From a virus (lineage: Duplodnaviria; Heunggongvirae; Uroviricota; Caudoviricetes), in IMG/VR virus record IMGVR_UViG_3300042890_002891, positions 1-64,000 of that record: a DNA stretch of 64,000 nucleotides. One strand, given 5' to 3'. How positions within the stretch are numbered: position 1 is the stretch's first letter; the number at the start of each line of letters is the position of its first letter. Position numbers and translations under genes: made by a program. This document shows positions 1-64,000 of this stretch, in pieces. Below the pieces are notes generated by a model. It did no database searches and was not told the origin of the DNA. It worked only from the letters and a program-made list of their open reading frames with translations.

Positions 1-146
1 GCATGGGGTGTATCTTCTTCACAGAGCCCAAACCATTTGTTGCCTTAAGTTAGCAATTGCCTTTGACGTCCAAGTCCAGACCGGGTATCTCACCGTTCCT
101 CAATGGAGCCGAACCAAACATTCGGCACAGTGTCGTTTGTGTTGCC

Positions 147-575
147 TTAAATTTTGTTTATGATGTGTGAGCCATGTACTCTGACTGAGATATGGCCATT
201 GTAATAATCTGCGGATTCCAATACCTTGCGATTGAACTGTTCTCTAGCTTCAATGTATGAACATTGTGCTTTTGAAGTGCAATAGTAAAGTATTTCTCTG
301 GTGAAGTTTTCGGTGCCTAGGGTGTTTACGTCAACAGTAAGATTTTCGCTTGAACCGTAGTAGTCGCGCCAATCACTGTCAATTTTGGTTCTAATTTTCT
401 TTTTTTTCTTGATGCCGTTTTTTTGCTTGACTGTTTTGTATGTGGTTTTTGAAAATTTAGCTAGTTTTTTGCCTATGTACTTGCGACCAGAAAGATTATT
501 GGTGATCAGGTAAACAAATCCTATGCATTCTTCGGGCAGTGTCTCAACTGGAGTGTTTTGATAGTGCCATGTCAT
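147..575 (-). CDS. GIY-YIG-like nuclease family protein (Seg-like), 142 aa
   Basis: GFVYLIT...KYIGKK bipartite motif, then YYGSS and a conserved E (IEAREQ); Lys-rich insert. Confidence 0.7.
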   Translation of the reverse strand: MTWHYQNTPVETLPEECIGFVYLITNNLSGRKYIGKKLAKFSKTTYKTVKQKNGIKKKKKIRTKIDSDWRDYYGSSENLTVDVNTLGTENFTREILYYCTSKAQCSYIEAREQFNRKVLESADYYNGHISVRVHGSHIINKI

Positions 576-608
576 GCGAAAATTTGTTGTATTACCTTTG
601 CAGTATAG

Positions 609-1193
609 TTATGCCTTGTGGTTGAGATTGCAGTAAAAAGTTGCCTCTTCTAGCACTGTGTTTGAATCCACAGTGATAGCGTATTTTATAAAATTGCTTA
701 TGTCGTTTAGATTGATTCCGTTGCCTGTCCAGGATGCGCGGCTACGAGTCAACTCAGTATCCAGTCTATCCAGTGTTATTAGTGTGGTTTTGAATCCCAC
801 TTGATTTTGTTTAAATGCCTGTGTACCTTGCTTGCTGGCATGCGACAAGGCAGCTTTGGCTACTCTGTAGGTTTCAAATCTGGGCTCAGGTGCAACAACG
901 GTCTTGTTGCCCGAGCTGCCGATGTTGAAAATATGTCCTGTCTTGCCAGCAGTTTTCCACGCATCATACACTGCAAAGTACACCTGTGACTGTGCAAAAT
1001 TTGCCCAGGATTCTTGCGGAGGACCGTCAAATGCATTGTTGATAAACACATCGTAGTCTATGCTGTGGGCAGCAATTTTTTCAACATCTTTGGTGATATC
1101 CCAGCCGTTTGCTCTGCTGATGCTTTGTGCATTCAATGCAGTTGCTAGATACAACCCTAGCCCTTTGTTGCCACCTGTGATCAATGTGTTCAT
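609..1193 (-). CDS. Short-chain dehydrogenase/reductase (compact SDR)
   Basis: N-terminal TGGNKGLG Rossmann motif, FINNA, NIGSS, catalytic YRVAK (YxxxK). Confidence 0.85.
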   Translation of the reverse strand: MNTLITGGNKGLGLYLATALNAQSISRANGWDITKDVEKIAAHSIDYDVFINNAFDGPPQESWANFAQSQVYFAVYDAWKTAGKTGHIFNIGSSGNKTVVAPEPRFETYRVAKAALSHASKQGTQAFKQNQVGFKTTLITLDRLDTELTRSRASWTGNGINLNDISNFIKYAITVDSNTVLEEATFYCNLNHKA

Positions 1194-2293
1194 CTAACGG
1201 ATCCTCCTTGATCCCATACTTTTTGCAATTTTGACCCGCAAGTCATTGCGCATTCAAACAGCCTATTTTTATTGTTCCAACTGCTCACCAGATCATTCCA
1301 GAACGCATTGTTAAAAATAGCATCAAGTGAATGATGTTGTATGCTCAAATTATCTAATCCGTATTTTTCTAAAAATTCACGAACTTGATTCTTGCCATTG
1401 ACCTGGCTCAAGGCGTTTGCACCTGGCAACGAATTATTGCGGAACCTAGCATCGTACAAATTGTGATTGAAAAAATTGCAAGGTAGCACGACACCTTGTG
1501 CTGTAATCACAACTTTTTTACCTAGTAAGGAATCACATTTTATCTCAGTTGTATCAAAATAGTCTTTGATATTTTTGTATTCACTCTTGAGCATGGGCAG
1601 GAACATCATACTACGGTTTCTGTATTCAGAATTTTCTGGAGGCTCTAGCACCTGGCTACTGTTTGATACAGGCCACTCAGACAGTTCTTCCAGAGTGTCA
1701 TGATTTAAAAATCTTCCCGTTTTACGTATCAGTATATTAAAAAATCCCATGTCGTGTGCCAGTTGCTTTGCAGCCTCAACTTGATGTTCGTTGTGTTTGA
1801 ACACAATAAAATTCCACTGCGCTCTACCGCCGGCATTTATATAGGCTTGAGCATTTTCAATGACTTTGTGATATTTTACATTCTTTCTATACAGATGTAA
1901 AGTATCTTCCAGGCCGTCGATGCCAAAATCAATTTGTCCATACCCGTTCATGATTTGTGCTATCTCTGTCCAGTACGCTGGCTCATGCACTCCTCCATTG
2001 GTATGGATATACAACCACAAGGTAGGATTTTTTCTTCTAAAATCTCTAAGTATACCCAGGAAGTCTGGATGCATGATTGGATCACCGTAGCTGCCACAAA
2101 AGAACACTTGTCTCAATCGTTGACACAACTCGTCAGTGAATGCTGTGTCAATTACCATTCTGTCAAGATGATCCAGCGGCATAAACGGATTGAGTCCGTG
2201 CCCAAGTGAGTTTCGTGGACATTGAGGACAAGCAGCATTGCAGTAAGTTGTAATTTCCAACTGATACTCGTCAATGGTATCAAAATTAAACAT
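1190..2293 (-). CDS. Radical SAM protein with C-terminal SPASM/twitch-like Cys domain
   Basis: CNAACPQC; GSYGDP; HTNGG; FGIDG; C-terminal C..PC..CAMTCG; start moved to ATG 2293 (MFNFDT), which overlaps the upstream stop. Confidence 0.85.
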   Translation of the reverse strand: MFNFDTIDEYQLEITTYCNAACPQCPRNSLGHGLNPFMPLDHLDRMVIDTAFTDELCQRLRQVFFCGSYGDPIMHPDFLGILRDFRRKNPTLWLYIHTNGGVHEPAYWTEIAQIMNGYGQIDFGIDGLEDTLHLYRKNVKYHKVIENAQAYINAGGRAQWNFIVFKHNEHQVEAAKQLAHDMGFFNILIRKTGRFLNHDTLEELSEWPVSNSSQVLEPPENSEYRNRSMMFLPMLKSEYKNIKDYFDTTEIKCDSLLGKKVVITAQGVVLPCNFFNHNLYDARFRNNSLPGANALSQVNGKNQVREFLEKYGLDNLSIQHHSLDAIFNNAFWNDLVSSWNNKNRLFECAMTCGSKLQKVWDQGGSVR

Positions 2294-3158
2294 GCAGTTC
2301 AGTCTCTCTTTGCCATTGGTTACTAAAACTAGAGCCGCCATCTTTGGATCCGCATGTGTCTACACAAACAATATTGGGCTGCGGACTATTCCAGGAACTT
2401 TGCACACTGTCAAAATCTGTGACAAAATCTCGTTGTCTAGAACCCAACCAACAGCAAGGACTCATATTACCTTGCGCATCAATGTATGCGCTTTGCTCTT
2501 GGAGTGCATGACAATTGATTTGGGCAGAAATCACTTGAGGAAGATGCCATCCTACAGGTGCTTCAAGTCTATCTGTGAATCCACGGCGGCTAATCTTGGC
2601 ACGAAACCATTTGAATCCCATGTTGCGAGCAAGTTGTTCGCACTCATCAACTTGATGTTGATTGTGCTTGTACACTAGCATATCCCAGTGTGCAGAGCCC
2701 CCAGCTTCTATAAACGCTTGTGCGTTTTGCATTAGCTTAGACCACTTGACATTCTTTCGATACACTTCGTTTGTGCTTTCTAAACCGTCAATGCTAAACA
2801 CCGCATAATCCTGGGGCTGGTTAAACATAGTGCCCAGGGCATGCCACCATAGTGTGGTTTGCAGGCCACCGTTGCTGTTTATACCCAATGTAATGTTAGG
2901 GTTTAAATTTCTAAAATAATTGTAAATGTCCAGAGTGTGTTTTCCAGCTGCTGGATCACCATATACACCGCACATGAACATCTTGTCAAGTTGTGCAATT
3001 TGTTCGTCAGTGAAGTGTTCAAGAATCTTTGACACTGTGAGATGATGCTGACGATCCTTGCGGAAGTTGAGATCAGTTTCTCTGGCACACAGGGCACAGG
3101 CGGCCTGACACACGTCCGTGGGTTCCAAATGTAGGACTTGAATACTACGCAAGTTCAA
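2286..3158 (-). CDS. Radical SAM protein with C-terminal twitch-like domain (paralog of 1190-2293)
   Basis: CQAACALC; GVYGDP; NSNGG; FSIDG; C-terminal C..PCCW..CVDTCG. Confidence 0.85.
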   Translation of the reverse strand: MNLRSIQVLHLEPTDVCQAACALCARETDLNFRKDRQHHLTVSKILEHFTDEQIAQLDKMFMCGVYGDPAAGKHTLDIYNYFRNLNPNITLGINSNGGLQTTLWWHALGTMFNQPQDYAVFSIDGLESTNEVYRKNVKWSKLMQNAQAFIEAGGSAHWDMLVYKHNQHQVDECEQLARNMGFKWFRAKISRRGFTDRLEAPVGWHLPQVISAQINCHALQEQSAYIDAQGNMSPCCWLGSRQRDFVTDFDSVQSSWNSPQPNIVCVDTCGSKDGGSSFSNQWQRETELHV

Positions 3159-5226
3159 CCTCGGTGTTGTAGTTTGTGAATCCGTTTTCCTTCACAACCT
3201 TGAGGATGTTTTCTACTCGTCCACTCAGTTCATCTCTATGACTCACAAGCCAGATACTCTTGTGGCGTTCACGACTCATGCGTTTGAGCAGGGCCAGCGC
3301 ATTCTCTACACCTGCTGTGTCCAGGCCATTGTCAATCAGTTCATCTACAAACAACAGGTTGATTGGTGAGTACAGGCTTTCCCAAACGTCGCGGAATGCA
3401 AAGTTTAAACTCAAGATCAGTCTGGTGCGTTCACCTCTGCTGAGATTGTCAAAGTCCAGTTCACGACCCAGTTCTTCAATGCTGACACTGAGATCGTTTT
3501 GAAACTTCACAGTGTGCGGCAACCCAATGCGATCCAGATAGTGCGTGAGCCTTGCGTTGAGATAACTTAGATTCTGATCAATAATCTTTTTGCGAACAAA
3601 ACTGTCCTTGCTGGTCAGCAGTTTAAGCAGGAAGTCCTGATGCTCTTGCAGTCGATTGAGATCGTTTAGTGCATCATAACTCACAATCTGCAGAGCCTGA
3701 TCTGTCATGTCGTCGATCTGATCAGTGTAAGGATCAGATTCGGCTGTCTTGGTTGTGATCTGTTGCAACAGATTAGCAACCTGACTCATGTGTGTGACGG
3801 CCTTGGCTTCGGTGTCGTAATGAGTAACTGGTTGAGCACCCAGCACAACCTCAGTGTATTCCAAAATCTGTTCAGCATAAGGATCAAGTTCCAAAAGTTT
3901 GGTATCAATTTGCTTTTGAATATTTTCCAACTCGCTTGAATGTCTAATAGCTTCTGCTTCAGTACGGTAGTGTGTAACAGGCTTTGCACCTAACACGCCT
4001 AGTGCAGACAGTGCTGCGGCGTGTTCGATCAGCTGACTGTTTGTGGCCAAGATCTGTAGTTCAGCTTCTTGCAGGGTCTTGCGTTTGGCTTCCAGTACTG
4101 CTTCGTGACTTCCGTCGTGGAACTCTTGTCCACAAGCATAGCATTTGTGTGCTTCTAGTTCAGCAATCTCTGCAGCTAGTTTGGCAATAGAGGTTTGCTC
4201 TCGAATCTCATCAGACTTGCAACGAGCAATCAGCTTTTCAAGATCTGCTGTGTTCTTGGACTGGTGTGTGTAAGCAGTCAGAGCAGTGTGCGCTGCCAGT
4301 TCGGCCTCAATGTCAATGTGACTTAGTAGATCATAGTTGGCTCGAAATTCAGCCACATCTCGAAATTGTTTTTGTCTCCAGGCTGTAGATCTAGCCACCA
4401 AGGCAGTGTGAGCATCCTGCGCTGTCTTTTGTTGACTGTAGACAGCAAGATCTCGATGTGCCAGCAATTCAGCTTCAATGTTGATCTGTGTTAGGTCAGC
4501 ATACTGTGTGGCAAGATATTCAAGATCGCTGTCTTGCTTTTTTTGCCATAACACTCGTCGACGCCGGAGACTTTCAATCTGTTCTGCAATACGACTGTTG
4601 GCTTCAACTACTGCTCTGATTCTAAATTCTTCTTGAGATACAGCATCCTTGGTGCCTCTGGCCAGTTCCTTGATTGCATCAGCACGTTCACTCAGCAGGG
4701 TAATGCCCAACAACTGTTCAATAATGGTTCGTTGATCATTGGCTTTTAGACCCAGGAACGGTTCAGTGTAGGTATTGAGAGCCACAACATGTTTGAACAT
4801 GTCGTGACTCATGTTCATGATACGTTCCACAGCGTCTTGAGTTTCTCTGGAATCACCTTGTGCTTCGTCTGTGGCCACAGTGGCTTCGTTGTTCACATAG
4901 AATTTCAGTACGTTGGGTTTGCGACCGCGCTCAATTCTATACTCTGCACCGTTGACTGCAAACTCCAGGCTGACCAACATGTTTTTGCCGTTGGTCTTGT
5001 TGACCAGATTATCCTTGCGGATGTTTGACAGAGCATTACCATACAAGGCATAGCTGAGTGCATTGATAATTGTGGTCTTGCCTGTGCCGTTGCGTGATCC
5101 GTCGCCGCCTAGGTCAAGATTTTCGCCCAGCACCAGGGTAATGTCTTTGCGGTCAAAGTTGATGGCCTGTGTGGCAGCCCCCACACTCATGAAGTTTCGA
5201 ACAGTGAGATTTTTTATTGATATCAT
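3145..5226 (-). CDS. gp46: Recombination endonuclease ATPase subunit (T4 gp46/SbcC/Rad50-like)
   Basis: Walker A NGTGKTT, coiled coil with CYAC zinc hook, signature LSRGE, Walker B LFVDE, VSH; adjacent to gp47. Confidence 0.95.
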   Translation of the reverse strand: MISIKNLTVRNFMSVGAATQAINFDRKDITLVLGENLDLGGDGSRNGTGKTTIINALSYALYGNALSNIRKDNLVNKTNGKNMLVSLEFAVNGAEYRIERGRKPNVLKFYVNNEATVATDEAQGDSRETQDAVERIMNMSHDMFKHVVALNTYTEPFLGLKANDQRTIIEQLLGITLLSERADAIKELARGTKDAVSQEEFRIRAVVEANSRIAEQIESLRRRRVLWQKKQDSDLEYLATQYADLTQINIEAELLAHRDLAVYSQQKTAQDAHTALVARSTAWRQKQFRDVAEFRANYDLLSHIDIEAELAAHTALTAYTHQSKNTADLEKLIARCKSDEIREQTSIAKLAAEIAELEAHKCYACGQEFHDGSHEAVLEAKRKTLQEAELQILATNSQLIEHAAALSALGVLGAKPVTHYRTEAEAIRHSSELENIQKQIDTKLLELDPYAEQILEYTEVVLGAQPVTHYDTEAKAVTHMSQVANLLQQITTKTAESDPYTDQIDDMTDQALQIVSYDALNDLNRLQEHQDFLLKLLTSKDSFVRKKIIDQNLSYLNARLTHYLDRIGLPHTVKFQNDLSVSIEELGRELDFDNLSRGERTRLILSLNFAFRDVWESLYSPINLLFVDELIDNGLDTAGVENALALLKRMSRERHKSIWLVSHRDELSGRVENILKVVKENGFTNYNTEVELA

Positions 5227-6239
5227 AAGTTTTGATAAATCTTCAACAGCAGTTTGTTATCGTAGAATTCGGATTCAATGTTGGTAATCTGGTCTGTGAC
5301 AATTTGATCCACTGATTCAAACTTGATCTCACCAGGCGACATGTCGGTGTCTACCGAACTAGACTTGTTGGGTATCAGAGCCATCTCTCTAAGTCCGTAG
5401 TCTTTGATAAACGTTTCTTTGATAAAGTTGGCTTCTTCGTATGAAATCTCAATGTCTAACTGCACACGCACATGCATGCCTGGCGCCAGGATAGTGGCAG
5501 CATTGTCAATGATGTTGCTGAGACCAAACACACGATATCTGGGCTGATCTGGCCAGGCATGGAACTCGGGCTCCTTGTCCCATTCTAGAATCATCATGCC
5601 GCGATCATCGTCGCCGGCATCTGCATAGTTGTGCGGAAAACAATTGCCAATGTAGGTAATGTTCTTTTTGGTCTGCCGCTTGTGAAAGTGTCCAGTGAAC
5701 ACATGTTCAAAGCCGGTGAAGTGTTCCCGTTGCACTTCGCCATGATCGGGCATTTCAATTTGTGCATTCATCAAGTAACCGGGCAGCTCAAAGTGCCCAA
5801 ACATGTACTTGCCCGTTAGTTTGGGTATGCGTTTATGATCATCTCCACATAGCCAAGGGGCAATAGTGACATTACCGTGGCTAACCCAATCATTGCAGAT
5901 TTCCACATTAGGGAGGTGCTTTGCCCACTCCACGCTTTGAATGTCACGTTTATCGCGATAATATAAATCGTGGTTACCAGGAATAAAATACACACGTTGA
6001 AAATTAGCATTCATGTGCTCCAGTGCTTGTAGGCTGTAGTTGAGTGTGACAATGTTGAGACTGGCACGGTTGTTGTGCCAGTCACCCAGAAACATGCAGG
6101 TTTCGCAACCTTGTTCCATGGCCTTGGCCGTGGCCCACTTCACAAAGTTCAGGCAGTCCTCATTGTGTTGAGTGCTGTTGCTCTTGAGTCCAAAATGTAT
6201 GTCCGTGAAGACCGCAGCTTTGCGAAATAGATTTGTCAT
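5223..6239 (-). CDS. gp47: Recombination nuclease subunit (T4 gp47/SbcD/Mre11-like metallophosphoesterase)
   Basis: DIHFG, LGDW, GNHD, GHF, GHFH phosphoesterase motifs; stop overlaps gp46 start. Confidence 0.95.
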   Translation of the reverse strand: MTNLFRKAAVFTDIHFGLKSNSTQHNEDCLNFVKWATAKAMEQGCETCMFLGDWHNNRASLNIVTLNYSLQALEHMNANFQRVYFIPGNHDLYYRDKRDIQSVEWAKHLPNVEICNDWVSHGNVTIAPWLCGDDHKRIPKLTGKYMFGHFELPGYLMNAQIEMPDHGEVQREHFTGFEHVFTGHFHKRQTKKNITYIGNCFPHNYADAGDDDRGMMILEWDKEPEFHAWPDQPRYRVFGLSNIIDNAATILAPGMHVRVQLDIEISYEEANFIKETFIKDYGLREMALIPNKSSSVDTDMSPGEIKFESVDQIVTDQITNIESEFYDNKLLLKIYQNL

Positions 6240-6245
6240 TAATAC

Positions 6246-6274
6246 AGTTTACAGGTATTCTTCTACTAAGTCGA
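6246..6274 (-). promoter_or_regulatory. Possible sigma70-like promoter for gp47 (near-leaderless)
   Basis: Minus strand TCGACT-N17-TAAACT ending 6 nt before the ATG at 6239. Confidence 0.35.
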
Positions 6275-7406
6275 GTATATTGGGCCAAAGATCTTGAAAT
6301 TTTTGATGATTGTATTGATCATACTGGATTATTTGATCATTGAACATTTTCAAAGTGACTAATGCTGGTTCCTTGGATTTGGTCAATCGATTGAATGTGG
6401 CATCTATTCCTTGTATAGGATAAAAATCTCTATCTTCGGGATGTAAGTTTTCAAAATGCCATTCACTGGCTGCCTTGAGCTCGTATGCGGCTTTTTTGCG
6501 AATAGACTCTGGCATGTTAAACACATCCATGCTATAGTTGTCGATAATCGGAAACATGTTGATTTTTTTGATTCCAGCCTGATGAAAAGTTTTTATAGTT
6601 TCTACAATGTCAAATGCACTAAACATACTATAGACAAAATTGATAGAGACTGTGTCGGGCCAATGTTGCACCAGATATTGTAAGTTGTCTTCAATTAGAG
6701 ACCACTTGCCCATATTTCGAACATATTCAAATTTTGCACCAGTGTTTTCTAAACTCACATTCCACTTGGTGTTTGATCTAGGTCTGCTCAATAATCGTGG
6801 CGTGCATGGCAGCTCGGACAATTTGTAACTGAGATTGGTTATGATGCTGATTTTGCATTGGTCAGATAAATTATCAATCAATTTGTAGTTTTGTTTCATC
6901 AACATGGGTTCACCACCTACTAACATAATCTCATCTATCTCTGTACTCCGGCTCAATATCCATTGCAGTAGATCGTCTTGGTACGGCTTGATCACCAAAC
7001 TGCGTTTGATGTTGAGCCGATCTTGCCATACGCTGCTGAAAGTGGGATTACAATACACACATCCAAGATTACAGGCGTTGTTCCACCTTATATCCAAACA
7101 TTTTAGATTCAGTTGATCTTCAACAAAATCAGGATAGAATAAATTGTAGTGTTCTTTAAGAGTAGCTAGCCCTGACTGAGTTTCAGACTCAATACAAGTT
7201 TGACAATTTTTTTGGTCAGGTTTACCGGATAACATATTTTGTTGTATCTCTTTGAGCGACTGAGATTTTAATATCTCCTGGATGCCGGTCTCATTAAGAT
7301 TCCCTAGCGAAGTGCCGCCAACACAGCAAGTTCGAACATGACCATCTTCTCGAACAGTCAATCCTGTCCAGGGTGCAGTGCAAAAAACTTTTGCCATGTG
7401 ATTCAT
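6249..7406 (-). CDS. Radical SAM protein with N-terminal Cys-rich auxiliary (twitch-like) domain
   Basis: N-terminal CTAPW..RTCC..CQTC, then CNLGCVYC, GGEP, TN. Confidence 0.88.
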   Translation of the reverse strand: MNHMAKVFCTAPWTGLTVREDGHVRTCCVGGTSLGNLNETGIQEILKSQSLKEIQQNMLSGKPDQKNCQTCIESETQSGLATLKEHYNLFYPDFVEDQLNLKCLDIRWNNACNLGCVYCNPTFSSVWQDRLNIKRSLVIKPYQDDLLQWILSRSTEIDEIMLVGGEPMLMKQNYKLIDNLSDQCKISIITNLSYKLSELPCTPRLLSRPRSNTKWNVSLENTGAKFEYVRNMGKWSLIEDNLQYLVQHWPDTVSINFVYSMFSAFDIVETIKTFHQAGIKKINMFPIIDNYSMDVFNMPESIRKKAAYELKAASEWHFENLHPEDRDFYPIQGIDATFNRLTKSKEPALVTLKMFNDQIIQYDQYNHQKFQDLWPNILDLVEEYL

Positions 7407-8311
7407 TCGTCTACACTGTAAGTTGTAATTGTAACCGGACCGCTCAGGGCTGCCATTGAGTGCTTGCCAGAATTCTGTCGCGTCCAGCTAGGGTTGAGTC
7501 CGTTCATCTCTAGAATATCATCACGAATGTTTTGACTTTTCTTTTCAATGTTCAGGATACGAGTAAAGCTATTGGTAATAGCGGCAGTATAATACGCAAA
7601 AGGATTCTGCGATTTTGATTCATCAAATTGCAGTCCGATTTGACTGAGTTGTAACAAGGCTTGTCCACGCATTTCTTCATTGTAGGTGTATCCTCTCCAG
7701 TTTGATCTTGTGGCATAACGTTCACACAGTTTCATGAACATCATGGCCAATTTTCTAGTCATGTCACCGTGATCCTTGGAAAACTCTCCGGTTTCAAGAT
7801 CGCCTTTCCAGTGGCTCTTGCCCACCAGGAACGGCACCTTGGCGTCGTCTATACGATAGTGAAAAAACGGAGGAAAGTTCACTCGAATATGTGTGGGATC
7901 CAACATTGGTGCATCAATCAGATCAGCTAGCGGATCTTCGACCACTTCGTCTATCTCTAATAAATCTTCTAGTTTGCTGCGCTTTTTTGCTTCGGCCTTG
8001 GTGATTTTCTTGGGTGCCATGGGTACGTGTTCCCAGGTCATGATTCGAAACACAATGTCTGTGTTGGGTATTTTTTTTGGATCAAGTATCTCACCAGTTT
8101 CACGTTTGATACGATCAGCACGATTTCTACGGGCTTCCGCTATGGTTTTTTGATTGATCTTGCTCAGACTTGGCAGAATAATATCGCACTGGTGATCTAG
8201 ATCAGGATCTCTATAGGCACAGTAGTTTTTTTTGCTGGAATGAATCTCTTTGAGAATGTCTCTGTTGTTGAGATAATTGGTTTTTGGTGTGGTCCTTGCG
8301 ATGATTGCCAT
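7403..8311 (-). CDS. gp55: Late-transcription sigma factor (T4 gp55-like)
   Basis: NYLNNRDIL N-terminus; RSNWRGYTYNEEM and FDESKSQNPFAYYT..ITNSF match the gp55 pattern; located upstream of gp47/gp46 as in T4. Confidence 0.85.
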   Translation of the reverse strand: MAIIARTTPKTNYLNNRDILKEIHSSKKNYCAYRDPDLDHQCDIILPSLSKINQKTIAEARRNRADRIKRETGEILDPKKIPNTDIVFRIMTWEHVPMAPKKITKAEAKKRSKLEDLLEIDEVVEDPLADLIDAPMLDPTHIRVNFPPFFHYRIDDAKVPFLVGKSHWKGDLETGEFSKDHGDMTRKLAMMFMKLCERYATRSNWRGYTYNEEMRGQALLQLSQIGLQFDESKSQNPFAYYTAAITNSFTRILNIEKKSQNIRDDILEMNGLNPSWTRQNSGKHSMAALSGPVTITTYSVDE

Positions 8312-8337
8312 TAAGACAGGTCCTTAAAATATTACTT

Positions 8338-8365
8338 AGTATAACATATTTTGCCACTTTGTCAA
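8338..8365 (-). promoter_or_regulatory. sigma70-type promoter for the gp55-gp47-gp46 operon
   Basis: Minus strand TTGACA (8365-8360)-N16-TATACT (8343-8338) with a TGn extension, in the divergent intergenic gap. Confidence 0.7.
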
Positions 8366-8396
8366 CCTTTATAAACTGAGTGGTTTATTTTTTGGG

Positions 8397-8402
8397 TAAA
8401 TA
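8397..8402 (+). promoter_or_regulatory. Late promoter motif TAAATA at the start of the structural module
   Basis: GGTAAATAA upstream of the ATG at 8419; resembles T4 late TATAAATA; the motif recurs before other structural genes. Confidence 0.65.
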
Positions 8403-8418
8403 AGATATAGGAATCACT

Positions 8419-9807
8419 ATGTCTACATTCTCATCCACAGTCACTGCCTCAGATGCCAACACCGCTCAGGATCTGGCCGAAGCTGGTGCACGGGCTCAAG
8501 TGGCCGCATCACTGGGCGGCGATGTTGTAATAATCAGCAGTTTTACCAACACAGTGGTTGATGCCACTGGCAGATACACTTCTACCTTTACCATTGACGC
8601 TGAACCATTTGTTGCACCGCCAGCAGTTGTGATTCCGCCATTTGATGAATTTGCAGGAGTTGATGCAGCAGTAGCAGCACAGGCTGCAACGCCAGTGAAC
8701 ACATTTCTAGATCCGCAACAGCAGGCCGAAGCCCGTGACGCTGCTCTTGCCGAAGCCGCTGCAGAAGCCAATGCAGCCAGTGCTGCCGACCCTGTTGATG
8801 CAGCAAACGATCAAAGCCTTCAAGATCAAGAAGATGCCAGACAACTTGCAGCAGCACAACCCACAACCTCTGCTACTCCTGTAGATATATTTCCAGAGTT
8901 GATCCCACCCAACACCAATGTGGCCTTGCCCAGTCTGGGCACTTTCACCAATGATCAGGCCATAGCAGCGGCTGCCAAACAACAGGCAGGCACTCTGTTG
9001 GCACAGCGTCAAGCCACGCTGGAAGCACAACGCAAGATGACCAACAACGGGGACTGGCGTGTTAGACTCAGCCTGGCTCCCAGTGCCACCTATTTGTACA
9101 ATGCAAGTCCTCCAGGAATACTGGCTCCTTTGGCCAAAACAGGTGGAGTAATATTTCCCTACACACCCAAGATTGAGATCAACTACAAGGCTGAGTATTC
9201 CCCATACGCACTCACTCACTCAAACTACAAGGGCTATTTCTACCAGTCAAGCTATACTGATGCAGTAAATATGTCAGCCACATTCACAGCACAAGATTCT
9301 GCTGAAGCAGATTACATGTTGGCAGTGATACACTTTTTTAGATCAGTGACAAAAATGTTCTATGGGCAAGATGCAGAACGAGGTGCACCACCTCCTTTGG
9401 TGTTCTTGACAGGCTTGGGGCAGTATCAGTTTTCAGCGCATCCTTGTGTGGTCAGCAGTTTTCAATACAGCCTGCCAGCCGATGTTGATTATATACGGGC
9501 CAGAAGTACCAATGTCAACGGAACCAATCTGTTGTCACGCAGAGACCGACAAGACTTGCCCACAAATCCTATCTCCAGTGCAGTCAATCGACTGGCAAAT
9601 CTTTTCTCCAGTCAAGGCATAAGCAAAGGAGCAATGTCCAGTCCAGACGCTCCGGCCACCCTGGGAAAAAATGAACCAACCTATGTGCCCACAAAACTTG
9701 AAATCAGCTTGGTATTGTTGCCAATACAAACTAGATCGCAGGTCAGCCAACAGTTCAGTGTCAAGGGATTTGCCAACGGTGATCTAATCAAAGGAGGGTT
9801 CTGGTAA
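8419..9807 (+). CDS. Putative baseplate/tail-tube initiator-like virion protein with Ala/Pro-rich N-terminus
   Basis: C-terminal globular part (DWRVRLSL..IFPYTP..HSNY..PPPLVFL..PTKLEISLVL); directly upstream of gp53-like gene. Confidence 0.5.
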   Translation: MSTFSSTVTASDANTAQDLAEAGARAQVAASLGGDVVIISSFTNTVVDATGRYTSTFTIDAEPFVAPPAVVIPPFDEFAGVDAAVAAQAATPVNTFLDPQQQAEARDAALAEAAAEANAASAADPVDAANDQSLQDQEDARQLAAAQPTTSATPVDIFPELIPPNTNVALPSLGTFTNDQAIAAAAKQQAGTLLAQRQATLEAQRKMTNNGDWRVRLSLAPSATYLYNASPPGILAPLAKTGGVIFPYTPKIEINYKAEYSPYALTHSNYKGYFYQSSYTDAVNMSATFTAQDSAEADYMLAVIHFFRSVTKMFYGQDAERGAPPPLVFLTGLGQYQFSAHPCVVSSFQYSLPADVDYIRARSTNVNGTNLLSRRDRQDLPTNPISSAVNRLANLFSSQGISKGAMSSPDAPATLGKNEPTYVPTKLEISLVLLPIQTRSQVSQQFSVKGFANGDLIKGGFW

Positions 9808-10106
9808 TGGCCACTTATGATTCAACCAGCGCATACTATGCCACTGGCTATAGTCAGTTCTTTCTGGACACCATGACCAATCGTCCCATTCCCAAAGAAA
9901 CTGATGATCGTGTCATGCTGATCAACACCACGTATCAGTATAGACCAGATCTCCTGGCATTTGACTTGTACGACACACCAGAGTTGTGGTGGGTGTTTTA
10001 TCAACGCAATCCCAATACTCTGACTGCACCTCCCCTGGACTTTAAGGCCGGTGTACAAATTTATCTGCCAAAAATTACCACATTACGCAGCGTGTTAGGA
10101 TTCTAA
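9807..10106 (+). CDS. gp53: Baseplate wedge subunit, LysM-like (T4 gp53-like)
   Basis: YQYRPDLLAFDLYDTPELWWVF..N motif typical of gp53/LysM-like baseplate proteins. Confidence 0.75.
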   Translation: MATYDSTSAYYATGYSQFFLDTMTNRPIPKETDDRVMLINTTYQYRPDLLAFDLYDTPELWWVFYQRNPNTLTAPPLDFKAGVQIYLPKITTLRSVLGF

Positions 10107-10108
10107 GC

Positions 10109-11647
10109 ATGGCCACTCAGGATCAGATCTCGCAGTTTCTAGCAGCATTTTATCAATCTTGGAATTCTTCTATCCAAGATCGGCAAGCATATCGCACTGC
10201 AATTTCTATAGCAGAAATACGGACTGGATTGCAAGTTGGCAGAGCCATCAATGCCCCGGCTGGTATCAATTTCAATCTTATTTCACCTGACGATATACCT
10301 TCATTTGAATCTCTTACCGCTGGAATAAATCCACCCAGTAGTTCAGCCGATACCACCAGAGCCGCACAAACTGCACGGGACGACCGTGCCAGTTCAAGCA
10401 ATCCTGTTCCTCCTCAGCAGGTTGAAACGTTTGATGGCAGAATAGTTGAAAAAACCACAGCAGGTCCAACCAATGCTGACCCACCACCGACCACAGAAAC
10501 AGGAGATGTTGACTCGGGCACTGATGCAACCACGGTTACATACAACAATAGTCAATCCACATCTTCTCCTCCGGCAAGCGGCCCGTTACCATCTCCGCCA
10601 TCTTCTACATTCCTGGATCCTGCGCAGCGAGCAGAATTCAATCAATTACAAGGTTCAGGAGCAGTGCCCGGAGCCACTCCTGTAAACAACGCTAAACAAG
10701 GCGGGGTAGGAGCTCGTAGCGATGATGCTGCTGGTGTCAACGGCACCGCAGCGGTTCGTAATAGACTGGATGAATTGTATGGCGGTGCCTCCAATGCCAT
10801 TGTGGCACAAGACAATGTACTAGATCAGTATGCCAGCTATACATATAGTCTAAGTTGGTATTTAATGGATCCTGACACATACACCGCACTAATGAAATCT
10901 CCAAAGAAAACATTAAATGGCTACTATTTGTTGGCACAAAGTGGTGGCGCAGGTGTTACAACACAGACACCTACCGGTGCAACCAGTGTGGGCACTGGTC
11001 GCAGTCCGTTCTTTCCGTTGGATTATTATCTTGACAATTTTGAACTCACCACTGCGTATGGCAGCTCTATAGGCAGCGGCGGTGCAGCAAAACTTACGGA
11101 CTTGAGTTTTACAGTAACTGAGCCCAATGGAATCACACTGTTGAGCAATTTAATAAAAGCTGTTAGAGATTTATATGAAACTAAAAATATAACCAAGCCA
11201 GGAACTCCTGTAAACTACGCAGCGGCACAATATTGTATGGCCATAAGATTTTATGGCTACGACATCAATGGCAATCTTGTACAACCTATTGCACGAAAAA
11301 CTGGCAGCACAGATAATCGTGCAGCAATTGAAAAGTTTGTGCCTTTTATTATCACTGAACTTGAATTTCGAGTGGCAAACAAGTTGGTTGAATACACCAT
11401 CAAAGGAGCAAGCCCTGGCGATATCACTGGCAAAAGTACCAATCGTGGCAGCATACCACAGAATTTTCAGTTCCAAGGCAGCACAGTCAAGGACATATTG
11501 GTTGGTACTGTGATACAACAAACAGCAAGCCAGGCAGCAGGAGACGAAACCAGACTTGGTGTTCCTATAGAATCATCGCCACCGGGCAGTAACACTGTAC
11601 AAGATCCTCAACAACGAGCACAAGCACTTTTAGAGGCCGGACAATAA
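10109..11647 (+). CDS. Putative baseplate hub-related protein, N-terminal part
   Basis: Lies between gp53 and gp5; Pro/Ser/Thr-rich linker then a globular region (NVLDQYASYTY..FTVTEPNG). Confidence 0.45.
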   Translation: MATQDQISQFLAAFYQSWNSSIQDRQAYRTAISIAEIRTGLQVGRAINAPAGINFNLISPDDIPSFESLTAGINPPSSSADTTRAAQTARDDRASSSNPVPPQQVETFDGRIVEKTTAGPTNADPPPTTETGDVDSGTDATTVTYNNSQSTSSPPASGPLPSPPSSTFLDPAQRAEFNQLQGSGAVPGATPVNNAKQGGVGARSDDAAGVNGTAAVRNRLDELYGGASNAIVAQDNVLDQYASYTYSLSWYLMDPDTYTALMKSPKKTLNGYYLLAQSGGAGVTTQTPTGATSVGTGRSPFFPLDYYLDNFELTTAYGSSIGSGGAAKLTDLSFTVTEPNGITLLSNLIKAVRDLYETKNITKPGTPVNYAAAQYCMAIRFYGYDINGNLVQPIARKTGSTDNRAAIEKFVPFIITELEFRVANKLVEYTIKGASPGDITGKSTNRGSIPQNFQFQGSTVKDILVGTVIQQTASQAAGDETRLGVPIESSPPGSNTVQDPQQRAQALLEAGQ

Positions 11648-11648
11648 T

Positions 11649-13310
11649 ATGGCTACTAACGCAATCCCTCGAATAATATCAGCAACTGACAACGTACCAC
11701 AAACCAAACCAGGCGAAAATGCAGTTGGCGGTGTTGGTGCCCCTCCCAAGGCCGATGCAGCGCCTAAACCTGGTGCTACCACACTTGGCAGCGGTCTATG
11801 TGCGGCACTAAATGCTTACTATGCAGAGCAGGCCAAACGCAGTGGATTTATACCAGACGTTTATGAAATTAAATTTGCTGATCCCATACTAGAAAATGCC
11901 AGCCTTGTTCCTCCAGGCGACTATTTCGACAAAAGCCTAGTAGGCGGTTCAGCTACAGCAACAGCAGCAGATCAACTGCTGAGTGAAAAACAAAGCATTA
12001 ACACTACTGTGCGTCAAAAGTCTGCCACAGCAGGACAACAGATTGTGCAATTTATTGACACAGTGTTACGCAGCAGCAGTTATATTACTGCTCAACAAAA
12101 AGTTACCTGGAATCCAGATACCTACACCTGGAACGATAATGGCCCGCCTCAGAGATTTGCCTGGTTTGATATCAGTTGTGAAGCACAGCAATTGAAATAT
12201 GATTCAAAACAAAACGATTTTGCGTACAAAATGATTTATACCATATCGCCGTTTCAAACGCCAGTGATCAGTGAATATTTTGAAAGTGGAGAATTCAGAG
12301 GAGTGCATAAGGTTTATAACTATTGGTTTACTGGACAAAACACTCAGGTATTGCAATTTGAACAGGCATTCAACCACTTATGGACACAGGCTATCACCAG
12401 TGATGTTTCGATAGCCTCTGCTACGCAATCATCACAAACTGGACAAAATAGCGAATCACTTTCAAAAAAACGACCAATGCCAGCCAGCGGTCAGGCACGT
12501 CAAGGCGGTGATAGCAAGACATTCGAGCCCGGTGCCAATGCAGCCGATTATCTATATTCAGCTGATCAGGCCGACATTAGATTGGTAATCGTAGGAGATC
12601 CTGCCTGGATTCCTTCTCCCAAGGCCATGCAACCAGGAAAGTTTGTCTCAGCACCTTTTGAAGCTGATGGCACTATAAATGTAAGTGCATCGGGCGCATA
12701 CTTTGAATTTGCATGGAATCGGCCCAGGGACTATGATCTCAGCACAGGAATCATGGACACAGGAAAAAATAATAATTTTGCAGATCGCATCCAGGGCAAA
12801 CCAGGACTGGCGCAACAAACTGTCACATACATGGCCACTACCAGCAAAAGTATATTTCGTGGAGGAAAATTTACTCAGGAACTTGAAGGGGCTCGGGTAG
12901 AAAATACTTTTTCTACCAAAGCAGCTGATGCTGGAAGAAACACTACTCCGCCAACAACCACAGCAAAAACCTCAGGGATCGCCGGCATAATAGCGGCAAC
13001 CAATAATGTATCGCCTGTCAACCAAATAATACAATCAACATCAAAAGTGTTGCAAGCAGGTTCTGCTCGGGCGTTGCAGGCTGTTACAGAATACACATCG
13101 CCTGCACCTACGCCAGTTTCTATCACATCAGTTTCAGGAGCACAACCAGTGCCGGCAAAACCTGCCAGTGTAGATGGTGCAGATATTCCAAACACAGAAT
13201 TTCAACCGCCACCTGTTCTTTCTGGAAAACCTGGAGAAAACAGACTTGGCGGATTCGATCTATCGCCGAATCCGTCTCAAGGTGTAGTAAACGACGATCA
13301 AGGAACCTAA
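11649..13310 (+). CDS. Putative baseplate hub-related protein (gp27/GpD-like), C-terminal part
   Basis: LVIVGDP and FRGGKFTQEL motifs resemble the hub C-terminus; directly upstream of gp5. Confidence 0.45.
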   Translation: MATNAIPRIISATDNVPQTKPGENAVGGVGAPPKADAAPKPGATTLGSGLCAALNAYYAEQAKRSGFIPDVYEIKFADPILENASLVPPGDYFDKSLVGGSATATAADQLLSEKQSINTTVRQKSATAGQQIVQFIDTVLRSSSYITAQQKVTWNPDTYTWNDNGPPQRFAWFDISCEAQQLKYDSKQNDFAYKMIYTISPFQTPVISEYFESGEFRGVHKVYNYWFTGQNTQVLQFEQAFNHLWTQAITSDVSIASATQSSQTGQNSESLSKKRPMPASGQARQGGDSKTFEPGANAADYLYSADQADIRLVIVGDPAWIPSPKAMQPGKFVSAPFEADGTINVSASGAYFEFAWNRPRDYDLSTGIMDTGKNNNFADRIQGKPGLAQQTVTYMATTSKSIFRGGKFTQELEGARVENTFSTKAADAGRNTTPPTTTAKTSGIAGIIAATNNVSPVNQIIQSTSKVLQAGSARALQAVTEYTSPAPTPVSITSVSGAQPVPAKPASVDGADIPNTEFQPPPVLSGKPGENRLGGFDLSPNPSQGVVNDDQGT

Positions 13311-13319
13311 AGGACACTT

Positions 13320-14834
13320 ATGGCACAAAATAATACCCAACAATCGGGCAGCGCACCCAATTATAAATTTGATCGTGGTGGCACACCTGCAGAAATGGGG
13401 CCATTTGTTGGTCGTATTGTAAACACTGTGGACCTTACACGAACTGGTCGCTTGCAGGTTTTCATTGAACAGTTTGCCAGCGGTCGACCCAGCACCAATC
13501 CTGAAACCTGGCGTTGGGTAAGATATTTGTCACCCTTCTATGGAGCCACAGAAAAAACCAGCACCAGTGCAGGTGTAGGCACATACCCTGGAAATCAACA
13601 AAGTTACGGCATGTGGTTTACTCCACCGGATATTGGTACATCTGTTATGTGTTTTTTTGTTGAAGGTGATCCTGACAAAGGTTACTATATTGGGTCAATA
13701 ATTGAAGACAGCTTGAATCATATGCTGCCAGCCATTGGCGCTGCCAAGTCAGGTGAGTATGTCACACAAAACAAGTCACAAGCAGAATATTTTGCCAATG
13801 CACCTCAGTTGCCTGTTACCGAAATCAACTCTGCCAACAAAGAAATTAACAAAAATCCACGATTCTTTGATCAACCCAAGCCTGTGCATAGTTTTCAAGC
13901 AGCTATATTTTTTCAGCAAGGACTGAACAAAGATCCTGAACGTGGTCCTATTATTTCAAATGCACAACGAGAAAGCCCTAGCACAGTGTATGGAATTAGC
14001 ACACCCGGCCAGCCTATCTATCAGAGTGGTGCAGACCCCAATACCATACGAAAACAACTTAATTCTGGATCTCTCAAACCGCAAGATGTTAAAGTGATAG
14101 GCCGCAAAGGTGGGCACACACTGGTCATGGATGATGGCGATCTAGACGGCAACAATGCCTTGCTTAGACTACGAACTGCCAAGGGTCATCAGATCATGAT
14201 GAATGATTCTGAAAACTTTTTTCAGTTCATTCATTCCAATGGACAAACCTGGATTGAACTAGGGTCCGAAGGCACAGTAGATATTTTTTCAACCAACAGT
14301 GTAAACGTAAGAACTCAAGGAACTATCAATTTACATGCTGACAAAGATATCAATATGTTTGCTGGTGGCAATATCAATCTGAAATCAAATGCAGCCACTA
14401 ATATTGGTGCTGTGACTACCATGAACATAGCCAGCCAAGAAGCCATGGTCATTTATGGTCAGTCCACAGTAGGAATAAAAGCTAACGGATCATTGGCTTT
14501 GCAAGGTAAAACAACTGCATCAATATCTGGTGGCACATCGTTGAGATTTAGTGCAGCAAGGATAGATCTCAACGGGTTACCAGCAACGTCAGTGAAAACC
14601 CCTAAACTGTATCCTAAAACAATCTTGGATGATACTACCTTTAATAATTCCACCGGCTGGCAAGTAAAACCCAATGGACTAACAAGTATTGTTACTCGCG
14701 CCCCAACACATGAACCGTATCCGTACCATAATCAGGGTGTAGCTGTCAGCGTGAGTTTAACTGAAGGAACTCCTACTCCACCGCCAGACGCTGAACCAGT
14801 TCCTTCCAGCTGGGGCATAGTTAGAAAATCATGA
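13320..14834 (+). CDS. gp5: Baseplate central spike (gp5/VgrG-like OB fold plus beta-helix, no lysozyme domain evident)
   Basis: GRLQVFI..SYGMWFTPPDIGTSVMCFFVEGD OB-fold motif; GHTLVMDD/GHQIMMND and beta-helix-like repeats. Confidence 0.8.
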   Translation: MAQNNTQQSGSAPNYKFDRGGTPAEMGPFVGRIVNTVDLTRTGRLQVFIEQFASGRPSTNPETWRWVRYLSPFYGATEKTSTSAGVGTYPGNQQSYGMWFTPPDIGTSVMCFFVEGDPDKGYYIGSIIEDSLNHMLPAIGAAKSGEYVTQNKSQAEYFANAPQLPVTEINSANKEINKNPRFFDQPKPVHSFQAAIFFQQGLNKDPERGPIISNAQRESPSTVYGISTPGQPIYQSGADPNTIRKQLNSGSLKPQDVKVIGRKGGHTLVMDDGDLDGNNALLRLRTAKGHQIMMNDSENFFQFIHSNGQTWIELGSEGTVDIFSTNSVNVRTQGTINLHADKDINMFAGGNINLKSNAATNIGAVTTMNIASQEAMVIYGQSTVGIKANGSLALQGKTTASISGGTSLRFSAARIDLNGLPATSVKTPKLYPKTILDDTTFNNSTGWQVKPNGLTSIVTRAPTHEPYPYHNQGVAVSVSLTEGTPTPPPDAEPVPSSWGIVRKS

Positions 14835-16138
14835 GTAAATTTTCATTCACAGGACCAAACGGTGAAGTATATGATGTAGACGGTCCATCGGGTGCCACTG
14901 TGGAGCAGGCTAAAGCAGTATTTGATCAACAAATCAACACCGGCGGATTAGTAGGAATCCCGGTGGGCGGTCTAGTGAATGCAGTTACACAAGCCACAGG
15001 TGGCTTGTCATCGGCTATAGCGCAAATAGGACCAGCATCATTTGCACAGGCCCTACAACTAGGTAATATAATTAATCTTCCAGACCTAAGAGGATTACCC
15101 ATTCCTAATCCAATAGGAGTAAGTGACTTTATCAAAACAACCATAGGTCAACAGAGCATTGGCACAATTGATACTACACAAATACAAGGTCTAATAGCAC
15201 AAACTGGTGTGTCAGTTGGACAAGCAGCGTCAGCAATCACTGATTTCAAAGGGCTTGGTAAGTTTGGCCTTAATGCTGATCAGTTGCAATTGTCAGGCTT
15301 GATCAAACCAGGGCTGGCTGAACAAATCAACCTGGATCCCAGCAAATTTACAAGCATCTTGTCGAGCCCTACCAGTTGGACGGGCAAGTTAGGCGCTACA
15401 GATTTAACTTCTGTACTAGGCAACGAACGTTTGCAAACCACAGTACAACAAGGACTAATGAATGTGAACTTTGACCAACTCAAACAAATAGGAGTAATCA
15501 GCGGCACAGAAGCAGCATCGCAACTGGGTCCGTTGTTGAACATCTCTACAAAATTTGGCCTAGGCAATGCAACAGAATGGCTCAAAACCGCACCGTCAAT
15601 AGGATCGTTGGGATCATTGGGGTCACTAGTAAGTGACGGTGGAATAGGTAGCGGAATAAGCAGTTTAGTTAGTGGTGGTGGCATTGGTGGTGGCATTGGT
15701 GGACTACTAAGTGGTGGTGGCATTGGTGGACTACTAAGTGGTGGTGGCATTAGTGGAATAGTCGGCGATATGACCAATTTTGCCAAATCAGCAGAATTTG
15801 CACAGTCATTTAGTGGACTACTAAGTGGTGGTGGCATTGGTGGACTACTAAGTGGTGGTGGCATTGGTGGACTACTAAGTGGTGGTGGTGGTATTGGTGA
15901 ATTACTAAGTGGTGGTGGCATTGGTGGATTACTAAGTGGTGGATTTGGTGGATTTGGTGGATTTGGTGGATTTGGCGGTTTTGGAGATTCCGGCGGCAAC
16001 CCATTAGAATCAGGGGTACAAGTGGCCAAAGGATTTACCAACACTGTGAATCGATCTAATTTGAATGAAGCAGTGAAAAAAGTCATTGGCAACAGCAAGA
16101 TATCTGTGCCAGATTTTGCACCTCCAGGCACCAGCTAA
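14831..16138 (+). CDS. Glycine-rich virion-associated protein
   Basis: Located between gp5 and gp25; C-terminal GLLSGGGIG and GGF repeats. Confidence 0.55.
   Translation: MSKFSFTGPNGEVYDVDGPSGATVEQAKAVFDQQINTGGLVGIPVGGLVNAVTQATGGLSSAIAQIGPASFAQALQLGNIINLPDLRGLPIPNPIGVSDFIKTTIGQQSIGTIDTTQIQGLIAQTGVSVGQAASAITDFKGLGKFGLNADQLQLSGLIKPGLAEQINLDPSKFTSILSSPTSWTGKLGATDLTSVLGNERLQTTVQQGLMNVNFDQLKQIGVISGTEAASQLGPLLNISTKFGLGNATEWLKTAPSIGSLGSLGSLVSDGGIGSGISSLVSGGGIGGGIGGLLSGGGIGGLLSGGGISGIVGDMTNFAKSAEFAQSFSGLLSGGGIGGLLSGGGIGGLLSGGGGIGELLSGGGIGGLLSGGFGGFGGFGGFGGFGDSGGNPLESGVQVAKGFTNTVNRSNLNEAVKKVIGNSKISVPDFAPPGTS
15671..15985 (+). repeat. Coding tandem repeats: 27-bp GGACTACTAAGTGGTGGTGGCATTGGT units in two blocks, then 9-bp GGATTTGGT units
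   Basis: Directly visible near-identical units encoding GLLSGGGIG and GFG. Confidence 0.9.
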
Positions 16139-16141
16139 ATA
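16136..16141 (+). promoter_or_regulatory. Late promoter motif TAAATA
   Basis: CTAAATA ending 5 nt before the gp25 ATG. Confidence 0.55.
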
Positions 16142-16146
16142 TCTGT

Positions 16147-16521
16147 ATGGCCACATTCATTGGATTTAACACACAGAATCAATTTAAAAAATTCACGCTG
16201 GTAGACGGCGAATTAATCAAGCGCGACCTACTGAACGCATTCAATGTCTGGCAAGGGCAATTGCCTGGCCGCCCGTCATACGGAACCACACTCTGGAGTT
16301 TTTTGTTTGAAAGCCAGGATCAAACTACCATGGCCAATATTCTGCGTGAAGTACAAAGAGTAGCCGGCGGCGATCCTAGAATTTATCTAAATGATGTACA
16401 AGTGTACCCACAGGAAAACGGTGTGTTGATTGAACTGGAGATACAACTAGTGGCTGGTGCAGATGCACAGTTGCTGAGTGTATTCTTTGATCAACAACAG
16501 CGCAGAGCTTCGTTTGTATAA
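16147..16521 (+). CDS. gp25: Baseplate wedge subunit gp25/GpW-like
   Basis: IKRDLLN..GQLPGRPSYGTTLWSFLFE..DPRI pattern; 124 aa; precedes gp6. Confidence 0.85.
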   Translation: MATFIGFNTQNQFKKFTLVDGELIKRDLLNAFNVWQGQLPGRPSYGTTLWSFLFESQDQTTMANILREVQRVAGGDPRIYLNDVQVYPQENGVLIELEIQLVAGADAQLLSVFFDQQQRRASFV

Positions 16522-16543
16522 AAGTAGCCGTTTACTTTATCGG

Positions 16544-16549
16544 TAAATA
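16544..16549 (+). promoter_or_regulatory. Late promoter motif TAAATA
   Basis: GGTAAATAA in the gap before gp6. Confidence 0.6.
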
Positions 16550-16567
16550 ACATATTAACGGAATATC

Positions 16568-19500
16568 ATGGCACGCACCACTAGACAAACAGTTGTATTT
16601 GGCGTTGAAGACTGGAAACGCATCTATCAGACCTTTAGAGAAGCTGACTTTCAAAGCTACGACTTTGAAACTTTGCGAAAAAGTTTTGTAGATTATCTTC
16701 GACAGTACTATCCTGAAACATTCAATGACTACATTGAAAGTTCAGAATTTATTGCATTACTAGACGTTGTTGCATTCATGGGTCAGGCAATGGCCTTCCG
16801 TAACGATCTGAACACCCGTGAAAATTACATAGACACGGCTGAGCGTAGAGACTCAGTGGTGCGCCTGGCCAACCTAGTGAGTTACACTGCCAAAAGAAAT
16901 ACGGCTGCTCAAGGTTACCTCAAAGTATTTTCAGTGCAGACCACTGAAAATGTCACAGACTTCAACGGGATTGACCTAGCCAACGTTACTATCAACTGGA
17001 ACGATCCTACCAATTTCAACTGGGCAGAACAATTCACAGCCATTTTAAACGCTGCTCTAGTGGACACTCAACGTGTGGGTCGTCCAGGCAATCGTCAAGA
17101 CATTGTGGGTGTAAACACATCTGAATATGCTATCAACCTGGTTCCAGGATTCTTGCCTGTGTTGCCATACAATGTTACTGTGGACGGCGTCAACATGCCG
17201 TTTGAAGCAGTAAATTCTACATCCGTGGGCCAAGACTACATCTACGAGCCTGCCCCTGTGGCCAACGGCATTTTTAATATCCTGTTCCGCAGCGACTCGC
17301 TGGGATTTGCAGCAGCCAATACTGGCTATTTCTTTTATTTCAAACAAGGTGTGTTGCAAAGTCAAGATTTTAATCTGGCAGAACGAATCAGTAATCGCAC
17401 AGTCAACATCAACATTGAAGGGGTTAACAATGAAGACCGCTGGGTGTTCCAGTTGGACAATGTGGGTACTGTTGTAAGCCAGTGGCAATATGTAGAATCA
17501 GTTTTTGCTGCGGCAGCAGAACAGTTAACACCTGATCAACGCAAATTGTTTTCCACAACATCAAGAACCAACGATCAGATCACTTTGACATTCGGTGATG
17601 GTGTGTTTTCTGCTATTCCAGTGGGACTGTTCCGTGCTTATGTTCGTGCATCCAACGGCCTGCAATACATTATCAATCCTGAAGAAATGCAGAGTGTAGT
17701 CTTGCCAATCAGCTACATCAGCAGAACTGGTCAGTTGCAAACAATCACATTCACCTGTGGCATCACCACTCCTGTCAGCAATGCGCAGGCCAGAGAAACT
17801 CTAGACGAAATCAAGCAACGTGCCCCTGCTAGATACTACACACAAAATCGCATGGTCAACGGTGAAGACTACAACAACTTTCCGTTTACCTTGTACAACT
17901 CAATTATCAAAAGCAAGGCCCTGAATCGTGCCAGCATTGGTACCAGTCGATATCTTGACCTGGTGGACAACACAGGCAAATACAGTTCAACCAATATTTT
18001 TGGATCCGACGGTGCCTTGTGGGAACAAAATCAACTGCCCACGTTTGTATTCTCGTGGTTGAATCGCAATGACATTGCTAGCGTAATCACCAACCAGATA
18101 CAACCACTGTTAATTACCAACGGTTTTACGCAATTCTATTATGCAAATTTTCCAAGACCAAACCTGGCGGTACTCAACATCACTTGGAATCAAAGTACCA
18201 CAATGGCCAATGAAACCACTGGCTATTTTGTAAATGCCACTGGTGGTCCTGTTCCGATTGGCACCTTTTCTAGCAACAACACAAAATATATTCAAGTAGG
18301 TAGCCTGGTAAAGTTTGCTGCACCTGCTGGCTACTATTTTGATGCCAACAATAGACTCAAACTAGGAACTCCGGTTCGTGCAGACGAAACACTGACCATC
18401 TGGGCCAGTCCAAGCATTATTGTTTTGAATGGTACCAATCAGGGTCAGGGCAACTTTGACAACGGAACCGGCCCAGTTACACTCAATAATTTTGTGCCCA
18501 CAGGAGCAATACCTGTGTCCGTAATTCCGTTACTGGTCACAGATATTCCGGCCAGCCTTGAATCGTCAATTGCTGATCAGATTTTGTTGTTTAGAAACTT
18601 TGGACTTGGCTATGATAATACCACACAGACCTGGTATCTGATTACATCCAATAATCTTGCCGTCAATGCGGACTTTAGTCTGGCCGACGCACAAGATACA
18701 TCGGGCACAGGCCAAGATGCAAGCTGGGTTATTCAATGCCTGACAGATGGCCTCAGCTATACGGTGACCAGCCGTTCACTAATATACAACTTTGGATCTG
18801 TGCTGCAAACAAGATTTTTCTTTGAATCGGGACAACGCATTTATGACACTCGCACAGGTACAACAATCAGCGACTTTGTTAAAGTGTTGAGAACCAACAG
18901 CTTGCCTGATTCCAATCAACCCCTGCCGGGCGACATCAGTCTTTCTATCATTGGTCAGCCAGTTGAGTCAGACGGATATGTCGACGACTATCAAGTGATT
19001 GTCAGTTATCAAGATGTTGATAGTGATGGGGTAGCAGATGATCCTGATTTCTTTGATGAAATTGTAGCACCATTGGTTGTTCCTAATTCAAAATTGGTAT
19101 TCTTTGAAAAGACTGTGGACTTTGACAATTTACAACGTTATATTTTGGTTGAGCCAGGCCGCGTGGTCAGTGAATTTGCTACCAAGAATGATATTGAAGC
19201 AGTCAAGGGAGAATATGTAGCAGGACAAATTTTCTATGCCTACAATCAAGAAATTTATGTTGGACCCCTGGCCGGCCAGGTGGGTGCTTTTTATGAACTA
19301 GCGGTTAGTACAACATTTGTAAGATCACTTGTAGATGTATCGTCAGATTGGATTGCACGAATAGGCCGTCAAAGTTTGTATTTTCAATACAGACACAATG
19401 CTCCGTTGACTTCTCGTATTGACCCAGGGACTACCAACATCATTGACTTGTATGTGGTCACACAAAGCTATTATAATGCTTATCAAAACTGGATTAGAGA

Positions 19501-20008
19501 CACCACCGATACGGTGCCTAAACCTAGTGTGCCCACAATCAATGAGTTGTCAACCGCTTATCAAAATCTCAACAACTACAAGATGATTTCAGACAATGTG
19601 GTTGTAAATTCAGTGGTATTCAAGCCACTGTTTGGCGCCAAAGCAGCACAAGAACTCAGAGCCACAATCAAAGTTATTCGTGCAGCCAATTCAACAGCTA
19701 GCGAAAGTGAAATTAAAAATCTAGTAGTTGCCAACTTGAATGATTATTTTTCAATTGATATATGGGACTTTGGAGATACATTTTATTTCTCAGAACTTGC
19801 AGCCTACATCCACAGAAATATGGGCGGCATTGTGAGTTCTGTGGTACTAGTACCTCTGGACCCATTAAAGAGTTTTGGTGACCTGTATGAAATACGGTCA
19901 GCCCCAGATGAAATTTTTGTCAATGCTGCTGGCGTCAGTTCAGTAGAAGTGATCACAGCATTGACATCAACCAATCTTAGAACCGCACCAGGCAGTGGAG
20001 TAATTTAA
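16568..20008 (+). CDS. gp6: Baseplate wedge subunit (T4 gp6-like, enlarged, 1146 aa)
   Basis: [29 protein letters not shown]; [12 protein letters not shown]; FGDG; [21 protein letters not shown]. Confidence 0.85.
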
Positions 20009-23000
20009 TGGATAGAACAAGAACCGTAGATTTTCTACCACCAATATTTCAAACTGCTACCAACAAACAGTTTTTGGCAGCTACTCTGGATCAATTGGTT
20101 CAGGAGCCACAGTTTAAAAAGACACAAGGTTTTGTTGGTCGCAGAGTTGGCCCAGGTGTAAATCCCAATGACTATTATGTGATTGAGCCCAATGCCACCC
20201 GAGCAAATTATCAACTTGAACCAGGTGTAATCAGCCTAACTCCAGACACAACAGATATTTCTGATGCAATAACTTATCCTGGCATCACTGACGCACTGGC
20301 TCGCCAAGGTGCCAAGACAAACAACTCAGACAGATTGTATACCAGTGATTACTATACCTGGGATCCGTTTATTAGTTTTGACAAATTTGCAAACTACAGT
20401 CAATACTACTGGTTGCCGGCTGGTCCGTTGTCAGTGGACGTTGGTGCCACAGTAATTCCACTAACAGATAGTTTTAACATTACCCGCGGTCTAGATGTGT
20501 ATGAATTCTCAGGCGTTGCCGGTGAGAATCCCATCATCACTCTGGTTCGCGGTGGCAACTATGATTTTGTGGTGAATCAAGCTCCCAATGGATTTTTTAT
20601 ACAAACTGATCCTGGTGTCAACGGTCGCTTGCCTTATGCTCCTAATATCAGTTCAAGAGACGTACTTGGAGTGATCAACAACGGCGAAGACGCCGGCACA
20701 GTAACTTTTAATGTTCCGCTGAAAAACGCTCAGCAATTCTATTATGATCTAACACTGGTACCAACTACCCCAACAGCAGGACAAGTGGACTTGATAACTG
20801 ATTTGAAATTCAATCAGATCAACAACATATACCTGACAGAATTTTTAGCACAATATCCGTCGGGTATTGATGGCATCACAAATCTCAACGGACGCACAGT
20901 GGTGTTCACCAATCAGATTGCTGACCCAACCGACGGCGGCTGGTTGATCACTAGTCAATTTGACCCATTGGCTCAGATTCCCACCAACAATGGATTGCTA
21001 GGTAGTTTTGACACACAAGTATACGATCAAACAACGCCAATTCTTAATGTTGACACACGATATAGTGTTTGGGCAATACAATACCAGTATGACAATGATG
21101 GAAATGCCATCCTGCAATTGTCATCAATAACACAGTGCCCACTGCTGAATAAATTTATCGTGATGTTTGGGACCCAATGGGCAGGAACTCAGTGGTATCG
21201 TGATGCAGAAGGATACTTTGAAGAAATACCATTGCTCACAGCAATCAAAGATCTGCTGTGGTATCAAGATGGAACCAACCCAGAAATTTTTGGTCAGATT
21301 CGACTGATTGATCAGAGTCAGGTCGAAACACTGAACATAGTAACTGACATCCTTGGCAAGAAAAATTATGTTGCACCCAACGGCGTGGTGTTTACCAACA
21401 ATCTCAAAGTTATCTTTAGAGGCAGTGTTGTTCCTGCCGGTTATCAGAATCAAACCTATTATGTGGCCGGAGTAGGCACAGCCATACAACTGTTGCCAAT
21501 CACTGATTATGTTACTCCAGAGACCTACACCAAAAGCGCCACGGTGCCGTTTGATTCGTTGCCGTTTGACATAGGCAACTTTGATGCCAGCCTAAATCAA
21601 CCTCTGGTGCCTGATTATCTTACCATTGCACTGGATAGTCCTGATCGTAATGCCTGGACCAGATCTAATCGTTGGTTTCATATTGACGTCATCAATGCAT
21701 CTGCAGAATACAACAACACAGTTCCACTAATAGACAATGCGTTTCGTGCCAAGCGACCTATCTTGGAATTCCGTGGTGGCACAAGATTGTTTGGCATGGG
21801 AACTCAGGCCAAGACACCAGTCAACATCATAGATTTTCAAACAACCGACGCTTTGTCAACTATCAACGGCACCATTGGATACGCAGTTGACGGATATTCG
21901 TTTATTTCTGGAAGTCGAGTGATCTTTGCAGCAGACAACGACCCGCAGGTTCGCAACAAAATTTATCTAGTGGAGTTTATCACTCCCAGCACAGATGGCA
22001 GCACGTTGATACTCCAACCAGTTATTAATCTAGTGCCTGCATCTGACGCAGATGTCTTGATTGATCAATGCACGGTTTGCTCAAGCGGCAACACTTTGCA
22101 AGGAACAAGTTTTTTCTACGATGGTGTTCAATGGATCACAGCACAAGAAAAAACATCAGTTAACCAGGCACCTCTATTTGATGTTTATGATCAAGATGAC
22201 TTTAGTCTTGGTAATCGGGCAGTCTATCCTAGTTCGACGTTTGTAGGCAGCAAATTGTTCAGTTATGCTGTGGGATCAGGAGTTGAAGATACTGTATTGG
22301 GATTTGCTCTAAGATACCTCAGCATCAACAATGTGGGTGACATTGTGTTTGACAATAACTTTTACACAGACACATTTATTCATGTAGACAACAATGTCAG
22401 CACTGAAAATCCCGTCAGCATTGGATTTGTTCGTCAATACGCTGATAGAACAGTGTATGAAAAAGAAATTGGTTGGCAACGTGCTGCAACCAAAAGTTTA
22501 ATTTATCAACAATTTAGTTTTACATCAGTTGTTGACACACCCTTGGTACTTGATGTGGCTGTGGTTCCAACAGGAATCGTGCCCAGTGTTAAAATTTATG
22601 TAGGTAGTGTTTTCCAGGACCCCACAGCGTATACCTTTACCACAACTGCCAATACTACCACAATTACATTTAACAGCAACATTGTTATAGTACCTGGCGA
22701 TGTTGTTGAAGTGCTGGCCCTAAGTGATCAAATTAGTTCTGTGGGCTTTTATCAAGTTCCTGTCAATCTTGAAAACAACCCATTGAACGGCAACTCAGCA
22801 AACTTTACACTGGGCACAGTAAGAACACACTACGAAAGCATTGCACAGAATCTAGTGGCATTGACTGGCAAAGTCAACGGTGCCAACAACACACGCGATC
22901 TTGGTAATATTATTCCTTATGGTCTGAATATTCTGCAGCAAAGTTCGCCAATGACTCTGGCCGGTTATTTCTTACGTAAACCTGAATACGAAATTTTTGC

Positions 23001-26000
23001 TGCTCTTTCATACAACTCAAGAGAATACGAAAAATTCAAAGCACAATTGTTGAACACAGCAGTGACCAATGATTATGTCAATCTCACTGTGCCAGAAATA
23101 CTCACAGCAGTAATTTCTGACATCACACTTGGCCGTACCAGCAGCAATCCATTTTATTGGAGTGACATGTTGCCTACCGGCAGTGTGTACACACAACTAC
23201 AAACCACAGTAACGCCAATTTCTACAGCGGTATTTGACACCACACAGGTGTACAATTATACTTCAGCCAACTATCTTGGACTGCTGGTCTATGTAAATGA
23301 TATTTTATTGACTCGAGATATTGGTTATGTGGTTGCCACAGATGGCCCTAGAATTACTATCACAGTGCCACTGGCAGTGGGAGATGTAGTTGTCATACAA
23401 GAATATTCCGCAACCTACGGCAGCTATGTGCCAAACACTCCTACCAAATTAGGCCTGTATCCAGCATATATTCCAGAAATTTTTCTTGATGAAACTTACG
23501 TAAATCCAGTTTTTGTTATTCGCGGACACGACGGATCTATTACCAGAGCATTTGGTGATTTCCGTGATGCATTGCTGCTGGAGTTTGAGACCAGAATCTA
23601 TAACAACCTTAAACTAGACGGTAATCCTGTGCCCTTGATTACAGCTGAAGTTGTGCCTGGACAATTCCGTACTACTGATTATACACTTGGTGAGATAACA
23701 GACATTCTTAGCGAAGATTTTCTGACCTGGGTTGGCTGGAACAAACTAGACTACAAAACACAAGATTATCAACAGAACAATCAATTCACCTGGAATTATT
23801 CCACAGCGTCAAACAAGTTGACTGTTAACCAGCCGCTGGTGGTAGGTGCCTGGCGCGGACTTTACAATTATTTCTACGATACAATTTATCCAAACACTAG
23901 ACCCTGGGAGATGTTGGGTTTTAGTGTTATACCTGTATGGTGGGAAGACGAATATGGACCAGCCCCTTACACTTCGGGCAACTTGGTGCTCTGGGAAGAC
24001 CTAGCAGCAGGCCTGGTTAGAGATCCTGTGGCTCCGTATGTGCTGCCAGAATACGTTCGTCCCGGGCTGACAGATGTGATTCCGTCTGGCAGCGAAGGTG
24101 CCTTGTTGAGTCCCATGCAAGTGATGGTAGGCAATTTCAACAGCAATGACTTCCGCAAGAGCTGGGTGGTAGGGGATGATGGTCCGGTAGAAAACGCCTG
24201 GCGTACCTCCAGTGCATATCCATTTGCTGCCATGCGACTGTTGGCCCTGACTCGCCCAGCAGAATTTTTCTCATTGTTTGCCGACAGAGATCTTTATCGA
24301 TTTGACACGTCTATCAACCAGTATCTCTACAATGGACGTTATAGACTAGACGCCAATGGTATTGAAGTGTATGGCAACGGCGTCAGCAAGGCCAGTTATA
24401 TTGATTGGATTGTGGACTTTAACCGTGTGAGCGGAATTAATTCTACCACTGCTCTCACAGCTGATCTTAAAAATCTTGACGTGAGACTGTGCTACAGAAT
24501 GGCATCGTTTACTGGTAAAAATCTCCTGGAAATTTACACTGAAAAATCCAGTCCCAACAGTCTGAACTCAACTCTGTTGCTGCCGGACGAAAGCTACAAT
24601 CTCTTGTTCTACAAGAATGTGCCATTTGCTCAACTCACATACTCAAGTGTGATTGTTCAAAGCACAACCACAGGCTGGGCAGTGTATGGCTACAACATGA
24701 CTCAGCCATACTTCAGTATATTGCAAAGTCTAATCAATGGCAATTTAGCAACTATTTCAGCCGGCGGTAGTACGGTGCGTGTTCCTGTGGAATACAGCAA
24801 CAATGTGGTTCAAATACCATATGGCTATGTGTTTACCAATCGCACTCTTGTGGCAGACTTTTTACTAAGCTATGGCGCATTATTGCGGAGTCAAGGCCTA
24901 TCATTTAATATATTGGAAAACGGATACGTGCTAGACTGGAACCAGATGGTCAGCGAGTTCCTGTACTGGAGCAATCAGGGCTGGACCGACGGTGCTATCG
25001 TCAATCTCAACCCCGGTGCATCCCAACTAGTAGTAGAACGTGCCGGAGCAGTGGTTGATAGCATTGCTGTTCAAACTGCTGAAAACATGATACTCAATGC
25101 AGATCGTAAACCGTTCAATGCTAGAGATCTTGTGATTGAACGTAGTGACAACCGTTTTGCTGTGCGTAGTGTGACCAACGAAACCATCAACTTCTTGAAC
25201 ATCAAGTTTACCAGTTACGAAAATATGGTTGTGCTGGACAATGTGAGTATTTTTGCAGACTTGATATATCAGCCAATTACCGGTGCAAGACAAGACCGTG
25301 TGAAATTGGTTGGAACAACCACAACTGAGTGGAACGGCCAGCTGAATGCACAAGGATTTGTTCTCAACCAGGACAACATCAAGCCCTGGAGTCAGAACGT
25401 CAAGTATGCTCGCGGCGAGATTGTAGAGTACAAAAACTTTTATTACAGTGCAATTGACATTGTTCAGCCCAGCTCCAAGTTTGATTTCAACGAATGGACC
25501 ATTTCGGACTATACCAAAATACAACAAGGTCTACTGCCCAATTTGGCCAACAAGAGCAATCAACTGGCCAACAGCTACAACACATACACCGCCAATCTTG
25601 AACAGAATCAAGACTTGTTTTCATATGGCTTGATTGGATTCAAACCTAGACAATACATGGTTTCCTTGAATCTTGACAGCACTAGCCAGGTCAATCTGTA
25701 TCAACAGTTCCTGGGCACCAAAGGCACTGTTAGAGCAGCTGAACTATTTTCGTTTGCTGATCTGGGCCGCGGCCCTGCACAGTATGATATCTATGAAAAC
25801 TGGGCAGTGCTGAGAGCCACATATGGTGCCAATGCCAATCGTAGTTTCTACGAATTGCAATTGAACGAAGCCTTGCTTGGAGCAAACCCCAGCTTGATAC
25901 AAGTGGTACAGCCAGGAGAAACCAGCGAAGCCGATCAAACAGTATTGTTGAGCAACTTGTGGAAACAAAGCTACAAGATACCTAGCACTGATATTCTTAC

Positions 26001-29000
26001 AACCACAACAGTCAACCCAACTGATGTGGCCCTGCCAGGTGCCGGCTATGTTAATCTTGATGACATTGACATTACTATATTTGATATCACCAACACAGCA
26101 AGTCTGGATGCAAATCTTGATCAAATTGGTGTAGGAACAGTTATCTGGGTGGCCAAGATTAACGACTACGACTGGAACATCTATCGAACAAGCCAGGTTC
26201 CTGGTTATATTTCTTCAGTAAGCAGCAATCTTGATGGAACCGCGGTGTTGACATTTACTGTACCACATGGCATCACAGTTGGCCGTCAGGTTGTGGTAAG
26301 ATTTTTCTCCATAGAAGTTGATGGAGTGTACCGAGTAATCAATGTACCCAACATTACTCAAATTGTTGTTGATTTTTCTTTTGCGAATGGTGGCCAGCTT
26401 GTGGCCACAGGAACTGGCATTGGATTTGTGCTGCAAACTCAGCGTGTGGCACAAGCCAGCGACATAATAACCTTGCCATATGCCAATGACTTATTGCCAG
26501 GCAACAAGGTATGGGTCGACAACAACGGTGCCGGCCTATGGGAAGTATTAGAAAAACAAATAGTATTTTCTTCTGCAACAGAAATAACAGCAACGAATCC
26601 TGTGACCAACAGCAAGTTTGGGCAAAGCGTAGCTCAAGCCAAGAGCAACTTGTATGCTATTGTTGGTAGTCCTGCATATAGCCAAGGCTACGGCGATGGT
26701 GCATTATATACCTATGTTCGCACATCATCTGCTCCGTTTACTGAAAATTCAACACTAGAACTTGATGGCGCTGTAGATACTGTGGGCTTTGGATCCAGTG
26801 TCAGCATTGGCAATCAAACATGGCAAGCAGTGGGCGCACCAGCAAGTTACAACAACAGAGGATACGCATCAGCTGTATATCGCCAACCAGATTCAGCAAG
26901 TTTTATCAATGCCAATCTGCTAACAGTGCCAGACATTAGAGATCTAGCATTGCCAGCAGAATTTGGATATAGTGTTGCTGTCAGTCCTGACGAACACTGG
27001 ATGTATATTGGTGCGCCGGGTATCAACAAAGTATTTGCGTACGGGTTGGTTGAAGTTGAAAATCAATCAGTTGCGTATGTGGCTGATGGTCAACAATTTA
27101 CATTTAACTTCAGCGATCATATAATAATTGATACCGGCTATGACCAACAACTTATTGTGGTGTTGAACAATACACTGTTGACATACGGAGTAGACTATTC
27201 TCAAACAGCAACAAACATTGTGTTTGCTGCCGCTCCTGCAAAAGATCTGGTCTTGAAGATTGTTCGTAGAACTCAGTATTCTTACACCGGCAACGGATCA
27301 ACCACACTGTTCTCACTAAACGAATACCTGTATTCTGCTACCAATATCTACAGTTTCAAAGTTACGGTCAACAGTGTGTTGCAACGTCCAGGCATTGATT
27401 ATGATTTTGATTACGACGATAGTACTGTTGTTGACAGAGACTTGATATTCTTTACTGCACCCAGCAACGGAGCAACAATCACGGTTGCAACACAGAGTTA
27501 TTTTGTTTTTGTTGACACTATTGAATTCACACAACAAGTAACGGCATCAATATCAGGAACCACACTAACAGTGTCTAGTGTACAACCAGGAGCATCAGCA
27601 CTTACTGTGGGCATGAACCTAAGCGGTGCAGGCCTGGCTCAAGGAACAAAAATCACAGCGTTGTTGACAGGCACCGGGGCCGCAGGAACATATCAGGTAA
27701 ACGTCAATCAAACTGTAGCTTCCACTACGATTACTGCTAGACTAGGTGACTCTGCCAGATTTGGCGAAAGTTTGAGTTGTACCACTGATGGCCGTCAGGT
27801 CATGGTTGGCACACCAAATGACTATTACAATGCAACTACTGATGCTGGTGCAGTATATGTATTTGATCGTGCGGTGCAGAATTTTGTTGTAACCAATGCG
27901 GCAACGCTGATCTATAAGGTCGACGGAACTCTAATTGAGCCAACATCTGTAATTCTAAACAATTCATTCTTGACCAATACCGAAGGAAATGTCACAGGAA
28001 CTTTCACCGTGAGTCGAGATATCAACACCGGTGTTAGAAATACTGTCACAATTGATACACCACTGGCAGTGGGCGACATAATTGAAATTGAAGTAAACAA
28101 ATTTAATCTGCTGCAGATTGTTGGCGCCATTGCTCCGTTCCAGAGTGCTAATTTTGGCGCTGCTATTGACCTGTGCAAAAGCAATTGCAGCTTGTACGTG
28201 GGTGCACCACAAGATGGATCAGTACTGCCTGCTGCAGGCTTGGTCCAGCGCAATGTAAATCAAAGTCGAGTGTACGGTATAACAGCCAGTACCAATCCTG
28301 GCCCTCGGTTGATTCCTGGTGAAACAATTAGAATCAATGACCAGGAGGTTGCATTATCTCAGCCAGTGGCCTGGAACAGCGCATCGACATACACAGTGGA
28401 TACCATTGTTGATTATGGACTGAGTCTCTACATTTCAATCAGATCAGTACCAACAGGAACAGCACTATCTAACACCACATACTGGCAACCCAGCAGCTGG
28501 ACAGCAGTGCTAGCACAAGACATCAACAGTGCAGGCATAGACAACGTTGTGGCCACTGCTGGCGTAGCAGGCACAGCCAACTATGGCCTGATAACAATTG
28601 CTGTTAAAAATATTTTGGCAGCTGATGCTGGCAACCGACTCACAGTGTTGCCCGGACTGGTTGGAACCACATTCCAACGCCTGGTATTTGAAACATTTGC
28701 ATACACTCAAACTGTTGAAAGCCCAGCACCTGCAGCATATGCCGGATTTGGATCAGCAGTAAACATTGATTCGTTTGCTACCACTCTCACAGTGGGTGCT
28801 CCTCGTGGCAATCTGTATCGTCCAAATACGTTTGATGCTGGAACCACGTACTTTGATAGTCGAACCACAACAATAAGTGGTCCATTGACACAAAGTGGCG
28901 TGGTATACACTTATGATTATTTGCCCAGTGCCAGCGATTCAATCGGCAATCCGGGTAAATTTGCATTTGGTCAACAAATATATGATCAACGAGTACAAGA

Positions 29001-32000
29001 ACTAGATCTGTTTGGAACATCCATTGATTATACCAACGGCGTATTGTTGATTGGTAGTCCAGGCAGTGACATTGACGACAGTACTCAGAGCGAGCTGGAT
29101 TATGGTCGGGTTGCTGTGTTTAGAAATCTCACACTGACTCCGGCCTGGACAACAATACACCAACAGTTGCCTGTGGTGGATGTCAAGTTGGTCAATTCAG
29201 TATTCACATATGATCGTGTCACTGGTGCAAAAACCAATTTCTTTGATTTCTTTGATCCTTTGCAGGGCAAAATCCTCGGTGCTGCACGAGAAAATATCAA
29301 CTATATTGGTGCAGTAGATCCTGCGGCCTACAATGTGGGACCAGTCAACAACTATGGCAGAATCTGGGGACAAGTACATGTGGGAGAAATTTGGTGGGAC
29401 ACCAACAATGTTCGTTTTATTGATCCAAATCAAGACAGCATTGTGTATGCGGCACGCCGCTGGGGCCAAGTGTTTCCAGGATCCACAGTAGATGTATATC
29501 AATGGGTGGCCAGCAGCCAACCGCCTGCAACTTACGCCGGCGAAGGTACTCCTAGAAGTCTGGTCAGTTACGATTTGTCAACTGGACTAAATCTTGATGG
29601 GCTTTTCACCACAACATATTATTTCTGGGTCCGCGGCATTACATCAATTGACACTAATGCAGGAAAAACGCTCAGCACCACTGGCGTTGCCAGATACATT
29701 GAAGAACCTCGTAGTTCGGGTATTCCGTATGTGGCGTTTGTTAGTCCCAGTGCCACTGCTATCTATAATGCAGTCAATGATATTTCTGCACAAGATACTA
29801 TTTTGAGCATTGAGTTTGATAGAGAATACACCGACGACAACGTTCACGTGGAATACAGCCTGATTCCAGAAAATCGTGCCGATGGATTCTTGCCAGATAA
29901 TTTGTATCTCAAATTCCAGGATTCTTTGTGCGGTGTTAATACTGTTGGTGCCAAGGTACCGGACCCAAATCTAAGTCCGGCCAACAGCTACGGTGTTCAG
30001 TTCAGACCACGTCAGTCAATGTTTGCTAACAGATTCCTGGCACTAGAAAATTATTTTGTAAGAGTCAACAGTGTGCTTGTACAATTTCCTATCTCAGAAA
30101 CTCGCAGTTTTACCTTGTTGAATTCCAGCGAACCAGAGCCAACTGCGGGCACAGGAGCCTGGGACAAACGTGTGGCCAATCTTGAAGAACTCAGCTATCA
30201 AGATTTTGCCATAGTACCTGTGGGTTACAAGTATCTGGTTGCAGCTGATTCTGCGCAAAATGGTTTATGGACCATATACAGCGTTACCACAACAAAAACG
30301 TTTGCATCGTTGATGCTGGTGCGAGTACAAAATTACGACACCCGCAAATACTGGAGTTACATTGACTGGTATCTGATTGGTTACAATCAGAGCAGTCAGA
30401 TAGTAGCCGAAGTACTGGTCTATAGTAGTCTTGACACACTTAGTATATACACCGTTCCTGTTGGTGCCAGTGTAAGAGTCACGGCCAATGCCCAAGGTAA
30501 ATGGGAAATTTATCTACGAACTGACACTGGTTGGGATCGAGTAGGCCTGCAGGATGGCACCATTGCTATTGCTGCCGAACTGTGGGATTATCAACTGGGA
30601 CGCTTTGGGTTTGACTCTGAAGTGTTTGATGCGCAATATTTTGATCAAGAACCAGTGATAGAAACTCGCAAAATTATTCAAGCCATCAATCAAGAATTGC
30701 TGATCGGCGAATTGTTGATTGAACGAAACAAAGCTCTAATACTGATGTTTAACTTTGTGCTCAGTGAATTTGAAGCCCCTGACTGGTTGAGCAAAACCAG
30801 CTTGGTTGATGTTGATCACAAGATCCGTCAACTGTTGCCATTCCAGACTTATCAACGTGACAATCAAGACTTTGTGGTGGACTATATCAAAGAAGTCAAA
30901 CCATATCATGTGCATATCCGCGAGACCAATCTAATATACGATGGTTCTGACGTTTATCAAGGCACTATGACTGACTTTGACGTTCCGAGTTTTTACAACA
31001 CTATACAAATTCCAAATCAGTTCATGAGTCCAGTGTTAACACCATACACTCAAAGCACTGCGGTGGGCACCGGCACATCAAACACCTACAGTGATACAGC
31101 ACCCAACAGTCTGGTATGGCAAACAGAGCCTTGGAAATTCTGGTATAACAACTATACTCTAAGCATTCAAGACATTGTGGTTGTAGACGGCGGCGTTGGA
31201 TATACCGATCCTCCTATTGCCACAGTTACTGGAGATTGTTTGATACAGGCTACCATGACTGTGGACGTTAACAGCGCAGGAAAAATTACTGGAGTAATTA
31301 TAACTGAGCCCGGAGCCGGTTACCTGACCACAGCACTGATAGAATTGTCAGGCGGCAATGGTGTGGGTGGCAGAATTGTTGCAGTAATGGGCAATGGACT
31401 GGTACGCAGCATCAACACCACAATCAAGTTTGACAGATATCAATATGTGAGTACCATCCTAGATTGGGAACCAACAGTTCAGTACGACAACGGAACTTTG
31501 GTTCGATATGACAACAGAGTATGGGAAGCCAGCAATGCCGACTCAAGTGCAGTGCAATCTGTAACGTTTGATCCTGAACAATGGACCCTGGTCAGTGCAT
31601 CTACCCTGTCCGGCGTGGATAGAACCATGGGTCTGTATGTGCCTACTGCCAATGAACCTGGGCTAGATTTACCCTTGTTGATTGATGGTATTGATTATCC
31701 AGGTGTGCAAGTTACAGCACCCACATTTGATCAGAACTCAGGATTTGATGTTGGAAATTTTGACATCAATCCGTTTGATAATATTGCATATGGCCCCGAG
31801 GGTCTTCCTACATATGATCCTGCAATTCTAGATGCCATCTACGAAAGTCGTTTTGTTGATATCTATCTTGGCACAAGACCCTATGATGTAAATGTGGTTG
31901 GCGGCGAATTTGTTGGTCCTTATGAAAGCCATGCTCCGGAAGAACTGATACCTGGCTCAGAATACGACACACTAGATTTCCGTGTGTACACTCGCCCCGG

Positions 32001-34017
32001 CTCAGATTGGGAATTAAATGGACACGGATTTGCCTGGGAAATTGTCAAGTGGTACTATAATTCTGTCAGCGCAGCCAGTCAAAGTTTTGACGGTATTATA
32101 CCAAATCCGGTGCAGGTGCGAGTAACCAATCAAACACAAGGCCGTGAACTAAATCTTGGAACAGATTACATTGTAAATTGGGTCTCCAACACTGTGACTA
32201 TTTTGACCAGTGTCAGTGCTCCTCCAGCAGCCAACGGTGATGTATTAGTTGTCAGCATATACGGCATGGGTGGTGGTAATCAACTGTACAAAACCAGTGT
32301 CGATGGCGCCACTGTGGGGAATACCTTTAATATTCCTGTGGCTGTTAACGAAATTGAAGACATGGTAATTTTTGTCAACGGCGTATTGATAATCAATTAC
32401 ACATTTGTTGCTGGAACAAACAATACCACAAACATCTTGTTTGCAAATTCCTATAGCGTGGCCGACGAACTTAACATCACTGCCATAGGATCCACAGATG
32501 GATCCTTGCCCAACAGTTGGTCAACTCCACAAACGCAATACTTTGTGAGCGTTGGACAACTGGATTACAATCTTGACAACTCCTTGCAAGGAACCAATCC
32601 TGCCAACCTAATTGTTGAACGAAATGGTATCCGAGCAAGACCACCCGAGGGTGCATACTACATTGCTGACGGCAGCTCAGCTTATCCACTACCCACTCGT
32701 GGTGGATACAGCCTGGCTCTTGTGGCAGACAACGATGTTCGTGTGTGGGTCAACAATCAAGAACTTACCTTGTACAGCGAATTTACTGTAGAACCTTATG
32801 TGCTCGACGACGACACCAGAGACGTGGAATTTGCAACACCACCATCGTCAGGATCAGAAGTCCTGATCAGTGTAAGCACCAAAGCAGACTATGTGTTACA
32901 AAGTGATGGCAGCAGCTTGTATAGTAATGTGTTGGCGTGGCGCACTACCAATGGCTTTTATCCTATTGCAGGAGACATAATTTCTGTGACATCATGGAAT
33001 GACACAAGCCAACAAGAAATAGTAACTTTGGTATATCAAGGACCTGTGACAACAGGTGTAGTGGTTCCTGAGCCATATGATTCAACTGACTTTGACGTGG
33101 GCCTAGTAACTGGATCACCAGGCAGCTATGACTACTCAGCAGGACAACTGGTGACCACAAATGATTTTCAGTTGGGCAGAATTGTGCCTGATCCAACCAG
33201 AATGGTAGTGACCAAAAATGGCAATCGTATATTCTACGGTGATGATTACTTGATAGTTGGTGAGCAGTTGGTCATACACGGCCCTGTGATCAGCGTTATA
33301 GATGTTGTTGTTGCCCAGTTGTTTACAGACAGTGTTGTTCCTGAACAAATGGAATTCCGTATTTTCCAAGACATGCGTGGAGTACAAGCCACCTACAGAA
33401 TGACACCGTCAACCACAACTGCCCTGGCACAGGACTTGTACCTGGATCAGGACATAATTTATGTTGACAATGCAGCAGCGTTGACACAGCCAAACTTGGC
33501 AATCAATGTCTGGGGAGTGCTAACAATCAACGGTGAACGAATTATGTATCGTTACCTTGACATTGTGAACAACCTAGTAAGTGGACTACGCAGAGGAACA
33601 GCAGGAACAGCACCAGATGTGCATACAGCAGGCGCAATAGTATATAATCTGGGTCGTGGTAATTTGGCTCCTGAAGAGTACCAGGATCATGTGGTGTATA
33701 CCAACACTCTGGGCAACGGAACAGCAGTTACATTCAGTGCGCCAAACATTGATTTGAGTCAGTTGACCCTGTCGTTTGCCGAACAAGCAATTCTGGTGTT
33801 TGTGGGTGGCATCCGTGTCACTGTCGGATATACTGTGGATTCTGTGGCGCCTGCCACAGTAACCTTCGACACAGCACCCAACGACGGATACGAGGTTTCT
33901 ATACTGGTACGCCAAGGATTTGGCTGGTATCAACCAGCCAACGGCAATCCATCAGACGGACAAGCACTGCAAGTGACCAATACCGATGCAGCAAGGTTTT
34001 TCCGAGGACAAATCTAA
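20008..34017 (+). CDS. Giant 4669-aa virion structural protein (gp7-position baseplate/adhesin-like)
   Basis: Follows gp6; seven FG-GAP-like repeats, many Ig-like VxVN..DY..IxF..AP modules, YIKEVKPYH wedge-like motif, FD-rich repeats. Confidence 0.7.
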
Positions 34018-34019
34018 GG

Positions 34020-34025
34020 TAAATA
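34020..34025 (+). promoter_or_regulatory. Late promoter motif TAAATA
   Basis: GGTAAATAA immediately before the small ORF at 34030. Confidence 0.55.
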
Positions 34026-34029
34026 AATC

Positions 34030-34176
34030 ATGCAGCAAAATCAACAAACTCCCTCACAGCCGCCCAAACCGCAGCCTGTTGCTCGTCCAAACGAAAAAGG
34101 GTCAATTGCAGTTTCGGGGTTTGTAAAGATTTCAGATCCCAACACCAAACAAGTATTTGTGGAGACGCGAGCGTGA
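34030..34176 (+). CDS. Small 48-aa protein absent from the ORF track (MQQNQQTPSQPPKPQPVARPNEKGSIAVSGFVKISDPNTKQVFVETRA)
   Basis: Fills the gap exactly, preceded by TAAATA; C-terminus resembles the N-terminus of the next gene. Confidence 0.65.
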   Translation: MQQNQQTPSQPPKPQPVARPNEKGSIAVSGFVKISDPNTKQVFVETRA

Positions 34177-34182
34177 TTAAAT

Positions 34183-34818
34183 ATGAGCAAAGAAAAAGCG
34201 AACAACACCATGCTTATTAACACCTACGGTCCTATTATTAAAGGACACATTAAAATTACTGATCCAGTCACTGGAGAAGTACTAGTTGATAAAGACAATG
34301 CTATTCATTATGAAAACATGAGTATTAGCCTGGCTGAAACTTTGGCTCATAGAAATCAGGGCTGGATTTATGAAATGGCATTTGGCAACGGAGGAAGCTC
34401 AGTGGACCCCACTGGTGTTATCACCTACTTGCCTCCTAATACCACTGGTCAAAACGCTGATCTTTACAATGAAACCTATGCTAAAGTTGTTGATGATGAA
34501 TCAGCAGCCGATACTGATCCAATCAACAACAACATGACGGTGTTACACACCTCGGGCCAAGTGTATACAGATATCCTGGTCAGCTGTTTGTTGGACTACG
34601 GCGAGCCACCGGGGCAGCAAGCGTTTGATAATTCAACCAATTACAACGGGGAATATGTGTTTGACGAACTAGGACTCAAGGCCTGGACCGGAGAAGGTAA
34701 CGCATTGCGTTTGTTAACGCATGTGATTTTCCATCCAGTTCAGAAGAGTTTGAATCGTCAAATTCAAATTGATTATACTGTGCGTATACAGACCTTAACT
34801 AACCTGAGCGCAGCATAA
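34183..34818 (+). CDS. Putative virion (baseplate/fibre attachment) protein
   Basis: Structural context; MAFGNGG..FDELGL..HPVQKSLNR..IDYTVRI; start may be ATG 34210 because TAAATA overlaps 34178-34183. Confidence 0.55.
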   Translation: MSKEKANNTMLINTYGPIIKGHIKITDPVTGEVLVDKDNAIHYENMSISLAETLAHRNQGWIYEMAFGNGGSSVDPTGVITYLPPNTTGQNADLYNETYAKVVDDESAADTDPINNNMTVLHTSGQVYTDILVSCLLDYGEPPGQQAFDNSTNYNGEYVFDELGLKAWTGEGNALRLLTHVIFHPVQKSLNRQIQIDYTVRIQTLTNLSAA

Positions 34819-34846
34819 ATATTAGTAGATTAACAGGTAATAAATA
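34816..34846 (+). promoter_or_regulatory. Two TAAATA late promoter motifs
   Basis: TAAATA at 34816-34821 and 34841-34846, upstream of the ATG at 34871. Confidence 0.55.
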
Positions 34847-34870
34847 CCTATAAGATTCGGAGCAAGCAAT

Positions 34871-36265
34871 ATGTCATACACAATCAATCTTACCGACGGT
34901 ACAATTTTTGCAGTAATAGCAGATGGTACCATCAATACCAGTTCAAGCATGATCCTGGTGGGTAAAAATTACGCCGGTTACGGCGAATTTCTGGACGAGA
35001 ATTATATCCACTTGTTGGAAAATGGTTCAAACACCACTGCGCCCGGCGCACCCTTGACAGGGCAATTGTGGTGGGATCAGACCACAGATACCATGAAAGT
35101 CTACAATGGAACTACATTCAAAGTAATTTCTGGTGCCACTGCAAGTGCGTCAGCGCCTACATCAAATGTGGCTGGTGATTTATGGTACGATTCAGTCAAT
35201 GCCCAACTTAAAGTTTATACCGGTACTGCCTTTTTGCTGGTAGGTCCTGCATTTACAGCAGGTACAGGAACCACAGGCGCAATTGTAAACACAATCACAG
35301 ACAGCAATGCTGTGAGTCACGTTGTGGTTGAAATGTATGTGGAAGACAGTGTTGTGAGTATCTTTAGCAAGGACCTGGCATTTACTCCTCAAGTTGCTAT
35401 CCCGGGATTTACCACAGTCAACCCTGGGGTCACAATGGCCAGTTCAATTTCGGGTGTGCCACAATTGTTCCAGGGCACAGCAACCAATGCACAGTTGCTG
35501 GATGGACTGGATTCAACAGACTTTTTGAGTTCTACCAGCAATGACTCTACAACGGGTACCCTGGGCATTGTTAATAATTCCGGACTGTCAGTGGGAACTA
35601 ACTCTGACTTCCGTGCAACAGTTACAGGCTCTGATGTGTATCTGCGTAACCAAACCAGCGACGGTAATGTGTACTTGCAAATCAACGATGGCGGCGTAAC
35701 AACCACCATGGTCACCTTGTTTGGTGCAAACAACATGACAGCTATTCGCGGATCAACTACAGTAAACACTGCTGGTGTGGCCACTGCCATTGTGAATGGC
35801 GCAGGCAATGCAATAGGCAACATTGGGTCAAGCTCAAGCTATTTCAATACTATATTTGCTCAAGCAACCACAGCACTGTATGCTGACGTTGCAGAACGTT
35901 TTGCTGCTGACGAAATATACCTGCCAGGCACAGTGGTCGAACTTGGCGGCACAAATGAAATTACTCGTGTCAAAGATGATGCTAGTGATCGAGTGTTTGG
36001 TGTGATTTCTACTAGACCAGCATTCACAATGAATGGTGGTGCTGGCGACAATGAAACTCATCCTCCAGTTGCCATGACAGGACGTGTGCCTGTGTTGGTA
36101 TTGGGCGTTGTGGCCAAAGGCGACAGATTAATTTCTGCAGGAGACGGCATTGCTCGTGCTGCTGCACCAGGCGAAGCCACAGCATTCAATGTTATTGGCC
36201 GTGCTCTAGTTGGAAAAACAACTGCTGAACTGGGCACAGTTGAAGCCATTGTTACAATAAATTAA
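34871..36265 (+). CDS. Tail fibre/spike-like protein with C-terminal intramolecular chaperone (peptidase G2-like) domain
   Basis: GQLWWD/GDLWYD fibre repeats; C-terminal ADVAERF..GTVV..GVIS..GRVPV..KGDRL..IGRAL. Confidence 0.7.
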   Translation: MSYTINLTDGTIFAVIADGTINTSSSMILVGKNYAGYGEFLDENYIHLLENGSNTTAPGAPLTGQLWWDQTTDTMKVYNGTTFKVISGATASASAPTSNVAGDLWYDSVNAQLKVYTGTAFLLVGPAFTAGTGTTGAIVNTITDSNAVSHVVVEMYVEDSVVSIFSKDLAFTPQVAIPGFTTVNPGVTMASSISGVPQLFQGTATNAQLLDGLDSTDFLSSTSNDSTTGTLGIVNNSGLSVGTNSDFRATVTGSDVYLRNQTSDGNVYLQINDGGVTTTMVTLFGANNMTAIRGSTTVNTAGVATAIVNGAGNAIGNIGSSSSYFNTIFAQATTALYADVAERFAADEIYLPGTVVELGGTNEITRVKDDASDRVFGVISTRPAFTMNGGAGDNETHPPVAMTGRVPVLVLGVVAKGDRLISAGDGIARAAAPGEATAFNVIGRALVGKTTAELGTVEAIVTIN

Positions 36266-36276
36266 CAGGAAAAAAA

Positions 36277-37254
36277 ATGACATACACATCTGGCAGCCTT
36301 ATACAAGCAGCAGACTACAACGGTTTTGCGGGCAATATCAATGCATTCTGGGGAACCACTGTCAGTGGATCTCAAGGATGGGGCCAGGCAAACGTTGCCT
36401 TTGTGAGTGGTGCCGGTGACGGCGTAGTAACAGCCACCAATTGGGCAACTCTGGTCAACAACCTGGCCGCCGCCAGCAATCAAACCGGCCAAGCCATCAC
36501 AACTAGAACAGCTCCTGTGACAGGAAATATTGTTTCTATTTTGGCCAATGTGGCCACTGATATCACAAACTTGACAACCAGCAGTGCCAATGCTGTTGCA
36601 TCAGGTACACAATACACTGCTTGGACAGGTACTGCAAGCAAAACCACTGCAACTGGATCTGGCTCTACTCCTTGGACCATCACATTTACAAATACAGTTA
36701 CCTGGGCCAGTGCCGACGCTGCTCGTTACTTCTGGAACGCAGGCGGGCTTGTCAAATGGGAAACATCCAAAACCGCAGACACAACCGCAGCCGACACAGA
36801 GTGGAATGACTTGGCCAACACACTGGTCGGTGACATCTATATCAGCAACGGAGCAGGCACACAAACAATTGCAGCAGTACCCTACACAGGAACAACTAAA
36901 GTTGGCGGAACAGGAACTCCCACCACGCTGTTGACCACAATTGGCTGGTATGACCTGACCACAACAGATACCACTATCTACAAACAATTTGCAGACACCA
37001 GTCCATACACCGGGCAGTACATACAGATCAATGCCAAAACAGCAGGCGCCGGAACACAATTGGTATTGACCACAACCTGGGTAGATCCCGGAGGTTCAGT
37101 AACAGGATCAAGTGATAACATTTCGGGTGGTACAGCAACCACTGGTATCACTTTTGGTACAGCACCTGCCACAGTGGTAACATATTTCCCACCAAGCTCA
37201 ACCTATTTGAGTGCTGCATGGGGAACACCTACTGTTGCTGCTACTGTTGCCTAA
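36277..37254 (+). CDS. Thr/Gly/Ala-rich virion structural protein
   Basis: Last gene of the structural module; very Thr-rich and low in charged residues. Confidence 0.55.
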   Translation: MTYTSGSLIQAADYNGFAGNINAFWGTTVSGSQGWGQANVAFVSGAGDGVVTATNWATLVNNLAAASNQTGQAITTRTAPVTGNIVSILANVATDITNLTTSSANAVASGTQYTAWTGTASKTTATGSGSTPWTITFTNTVTWASADAARYFWNAGGLVKWETSKTADTTAADTEWNDLANTLVGDIYISNGAGTQTIAAVPYTGTTKVGGTGTPTTLLTTIGWYDLTTTDTTIYKQFADTSPYTGQYIQINAKTAGAGTQLVLTTTWVDPGGSVTGSSDNISGGTATTGITFGTAPATVVTYFPPSSTYLSAAWGTPTVAATVA

Positions 37255-37271
37255 TTGGTAATATTCCAGCG

Positions 37272-37300
37272 GTAAAGGGCCTTAGGCCCTTTACTTTTAT
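37272..37300 (+). terminator. Intrinsic terminator ending the structural module
   Basis: GTAAAGGGCC-TTA-GGCCCTTTAC hairpin followed by TTTTAT. Confidence 0.8.
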
Positions 37301-37318
37301 CTAGATTTGTTGTATAAT
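37290..37318 (+). promoter_or_regulatory. sigma70-like promoter for the modification island (leaderless)
   Basis: TTTACT-N17-TATAAT, ending 5 nt before the ATG at 37324; the -35 overlaps the terminator. Confidence 0.65.
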
Positions 37319-37323
37319 ACAGC

Positions 37324-37629
37324 ATGGATACTGATGCTTTAATTGCCCACGCACGAGTACGTTTTGATCATGTGGCTGCTCGCCGCGTACTAAAAGAAAA
37401 ATACCAAGCCCGTATGTTGTTTGCCTACCGCGGCGGAATGTGGCGTGCTGATCCTGAACTGCTGGTACTGTTGGCCACTGTGCCTCCAGGCGATGCAGTG
37501 GTGTTGGACCTGTATGAAACTCCGGTACAGGTCAATCCTGAACAACTACGAGGCCTGGCCATGCAGTTATGGCAAGAGCAAATGAATGCATGGCTAGTGG
37601 AACTTGATCAACAACGTCAACTACGATGA
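37324..37629 (+). CDS. Hypothetical protein
   Basis: First ORF after the promoter; ATGA overlap with the next gene. Confidence 0.7.
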   Translation: MDTDALIAHARVRFDHVAARRVLKEKYQARMLFAYRGGMWRADPELLVLLATVPPGDAVVLDLYETPVQVNPEQLRGLAMQLWQEQMNAWLVELDQQRQLR

Positions 37630-38438
37630 CCTGCGGTGCGTTAATATTTGCCTTCAACAACGAAGCCACCGACTATGTGAGCATGGCTGCCTGGAGTGCA
37701 GGTCGTATTCGCCACCATCTGGGCATACCAGTTGCTGTTGTGACCAACAGCCAAGATCCTGCACTAAACAAAATGTTTGATCAAGTTATCTACGCAGAGC
37801 CTGAATCAGGTGGCACAAGATTTTTTGAAGACTACAACTCAACCGTGACCTGGCACAATGCCGGTAGAGCAGATGCATACTCTCTCACTCCTTGGGAACA
37901 GACGCTAGTACTGGATGCAGACTATGTGGTGGCCAGTTCGCAGTTGAGTCTGGTGCTGGACAGTAATCGTGATTTCATGTGTCACGATCGTGCTTACGAT
38001 ATTGCAAAATCTCGATTGCTGGATGAACTAAACACATTTGGCGAACATCGCCTGCCCATGAGCTGGGCCACTGTGATGATGTTTCGCAAGAGCAACACTG
38101 CTGCCTACATATTTGACTGTATGCACATGGTGCGACACAACTGGGACCATTACAGAGCCTTGTACAAGATTCAGAAAAGTACCTATCGCAATGACTTTGC
38201 ACTGAGCATTGCTCTAGGAATCATCAGCGGCGGCACCTGGAGAGTCGACAGTATTCCCTGGAGTTTGGCCAGTATCCTGCCCGAGTATGACCTGGAACAA
38301 ATTGCCACTACTGACGAAACATTCAAAATTACGCATCGTGCGTCTGATGGAGGAAATTTGTACTGTGCCCTAAATGGCGTGGACTTTCATGCCATGGGCA
38401 AAAAACATCTAGGAGACATCATTGAAGCCCATAGCTGA
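37626..38438 (+). CDS. GT-A fold nucleotide-diphospho-sugar transferase (GT8-like)
   Basis: TPWEQTLVLDADY DxD motif, YRNDF, late FHAMGK. Confidence 0.65.
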   Translation: MTCGALIFAFNNEATDYVSMAAWSAGRIRHHLGIPVAVVTNSQDPALNKMFDQVIYAEPESGGTRFFEDYNSTVTWHNAGRADAYSLTPWEQTLVLDADYVVASSQLSLVLDSNRDFMCHDRAYDIAKSRLLDELNTFGEHRLPMSWATVMMFRKSNTAAYIFDCMHMVRHNWDHYRALYKIQKSTYRNDFALSIALGIISGGTWRVDSIPWSLASILPEYDLEQIATTDETFKITHRASDGGNLYCALNGVDFHAMGKKHLGDIIEAHS

Positions 38439-39204
38439 ACAAGGCTACTTGATTGTGGCCTGTAATTCCACCACAGTTGACTATGTTGACTGTGCCAGAT
38501 CTCTGGTCCGAACATTAAAAATGCACAATCCTGCTGCTGAAGTTTGCCTGGTCACAGATTCGGAATGCACCGATCCTGTGTTTGATTATGTGCGCTATAT
38601 TACCAATGCGAATCCTGCTAATCCATACGAGAATGACTGGCAGGCGTTTTATCAAACTCCGTTTCGTGAAACCATCAAGCTGGAAGCAGACATGTGGATT
38701 GTGAGCAACATTGACCACTGGTGGGATATGTTTAGACACAGAGATCTTGTGATATCAACTGGCTGCAGAACCTGGAGAGATCAAGTCAGCCACAATAGAC
38801 ATTATCGAAAAATATTTGATGACAACAACTTGCCCGATGTATACAACGCTATCACCTACTGGCGTCTTAGTCAAACAGCACAGGAGTTTTTTGTACTGGT
38901 ACGCAACATATTTGCTCATTGGGCAGAGTATCGTAAACTGTTGAAGTTTCCTGAAGATGTTCCATCCACTGATGTGGTGTATGCTATGGCAGCACAAATT
39001 ATAGGTGCTGAATCAGTCACTTTGCCATTTGCAACATATCCCAAAATGGTGCATATGAAACAGCATCATGCAGGAACACGAACCGAAGACTGGACACAGG
39101 AGTTGGTATGGGAATACCGCAACAAGCAACTGCGGATACAAACACACGCACAATGGGGAGCTTTTCATTATCATGTCAAACAAGCAGCCACTCAGTGTAG
39201 ATGA
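38422..39204 (+). CDS. GT-A fold transferase, paralog of the previous gene
   Basis: TPFRETIKLEADM (ExD variant), STDVVY, FHYHVK. Confidence 0.6.
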   Translation: MKPIAEQGYLIVACNSTTVDYVDCARSLVRTLKMHNPAAEVCLVTDSECTDPVFDYVRYITNANPANPYENDWQAFYQTPFRETIKLEADMWIVSNIDHWWDMFRHRDLVISTGCRTWRDQVSHNRHYRKIFDDNNLPDVYNAITYWRLSQTAQEFFVLVRNIFAHWAEYRKLLKFPEDVPSTDVVYAMAAQIIGAESVTLPFATYPKMVHMKQHHAGTRTEDWTQELVWEYRNKQLRIQTHAQWGAFHYHVKQAATQCR

Positions 39205-39526
39205 TTTCTGGGCAGCACTCAGTGCCATGCCTGCACCTGAGCCGGTGTTCTACAGACTATACTACAACAGCGATGGTTATCCTGTGGCGTATTCAATGGA
39301 GGATATTCCGGGACTGTATGTTGAAATAGATCAGACTACCTATAATGCAAACAACAAGCACATTAGAGTTGTTGACGGAAAGATTGTGACCCAACGGTTT
39401 AATAGAATAACTAAACTTGTGCCTGCTGACTCTGGATCCCCTTGTCATCCTGACAATGTCGCTGTAATCGTCAGTGAGCACAAGCCCCACCAAAAATGGA
39501 CCAAGAAAACTTATGAACCAAATTGA
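39173..39526 (+). CDS. Hypothetical protein
   Basis: Probable start ATG 39173 (MSNKQPL); fills the gap between transferase genes. Confidence 0.6.
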   Translation: MSNKQPLSVDDFWAALSAMPAPEPVFYRLYYNSDGYPVAYSMEDIPGLYVEIDQTTYNANNKHIRVVDGKIVTQRFNRITKLVPADSGSPCHPDNVAVIVSEHKPHQKWTKKTYEPN

Positions 39527-40439
39527 CATTGCAGATCTTGATTGTGTATACTTGACCTATGATGAACCCAAGAAAGAAGAAAACTGGGTCAAGATCAGAA
39601 ACATGATACCATGGGCTCGTCGTGTAGACGGAGTTCGAGGGTCTGACGCAGCACACAAGGCCGCAGCAGACGCCAGTACTACTGAGCGTTTTGTTCTGAT
39701 TGACGGAGATAACATTCCTGATGCTAAATTTTTCAATCAAACATTGATATTTCCCACTGCTGATTATGAATCTGCTGTGTTTCGTTGGAAAGCAAGAAAC
39801 GCCATCAATGGACTCATGTACGGCAATGGTGGACTGAGCTCATGGACGCGGCAATATGTGCAAAACATGAACACACATGAAAACACAGACGGTCGTACAG
39901 AAACACAAGTAGAGTTTTGTTTTGATCCGTTATACTGGCCCATGCACGACTGTTACTCAACCACCTATCCCAATGGATCAGCATTTCATGCCTGGCGTGC
40001 AGGATTCCGTGAAGGTGTAAAGATGTGCCTGAATCGTGGAGCAAGACCCACACTAGCAGAGTTCAAGGATCAAGTGCATCAACGAAATCTAGATCATCTC
40101 ACAATATGGCACAACATAGGTGCAGATGTAGAATACGGTTACTGGGCCATGGCCGGCGCTAGACAAGGCACCTACATGACCATGCTCACAAACTGGGATT
40201 ACCTGCAGGTGCAGAACTTTGATGCACTAGCCGAACTATGGAACACTGTGGAATCAGAACAGCCTGAGATTCTGGCCAATAGAATTGCTGACGAATTGCA
40301 CACACAGTTGGATCTGCCCATGCACATGCTCACTGTAGAAGCCAGTGAATTCTTTAAACGACACTATAGATCAAACTGGCACAATCAAGGCGTAATGGTT
40401 CGTGAGATTGATGTAATACGACAACAAGAAGGATGGTAA
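39513..40439 (+). CDS. GT-A fold glycosyltransferase-like protein
   Basis: TYDEP..RVDGVRGSDAAHKAAA..FVLIDGDN (DxD), NGLMYGNGG, WRAGFREG; start taken at ATG 39513. Confidence 0.7.
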   Translation: MNQIDIADLDCVYLTYDEPKKEENWVKIRNMIPWARRVDGVRGSDAAHKAAADASTTERFVLIDGDNIPDAKFFNQTLIFPTADYESAVFRWKARNAINGLMYGNGGLSSWTRQYVQNMNTHENTDGRTETQVEFCFDPLYWPMHDCYSTTYPNGSAFHAWRAGFREGVKMCLNRGARPTLAEFKDQVHQRNLDHLTIWHNIGADVEYGYWAMAGARQGTYMTMLTNWDYLQVQNFDALAELWNTVESEQPEILANRIADELHTQLDLPMHMLTVEASEFFKRHYRSNWHNQGVMVREIDVIRQQEGW

Positions 40440-40440
40440 T

Positions 40441-40965
40441 ATGCTCAAACCAATTTATTTAAATTATGATTTTTCAAAGATTTTATCTGCTGACTATTCG
40501 CAACATGAGGGTAGTTGCATCAGTCATTTGGCCACAGAGTTAGCAGATGATTATGCGCCATACGGCGGTCTTCCAGGATCATACTGTTATGAAAACACAA
40601 AGATACATCAGTTATGGTGGACCAATGATGACATTGACTTTGATGAGATTGGGCATAAATTAAACATGCAAGTGATTACTGTTAGTAGTATATGCCAGCC
40701 TCCGGGATGTATAGTTCCTTTGCATCGAGACACTTTTTATCAAATCAATCAACGTTGTCCAGAACGAACAGAACTCAAAGTCCGAGCCAACATCTATCTT
40801 GAAGATTGGAAACTAGGGCAGTTTATACAATATGACAATGACATCAGTGCTAAATGGAAAGTAGGTGAAGGATTTATGTGGGATTCTACTCATTTACATC
40901 TTTCAGCCAATGCAGGCATGCAAAACAAATATACCTTACAAGTATCAGGATTTTTAAAACAATAA
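40441..40965 (+). CDS. 2OG-Fe(II) oxygenase/cupin-like hydroxylase
   Basis: PLHRD (HxD), distal H in HLSANAG, KYTLQVSG. Confidence 0.65.
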   Translation: MLKPIYLNYDFSKILSADYSQHEGSCISHLATELADDYAPYGGLPGSYCYENTKIHQLWWTNDDIDFDEIGHKLNMQVITVSSICQPPGCIVPLHRDTFYQINQRCPERTELKVRANIYLEDWKLGQFIQYDNDISAKWKVGEGFMWDSTHLHLSANAGMQNKYTLQVSGFLKQ

Positions 40966-40966
40966 G

Positions 40967-41896
40967 ATGTTCACTATAATTTGCAACAATGACAAAATTT
41001 GGAATCAACTCGAGTTGATCGACTATCTTGTCAAGAACCAAGACAAAACAGTTGAGTTAGATATAAATCCTGAAGCAACATGCCTGACAAATCTTGGTGT
41101 ATATCAATTATTAGATCTTTTTAGTTTTAAACAGGTGAACATTTACACTTGGAATCCTTTAGAATACCACCCTAAATATCAAATCAAATTGGTAGATACA
41201 AATTATGTATTAAAAAAAACAATACAAATACCCACTCAACTGCAAACATGGGATCAAACAAAAATTTTCTTTTGTTTTTATGGTCGCCCTACTGCTGGTA
41301 GATTGGGGTTAGCAGGACATTTGTTCAAGAAGTACAACCAACAAAGTTTAATTCATTTTTCAACAGACACCGACGACTATTATAAATTTGAATTTGATAA
41401 GCTATTGTCGTATGATACAGCTAGTGTACCCGACGCCAGTGCTCTGCTACAACATCTTCCAATTCTACAATCAAGCAACAATCAATATTCACCGCTTGAA
41501 TATGATTTCCGTGACAAACTTACAGAGCTTTATCAAAGTATTTTAATAGATGTAGTAGGAGAAACTTTTGTTCAAGGAACAACATTTTTTCCTTCAGAAA
41601 AAACTACCCGGCCCATGCTACTGAAAAAACCTTTTGTAACATTTGCATCACAAGATCATATGGCGTATCTTCGGCAGATGGGATTCCAAACATTCCACGG
41701 ATTTTGGGACGAAGATTATGATGGATTTGAAGGGAGAGACCGGTTGATTCGGCTATATCAAGTTATTGGTGATGTAGCAAACCGGCCAATGAATGAATTA
41801 GTTGACATGTATAAAGAAATGCAACCAATCCTGGACCATAATTACAATTTACTAATGTCTCAAAGTTACAACAAAACTATAACAAAAATAATATGA
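40967..41896 (+). CDS. GT10-like putative glycosyltransferase ('ET..TEK' family, copy 1)
   Basis: VVGET..FPSEKT.RP..KPF..LRQMGFQTF..DEDYD. Confidence 0.5.
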   Translation: MFTIICNNDKIWNQLELIDYLVKNQDKTVELDINPEATCLTNLGVYQLLDLFSFKQVNIYTWNPLEYHPKYQIKLVDTNYVLKKTIQIPTQLQTWDQTKIFFCFYGRPTAGRLGLAGHLFKKYNQQSLIHFSTDTDDYYKFEFDKLLSYDTASVPDASALLQHLPILQSSNNQYSPLEYDFRDKLTELYQSILIDVVGETFVQGTTFFPSEKTTRPMLLKKPFVTFASQDHMAYLRQMGFQTFHGFWDEDYDGFEGRDRLIRLYQVIGDVANRPMNELVDMYKEMQPILDHNYNLLMSQSYNKTITKII

Positions 41897-43266
41897 GCAA
41901 AAGCGATTTTTTATCTTCAGCCGAAAAAATGCATGCCGAGCTTGGTCCTGCCTTGTGCTTGGCCAAATGGAAACAGGTCAGTTTTCATCTACCCACAGGG
42001 CTCAATAACTCATGCTATCATCCGCCCTTGCACCGAATACCCATCGAAGACATTGGACGTAATCCTTCCGCATTGCATAACACTCCGCACAAGAAAGAAC
42101 AGCGCAAACTCATGCTGGCAGGTGTCAAACCTGCGGAGTGTAGCTATTGCTGGAACATGGAAGCACAAAACAAGCTGAGTGATAGACACTACAGATCAGG
42201 CGAGCCCTGGGCCGCAGTAGATTTTGACAAAATAAAAAGCTCAACAGGAGATGAAGATGTTATTCCCAGTTATGTGGAAGTTAATTTTAACAATGTTTGC
42301 AACCTTGCATGCAGCTATTGCAGCCCGCAGTTCTCAAGCACTTGGCAGCAAGAAACTGATCGGCACGGTGCATATCCTACTCTGGTGCCTCATAACGCTC
42401 CTGAGCATTTTTCTGGTGACCGTAAGCCCATTCCAGCCCGTGATCACAATCCTTATGTAGAAGCATTTTGGGAGTGGTGGCCCACCTTGTATCCTGAGCT
42501 GGAACACTTTAGAATGACCGGCGGCGAGCCCTTGTTGGATCGCAATACCTATAGAGTATTCGACTATGTGCTGGAGAACCCTAGTCCCAAATTACACCTG
42601 AATGTTACGTCAAACTTTAGTGTAGATGAAAAGTCATGGCAAAAATATCTAGCCTATGTGAAACAACTATGTGATGGGCGCATAGAACACTTCATGCAGT
42701 ATGTGAGTCTAGATGCCTGGGGAGCTCAAGCAGAGTACATACGTCACGGTCTGGACTTTGATCTGTTGTGGGATCGAGTTGACCAGTTTCTTACTCAAGT
42801 GCCTAGCTACAACAGCCTGACATTTATTGTCACAATGAACAATCTCAGTGTGTCAAGCCTGGACCGATTGTTGGCAGGCATACTGGAACTACGTAAAAAA
42901 CACAGTACAACATATCAGCGTGTGTGGTTTGATACTCCTGTGCTGCGTGAACCTGCATGGCAGAGCCTGCAAACACTGGGAGAATCTTATGCTGCACGGC
43001 TTGACACAGTCAAAGACTACATGGCTGCACACTTGGAAACATCTGCAAATCCATTCAAAGGTTTCAAAGACTACGAAGTGGCCAGGCTAGACAGAGACAT
43101 TGCCTGGATGCGATCAGGGCAAGCTGCGGATCAAAGTTGTAGTCAAGCAGACTTTTATCGTTTTTTCAGCGAAGCAGATCGCCGTCACGGAACAAATTTT
43201 TTACAAGTGTTTCCTGAAATGCGAGCCTGGTGGGCCGAATGTGAGTACCATGCTAGACAAAACTAA
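41893..43266 (+). CDS. Radical SAM protein with N-terminal Cys/His auxiliary domain
   Basis: CLAKW..SCYHPPLH..CSYCW, then CNLACSYC, TGGEP. Confidence 0.88.
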   Translation: MSKSDFLSSAEKMHAELGPALCLAKWKQVSFHLPTGLNNSCYHPPLHRIPIEDIGRNPSALHNTPHKKEQRKLMLAGVKPAECSYCWNMEAQNKLSDRHYRSGEPWAAVDFDKIKSSTGDEDVIPSYVEVNFNNVCNLACSYCSPQFSSTWQQETDRHGAYPTLVPHNAPEHFSGDRKPIPARDHNPYVEAFWEWWPTLYPELEHFRMTGGEPLLDRNTYRVFDYVLENPSPKLHLNVTSNFSVDEKSWQKYLAYVKQLCDGRIEHFMQYVSLDAWGAQAEYIRHGLDFDLLWDRVDQFLTQVPSYNSLTFIVTMNNLSVSSLDRLLAGILELRKKHSTTYQRVWFDTPVLREPAWQSLQTLGESYAARLDTVKDYMAAHLETSANPFKGFKDYEVARLDRDIAWMRSGQAADQSCSQADFYRFFSEADRRHGTNFLQVFPEMRAWWAECEYHARQN

Positions 43267-44395
43267 TCTAGTAGTAGATACATTCAGTGTTGTATACGAT
43301 TTACTAAAACCCTTTGCTAGTCAGGAGTTCTGGGAGTTTGCTGATCATGTGCCAGTCACGGGTGCAACCTATGTTATAGGACGCAAACAACTGGTAGAAA
43401 ATAGACCCAGAATCAGAGCCATGTGCGAGTCTAACCAATACTGCATGGTGTTTGACGGTGCTGCTGAAGGATCCTGGACACTGATAGAACAAATACGCAT
43501 GTTGGGCATAGAAGATCTTGTGTTGAGCAAGCAACTGCTGATACTCAGTGGCGGTGTCATGCCCGCTAAGTATCCTGCACTAACACATGATCATTTCTTT
43601 AATGTGATACTGGGCTATGACGAAAATCTACAGCAGATGGAACGCATGCCCGAAATTTACAATACCACATCCAAGCCTTATGATTTTTTATTCCTAAATG
43701 GGCGAGCAAGGCCACACAGAAAATACCTGTGGGAACGATTGAATCAACTGGGCCTGCTGGATCGGGCAATATGGTCCATGCTCGATGGAAGGCCCACGCT
43801 CAAAGGCACAGAGCTAACGCTCATGTCCGGCAGTGTCGATTTAATGACCACAGTGACACCTATACGTCAACTGGATTCCCAATACGAAGTTGCACGATAC
43901 CAAAACAATTCAGTGGAGATAACCGAACCCAAACGGCAATTTATCAAGCAAGACATGTTTCACAACACCTGGGGTGAAATTTATCTACAAACCGAACCCT
44001 ATGCTGATACCTACTTTAGTCTGGTCACAGAAACCATATGCGAACACGGCAACAGTTTTCGAACTGAAAAGATTGCCAAACCGCTGGCACAAGGACATCC
44101 GTGGATCGTGGCAAGCAATGCTGGATTTTATCGTGATCTTCGCAACTTGGGATTTCAAACATTCGGGCATGTGATAGACGAGTCGTTTGATTTGATTGAC
44201 AACACCCAAGATAGACTCAATCGAATTGTCGAAATTGTACAGGATCTTTGCAGTCAAGACCTTGCAAAATTTCTCAATGAGTGTTACACTGTATGTAAAT
44301 ACAATCAACAACATCTCGGTGAGTATCGAGAGCAACTACGCCGCGACTTTCCCCAGCGGTTGTTTGATTTTTTACAAGAGCATACCCTTCAGTGA
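43250..44395 (+). CDS. GT10-like putative glycosyltransferase (copy 2)
   Basis: FLNGRARPHR; LVTET..FRTEKIAKP..GFQTF..DESFD; start taken at ATG 43250. Confidence 0.5.
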   Translation: MLDKTNLVVDTFSVVYDLLKPFASQEFWEFADHVPVTGATYVIGRKQLVENRPRIRAMCESNQYCMVFDGAAEGSWTLIEQIRMLGIEDLVLSKQLLILSGGVMPAKYPALTHDHFFNVILGYDENLQQMERMPEIYNTTSKPYDFLFLNGRARPHRKYLWERLNQLGLLDRAIWSMLDGRPTLKGTELTLMSGSVDLMTTVTPIRQLDSQYEVARYQNNSVEITEPKRQFIKQDMFHNTWGEIYLQTEPYADTYFSLVTETICEHGNSFRTEKIAKPLAQGHPWIVASNAGFYRDLRNLGFQTFGHVIDESFDLIDNTQDRLNRIVEIVQDLCSQDLAKFLNECYTVCKYNQQHLGEYREQLRRDFPQRLFDFLQEHTLQ

Positions 44396-45729
44396 ATGAT
44401 TTAGAATTTAAACGCACAGTGCTAGACCCACTGAGTGAGAGTTTTTGTGCAGCGAAATGGTACAATGCTACCATTTGGTTAGGAAGTGGACAGACCACAA
44501 GTTGTCATCACCCGCCAGCCCATTTGGTCGACAAAGATAAAGTCAGTATCAACCCTAGGCTGCTGCACAATACTGATCAGAAGAAAGACGACCGTCGCCG
44601 GATGATTGCAGGCGAGCGTCCTGCAGGTTGCGAATACTGCTGGAAGATCGAAGACATGGGTCGAGATGCTGTGAGCGACCGCGTATACAAAAGCAAGATT
44701 TATCCTATTACCACACTGAAAGAAGCATATGAAACTCCACCAGATCAAGACGTTAATTTACGCACTCTTGAAATCGCCTTTGACCGCACTTGTCAGTTTG
44801 CTTGTAGTTATTGTAACCCTGCTTTCAGTAGCACCTGGGTACGAGATATTAAAAATAATGGCCCGTACATAGGATTGGTTAGTGATGGTCGTAATCACTT
44901 TACGCATGGGCATGATAGCTCACAACTGTATAGCTTTAATGAAACTAATCCCTATGTCGAAGCGTTCTTTAAGTGGTGGGAAACGGATCTACATAAAACA
45001 CTCCAGGAGCTGAGAATAACAGGTGGTGAACCGCTAATGTCGGGTTATACCTGGAAGCTGATTGACTGGTTCAAACAGAACCAAGGTCGCAGCACAACCC
45101 GGTTGGCTATCAATTCAAACCTAGGCTTTGATTCACACAAACTACAGGAGTTTGTCACAGCAATTGAATCATTGCCGCATGTGGAACTTTACACATCCAT
45201 GGAAGCGGTGGGTACTCAAGCTGAATACATTCGTGACGGTCTGGACTATGCTCAGTGGTTGGCCAATGTACACACTCTGTTACAGAGTCGTGCAGTAAAA
45301 ACTCTGCATGTGATGTGTACTATAAATGCCTTGTGCCTGAACAGCTTGCCCGAGTTGCTGAATCAACTCATGGATCTAAAACGATTGTATGGTCGCGATC
45401 AAGTGAGCTTTACCTTGAATATTCTACGCTTTCCCAGCTTTCAGTCAGCCCTGGTGTTGCCCGAAGATATTCGCACCGGCTATAGAGTTGTGCTGGAAGA
45501 ATGGCTGTACAAGAATCGTGCCAACCCGTGGCTGCATGAGCATGAAGTAAATCACACACAGCGTCTGATTGATTACCTAGATGTGGTCAAGACACCGCAC
45601 TCGGACGCTTTTGAACAGCCCAAACTGCTGAATGACTTCCGTGAATTCTATTCTCAATACAACGGCCGCAGAGACAAGAACTTTGGCGCCGCATTTCCTA
45701 AATTAGCCGCATGGTATGACACATTATGA
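44392..45729 (+). CDS. Radical SAM protein with N-terminal Cys/His auxiliary domain
   Basis: CAAKW..SCHHPPAH..CEYCW, then CQFACSYC, TGGEP. Confidence 0.88.
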   Translation: MNDLEFKRTVLDPLSESFCAAKWYNATIWLGSGQTTSCHHPPAHLVDKDKVSINPRLLHNTDQKKDDRRRMIAGERPAGCEYCWKIEDMGRDAVSDRVYKSKIYPITTLKEAYETPPDQDVNLRTLEIAFDRTCQFACSYCNPAFSSTWVRDIKNNGPYIGLVSDGRNHFTHGHDSSQLYSFNETNPYVEAFFKWWETDLHKTLQELRITGGEPLMSGYTWKLIDWFKQNQGRSTTRLAINSNLGFDSHKLQEFVTAIESLPHVELYTSMEAVGTQAEYIRDGLDYAQWLANVHTLLQSRAVKTLHVMCTINALCLNSLPELLNQLMDLKRLYGRDQVSFTLNILRFPSFQSALVLPEDIRTGYRVVLEEWLYKNRANPWLHEHEVNHTQRLIDYLDVVKTPHSDAFEQPKLLNDFREFYSQYNGRRDKNFGAAFPKLAAWYDTL

Positions 45730-47441
45730 CCTTGAATGAAAAAATAACAGAATTACAATCTCAGTACGATGTATTGGCCGTGATTGATCTTGACCCTTGG
45801 CATGATTTAAATATCTATAATAAAAAGCCCTGGATGATAAAAACAGTTCAATCGGTACATAGAGATTATTATGATACCACTCAACGAATATTATTTACAA
45901 TGTCGCGTGGTGACATATATGAAGATGTTGAACAATCGGCAGGGCAATTGCTAACACAACTACAGCACAGACTCAATGACATTGACATATCTAATTTTTT
46001 TGTCATCTTGCTGACCAATGATGTTACTGTGCGCAATGCTTATACGGCTAACTACCAGTCTCTTTCTAAAGATTCAGTCCCTTTTACAATTGAAGTTTAT
46101 ACGGTTGAACACACGGATCGTCGGCCACAAGATAAAATGACCAAAAATATAAAACCAGGCAGTTATCAATACAATTATCTAGGTCCAATGAGAGTTGATA
46201 TAGAAGATCTCACCGAACAAGAACAATTCTTACTGACCAAAAGTTCTACGTTTTGCATGTATCCCTGGATGCATTTTCATGCCTATCCCACTGGAGCAGC
46301 ATATCCATGTTGCCAGGCAGATATGGAATTTTCTATTGGAGACATGAGAAAGAATACTATCAAGGAAATATGGAACCAAGAACCGATAAAAAAAATACGT
46401 AATCAGATGCTGAATGAACAATCTGTTTCGGCGTGTAACAGGTGCTACGAGCAAGAGTCGGCGGGATTTGTCAGTGGAAGAATGAGTGCCAACAAACATC
46501 ACGGACATCTTATCAATCGAGTACATGAAACTGAACCTGATGGAACTCTAGACAGATTTGAGTTGACCTACTGGGACATAAGATTTTCAAATCTCTGTAA
46601 TCTAAGTTGCCGCAGTTGTGGCCATATTTTTTCAAGTTCTTGGTACAAGGATCAAGCCAAACTAGCCGGCCCTGACTGGAAAAAAACACACAAGGTGTTG
46701 AACTATGCTGGTAGATTTGAAACTGATGCATGGGATCAATTAGTGGATCATATTGAGCATGTTGAACAGATCTACTTTGCCGGCGGCGAACCATTGCTCA
46801 TGGAAGAACACTATAAGATTCTAGACGAACTGGTGCGACAAAAAAAGTTCAATGTACGATTAATATACAACACTAATTTCACGCATACCAATCTCAAAGA
46901 TAAGAGTGTATTTGAATATTGGAAATTGTTTGATTCAGTTAGTGTAGGTGCCAGTCTAGACGCTAGCGGTGCTCGCGGTGAATACATACGCAAGGGTACC
47001 AGCTGGACAGTGGTAGAACAAAACCGTCGAAAAATGATTGAAATCTGCCCTGCTGTAGACTTTTATATCAGTCCCACACTCAGCATAATGAATGCTCTAC
47101 ACTTGCCAGACTTTCACAAAGATTGGGTTGCAAAAGGCCTGATTCGAGCACAGGATCTCAATGTAAACATTCTGCAAGATCCTGCACATTACAGAATAGA
47201 CATAGCACCTGCTGAATACAAAGGTATATTGCTAGCCCGATATCGCGAACACATTGAATGGCTTCGCGGGCAAGATCCATTACAGCGAGCCACAGTGGGA
47301 TTCGAATCGGCTATCACCTACATGACAGCCACAGACAACACACACCTACTGGATACATTCTGGCGCAAAACACATGAACTGGATGGTATTCGTAACGAAC
47401 GTATGCTGGACATTATTCCTGAATTGTCGGCACTCAGATGA
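45726..47441 (+). CDS. Radical SAM protein with N-terminal twitch-like domain and an extra ~170-aa N-terminal domain
   Basis: CMYPW..PCC..CNRC, then CNLSCRSC, AGGEP, YNTN. Confidence 0.88.
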   Translation: MTLNEKITELQSQYDVLAVIDLDPWHDLNIYNKKPWMIKTVQSVHRDYYDTTQRILFTMSRGDIYEDVEQSAGQLLTQLQHRLNDIDISNFFVILLTNDVTVRNAYTANYQSLSKDSVPFTIEVYTVEHTDRRPQDKMTKNIKPGSYQYNYLGPMRVDIEDLTEQEQFLLTKSSTFCMYPWMHFHAYPTGAAYPCCQADMEFSIGDMRKNTIKEIWNQEPIKKIRNQMLNEQSVSACNRCYEQESAGFVSGRMSANKHHGHLINRVHETEPDGTLDRFELTYWDIRFSNLCNLSCRSCGHIFSSSWYKDQAKLAGPDWKKTHKVLNYAGRFETDAWDQLVDHIEHVEQIYFAGGEPLLMEEHYKILDELVRQKKFNVRLIYNTNFTHTNLKDKSVFEYWKLFDSVSVGASLDASGARGEYIRKGTSWTVVEQNRRKMIEICPAVDFYISPTLSIMNALHLPDFHKDWVAKGLIRAQDLNVNILQDPAHYRIDIAPAEYKGILLARYREHIEWLRGQDPLQRATVGFESAITYMTATDNTHLLDTFWRKTHELDGIRNERMLDIIPELSALR

Positions 47442-48208
47442 ATATGTTTGGGTCATCTTATAAAAACTTGCTGGTGTCAGGGTGTAGTTTTACGCATAAC
47501 AATTATCATACTCCGGTTTCATGGGCAAACAATCTAGCACACTGGGCCGGATTAAACATTCACAATTTGGCAATACCAGGGGCTGGCAACACACATATCA
47601 AAAACAGCATTATATTATGGCTTGAACAACACAAACCCAATCCCAAGGACCTATTGATTATGGTCATGTGGAGCGGAATCGAGCGTGTGGATTGGATAAC
47701 TGATCCAACACTTAGCAACTTTAAAAAGGCATACCAATTTACCTATGATTATTCAGACTGCACTGAATTAGTAGTAGGTGGCAATTGGTGGGCAAATCGT
47801 CAAGTATCACTGGTAGAACAAGCTCTTAAAGAATATACAAAATTTCAAAACAATCAAAGTTTGGCATTGACTTCCTGGCTAGCCATGACACAGTTAACTG
47901 ATTATCTCAGACAAAGAGATTATACGTTTTACTACACTGCCTACCAGAATTTATGGTGTGAGGGTGATAAAACCAATCAATGGATCAACTATGGCATAGA
48001 ACTTGAAAAACTTAATCTGATATTAGATAATGCTCCTTGGTTGTTTTTTGATCACAAGCATTTTCTAGGAACATGGGTAAAAACACATAATCATCTGTGG
48101 GAAGATAATCTACATCCTTCACATATAGGACACGAACTATGGTGTCAAGAAGTGTTGATACCGTTGCTGATAGAAAAAAAAGCGTTATATGAACTTACCA
48201 CACAATAA
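47438..48208 (+). CDS. SGNH/GDSL-like acyl hydrolase/transferase
   Basis: SGCSFT block I, GAGN block II, DNLHP block V. Confidence 0.65.
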   Translation: MNMFGSSYKNLLVSGCSFTHNNYHTPVSWANNLAHWAGLNIHNLAIPGAGNTHIKNSIILWLEQHKPNPKDLLIMVMWSGIERVDWITDPTLSNFKKAYQFTYDYSDCTELVVGGNWWANRQVSLVEQALKEYTKFQNNQSLALTSWLAMTQLTDYLRQRDYTFYYTAYQNLWCEGDKTNQWINYGIELEKLNLILDNAPWLFFDHKHFLGTWVKTHNHLWEDNLHPSHIGHELWCQEVLIPLLIEKKALYELTTQ

Positions 48209-49403
48209 ATTTTGTATATTACCTTGGATCAGCTTAGAAGCTAGTCCAATTGGCACTGTGCGACCTTGCTGCCTAGCCGATGACGAAATTTTGGACAACA
48301 ACGGAAACAAGTTTGAATTATCTACTGCCAATTTTGTTGACATACAAACCAGTGATCACATGCGTGATTTACGCATTAAATTCTTAGCAGGGAGCCGGCC
48401 CGAAACATGTAGAAAATGTTGGAATGAAGAAGATGCAGGACGCAAATCAAAACGAATGCATACCCTAGATCGCCTTAAACACTCTTTAAGAGATGAGCCC
48501 TGGACTACAGATGCCAGGCCATTGATGTTCCTGGATCTCAAACTGGGCAACATCTGCAATTTAAAATGTCGCATATGCGGTCCCTGGAGTTCAAGTCAGT
48601 TTGCCACAGAAGAATTGAACTTCATGCCGCGGGCAGAACAAAAAAGTTCTCATGCATATCAAATGCTGCGAGCCGGTGCCTGGCCCCGAGAAAATGAACA
48701 ATTCTGGAGCCAGATTGACAGTGTGCTAACAGACATACGCTATATAGAATTCACCGGTGGCGAGCCCTTTATGATCGCTGAACACTTTGCAATGCTGCAA
48801 GGTATTGTGGATCGCGGAATTGCACATCAAGTTGAAATTCATTACAACACAAATGGTACTCAATATCCAGAAAAGGCGCATGAAATATGGCGTCATTTCA
48901 AAACAGTAGAAATTGCATTCTCAATTGATGACCTGAATCAACGCTTTGAATATCAGCGCACCAATGCTGTGTGGACTGAAGTGTGTGACAATCTACAACG
49001 CTTTAGACAACTGCGCACACAATATCCCAACATTCAACTACAGTGTTGCTCAACTGTGAATGTGTTCAATGTGCGTTACATAGATCAGCTGGCCTGGTGG
49101 ATCCAGGATCAGAAATTTAATTATGTGTACTGGAATATCATGCACGATGCCTGGTACTTTAGTATCTCTACTCTGCCAGATTCAGCTAAAACTGCTATCA
49201 CACACTATTTGAAATTTAATGCTGGACCGGCCCGCTACCAACAAGATATCAATGGTGTGATTGATTTCATGAATCATGGAGCCAGCACAGATGGGGTTAT
49301 GCTGAGATCAAATATAGCAGATCTGGACCGCAAAAGAAATCAAGACTTTGCTGTGATCTGTCCCGAAATGGCTCAGTTGATTGAGTACAAGTTCAATGGC
49401 TAA
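48189..49403 (+). CDS. Radical SAM protein with N-terminal twitch-like domain
   Basis: CILPW..PCC..CRKC, then CNLKCRIC, TGGEP, YNTNG. Confidence 0.88.
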   Translation: MNLPHNKFCILPWISLEASPIGTVRPCCLADDEILDNNGNKFELSTANFVDIQTSDHMRDLRIKFLAGSRPETCRKCWNEEDAGRKSKRMHTLDRLKHSLRDEPWTTDARPLMFLDLKLGNICNLKCRICGPWSSSQFATEELNFMPRAEQKSSHAYQMLRAGAWPRENEQFWSQIDSVLTDIRYIEFTGGEPFMIAEHFAMLQGIVDRGIAHQVEIHYNTNGTQYPEKAHEIWRHFKTVEIAFSIDDLNQRFEYQRTNAVWTEVCDNLQRFRQLRTQYPNIQLQCCSTVNVFNVRYIDQLAWWIQDQKFNYVYWNIMHDAWYFSISTLPDSAKTAITHYLKFNAGPARYQQDINGVIDFMNHGASTDGVMLRSNIADLDRKRNQDFAVICPEMAQLIEYKFNG

Positions 49404-50295
49404 ACTGGTATTGCAACCGGAACAATTTACCAGTTTTACAAGCTGGTATCTGGAACCGTTGTGGCAAGAATATTTCAATATTGAGACTTACGATGAATCT
49501 AAGACCTACAGTAAAAATTCATTGTTTGTGTTCTGGTGGATGAATGCTCGAGACCCATTGGCAAATCAACTGTTGAATCGAGGTTATAAAGTTATTGTTG
49601 ATAATTTATGGGAAGAGCCTAATACTTCATTTGCCCGGTTTTATCAACTGTCAAACGCAAACTGGTTCAGATGGAACGAAGCATTATGGTGGCAAGCTCT
49701 AGGATATCATCAATACAGCGCAGAAAAAACCTATAAAAAAATTGCATTGATGCCCATACACAGAGTTAGTCCACGTCGTGACCGAATTGTTGAAGAATTA
49801 CATCCCTGGCTAGAACACATGTTGTGGAGTTACAAAAATAACAGACTGCCCAATGATGAATATACCATTGACAATTTAGACGTTAATCAACGTTTTATGA
49901 ATCCGCAATGGTATAATGATACCTGTATAAATTTAGTAGTGGAAACTGCCCAGCATGGTCAACTTTTTCGTCTGACAGATAAAACCTACAAGTCATGTGC
50001 TTTTTATCAGCCCATGTTGATAATAGGGCAATCAGATTCGTTGACATTTCTAAGAGACCAAGGGTTTGAAACATTTGATAATATATTTGACGAAAGCTAT
50101 GATCAGGAATCTAATTTTGAAAAAAGATTAAAACTAGTGATAGAAAATCTAAGTCTAGTCACACAGGAGCCATATTCTCCAATTACCTGGCAAAAACTAC
50201 AGCACAATCACAATCATTTTTTCAATGAACAATTATGTAAACAAGGTATAATAACACAAATCATTGAACCTCTAATAGAATATGCAGAATCTTGA
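49396..50295 (+). CDS. GT10-like putative glycosyltransferase (copy 3)
   Basis: LVVET..LTDKTYK..QP..GFETF..DESYD; start taken at ATG 49396. Confidence 0.5.
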   Translation: MAKLVLQPEQFTSFTSWYLEPLWQEYFNIETYDESKTYSKNSLFVFWWMNARDPLANQLLNRGYKVIVDNLWEEPNTSFARFYQLSNANWFRWNEALWWQALGYHQYSAEKTYKKIALMPIHRVSPRRDRIVEELHPWLEHMLWSYKNNRLPNDEYTIDNLDVNQRFMNPQWYNDTCINLVVETAQHGQLFRLTDKTYKSCAFYQPMLIIGQSDSLTFLRDQGFETFDNIFDESYDQESNFEKRLKLVIENLSLVTQEPYSPITWQKLQHNHNHFFNEQLCKQGIITQIIEPLIEYAES

Positions 50296-50314
50296 ATCAA
50301 GGAAACTAATTTAA

Positions 50315-50971
50315 ATGAAATACAATCGAGTTTTTGCGTTTGGAGACAGTTTTACCTATGGGCATGAATTAAGTGATTGTCCTACTAATAACTGGCCGAC
50401 TCCGAGCAATCTTTCATACGGGGGATTAGTAGCTAATAAGTTATCTGCAGAATATCATTGCCATGCCATAGGAAGCTATGCCAACAACGCAATTTCTAGA
50501 AGAATAATACAAGCACTTCCAATATTAACACAGCATGACATGGTATTAGTTATGTGGACTGCCACTGTGAGACACGAGTTACTTTTACAGGATGAAGGGT
50601 GGATAAGTCTTTTGCCAACTAGCACCATGCCAATGTCAATAGAATATTTTAAACACATTGATACAACCCCACAGTATCATATTGACAAGACTTTAAAAGA
50701 AATATACATTTCTCAACAACTTTTAACCTCAGCAGATATACCACATATCTTTATGAGTTCAATGACCGATTTGTCTCAAGGAATACAAAATCAAGAAAAT
50801 TTACTGTCAACAAAACTTGATCTTGACAAATGGATATTTCTTGACAACGGCCTTGGGTTTGTCGAATGGTCAAAAAATATATTAAATCTTCAATTTAGTG
50901 GGCATCCTCGAGATGCCGCCCATGAAGCATTAGCAAAAAAAATACTAGCCAAAATACATGACCAAACCTGA
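50315..50971 (+). CDS. SGNH/GDSL-like acyl hydrolase/transferase
   Basis: FGDSFTYG block I; C-terminal GHP..AH. Confidence 0.65.
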   Translation: MKYNRVFAFGDSFTYGHELSDCPTNNWPTPSNLSYGGLVANKLSAEYHCHAIGSYANNAISRRIIQALPILTQHDMVLVMWTATVRHELLLQDEGWISLLPTSTMPMSIEYFKHIDTTPQYHIDKTLKEIYISQQLLTSADIPHIFMSSMTDLSQGIQNQENLLSTKLDLDKWIFLDNGLGFVEWSKNILNLQFSGHPRDAAHEALAKKILAKIHDQT

Positions 50972-52247
50972 TTCACTATGCTTGGCCCCCTGGGTCCACA
51001 CCTATCTTTCGCCGCAGACCGAACGCAGAATGTGCTGTGCTTCGCGAGAGCCTGCACAGAATTTTGCGCAGTACATAGACACAGCCGCAGGCACAGGACG
51101 GTATATTCCCATCACACTAGAGCAACACTGGAATGGTGAACACATGCGAAGTGTGCGCAGACGCATGCTAGCTGGAGAAACCTTGCCCGAGTGCGAAGTG
51201 TGCAATGACCAACTGCTGAACACTGATGTGTACCGCACCTATTTTGAACACCTGTTCCGCCACAAACTGCCCGAAGTAATCAGCAGTACTGCCCCAGACG
51301 GCAGCACCACTATGCAGCCCGTGAGCTGGGATTATCGTTTTAGCAATCTGTGCAACTTCAAGTGTAGAATGTGCGGTGATATGTTGAGCAGCGCCTGGGA
51401 AAGCGAACAGCGTCAGCATAAAATGATTGACTGGACCAATCCCAAGAACGCCTGGATGCAGCCTGAGATTCGCCAAGAGATTGCTGTGTTTCAGGATACT
51501 CAGATTGAAAAAGAATTTTCAGATGCTGTAGAGCAACATCGTGTGGAAGAAGTGTACTGGGTAGGCGGCGAGCCCTTGATGTATGAACAGCACTGGCGCT
51601 ACATGGCTCGTATTGTGGAACTCGATGATGGCCACAGAGTATATGCCAGGTACAATACCAATCTCAGCAGAGTTGACTACGGTGGGCGTAATTTATTTCG
51701 TGATATACTGGCTCACATGCGCGATTGGCAAATATGCGCAAGTCTGGACGGAGTTGAAGCCACAGGAGAATACATTAGAACAGGACTTGACTACGATCAC
51801 TGGCTTGCGAACTTCCGTCAAGGATTAGAGTACAGTTCGCATCCAAGACAAATGCGCATAGACTTTACACTAACTCTACCGGGTATGACACAGGTCCTAG
51901 CGGTACAGCAACTAGCCCAAGAATTGGGTGTGCAACTGCTGGCCAAAGTGGTGTTTAGTTTCAGTCCAGATATCATAATGAGCCCACTGGCATTACCAAG
52001 AGAAATACTGCATCCTTGGCTGGACGAGCTGATTGATGTTACTTCAGGTGCCATGCGTGACGTGCTGGTGCAGTTGAAATCACGTCCCACATTTGACGAA
52101 CAATGGCCAGACACCTATGCTTCGGGTCTTGCAAAAGGCCGGGCATATATGTTACAATTAGAAAGCATACGCAAATCATCAACTTCGATGGCTGATATCC
52201 TGTCAGCAAGACCTGCGGTGCTAGAATGGTGGAACCAACATGCTTGA
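50958..52247 (+). CDS. Radical SAM protein with N-terminal twitch-like domain
   Basis: CLAPW..MCC..CEVC, then CNFKCRMC, VGGEP, YNTN. Confidence 0.88.
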   Translation: MTKPDSLCLAPWVHTYLSPQTERRMCCASREPAQNFAQYIDTAAGTGRYIPITLEQHWNGEHMRSVRRRMLAGETLPECEVCNDQLLNTDVYRTYFEHLFRHKLPEVISSTAPDGSTTMQPVSWDYRFSNLCNFKCRMCGDMLSSAWESEQRQHKMIDWTNPKNAWMQPEIRQEIAVFQDTQIEKEFSDAVEQHRVEEVYWVGGEPLMYEQHWRYMARIVELDDGHRVYARYNTNLSRVDYGGRNLFRDILAHMRDWQICASLDGVEATGEYIRTGLDYDHWLANFRQGLEYSSHPRQMRIDFTLTLPGMTQVLAVQQLAQELGVQLLAKVVFSFSPDIIMSPLALPREILHPWLDELIDVTSGAMRDVLVQLKSRPTFDEQWPDTYASGLAKGRAYMLQLESIRKSSTSMADILSARPAVLEWWNQHA

Positions 52248-53277
52248 TACTATACGGATGGACCTGAGAAGCACTGACGATCAAGTGATGTCAGTGTACA
52301 TTGATGTAGAGGATAACAGTCTCTCACGCAAATGGTTGGCAGCATTGAATCAGTTGATTCAGAATCAGAATCATCTAGAAAAGAATTACTGTTGGATAGG
52401 ATGGGCAAACAGCAAACGTGATCCAGAATACATCTGTACACAAATTAATCGCAGCATACATGCTGTTAATTCAGCAGGTCTAGGATATGTTATAAAAGAC
52501 TTTTTCACTCCTGCCAACACAATTGATATCAATCTTGGTATTAATCATGCCCACATGAATCAATTACACAGATATTTTGAAGACCTTCAAGGGGTATCGG
52601 GCGCAATGAGTCCGTATTACACAGCCGCAGATGATACAACTCGTTGGCACATACGTCAGTTGAATTTGCTGTGTCATGAACTAGAAAGTCTGGTATTAAG
52701 CATTCGCAAGTTAAAAACTGCTCCTGTATGGCAGCGACCATCGCAACTGATGTGTTGGCTGCAAGCACCACGTTTTGAATTAGATGCTGAAGATTATGAA
52801 TTGTTCGGAATAGAAACAATAAATCGATCTTTGGGCGGTGTGTATGCGGGAGTAAACAAAGCTGTGGGTAAACATCATTGGGAAGTGTTCACAGACGAAG
52901 GCCGAGACAGTCGTGTGAATGAACTGGTAACCAGTACACTTAGATCACAAACTCAAGCAGCCGGCGATTTTGATATAGAATGGGCCAATGATCCGGGTGC
53001 ATTTCCGTGGCAGATTTTGGCACTCAAAGAATTTCGCGAATGGTTAGTGGCCAACGGCTTTGATCCTGAAGATAAAAGTTTGACAATTGGCCATCCTAAG
53101 GTAGCACAAGTGGATCTTGTGCGCAGCTTTGGCACAACAGATTATGAAAAAATATGGTCGCAGTTATACAAGCACCAGGATGTGCATAGAATAAGTACTA
53201 GCACCGCTACTGCAACATACGAATATCACTGGAATGATCCAGACTATGATCTACAACAAATAAGGAAATTGAAATGA
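52240..53277 (+). CDS. Hypothetical protein
   Basis: 345-aa ORF overlapping both neighbours; LHRYFE..LNLLCHELE pattern; no family recognised. Confidence 0.7.
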   Translation: MLDTIRMDLRSTDDQVMSVYIDVEDNSLSRKWLAALNQLIQNQNHLEKNYCWIGWANSKRDPEYICTQINRSIHAVNSAGLGYVIKDFFTPANTIDINLGINHAHMNQLHRYFEDLQGVSGAMSPYYTAADDTTRWHIRQLNLLCHELESLVLSIRKLKTAPVWQRPSQLMCWLQAPRFELDAEDYELFGIETINRSLGGVYAGVNKAVGKHHWEVFTDEGRDSRVNELVTSTLRSQTQAAGDFDIEWANDPGAFPWQILALKEFREWLVANGFDPEDKSLTIGHPKVAQVDLVRSFGTTDYEKIWSQLYKHQDVHRISTSTATATYEYHWNDPDYDLQQIRKLK

Positions 53278-53375
53278 CCTGGCTAAAGAACTTATGGGCA
53301 AGAATTACCCTGGAATATCGTTACCGAAAGAAATTAAAAGAATTGAGAAAGCGTGATCCTTTTATCTATAAATGA
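53274..53375 (+). CDS. 33-aa basic microprotein (MTWLKNLWARITLEYRYRKKLKELRKRDPFIYK), absent from the ORF track
   Basis: ATGA overlaps with both the upstream stop and the carbamoyltransferase start. Confidence 0.65.
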   Translation: MTWLKNLWARITLEYRYRKKLKELRKRDPFIYK

Positions 53376-54853
53376 ATATACTAGGAGTCTCGGCAGGGTT
53401 TCATGACGCTGCTGCCACAGTGCTGAGTTCACAAGGTGACGTGTTGTTTGCTGGACACAGCGAACGCTACAGCAAACGCAAGAATGATGCCGACTTCTGT
53501 CCAGGGCTCTTGGATGATATCTTGCCGTATGCACCTGCGCATGTGGCCTATTATGAACGTCCCTGGGCCAAGCAACTGCGTCAACTTTATGCTGGACAAG
53601 GCATTGACTGGAACAAACTCACAGTAGGGCAAATACTCAAGTCTCAGCTGGGCGACAGTATTGAACCAGAGCGAGTATCTAGTCACAGTCATCACCTGAG
53701 CCATGCGGCTTCAGGATTTCAAACCAGCCCGTTTGATCGTGCCACAGTCGTGGTAATAGATGCAGTGGGCGAATGGGAAACAGTTACTATATGGGGCGCA
53801 GAATATGATTCAACGGGTCGTGCAATTTATAAAAAACTGTGGCAACAAAATTACCCACATTCCATCGGACTCTTTTATAGTGCAGTCACTGGCCGCGTTG
53901 GCCTACACCCACTAGACGAAGAATACATACTAATGGGCATGGCTGCTTATGGCAATCCGGGCATCAGCGAACTCATGAGAATGAATCTGGTGCAGGATGA
54001 ATGGGAAATTAGATTCAAAGAAAATCTACACACAGGACTAGATCCCAAGTATCTGGAACATTTTAGTGACGCAGATCTGGCAGCAGGGGCACAGGATCTA
54101 GCGGAAGACTTGATTCTAAACGTCATGATGCGAGCTCGAAACTTCAAGTTCAGCAGCAATCTAGTTTATCAAGGCGGGGTTGCACTCAATTGCAGTGCCA
54201 ACAGACGAATAGGAAATTATTTTGAAAACATTTGGATTATGCCTTGCCCTGGTGATGCTGGCTCTAGCCTGGGAGCCGCTGCGTTGGCTTATGGTCAGCG
54301 GGTTAATTGGACTAGTGCTTTTCTTGGCCATGATATCCCCGGTGCTTATCCTGTTAATCTTCTACTTGATAATCTTGTTACCACTGGCATTGTTGGCGTG
54401 GCCTCAGGTCGTGCAGAGTTTGGACCTAGAGCCCTTGGACATAGAAGCCTGCTTGCAGACCCCAGAGGACCAGACATAAAAGATCGTGTGAATGAAATCA
54501 AACGACGTCAACAGTTCCGACCATTTGCTCCTGTGATACTGGAAGAACTGGCTGATCAGTACTTTATCATGCCTCGTGGTTGGGAACACAGTCCTTACAT
54601 GCAGTCAGTGAGTCATTGTCGCAGTCCTGAACTGTATCCTGCTATTGTGCATCATGATGGCACCAGCAGAGTACAAACTGTATCAAAAGATTCGCCATCG
54701 GGCATTAGAGAACTCTTGGAAAAATGGTATGTCATGACCGGCTGTCCCATGCTGCTGAACACCAGCCTGAACATACGCGGTGAACCCATGGTCAACGATC
54801 GCGCGGACGCAGATCGATTCGAAGCCTTGTACGGTGTTACTGTGTGTAGCTAA
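53372..54853 (+). CDS. O-carbamoyltransferase (CmcH/NodU/TobZ family)
   Basis: FHDAAA, ERYSKRKND, HHLSHAA, GGVALNC, GDAG, EFGPRALGHRS, RPFAP, LNTSLN..GEP. Confidence 0.95.
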   Translation: MNILGVSAGFHDAAATVLSSQGDVLFAGHSERYSKRKNDADFCPGLLDDILPYAPAHVAYYERPWAKQLRQLYAGQGIDWNKLTVGQILKSQLGDSIEPERVSSHSHHLSHAASGFQTSPFDRATVVVIDAVGEWETVTIWGAEYDSTGRAIYKKLWQQNYPHSIGLFYSAVTGRVGLHPLDEEYILMGMAAYGNPGISELMRMNLVQDEWEIRFKENLHTGLDPKYLEHFSDADLAAGAQDLAEDLILNVMMRARNFKFSSNLVYQGGVALNCSANRRIGNYFENIWIMPCPGDAGSSLGAAALAYGQRVNWTSAFLGHDIPGAYPVNLLLDNLVTTGIVGVASGRAEFGPRALGHRSLLADPRGPDIKDRVNEIKRRQQFRPFAPVILEELADQYFIMPRGWEHSPYMQSVSHCRSPELYPAIVHHDGTSRVQTVSKDSPSGIRELLEKWYVMTGCPMLLNTSLNIRGEPMVNDRADADRFEALYGVTVCS

Positions 54854-56009
54854 GACGGTCAATCAAGCGAGCTAGACTGGGCCTGGAACGCTGTATAAAC
54901 AATTGTTGGTTGTGTATCAAATCGGGCATGCATTTCAAATACCATTGATGCAGGTCCTGCTGTTTGATCTGCTGCAAAGTTTGTTTTACAGCAAACCAAC
55001 GTTGAGTATTATCTACTATGCTATCGTAACTGTTGTCAATCACTGAATCAAATGTACGATATCCTGCAGAACGCAAGGCCGCCAAACTGCCCACGGGTCC
55101 TGCTATCACAAATGGTTGTCCAAACTTCATGCACTTGTAGGTTTTTTCAGTGATAAAAGCACCACCGCTTTGATCCACATCAAACAAGGTTTCGATTGAG
55201 ATGTGGCAATAGCTGTTAAGATAAAGATCAGTATTGATCATTCTGTGATCGTTGTGTGCATCTGAATCAGGACCGTCACAGTAGTATGGACCATTTGCCA
55301 GGAACAACTGTAGTTTTTTGACCCAGTCCGAGTCAGACTTTATGCTAATAGGGTTGTTGTCCTCCAGATCATCTATAGTGCAATCAGTATTGTAACTCCA
55401 CAGGCTGTTGTTTAGAATACCATCGGCATGCAGATCACTCATGATGCTGCCGCGCCACCATTTGTGTATGCGATTCAGTGCAGTAAAGTCATACTGTCTA
55501 GGAAGATCAGTTACAGGAGTGTAACCTTGACGACGATTAACATAACTCAAAAAGTATTCGTGATCTGGAAAGTAATGGCATCTAGCCACAGAATTGGCCA
55601 CAGTATTGGCACTCACAAACAAATAACAATCCACAGGCAGCTGATGTTGCACACACAAACTATCCAGACGTTCTCGTATGCGATCAGGATTGTCCCCTTC
55701 GTGATAGTAGAACAATACTTTTATTTCTTTCAGCTGCAATTTAGCAATAGTGTTGAGTTTCATTAGTCCAAAATAATCACAATCAAAATCGTGCCAGCCC
55801 AGCGCAACCGGATACCAACTACCTGCGGGTGCTTGATCCACTGTGCTGCTGGTCCAAACGGCCCCTGCATGTTTGAGATATACTAGCAGTCTGAATGCAA
55901 TTGTTCTGGGCCAGGTGTTGTCAAAGTCGTCTGGCCCTAGACCTAGATCAGCAAGATTAGGATATCCTAATTCAGGATCACTCATGGTGTCGTAGCAAAA
56001 ATTTATCAT
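54837..56009 (-). CDS. GT10-like putative glycosyltransferase (copy 4)
   Basis: ALNRIHKWWR; ISIET..FITEKTYK..QPF..GYRTF..DNSYD. Confidence 0.5.
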   Translation of the reverse strand: MINFCYDTMSDPELGYPNLADLGLGPDDFDNTWPRTIAFRLLVYLKHAGAVWTSSTVDQAPAGSWYPVALGWHDFDCDYFGLMKLNTIAKLQLKEIKVLFYYHEGDNPDRIRERLDSLCVQHQLPVDCYLFVSANTVANSVARCHYFPDHEYFLSYVNRRQGYTPVTDLPRQYDFTALNRIHKWWRGSIMSDLHADGILNNSLWSYNTDCTIDDLEDNNPISIKSDSDWVKKLQLFLANGPYYCDGPDSDAHNDHRMINTDLYLNSYCHISIETLFDVDQSGGAFITEKTYKCMKFGQPFVIAGPVGSLAALRSAGYRTFDSVIDNSYDSIVDNTQRWFAVKQTLQQIKQQDLHQWYLKCMPDLIHNQQLFIQRSRPSLARLIDRLSYTQ

Positions 56010-57154
56010 GTATCTATCTGTGCCAGCATGTTGTTTAGTTCAGTCCACAATACTGCTTCAAAACCACCCTTGTAGAAATGATTCCAGTTGTGTTCTATTA
56101 CTTCTTGAGCTGCATCAAACAACTGTTGCTTGGCTTTGGTAGACAGCACGTCTAGACTCTTTAGCAGTTCAGCAATGCGAGTAATACGCAAATCGTCCTC
56201 GGCCAAATCATAACTCTCGTCCCAGATGTTGCCAAAGGTTCGGAAACCGTAACTGCGCAGGTATTCGAGACTACCACGTGTGCCCACAACAACAAATGGC
56301 ATACCTAGAGCAATGGGCTTGAATGTCTTTTCAGTCAAATGATGTCTACGTCCTGTAGCCACAGTTTCAGTCACAAGATATAGTAGGCTTTCGGCTGCCT
56401 CATCAAACAAGCTGAGCCAACAGCTATGCATGGGATGGTCGGTTTCATTCACAAAGTTGATGGGCAAGGTCTGTGCCGCAAATACAGATTCAATGTCAGG
56501 ATATTTTGCTGCCAAGGGCTTGATGGCATGGTGTATGCTGATGTTTTCTGCAGGGCATGTGTCGGGACAACTGATATGATTGTGCGTCATATCATGCTTG
56601 AATATGTGATACAGTATTTCTAATCTATGTTGCCGTTCGCCAGCCACAATACGATTAGGGGCAATAAATGTTCGGGTTATAGTGCGTTCTTGTATTGGCT
56701 GTATCAAAAAGGTCTTGTCATATCCGCGATACCAGTCCAGTGCTGCCCAGCCATGAAAGAAATAGTAAGCAGGTTTCCACTTGAAATGAGCACACACATA
56801 TTCAACATTTTCGCTATCATGTTCACTGGTCAACAGGTATCCAGGAATTTCACCATTTGCACGTGGTATCTTGCTCCAGGCGCCAGTGACTCTATTAAGA
56901 TATATGTTGGAGTGTATATCTGCATTGAGAGTTATAACTTTCTCAAAAGTCTCCATGTGTATGCTCAAATGAATAGGCTCTTGGTCATAAATGAATATAT
57001 AATTGTGTTCGTGAGCAGTATCACTACCGTAACTAACTACACTGTCTGGATCACTGCGCCCAAACGGATCGCAATGAAACACTCTGTAACCTGGACGATT
57101 CCGTTGAAACCAAGGCCAAAAAGTGTTGTTGTAAATTTCATCTATTCTGATCAT
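56006..57154 (-). CDS. GT10-like putative glycosyltransferase (copy 5)
   Basis: PNR..HR; LVTET..LTEKTFKP..MPF..GFRTF..DESYD; start taken at ATG 57154 (MIRIDEIY). Confidence 0.5.
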   Translation of the reverse strand: MIRIDEIYNNTFWPWFQRNRPGYRVFHCDPFGRSDPDSVVSYGSDTAHEHNYIFIYDQEPIHLSIHMETFEKVITLNADIHSNIYLNRVTGAWSKIPRANGEIPGYLLTSEHDSENVEYVCAHFKWKPAYYFFHGWAALDWYRGYDKTFLIQPIQERTITRTFIAPNRIVAGERQHRLEILYHIFKHDMTHNHISCPDTCPAENISIHHAIKPLAAKYPDIESVFAAQTLPINFVNETDHPMHSCWLSLFDEAAESLLYLVTETVATGRRHHLTEKTFKPIALGMPFVVVGTRGSLEYLRSYGFRTFGNIWDESYDLAEDDLRITRIAELLKSLDVLSTKAKQQLFDAAQEVIEHNWNHFYKGGFEAVLWTELNNMLAQIDT

Positions 57155-57156
57155 TA

Positions 57157-58968
57157 ATGTTCGACGTATTTTATATTGGAAATAAACCCAACCTGTTTGT
57201 GCATGAGTGTGAGGTTGAATCAATTGAACAAGCACAGCAACAGAGTCGCACTGGATATTTCTGGATGGTATCATACTTAGTGGATTACACAGGGTTCAAT
57301 TTCCTTTGGAAACCAGCACCTTGGCAAGGTCATCAGTGTCATGCTTGGCCCAGCCAATGGCAAAAAGATTCAGGTACATATCTAGCGCCCAAGTCAGGCT
57401 ATTTTGAAATCAACTACAGAAAAGACCAAGTGCTGACGCGGTTACAGGACCGGAGCAACTGGGTCATTCCTGACAATTTTGATGCAGATAGTTTTGACTT
57501 CTCCTGGCATCCTGACACAACAGAACCTGATTATGTATATCAATTTGGCACACAGCATCAACGCACAGGCGGTCCAAAATATTGTGTGGCAGGTGCCATA
57601 GATCTGAAGTTTTGCGATCAAGTCAGAGGAAGTGTCAAGTCTGGCACAACACCCATAATTGAAATAAATCACCTGGACGGCAATGCTGGACAAGTTCCAG
57701 GAGTTGTATCCACTGTTCGTTACTTTGACAACTACAAAGATACACTTGCTAGAATTGCCAACACTTGTGAACACGAGTATGTGTGGATTGTCAGTAGTAT
57801 CTGCGACTACAGTAATTTTGACTTCTCCTGGCATCCTGAGCTATGGCAAAACACCATGCTGCATGTGTTTGCTAGCGACGAGCAAAAGTTTGGCGACACA
57901 TTCTATATGCATGTGCCCAGCTTCCAAAAGCGTATAGATCAATTTGCATTGCTTGATTGGTATGATCTAAACTTTGTTAGTACTGGCGTTCCACGTAGAC
58001 CCATGCCCATAGTACAGCACGATCAAGACAGTCATGCAGATGTGATTCGGACTCGAAACTTTGCCGGTCCACTAGCAGTATTCACACAGTCTGCCTACAT
58101 GAGCGCAAACTTGGTCACTGTGTCATTGTGGAGAGAACAAACCAAGACTATAGTTCCGTTGAATCCCGGTGCATCTAGTGTGATTGTGCCTCGAACAGCC
58201 GTGCCTTATATCAAGACACAGCTATACGATTACCCTTATGTGGACAAGACGCATCGTGTGCTACTGGATCCGCGCCAGGACATTGTGTTCATCTCCAACG
58301 GTGAAACCAACGCTGAAGATAATTGGACAATTCTAGAAAGCAGAATCATAGGACTAGAGACAAATAAACTACACAGAGTCGATCGTGTGAATGGTCGTGC
58401 AGCAGCATATCATGCAGCAGCCCAGGCCAGTACTACGCCGTGGTTCTTTGCTGTGTTTGGTAAGTTAGCAATTGATCTTGACTTTGACTGGGCATGGCAA
58501 CCTGATCGCATGCAACAAGCCAAACACTATATCTTTCATGCTCGGAATCCGGTCAATGGCCTAATATACGGACATCAGGCCATGATCGCATACAACAAAC
58601 AATTGGTACTAGACAATCCAGGAGTGGGACTAGACTTCACGCTGGACTCACCACATGAAGTAGTGCCCATCTTGAGTGGAGTGGCATACTACGATACTAG
58701 TGCCTGGAGTACATGGCGCACAGCATTCAGAGAAGTTCTAAAACTTCAAGCCAGCTTGCCAGATGTGGAAAATGAATACCGTCTAAACAAATGGCTTGAT
58801 ATCAACAGTGACGAAACAGATCCGCAGTGGAGCCGACTTGGTGCAGAAGATGCTGTAGAATATTACAATCAAGTCAACGGTGACTTTGCAGCTCTTAAGA
58901 AAAGCTACGAGTGGGAGTGGCTTGCAAGTTATGCGTTTGTCAAACGCAGCCTATTACCGAGTCAATGA
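57157..58968 (+). CDS. Multi-module GT-A-like protein
   Basis: Four F(D/N)(F/W)xWxP modules; C-terminal module parallels 39513-40439 (RVDRVNGRAAAYHAAA, NPVNGLIYG, WRTAFRE). Confidence 0.6.
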   Translation: MFDVFYIGNKPNLFVHECEVESIEQAQQQSRTGYFWMVSYLVDYTGFNFLWKPAPWQGHQCHAWPSQWQKDSGTYLAPKSGYFEINYRKDQVLTRLQDRSNWVIPDNFDADSFDFSWHPDTTEPDYVYQFGTQHQRTGGPKYCVAGAIDLKFCDQVRGSVKSGTTPIIEINHLDGNAGQVPGVVSTVRYFDNYKDTLARIANTCEHEYVWIVSSICDYSNFDFSWHPELWQNTMLHVFASDEQKFGDTFYMHVPSFQKRIDQFALLDWYDLNFVSTGVPRRPMPIVQHDQDSHADVIRTRNFAGPLAVFTQSAYMSANLVTVSLWREQTKTIVPLNPGASSVIVPRTAVPYIKTQLYDYPYVDKTHRVLLDPRQDIVFISNGETNAEDNWTILESRIIGLETNKLHRVDRVNGRAAAYHAAAQASTTPWFFAVFGKLAIDLDFDWAWQPDRMQQAKHYIFHARNPVNGLIYGHQAMIAYNKQLVLDNPGVGLDFTLDSPHEVVPILSGVAYYDTSAWSTWRTAFREVLKLQASLPDVENEYRLNKWLDINSDETDPQWSRLGAEDAVEYYNQVNGDFAALKKSYEWEWLASYAFVKRSLLPSQ

Positions 58969-60010
58969 TGTATTCTGCTTCTGAGTCAGTGAGCTCAGGA
59001 TAGATTGGCAGACTCAAACAGCGTCGGCTTAGAGAATAGCAGGCACCCAATATATCAGGAGCAGCACAATCTTGATATGGATTCAAGGCCTGGATAGGAT
59101 CTAGATAATGTACTTTGGTTTCAATGCCAAGATCAGTTAGCGCCTGATGTAGCTGATCTCTATGATCAACATCAATTACAAATTTGTGATAGCAATGCTC
59201 TCGATAGTTTGTGGCGTCAATCAGTGAACGAATTCCGGCTTGACTCAGTTGCTCCATCCAGTGTCGCGCAATCTCTCCCCTGCGGGTTTGCCATGCATCT
59301 ATGTAACGAGTCTTGACCATCATCTGCGCACAGTCAACTTCACTCATTCGCGAGTTTGTGCCAGTCTGCGCACTGCCACTAATGCGATATGATCGATTTC
59401 TAATCCAGTTTCTAGCAAAGAGATCCAACAGGATGCTATCAGTAATTACTGCTCCGCCGTTGCCGTAGTTGTTGAAGTTCTTGGTAGGATCAAAACTGAT
59501 AGCAGCCGCAAACCCCCTGCGTTCACAGTTGCGACTCAACCAATGTTGTGCAGCATCTTCAACCCAGGTTCTAGAGTATCCTTCAGACGCATAACTGGAA
59601 TCCAGGGCGTGGCCATACAAGCCAACAGGGCAAATCACAGTGGCGTCTTTGTGAACAGTTGCCAAATCCATTAGTCCATATGCATTGGTATCTGCCACGG
59701 TCACAGTCCAACCTGCTCGTCGCCACGCATTGGCAGTGGCCACATAGGTCATTGCAGGAACTGATACTATCGCATCATCTAGATCATGGAGATAACTAGC
59801 AATGATTTCCAGGGCCTGTGTGCCTGAATGACATGTGATTGCATACAGGCTGTGATTCTTTTTGGCCAGCCAGGATTCAAATTGTTCGGTATATTCACCG
59901 CTCATGAGAGATCCTGAACGCAACACAGTGTCTGTTGCATCCAGAATTTCTGTGCGTAGATTGTTATACTGTTTTGGTATTCCAGTAAACGGAATTTTTA
60001 AGCCATTCAT
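58940..60010 (-). CDS. DegT/DnrJ/EryC1/StrS PLP-dependent sugar aminotransferase
   Basis: SGTQAL, EDAAQ, SFDPTKN (PLP lysine), GTNSRM, LSLPIYP. Confidence 0.9.
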   Translation of the reverse strand: MNGLKIPFTGIPKQYNNLRTEILDATDTVLRSGSLMSGEYTEQFESWLAKKNHSLYAITCHSGTQALEIIASYLHDLDDAIVSVPAMTYVATANAWRRAGWTVTVADTNAYGLMDLATVHKDATVICPVGLYGHALDSSYASEGYSRTWVEDAAQHWLSRNCERRGFAAAISFDPTKNFNNYGNGGAVITDSILLDLFARNWIRNRSYRISGSAQTGTNSRMSEVDCAQMMVKTRYIDAWQTRRGEIARHWMEQLSQAGIRSLIDATNYREHCYHKFVIDVDHRDQLHQALTDLGIETKVHYLDPIQALNPYQDCAAPDILGACYSLSRRCLSLPIYPELTDSEAEYIIDSVIGCV

Positions 60011-60932
60011 AATACTTTTCAAAGCCCTCTTCTACATCTACTTGGGGATCAAATCCAAAGTCTCTACGTGCAGCATCAATGTTCAGCGCACCGCGACTGG
60101 GAAAGTCTGTGTCCTTGTCTCGGACCACAATAGAGCCCGAGCCTGCAAGTTTGACTGCCAAGTTAGCAGCGTCCCATAATGTTCTACTGTGACTCTTGGT
60201 GATGTTATAGGTTTTGTTATCAGTGTTGTGGCTCAATGCAGCAGCCACAATACCATCAGCAGCATCTTCCACATAGGTAAAGTCCAGGGTTTCGTTTTTG
60301 CCATTCACATTCAATACACCGCCGCGCATGGCAGCCAGCATGAATTTTGCAATGACTCTATCTTCCACATCCAAGGGCCCGTACACAGCACTGGGACGAA
60401 TGATAGTGTGTGCAATATTGTCTCTGCGTGTGTAGTCTCGTACCAGCCATTCACCTGCCAGTTTCATAATGCCATACTGCCCTTGCGGAGCACATACTGC
60501 ATCTTCTGTTACATCATCCACAAAGTCTCCGTACACCATGGAACTGCTGATATACACAAATTTGCGTGTATCGTAGTTCCGGCTGGCTTCCAACAAGTTT
60601 AGCAAGCCTTCGCTCATCACACGACTGCCCTTTGCAGGGTTGGCATTGACCACTTTCTGTCGCGGAAAGCTGGCCATGTGAATCACAATCTCCGGCTGTT
60701 CAATCTTGAACACCTTGTTCACAGCATAGCTGTCACAAATGTCATACTTGTAGTATCTACTCAAGTTGATTTTCTTGATACGTTCTTCAACCAGATAATC
60801 TATTTCAGGCTGAGGAATAATTCCGTAGTTGGTTTGTGTGTCCATGATAGACACCACATGCCCTTGATCTTGCAGTCGTTGAACCACATTGTGCCCAATA
60901 AGACCAAGTCCGCCTGTTACTAGTATATTCAT
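59964..60932 (-). CDS. NAD-dependent NDP-sugar epimerase/dehydratase
   Basis: MNILVTGGLGLIG, SSSMVYG, YGIMK, DFTYVED; start at ATG 60932. Confidence 0.92.
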   Translation of the reverse strand: MNILVTGGLGLIGHNVVQRLQDQGHVVSIMDTQTNYGIIPQPEIDYLVEERIKKINLSRYYKYDICDSYAVNKVFKIEQPEIVIHMASFPRQKVVNANPAKGSRVMSEGLLNLLEASRNYDTRKFVYISSSMVYGDFVDDVTEDAVCAPQGQYGIMKLAGEWLVRDYTRRDNIAHTIIRPSAVYGPLDVEDRVIAKFMLAAMRGGVLNVNGKNETLDFTYVEDAADGIVAAALSHNTDNKTYNITKSHSRTLWDAANLAVKLAGSGSIVVRDKDTDFPSRGALNIDAARRDFGFDPQVDVEEGFEKYYEWLKNSVYWNTKTV

Positions 60933-61201
60933 TTTCCTGTCCATTTCAATTGAAACATCATGTAAACTTTTTCGTCCATCAACCCATGCATACTGCTGGC
61001 ATAATCCCAATATCGACCAGGTTGTACTATACCCGGTGCTCCATATGTTTTTTGTAACCAACTCTCTTGATCTCGAGAGAGTTTTTCAAAAGTTCGATAC
61101 ACCATTATTGGTACAAATTTAGTGCCATCCCACATCTGCTTTCGAACAGGTGGACGAGATGTGGCCACAACATCTAGATATTCGATGTATTCACTGTTCA
61201 T
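60929..61201 (-). CDS. Hypothetical protein
   Basis: ATGA-type overlaps on both sides; start at ATG 61201. Confidence 0.6.
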   Translation of the reverse strand: MNSEYIEYLDVVATSRPPVRKQMWDGTKFVPIMVYRTFEKLSRDQESWLQKTYGAPGIVQPGRYWDYASSMHGLMDEKVYMMFQLKWTGK

Positions 61202-61518
61202 GTGTACTTGAGTTTGAAAAACGTTTGATCGGGCTCGCTGAGTCTGGCTATGATACTGAATCGATATGAATAGTTGCTGATATCCAAGTGTTGAGTCCAC
61301 CAAGGAGTTTCTACAGCATGAGCTATTACCCAGGCACCTGCTTCGCTGTGTTCCCAGTCTGTCAAAGGACCAGCTGCGTGTATCGCAGGATCTTCAATTT
61401 CAGACACACAAAAAGAATGCACAACCAGGTCCGAAAACGCCACAGATTGATCATTGATAAGTCTAAACTCTCGAGGCTTCCAGTGTGATCGGTCAGTTGG
61501 TGCAGCAGTTATGGCCAT
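61198..61518 (-). CDS. Hypothetical protein
   Basis: 106-aa ORF directly after the putative promoter. Confidence 0.65.
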   Translation of the reverse strand: MAITAAPTDRSHWKPREFRLINDQSVAFSDLVVHSFCVSEIEDPAIHAAGPLTDWEHSEAGAWVIAHAVETPWWTQHLDISNYSYRFSIIARLSEPDQTFFKLKYT

Positions 61519-61523
61519 GTGTT

Positions 61524-61552
61524 AGTGTAACACATGATTGGTCACTTTGCAA
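61524..61552 (-). promoter_or_regulatory. sigma70-like promoter (leaderless) facing into the island
   Basis: Minus strand TTGCAA-N17-TACACT with a TGn extension, ending 5 nt before the ATG at 61518. Confidence 0.55.
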
Positions 61553-62210
61553 CTAGATCGGCAGCCATTGGAAAGATTGCTGCAATGGCTTGAGCACAGG
61601 CTAACGCAACAATTTGATGCTCTTTCTGGGTACCATTGGCACTCCTGAGTTCAATAAAATGAATCCAGGATCGCAAGGTACCATTCATGTACAGTCTACT
61701 CACAGTGTTGCCTTCAGGCAAGATGGCTCGGGCCTGTTCCTTGGCAATACCAAGTTCAATAGCTCGAGCATAATGCTTGCGAACCAGATCAATAACTTCT
61801 TGCTGTGCGCTGTCCCACCATAGTGCAAGATCAGCGTTGTCAGTTTCTATACTGTTTTGTCTATTCTTGGTGTCCTGGAGTCGGGCTTCTCTAAGTACAA
61901 AGTCAAGATCCTTTGTTGGGTCAGCGTAGCGTTGGCTGAACTCCTGGAACGCAAAGCTACGGTGTCTAAGGATTTGCCTTGCAATATCTCTTGTTGTTGT
62001 AATTTCCACGCAAGCTGAAACCATTTCAAGTGGACTCCAGTGAGCATGCTTAACCAGGTATCGGATGAGTTTTTCTGATGTGTCAGTGTTGAGCTGATTG
62101 GCAGGATTGGACACACGGGCGCAATACGCAATGAGTTCTTGTGCATTGTCGATTCCTGACTCTGCAAACTCCTTCGTGGGCTGACTGTAGCTGAGTAGTC
62201 GAACATTCAT
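61542..62210 (-). CDS. thyX: FAD-dependent thymidylate synthase
   Basis: HWSPLE, RHRSFAFQEFSQRY ThyX signature, EQARAILP, TQKEH. Confidence 0.96.
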   Translation of the reverse strand: MNVRLLSYSQPTKEFAESGIDNAQELIAYCARVSNPANQLNTDTSEKLIRYLVKHAHWSPLEMVSACVEITTTRDIARQILRHRSFAFQEFSQRYADPTKDLDFVLREARLQDTKNRQNSIETDNADLALWWDSAQQEVIDLVRKHYARAIELGIAKEQARAILPEGNTVSRLYMNGTLRSWIHFIELRSANGTQKEHQIVALACAQAIAAIFPMAADLVAK

Positions 62211-62509
62211 AGACTTTTTAATAATTTATCCGTGGCTGGTTGAACAATATTGGCAACAGCATTTACATCAACCACAAAGTCAATGGTACGCACAGTGTCG
62301 CCAAGCGAGTTGAGATTGCGGTTAAGCAGTTCTTCAATTTCATCGTTGTCAAGCCCGTCCCGTCTTAGTCTAGCTAGATTGATGGTCTTCTGACGATTGC
62401 CATCTATGCGAACGATCATTTTATTGATGCATTCTAACGGAACTTCGGTCTTTTCTACTTCTGAAATTATATGATCCCACTTGGACAGGAATTCTTCACT
62501 CAGCGGCAT
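62207..62509 (-). CDS. Hypothetical protein
   Basis: Overlaps both neighbours in the operon. Confidence 0.65.
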   Translation of the reverse strand: MPLSEEFLSKWDHIISEVEKTEVPLECINKMIVRIDGNRQKTINLARLRRDGLDNDEIEELLNRNLNSLGDTVRTIDFVVDVNAVANIVQPATDKLLKSL

Positions 62510-63236
62510 GGGCAGCGACTTTGGCTTTGGCAGGTCGGCCCTTTTTCACTGCTGGCTTCTCAGCTTCCATCACTGGCATGGGTGCCATCTTGGGCAAGTC
62601 CATCATTCGTACACCAGGAAACATTTTTTCTGCTTCCTTCTTCATTCTGGCTGCTTCGTTGATCATGCCAGTTGCTTCGTTGTGCATGCGCACCGCCTGG
62701 GTAAGCATGTCAGCAGCAATGGATTTATCATCTAACGCACCGTCGACTGGGGCAGCAGAATAACCAGTGGTTGGTTTATTTTGTTGTGCCTTGTAGGCAG
62801 CTTCTGCTTGACGCTTGACTTTGGGATCTACCAATCCTGCATTGTTGTCCAGGTCAGCCATCTTCTTGATTGCATCAGATCCCAGTTTCATTTCGTTCAG
62901 GATCTTGTTGAGTTCGCTCAGTCGAACATTTGCATTGGGACTGGGTGTTACCAAAACATGTTCAGTATTCACACGCTTCATCAATCTTTCAGCATGCAGA
63001 GCCTGTAGCATGTTGCGACCATCCGGGAACAGATTGCGATTCAGTGCATCTGCCAATTCTTCGGCTGCTTGTCCGACAGGACTTTCCAGTACCTTCATCA
63101 GGGGATCATGAATGTGCATGGGCAGGAGGTCAGGATAGATAACCAAGCACATGTGCTCGTCGCCGGGGATCTGTCTAAAGACTACTGCAATCTTGCGATC
63201 GCTGTGTTTACCAATGTGTTTTAAAAATCTTGCCAT
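62496..63236 (-). CDS. Hypothetical protein with basic C-terminal tail (KKGRPAK)
   Basis: AAGGAG Shine-Dalgarno before ATG 63236 (MARFLKHIG). Confidence 0.7.
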   Translation of the reverse strand: MARFLKHIGKHSDRKIAVVFRQIPGDEHMCLVIYPDLLPMHIHDPLMKVLESPVGQAAEELADALNRNLFPDGRNMLQALHAERLMKRVNTEHVLVTPSPNANVRLSELNKILNEMKLGSDAIKKMADLDNNAGLVDPKVKRQAEAAYKAQQNKPTTGYSAAPVDGALDDKSIAADMLTQAVRMHNEATGMINEAARMKKEAEKMFPGVRMMDLPKMAPMPVMEAEKPAVKKGRPAKAKVAAHAAE

Positions 63237-63237
63237 G

Positions 63238-63447
63238 TTATTCTCCTTGGGGTTGTGTTTCAACTGGTGCCTGTGCTTCTTGAGCCTGGGCAATAGCGGT
63301 GGTGACAAATTGATCTAGCTTTTCATACAAGATTCCAATTTCTCGGGCTTCGCTGGCACCAAAGGCACCGCGTTTGAATGCAGCATCGATCACATTACGG
63401 CATGCCGCAATATCGTTGATTGTGAGTTGAAGTGTAGTGTCATCCAT
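63238..63447 (-). CDS. Hypothetical protein, 69 aa
   Basis: Preceded by TAAATA at 63458-63453; fills the gap. Confidence 0.65.
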   Translation of the reverse strand: MDDTTLQLTINDIAACRNVIDAAFKRGAFGASEAREIGILYEKLDQFVTTAIAQAQEAQAPVETQPQGE

Positions 63448-63452
63448 GTAGA

Positions 63453-63458
63453 TATTTA
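63453..63458 (-). promoter_or_regulatory. Late promoter motif TAAATA
   Basis: Minus strand GTAAATA ending 5 nt before the ATG at 63447. Confidence 0.5.
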
Positions 63459-63463
63459 CAATA

Positions 63464-63497
63464 GAAAATCCCCAGACATAAATTTATCTGGGGATTT
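63464..63497 (-). terminator. Intrinsic terminator after the VWA gene
   Basis: AAATCCCCAGA (63466-63476)/TCTGGGGATTT (63487-63497) inverted repeat with a T-run on the minus strand. Confidence 0.7.
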
Positions 63498-63516
63498 CGG
63501 TAAAACTGATTTCAGT

Positions 63517-64000
63517 TTATTTTTCGTCGTAGTAGGCAAATTGTCCCCAGGGTGGCACAATTGTTGTGGTACCATGCAGGATAAACACTGTATCGGTGTA
63601 GTTTTCATCACCCCATGAACCAAACGGATAGCCGTCTGTGAACATGACCAGCCGCTTGGGCTCAATCTCATGTTCCTTCAGGTAGTTGTACACACAATCA
63701 AAGTCTGTGCCGCCACCACCCTTGACCTCGTAGTCGCAGATGTCATCCAGGTTGTCACTGTCATACTGCACAGGATTGTAGGCCTCAGTATCAAAAGTCA
63801 CCACATGAATACGGTATGCCGGGAACGATTCCATGATGCCTTGAATCTCACTTAGAAAGTCCTTCAGCATCTTTTCGCTGATACTGCCTGAAGCGTCCAG
63901 AGCCACAGCAATATCAATCATGGGATCCAGTTTCATGCCGGGCATGACTGCATCCATGTGCCAACCTTTGCGGCTGGCTCGCATCCAGGTAAAGTCACTC
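63517..64000 (-). CDS. VWA-domain protein (DUF2201-like metallopeptidase-associated), 5'-truncated by the window
   Basis: MIDAS DASGS, GGGTDF, FTDG; frame is open to the window edge. Confidence 0.8.
   Translation of the reverse strand, partial: SDFTWMRASRKGWHMDAVMPGMKLDPMIDIAVALDASGSISEKMLKDFLSEIQGIMESFPAYRIHVVTFDTEAYNPVQYDSDNLDDICDYEVKGGGGTDFDCVYNYLKEHEIEPKRLVMFTDGYPFGSWGDENYTDTVFILHGTTTIVPPWGQFAYYDEK

Follow-up and report, generated by a model that had tools for sequence, protein, structure and literature searches.

Radical SAM, glycosyltransferase and carbamoyltransferase genes form a conserved phage operon with a probable role in glycan assembly and tailoring

We describe a 19-gene operon of an uncultured phage which probably (we put the probability near 0.6) encodes enzymes that build a carbamoylated glycan in the cytoplasm, on an acceptor made by the phage itself, and tailor this glycan by radical chemistry. 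That acceptor is most likely a protein: it could be the Thr-rich, fibre-like product of a gene immediately upstream, or a different protein of the virion. A short glycan would be assembled from host nucleotide sugars in the cytoplasm and then edited by radical chemistry. Chain synthesis may begin with the GT8-like and family D enzymes and continue with the GT-B enzymes. Each radical SAM paralogue would take a hydrogen atom from one particular position on a sugar; by analogy with the twitch enzyme BtrN, the outcome would be oxidation, epimerisation, deoxygenation or formation of a C-C link. Acyl groups could be attached or cleaved off by the SGNH-like enzymes and a hydroxyl group capped by the carbamoyltransferase, and swappable inserts could generate glycan variants between phages. 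We found no paper in the literature describing this operon's system.

Organization and distribution of the operon

The phage has a genome of ~350 kb and is represented by IMG/VR record IMGVR_UViG_3300042890_002891 (~75% complete). The window is the whole stretch analyzed, 64,000 nt, and genome-wide searches covered 262 kb of the record. The original prediction placed a single ~24-kb island at 37324-61518. Its gene order, strands and 25 ORFs, all encoding soluble proteins, were recovered, and the interleaving GT-rSAM-GT-rSAM-rSAM-SGNH-rSAM-GT-SGNH-rSAM is exact. It is not, however, one unit. The conserved part is a separately promoted (+) operon of 17.5 kb (37324-54853), whereas the swappable parts comprise the right arm (54837-61518) and four genes rich in AT (Table 1). 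Variable slots have a GC content of 0.34-0.375, versus 0.42-0.50 for the operon core, and ATGA overlaps link gene pairs throughout the operon. Its transferase genes are a core GT-B gene, accompanied by one or two accessory ones, and two GT8-like genes; it also contains one family D gene.

Table 1. Coordinates of the features discussed
Feature	Position	Strand	Remarks
Terminator hairpin	37271..37295	+	11-bp stem then T-run; closes fibre operon
Sigma-70-like promoter	37290..37318	+	TTTACT-17-TATAAT; ends 5 nt upstream of ATG 37324
101-aa protein, first operon gene	37324..37629	+	Conserved in 68 related loci, median identity 64%
GT8-like / nucleotide-diphospho-sugar-transferase-like copy 1, core	37626..38438	+	Paralogue of 38422; 69 loci
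GT8-like / nucleotide-diphospho-sugar-transferase-like copy 2, core	38422..39204	+	ESM Atlas features; phrog_1903
Small conserved protein	39068..39526	+	In related loci
Family D protein, core	39513..40439	+	~75% identity across clade; GT-A-like motif layout DxxFLS...IDGDN
Cupin / 2OG-oxygenase-like, variable AT-rich insert	40441..40965	+	GC 0.37
Family B GT-B glycosyltransferase, variable slot	40967..41896	+	GC 0.34; family motif
Radical SAM 1	41893..43266	+	N_Twi_rSAM, SC(Y/H)HPP subtype; NF033640 308 bits; 80/80 loci
Family B GT-B glycosyltransferase, core copy	43250..44395	+	Predicted model, pLDDT 93
Radical SAM 2	44392..45729	+	N_Twi_rSAM, SC(H)HPP subtype; NF033640
Radical SAM 3	45726..47441	+	N_Twi_rSAM; NF033640 395 bits, residues 173-569
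DUF6071-like / SGNH-like, variable AT-rich insert	47438..48208	+	GCS...DNLHPSHIGH
Radical SAM 4	48189..49403	+	N_Twi_rSAM; NF033640 334 bits
Family B GT-B glycosyltransferase, variable slot	49381..50295	+	GC 0.36; family motif
SGNH-like, variable AT-rich insert	50315..50971	+	FGDSFTYG ... GHPRDAAH
Radical SAM 5	50958..52247	+	N_Twi_rSAM; NF033640 288 bits
345-aa conserved protein	52240..53277	+	Predicted cyclophilin-like barrel with inserted helical bundle, pLDDT 81
33-aa basic micro-ORF	53274..53375	+	C-terminus ...RKRDPFIYK
O-carbamoyltransferase, CmcH/NodU/TobZ family, last (+) operon gene	53372..54853	+	PF02543, PF16861 above cut-offs
Family B GT-B glycosyltransferase, variable arm	54837..56009	-	Family motif
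Family B GT-B glycosyltransferase, variable arm	56006..57274	-	Start probably near 57151
603-aa protein	57157..58968	+	Three FDFSWHPD-type repeats; C-terminal family D domain without DxD
DegT/DnrJ/EryC1 sugar aminotransferase, variable arm	58940..60022	-	PF01041 E = 1.4e-49
SDR NDP-sugar epimerase/dehydratase, variable arm	59964..61061	-	PF01370, PF16363; start probably 60944
106-aa protein, candidate member	61198..61518	-

The operon lies directly 3′ of tail-fibre genes, one of which encodes a protein with 21.5% Thr, in line with a fibre acceptor. The two groups of genes are separated by a terminator whose 3′ arm doubles as the -35 box of the downstream promoter. Of 68 related loci, 58 have a stable hairpin, with stem changes that compensate one another, and 59 have a -10-like box 3-9 nt upstream of the ATG. 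With the promoter ending 5 nt ahead of the ATG, the operon is predicted to yield a transcript with little or no leader. A sigma-70-like promoter of its own behind the terminator means that the operon does not simply share its expression with the fibre genes, which weighs against the glycan reading. This control region, the 33-aa ORF and the radical SAM paralogues elsewhere in the genome were all missed in the original prediction.

IMG/VR contains the operon on >597 contigs, and its synteny holds across the at least 80 of these loci that were fetched for comparison. The genes stay together on hundreds of related viral contigs, which supports the original interpretation. Searches of the island proteins against Pfam and other families gave no match to flippase, Wzy or ABC families, and hydropathy (Kyte-Doolittle, 19-residue windows) reached the 1.6 threshold only once, marginally, at 1.61 in the 101-aa protein. 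The predicted lack of an exporter or obvious membrane protein is thereby upheld, and a phage-borne, soluble locus of multiple transferases and tailoring enzymes is supported. The DegT, SDR epimerase and carbamoyltransferase genes all pass Pfam cut-offs as expected, and the first two, as precursor genes, favor a glycan product. They do not, however, belong to the conserved core: both lie in the variable, oppositely oriented arm, and DegT is found in a minority of related loci. Also against the glycan reading, no nucleotidyltransferase gene was found in the 262 kb.

Virus-encoded protein glycosylation is known from the capsid glycans of chlorovirus PBCV-1 and the fibril glycans of mimivirus. Mycobacteriophage capsid and tail-tube proteins are likewise described as glycosylated (Freeman et al. 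2023, as cited in PMC12619734). Those systems similarly use soluble cytoplasmic glycosyltransferases and amino-sugar enzymes to decorate virion proteins without the host export machinery; in the present phage a virion target is putative. We know of no radical SAM enzyme, carbamoyltransferase or conserved micro-peptide in the PBCV-1, mimivirus or mycobacteriophage systems.

Transferase and radical SAM families

The five proteins initially called GT10-like indeed constitute one family (family B), with a common C-terminal motif, ET...TEK..KP...G.PF. The predicted model of the core copy matches GT-B glycosyltransferases exclusively, nearest to GT10 and T4 beta-glucosyltransferase (BGT), so at least one GT family of the island has a true GT fold. 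The best Foldseek matches are the GT10 fucosyltransferases 7yro and 2nzw. VIA gives Z 12.9 to T4 BGT (rmsd 4.2, 277 aligned) and 12.8 to H. pylori FucT, and Z stays at 12-13 when TarM and GtfC are included. Family B has its GT-B fold in common with the GT10 alpha-1,3-fucosyltransferases (H. pylori FucT 2nzw/2nzx, mango FucT13 7yro, human FUT9), and its motif resembles their C-terminal E...TEK...P...G, but it has no Pfam GT10 match even at E up to 10, and identities are 9-16%. Since the scores are tied with those of T4 BGT, TarM, GtfC and GT4, donor and acceptor are not readable from the fold.

The four proteins predicted to be GT-A-like divide into two pairs. GT8-like copies 1 and 2 (260-270 aa) have motifs in common in an alignment, and the ESM Atlas features of copy 2 score 0.95-0.97 to GT8, Nucleotid_trans and Mannosyl_trans3 clusters, which favors the glycan reading; copy 2 also matches PF11051 at E = 0.016. 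Pfam and PDB sequence searches gave no match for the pair, so the GT8/nucleotide-diphospho-sugar-transferase assignment comes from language-model features only and is weaker than stated originally. For family D (39513 and 57157; 1603 clusters in the representative library), the GT-A fold is putative: there is no Pfam model and the hhalign comparison with GT2 is not significant. The lack of significant family matches for the GT8-like pair and for family D counts against the glycan reading.

The five radical SAM genes were correctly identified. All carry CxxxCxxC and an N-terminal twitch domain and score 287-395 bits over the full length of NCBIfam NF033640 (N_Twi_rSAM; cut-off 170 bits), and their alignment conserves four auxiliary Cys, CxxxCxxC and GGEP. 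As in that catalogued family, the auxiliary Cys domain precedes the core; the island differs in having five distinct orthologous lineages in one operon, with three further copies elsewhere in the phage genome. Radical SAM 2 is 51% identical to its orthologue in Ralstonia phage RsoM2USA, radical SAM 3 has an extra N-terminal extension (172 aa, AT-rich with GC 0.36, no Pfam match), and radical SAM 4 has >7,500 relatives at 90% clustering. The proposed likeness to BtrN (2-deoxy-scyllo-inosamine dehydrogenase, PDB 4m7t), the founding twitch radical SAM enzyme, is supported by a profile match between the twitch domains (E = 1.5e-4). BtrN is the only solved structure found by the sequence search with the island family profile, and its substrate is carbohydrate-like. 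One caveat is that the match spans only ~70 residues and that the twitch domain is C-terminal in BtrN, N-terminal in the island enzymes. In addition, BtrN acts on a free aminocyclitol, whereas the island has no cyclitol-forming enzyme. We found no characterized member of NF033640 and no known reaction, so the sugar chemistry ascribed to these enzymes is an analogy.

Other genomic contexts of N_Twi rSAM genes point in both directions. On a Bacteroidales contig, three tandem copies are followed by GT2, GT2, GT4 and GT4 genes, and Bdellovibrionales chromosomes group GT2, family D and N_Twi rSAM genes, as the glycan reading would have it. Against it, neither the eight tandem copies of a Bacteriovoracaceae contig nor the array of Vibrio phage K566 is accompanied by recognizable GT genes.

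The carbamoyltransferase, its micro-ORF and alternative readings

The carbamoyltransferase profile matches NovN (9s2t), GdmN (7vzq) and TobZ (3ven), O-carbamoyltransferases that act on sugars and polyketides, over their full length (E 4e-68 to 4e-43), in favor of the glycan reading. The island enzyme is shorter (493 aa) than CmcH/NodU/TobZ enzymes and scores 136 bits against the NodU equivalog cut-off of 1000. A preceding micro-ORF is not described for those enzymes, whereas the island-type gene almost always has one. Its start overlaps the stop of the 345-aa protein gene and its stop overlaps the carbamoyltransferase ATG. This micro-ORF is the most conserved element, with positions 13-33 near-invariant while synonymous sites change freely (six Leu codons are in use at position 21). 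That the most conserved element encodes a peptide, not a transferase, speaks against the glycan reading.

Because the near-invariant micro-ORF is tied to the carbamoyltransferase gene, the 33-aa peptide might itself be the substrate or scaffold, and the product a ribosomal peptide-glycan hybrid: the Tyr of DPFIYK would be glycosylated by glycogenin-like GT8 proteins, with cross-linking or editing by radical SAM enzymes and carbamoylation. The micro-ORF is present in 69/69 related loci with the carbamoyltransferase and missing from the single locus without it (L055). It recurs with the carbamoyltransferase and the radical SAM 2 orthologue in the cultured phage RsoM2USA, and 39-44 of 80 loci further away have it with the ending ...DPFIYK. 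Peptide maturation is a common role of twitch/SPASM radical SAM enzymes and fits the weak NCBIfam matches to XyeB, YhhB, WgkB and PapB, and HypF, a relative of the carbamoyltransferase family, carbamoylates a protein C-terminal residue. We nevertheless consider this reading unlikely: 19 distant loci combine the peptide with the carbamoyltransferase but lack a radical SAM gene within 7 kb, no peptide was detected for many radical SAM arrays beside a carbamoyltransferase gene, the bacterial and Vibrio-phage arrays lack it, and neither a RiPP recognition element nor a protease was found among the island proteins. The micro-ORF could conceivably act in cis instead, as a regulatory leader whose nascent chain serves as a sensor controlling translation of the next gene, the rest being a glycan pathway. 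The peptide is strongly basic, and conservation falls on its C-terminal ~20 residues, which correspond to about one exit-tunnel length, with a variable N-terminus. The micro-ORF touches or overlaps the start of the following gene in nearly all close loci and in 27 of 39 distant loci; in two loci with an inserted gene (L020 and L021), a second micro-ORF copy precedes the carbamoyltransferase gene. But ATGA overlaps are general in the operon, so this one is not special, RsoM2USA and several clade members have another gene between micro-ORF and carbamoyltransferase, and no arrest motif of known type is present; we rate this quite improbable.

Two further alternatives retain a glycan but change its destination. 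The enzymes may remodel the host envelope (intermediates of LPS or capsule) or make a free small molecule that resembles an aminoglycoside. Peripheral GTs acting on lipid-linked intermediates are likewise soluble, and the set of BtrN-like twitch radical SAM, DegT, TobZ-like carbamoyltransferase and GT-B enzymes resembles aminoglycoside clusters. Among the island proteins, however, there is no initiating phosphoglycosyl transferase, polymerase or 2-deoxy-scyllo-inosose synthase, in addition to the missing exporter functions, and DegT and the epimerase fall outside the core, which makes this reading more doubtful still. The least probable reading is DNA hypermodification, with the glycan attached to a modified base in the phage DNA. 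Phage GT-B enzymes glycosylate 5-hydroxymethylcytosine, and T4 BGT is among the tied best matches of family B, but the tie extends over all GT-B families. A ThyX gene lies just outside the island, and diverse DNA glycans are attributed to virus-encoded GTs (Pyle et al. 2024, as cited in PMC12619734). In contrast, a search of the 262 kb of this ~75% complete record gave no ThyA-type hydroxymethylase, and it is fibre genes, not replication genes, that precede the operon. A Tet/JBP search of the phage gave no matches, but its search control was likewise silent, so the outcome carries no weight.

Accessory and small proteins

The two SGNH proteins of the original prediction have the GDS/GCS and DxxHP motifs, but their family matches are sub-threshold (47438, PF19547 at 22.4 bits against a cut-off of 27; 50315, PF00657 E = 0.012); in RsoM2USA, true DUF6071 genes flank the module. 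Similarly, the proposed 2OG-Fe(II)-type oxygenase (40441) matches PF05118 weakly (E = 0.02), and its gene occurs in only 1/80 loci plus L084. The lack of significant family matches for these three proteins counts against the glycan reading. Pfam searches gave no match for the 101-aa, 39068 and 106-aa proteins. The 106-aa protein has no relative in the fetched related loci, while orthologues of 39068 are 113-141 aa, so its start is probably near 39173. Finally, for the model of the 345-aa protein, a Foldseek search of the PDB returned no match, and VIA gives Z ~8 to many cyclophilins (Atlas TM 0.35).

Setting and conservation of the operon

The 64-kb window is the start of a 261,673-bp IMG/VR virus record, which CheckV rates as about 75% complete. 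Baseplate genes lie upstream of the island, and their wedge protein is 32–35% identical to its counterparts in 350-kb jumbo myoviruses of the Rak2/GAP32/CBB type. The long ORF that follows encodes 0.2% cysteine and abundant threonine, valine, glycine and asparagine; the product would presumably be a giant protein of the tail or fibres. Our ORF map of the island shows the same genes, in the same order and on the same strands, as the original prediction. Among cultured phages, megablast of the island found no relative, and tblastn with a protein of its five-copy GT-B family (family B) found no match.

The 70-nt gap 5′ of the first gene, at 37324, contains an 11-bp terminator hairpin, whose 3′ arm is also the −35 box of a promoter (TTTACT-17-TATAAT) that stops 5 nt short of the ATG. 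Hairpin and −10 box are present in 58–59 of 68 related loci, with compensatory substitutions in the stem. With a terminator and promoter of its own, kept across loci, 37324–54853 is therefore a separate unit, rather than the fibre operon simply running on; to judge from the sequence, its transcript is probably leaderless. Within the 64-kb window there is no T4-type late promoter TATAAATA.

A single radical SAM (rSAM) query retrieved more than 597 IMG/VR contigs at 68–81% identity. Co-occurrence of the genes across genomes was borne out, the block being syntenic in the 80 loci that we fetched. The order is fixed: fibre genes, a 101-aa protein, two GT8-like proteins (family C), a small protein, family D and a variable slot; then rSAM1, a GT-B gene, rSAM2, rSAM3, rSAM4, a second variable slot and rSAM5; and finally a cyclophilin-like protein, the carbamoyltransferase and a variable arm. 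Of the enzyme genes, those for rSAM proteins have the highest median identity (66–73%), and the GT-B genes are the most divergent (31–43%). Slot genes in the window are AT-rich (GC 0.34–0.375, versus 0.42–0.50 in the core), the parts concerned being 40441, 40967, the 172-aa N-terminal extension of rSAM3, 47438, 49381 and 50315. This composition fits the idea that the slots may be swappable cassettes on a fixed backbone. The variable arm, which comprises the DegT and epimerase genes, 57157 and two minus-strand GT-B genes, is present in some relatives only. Hence what had been described as a single island of ~24 kb stands as a conserved block, with DegT, the epimerase and two GT-B genes set apart in an optional arm.

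Features of the phage genome mentioned in the text (numbering of the IMG/VR record; the window is its first 64,000 positions)
Feature	Coordinates	Strand	Remark
rSAM paralogue	6249–7406	−	outside island
Giant ORF, 4,669 aa	20008–34017	+	between baseplate wedge gene and fibre-like genes
Fibre-like proteins	34183–37254		final one 21.5% threonine
33-aa micro-ORF	53274–53375	+	sequence MTWLKNLWARITLEYRYRKKLKELRKRDPFIYK
ThyX thymidylate synthase	61542–62210	−	just past island
VWA-like DUF2201	63517–63984	−	just past island
GT2, second match	about 104.8–105.1 kb		
Family B gene, further copy	123321–124475		
N_Twi rSAM	199256–200509	+	second region
Family B GT-B genes (three)	202221–204216 and 218966–220258		second region
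GT2 gene	about 211.6–212.3 kb		second region
Paralogue of cupin-like protein	217226–217747		second region
rSAM paralogue	258923–260095	−	outside island

Enzymes of the island

All five rSAM genes (rSAM1–5, at 41893, 44392, 45726, 48189 and 50958) were confirmed by Pfam and NCBIfam. They score 308, 293, 395, 334 and ~288 bits against the full-length model NF033640 (N_Twi rSAM), which has a curated cut-off of 170 bits. A SPASM/twitch-like auxiliary-cluster cysteine domain precedes the CxxxCxxC core, and the Pfam SPASM match lies N-terminal to the Radical_SAM match. Four auxiliary cysteines and the core triad are among the (nearly) invariant positions of the paralogue alignment (C9, C27, C74, C77, C123/C127/C130 and GGEP), and two paralogues make up an SC(Y/H)HPP subtype. 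The one solved structure that the family profile retrieves by sequence is BtrN, with twitch aligned to twitch (E = 1.5e-4). Our literature search found nothing on the function of the family and no member with a known reaction, and clustering at 90% leaves more than 7,500 relatives for one of the paralogues alone.

Several of the partner enzymes are clear. The O-carbamoyltransferase carries both Pfam domains (Carbam_trans_N and Carbam_trans_C, 127 and 165 bits, above gathering scores), and NovN, GdmN and TobZ are retrieved with its profile. Pfam likewise bears out the DegT/DnrJ/EryC1 aminotransferase (PF01041, E = 1.4e-49, profile positions 3–359 of 360) and the SDR NDP-sugar epimerase/dehydratase. 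The two proteins predicted to be SGNH enzymes display the GCS/GDS (block I) and D/GHP..H motifs, and their HMM scores fall below cut-off (47438, 22.4 bits against 27 for PF19547, DUF6071; 50315, 16.2 bits against 23.6 for PF00657). The oxygenase call for 40441 goes back to a sub-threshold match. PDB sequence searches gave nothing useful for 40441, 50315, 52240, family C or family D, and Pfam and PHROGs nothing significant for 15 island proteins. The conserved protein 52240–53277, left without assignment in the original prediction, is modelled (pLDDT 81) as a barrel like that of cyclophilins, interrupted by a helical insert, its structural matches being weak (Z about 8, TM 0.35).

For family B, the glycosyltransferase fold is established. 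The model of 43250–44395, from a 38-row alignment, has a pLDDT of 93 and two Rossmann-like domains. All Foldseek matches listed are GT-B glycosyltransferases, with GT10 fucosyltransferases on top (E about 2e-3). A second aligner put T4 beta-glucosyltransferase at Z 12.9 and H. pylori FucT at Z 12.8, level with TarM, GtfC and GT4 enzymes; the best matches are all GT-B (Z 11–13, 254–289 residues aligned). The five proteins had been called GT10-like, and they share the C-terminal motif E-T...T-E-K..K-P...G-x-P-F...L-R..G-F-x-T-F. Membership of GT10 is not established, however, because Pfam Glyco_transf_10 matches none of the four proteins scanned at E up to 10 and, at a limit of 0.01, none of the five, so that the likeness is limited to fold and motif.

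The "GT-A-like" label of the remaining putative transferases concerns two families. In the 260–270-aa family C pair (37626 and 38422), it agrees with language-model features (0.95–0.97 to GT8 and Nucleotid_trans clusters, the latter being nucleotide-diphospho-sugar transferases) and with the motifs G-Y-L-I-x-A...T-D, L-E-A-D-M-V-V and F-H-A..K, which fit the same reading. Pfam and PDB sequence searches found no significant match even over 48 orthologues; among the models tried (PF11051, PF01501, PF03407), PF11051 matched one of the 48 at E = 0.016. Family D (39513–40439 and the C-terminus of 57157–58968) forms 1,603 clusters at 50% identity and is frequently the C-terminal part of 400–2,200-aa proteins with repeated FDFSWHPD-type modules. 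Three of 42 multidomain relatives are fused to glycosyltransferases (GT2 in two, GT1/28 in one), and a DGDN motif is found in 39513 and not in 57157. Family D has no Pfam model, its PDB sequence search found no match, and hhalign gave nothing significant, either to a three-sequence GT2 alignment (probability 0.2%) or to family C. The module itself (~100 aa, W...FDFSWHPD...H.F) has no Pfam family; hundreds of 400–2,200-aa proteins have it N-terminal to their family D domain, and it occurs in 57157–58968 (+) and its relatives P0241–P0390.

As the original prediction had noted, no island protein has a membrane-type hydrophobic segment, and Pfam scans of the island detect no flippase, Wzy or ABC exporter. 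The initiating transferase, another hallmark of O-antigen and capsule loci, is likewise absent from these scans. A captured bacterial polysaccharide locus was rejected: machinery for export or polymerisation is lacking, and members of the phage clade conserve the block.

The product and the 33-aa peptide

We consider it probable (about 0.6) that the operon specifies a cytoplasmic pathway for a short, radically edited, carbamoylated glycan. The glycan would be assembled in the cytoplasm from host nucleotide sugars, edited by five position-specific rSAM enzymes together with acyl-handling enzymes, and carbamoylated, while accessory cassettes would diversify the product. The folds and families given above, the synteny, the operon structure and the bacterial contexts described below are shown directly; the order of these steps and the direction of the radical chemistry at sugars, by analogy with BtrN, are what we infer, as is the acceptor. 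A virion protein is the favoured prediction for that acceptor, because the operon comes after the fibre genes and a threonine-rich fibre-like protein lies directly upstream; the separate promoter weakens this argument.

The carbamoyltransferase gene is preceded by a micro-ORF that overlaps the stop of 52240 at its start and the carbamoyltransferase ATG at its stop. All 69 related loci with the carbamoyltransferase have this micro-ORF, and it is missing from L055, the sole locus without that gene. Positions 13–33 of the peptide are nearly invariant, whereas synonymous sites vary freely (six Leu codons at position 21, four Pro codons at position 29). We conclude that the micro-ORF is translated and that purifying selection on it is strong. 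In the cultured Ralstonia phage RsoM2USA, an ORF that the annotation lacks has the end ...IRKQDPFIYK, in the module order DUF6071, rSAM2 orthologue (51% identity), DUF6071, peptide, DUF6071, carbamoyltransferase (45% identity); hhalign comparisons of the proteins flanking this module with 52240 and with family C were not significant. Among 80 distant viral loci retrieved with the RsoM2USA carbamoyltransferase, 39–44 have a basic micro-ORF ending in DPFIYK or a close variant, with unrelated N-termini, and 27 of these ORFs abut the carbamoyltransferase gene. In 19 such loci there is no rSAM gene within 7 kb, and many rSAM arrays have no detectable peptide. The peptide thus travels with the carbamoyltransferase and not with the rSAM genes. 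It may act as a substrate or scaffold, as a subunit, or as a nascent chain with a regulatory role. Our literature search found no paper on the DPFIYK motif.

A peptide so strictly conserved could itself be the centre of the product. We regard this as unlikely, although it leads the alternatives. The micro-ORF tracks the carbamoyltransferase gene and not the rSAM genes, and Pfam scans of the island found no RiPP recognition-element domain. Unlikely too is a specific scheme in which the 33-mer would be the acceptor: the tyrosine of DPFIYK might be primed by the glycogenin-like GT8 enzymes, the chain extended by GT-B enzymes, rewired by the five N-terminal-twitch rSAM enzymes in a so far undescribed radical chemistry on carbohydrate or peptide, and capped with carbamoyl by the carbamoyltransferase. 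If true, abundant environmental jumbo phages would make peptide–glycan hybrids of ribosomal origin that form a new class. Less probable again is that the micro-ORF serves as a regulatory leader and the remainder as a glycan pathway.

Further down in our estimation is remodelling of the host envelope, or a free aminoglycoside-like metabolite, for which membrane, export and cyclitol-forming enzymes are all absent from the island. Glycan hypermodification of DNA seems the least probable. No ThyA-type hydroxymethylase (PF00303) was found in the 262 kb of the ~75%-complete record. A search with PF12851 (TET/JBP) gave no match, but its control was silent as well, so that this result carries no information.

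Relatives and wider occurrence

The N_Twi rSAM family is also found in bacterial genomes. On a Bacteroidales contig, two GT2 genes and then two GT4 genes come after three copies in tandem, and on Bdellovibrionales chromosomes a family D gene is flanked by a GT2 gene and an N_Twi rSAM gene. These contexts independently tie both families to glycosyltransferases. One caution comes from a Bacteriovoracaceae MAG contig (L087, DIVA01000093.1), which also carries obg and has eight tandem N_Twi rSAM genes at about 6000–18000 with no recognisable glycosyltransferase, carbamoyltransferase or DPFIYK peptide; there, the rSAM battery stands alone. The cultured 255-kb Vibrio phage K566 (L082, OZ196521.1) has four N_Twi rSAM genes at 161548–168284, one of them annotated only as "hypothetical protein", with unannotated proteins of 310–420 aa in between and no carbamoyltransferase.

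Chloroviruses, mimiviruses and some mycobacteriophages are known to encode glycosylation. What is new here is the rSAM battery, the carbamoyltransferase–peptide pair and the cassette structure. Our literature search found no paper on this operon, and a phage operon coupling several glycosyltransferases with five to eight rSAM enzymes is not described in the literature searched. From its commonness (the IMG/VR contigs and the relatives of one enzyme counted earlier), the product should be abundant in natural waters. Reduced versions occur in cultured phages, namely Ralstonia phage RsoM2USA and Vibrio phages K566 and K567. These carriers make testable the reactions of N-terminal-twitch rSAM enzymes, the purpose of the invariant DPFIYK peptide, and whether jumbo-phage fibres bear variable glycan "serotypes". 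Large aquatic Bacteroidota phages with core glycosyltransferases have been described as "moraphages", in a paper that leaves rSAM enzymes unmentioned (PMC12619734).

Two phages of the clade, of 183 and 148 kb, are held in a Haliscomenobacter sp. MAG (L084, NZ_JBBAKG010000001.1; L085, NZ_JBBAKG010000003.1). The contigs are the nearest relatives of this phage; proteins of one are 88–97% identical to those of the window, and those of the other about 70%. The binning is a weak hint at a host in the Bacteroidota (Saprospiraceae), or may be an artefact.

Elsewhere in the genome, the stretch from about 198,000 to 220,300, outside the window, has the appearance of a second sugar-handling region. Three more N-terminal-twitch rSAM paralogues lie outside the island, one of them in this region, and the total is eight in the 262 kb of the record. 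Just past the island, the ThyX and DUF2201 genes share the orientation of the DegT and epimerase genes.
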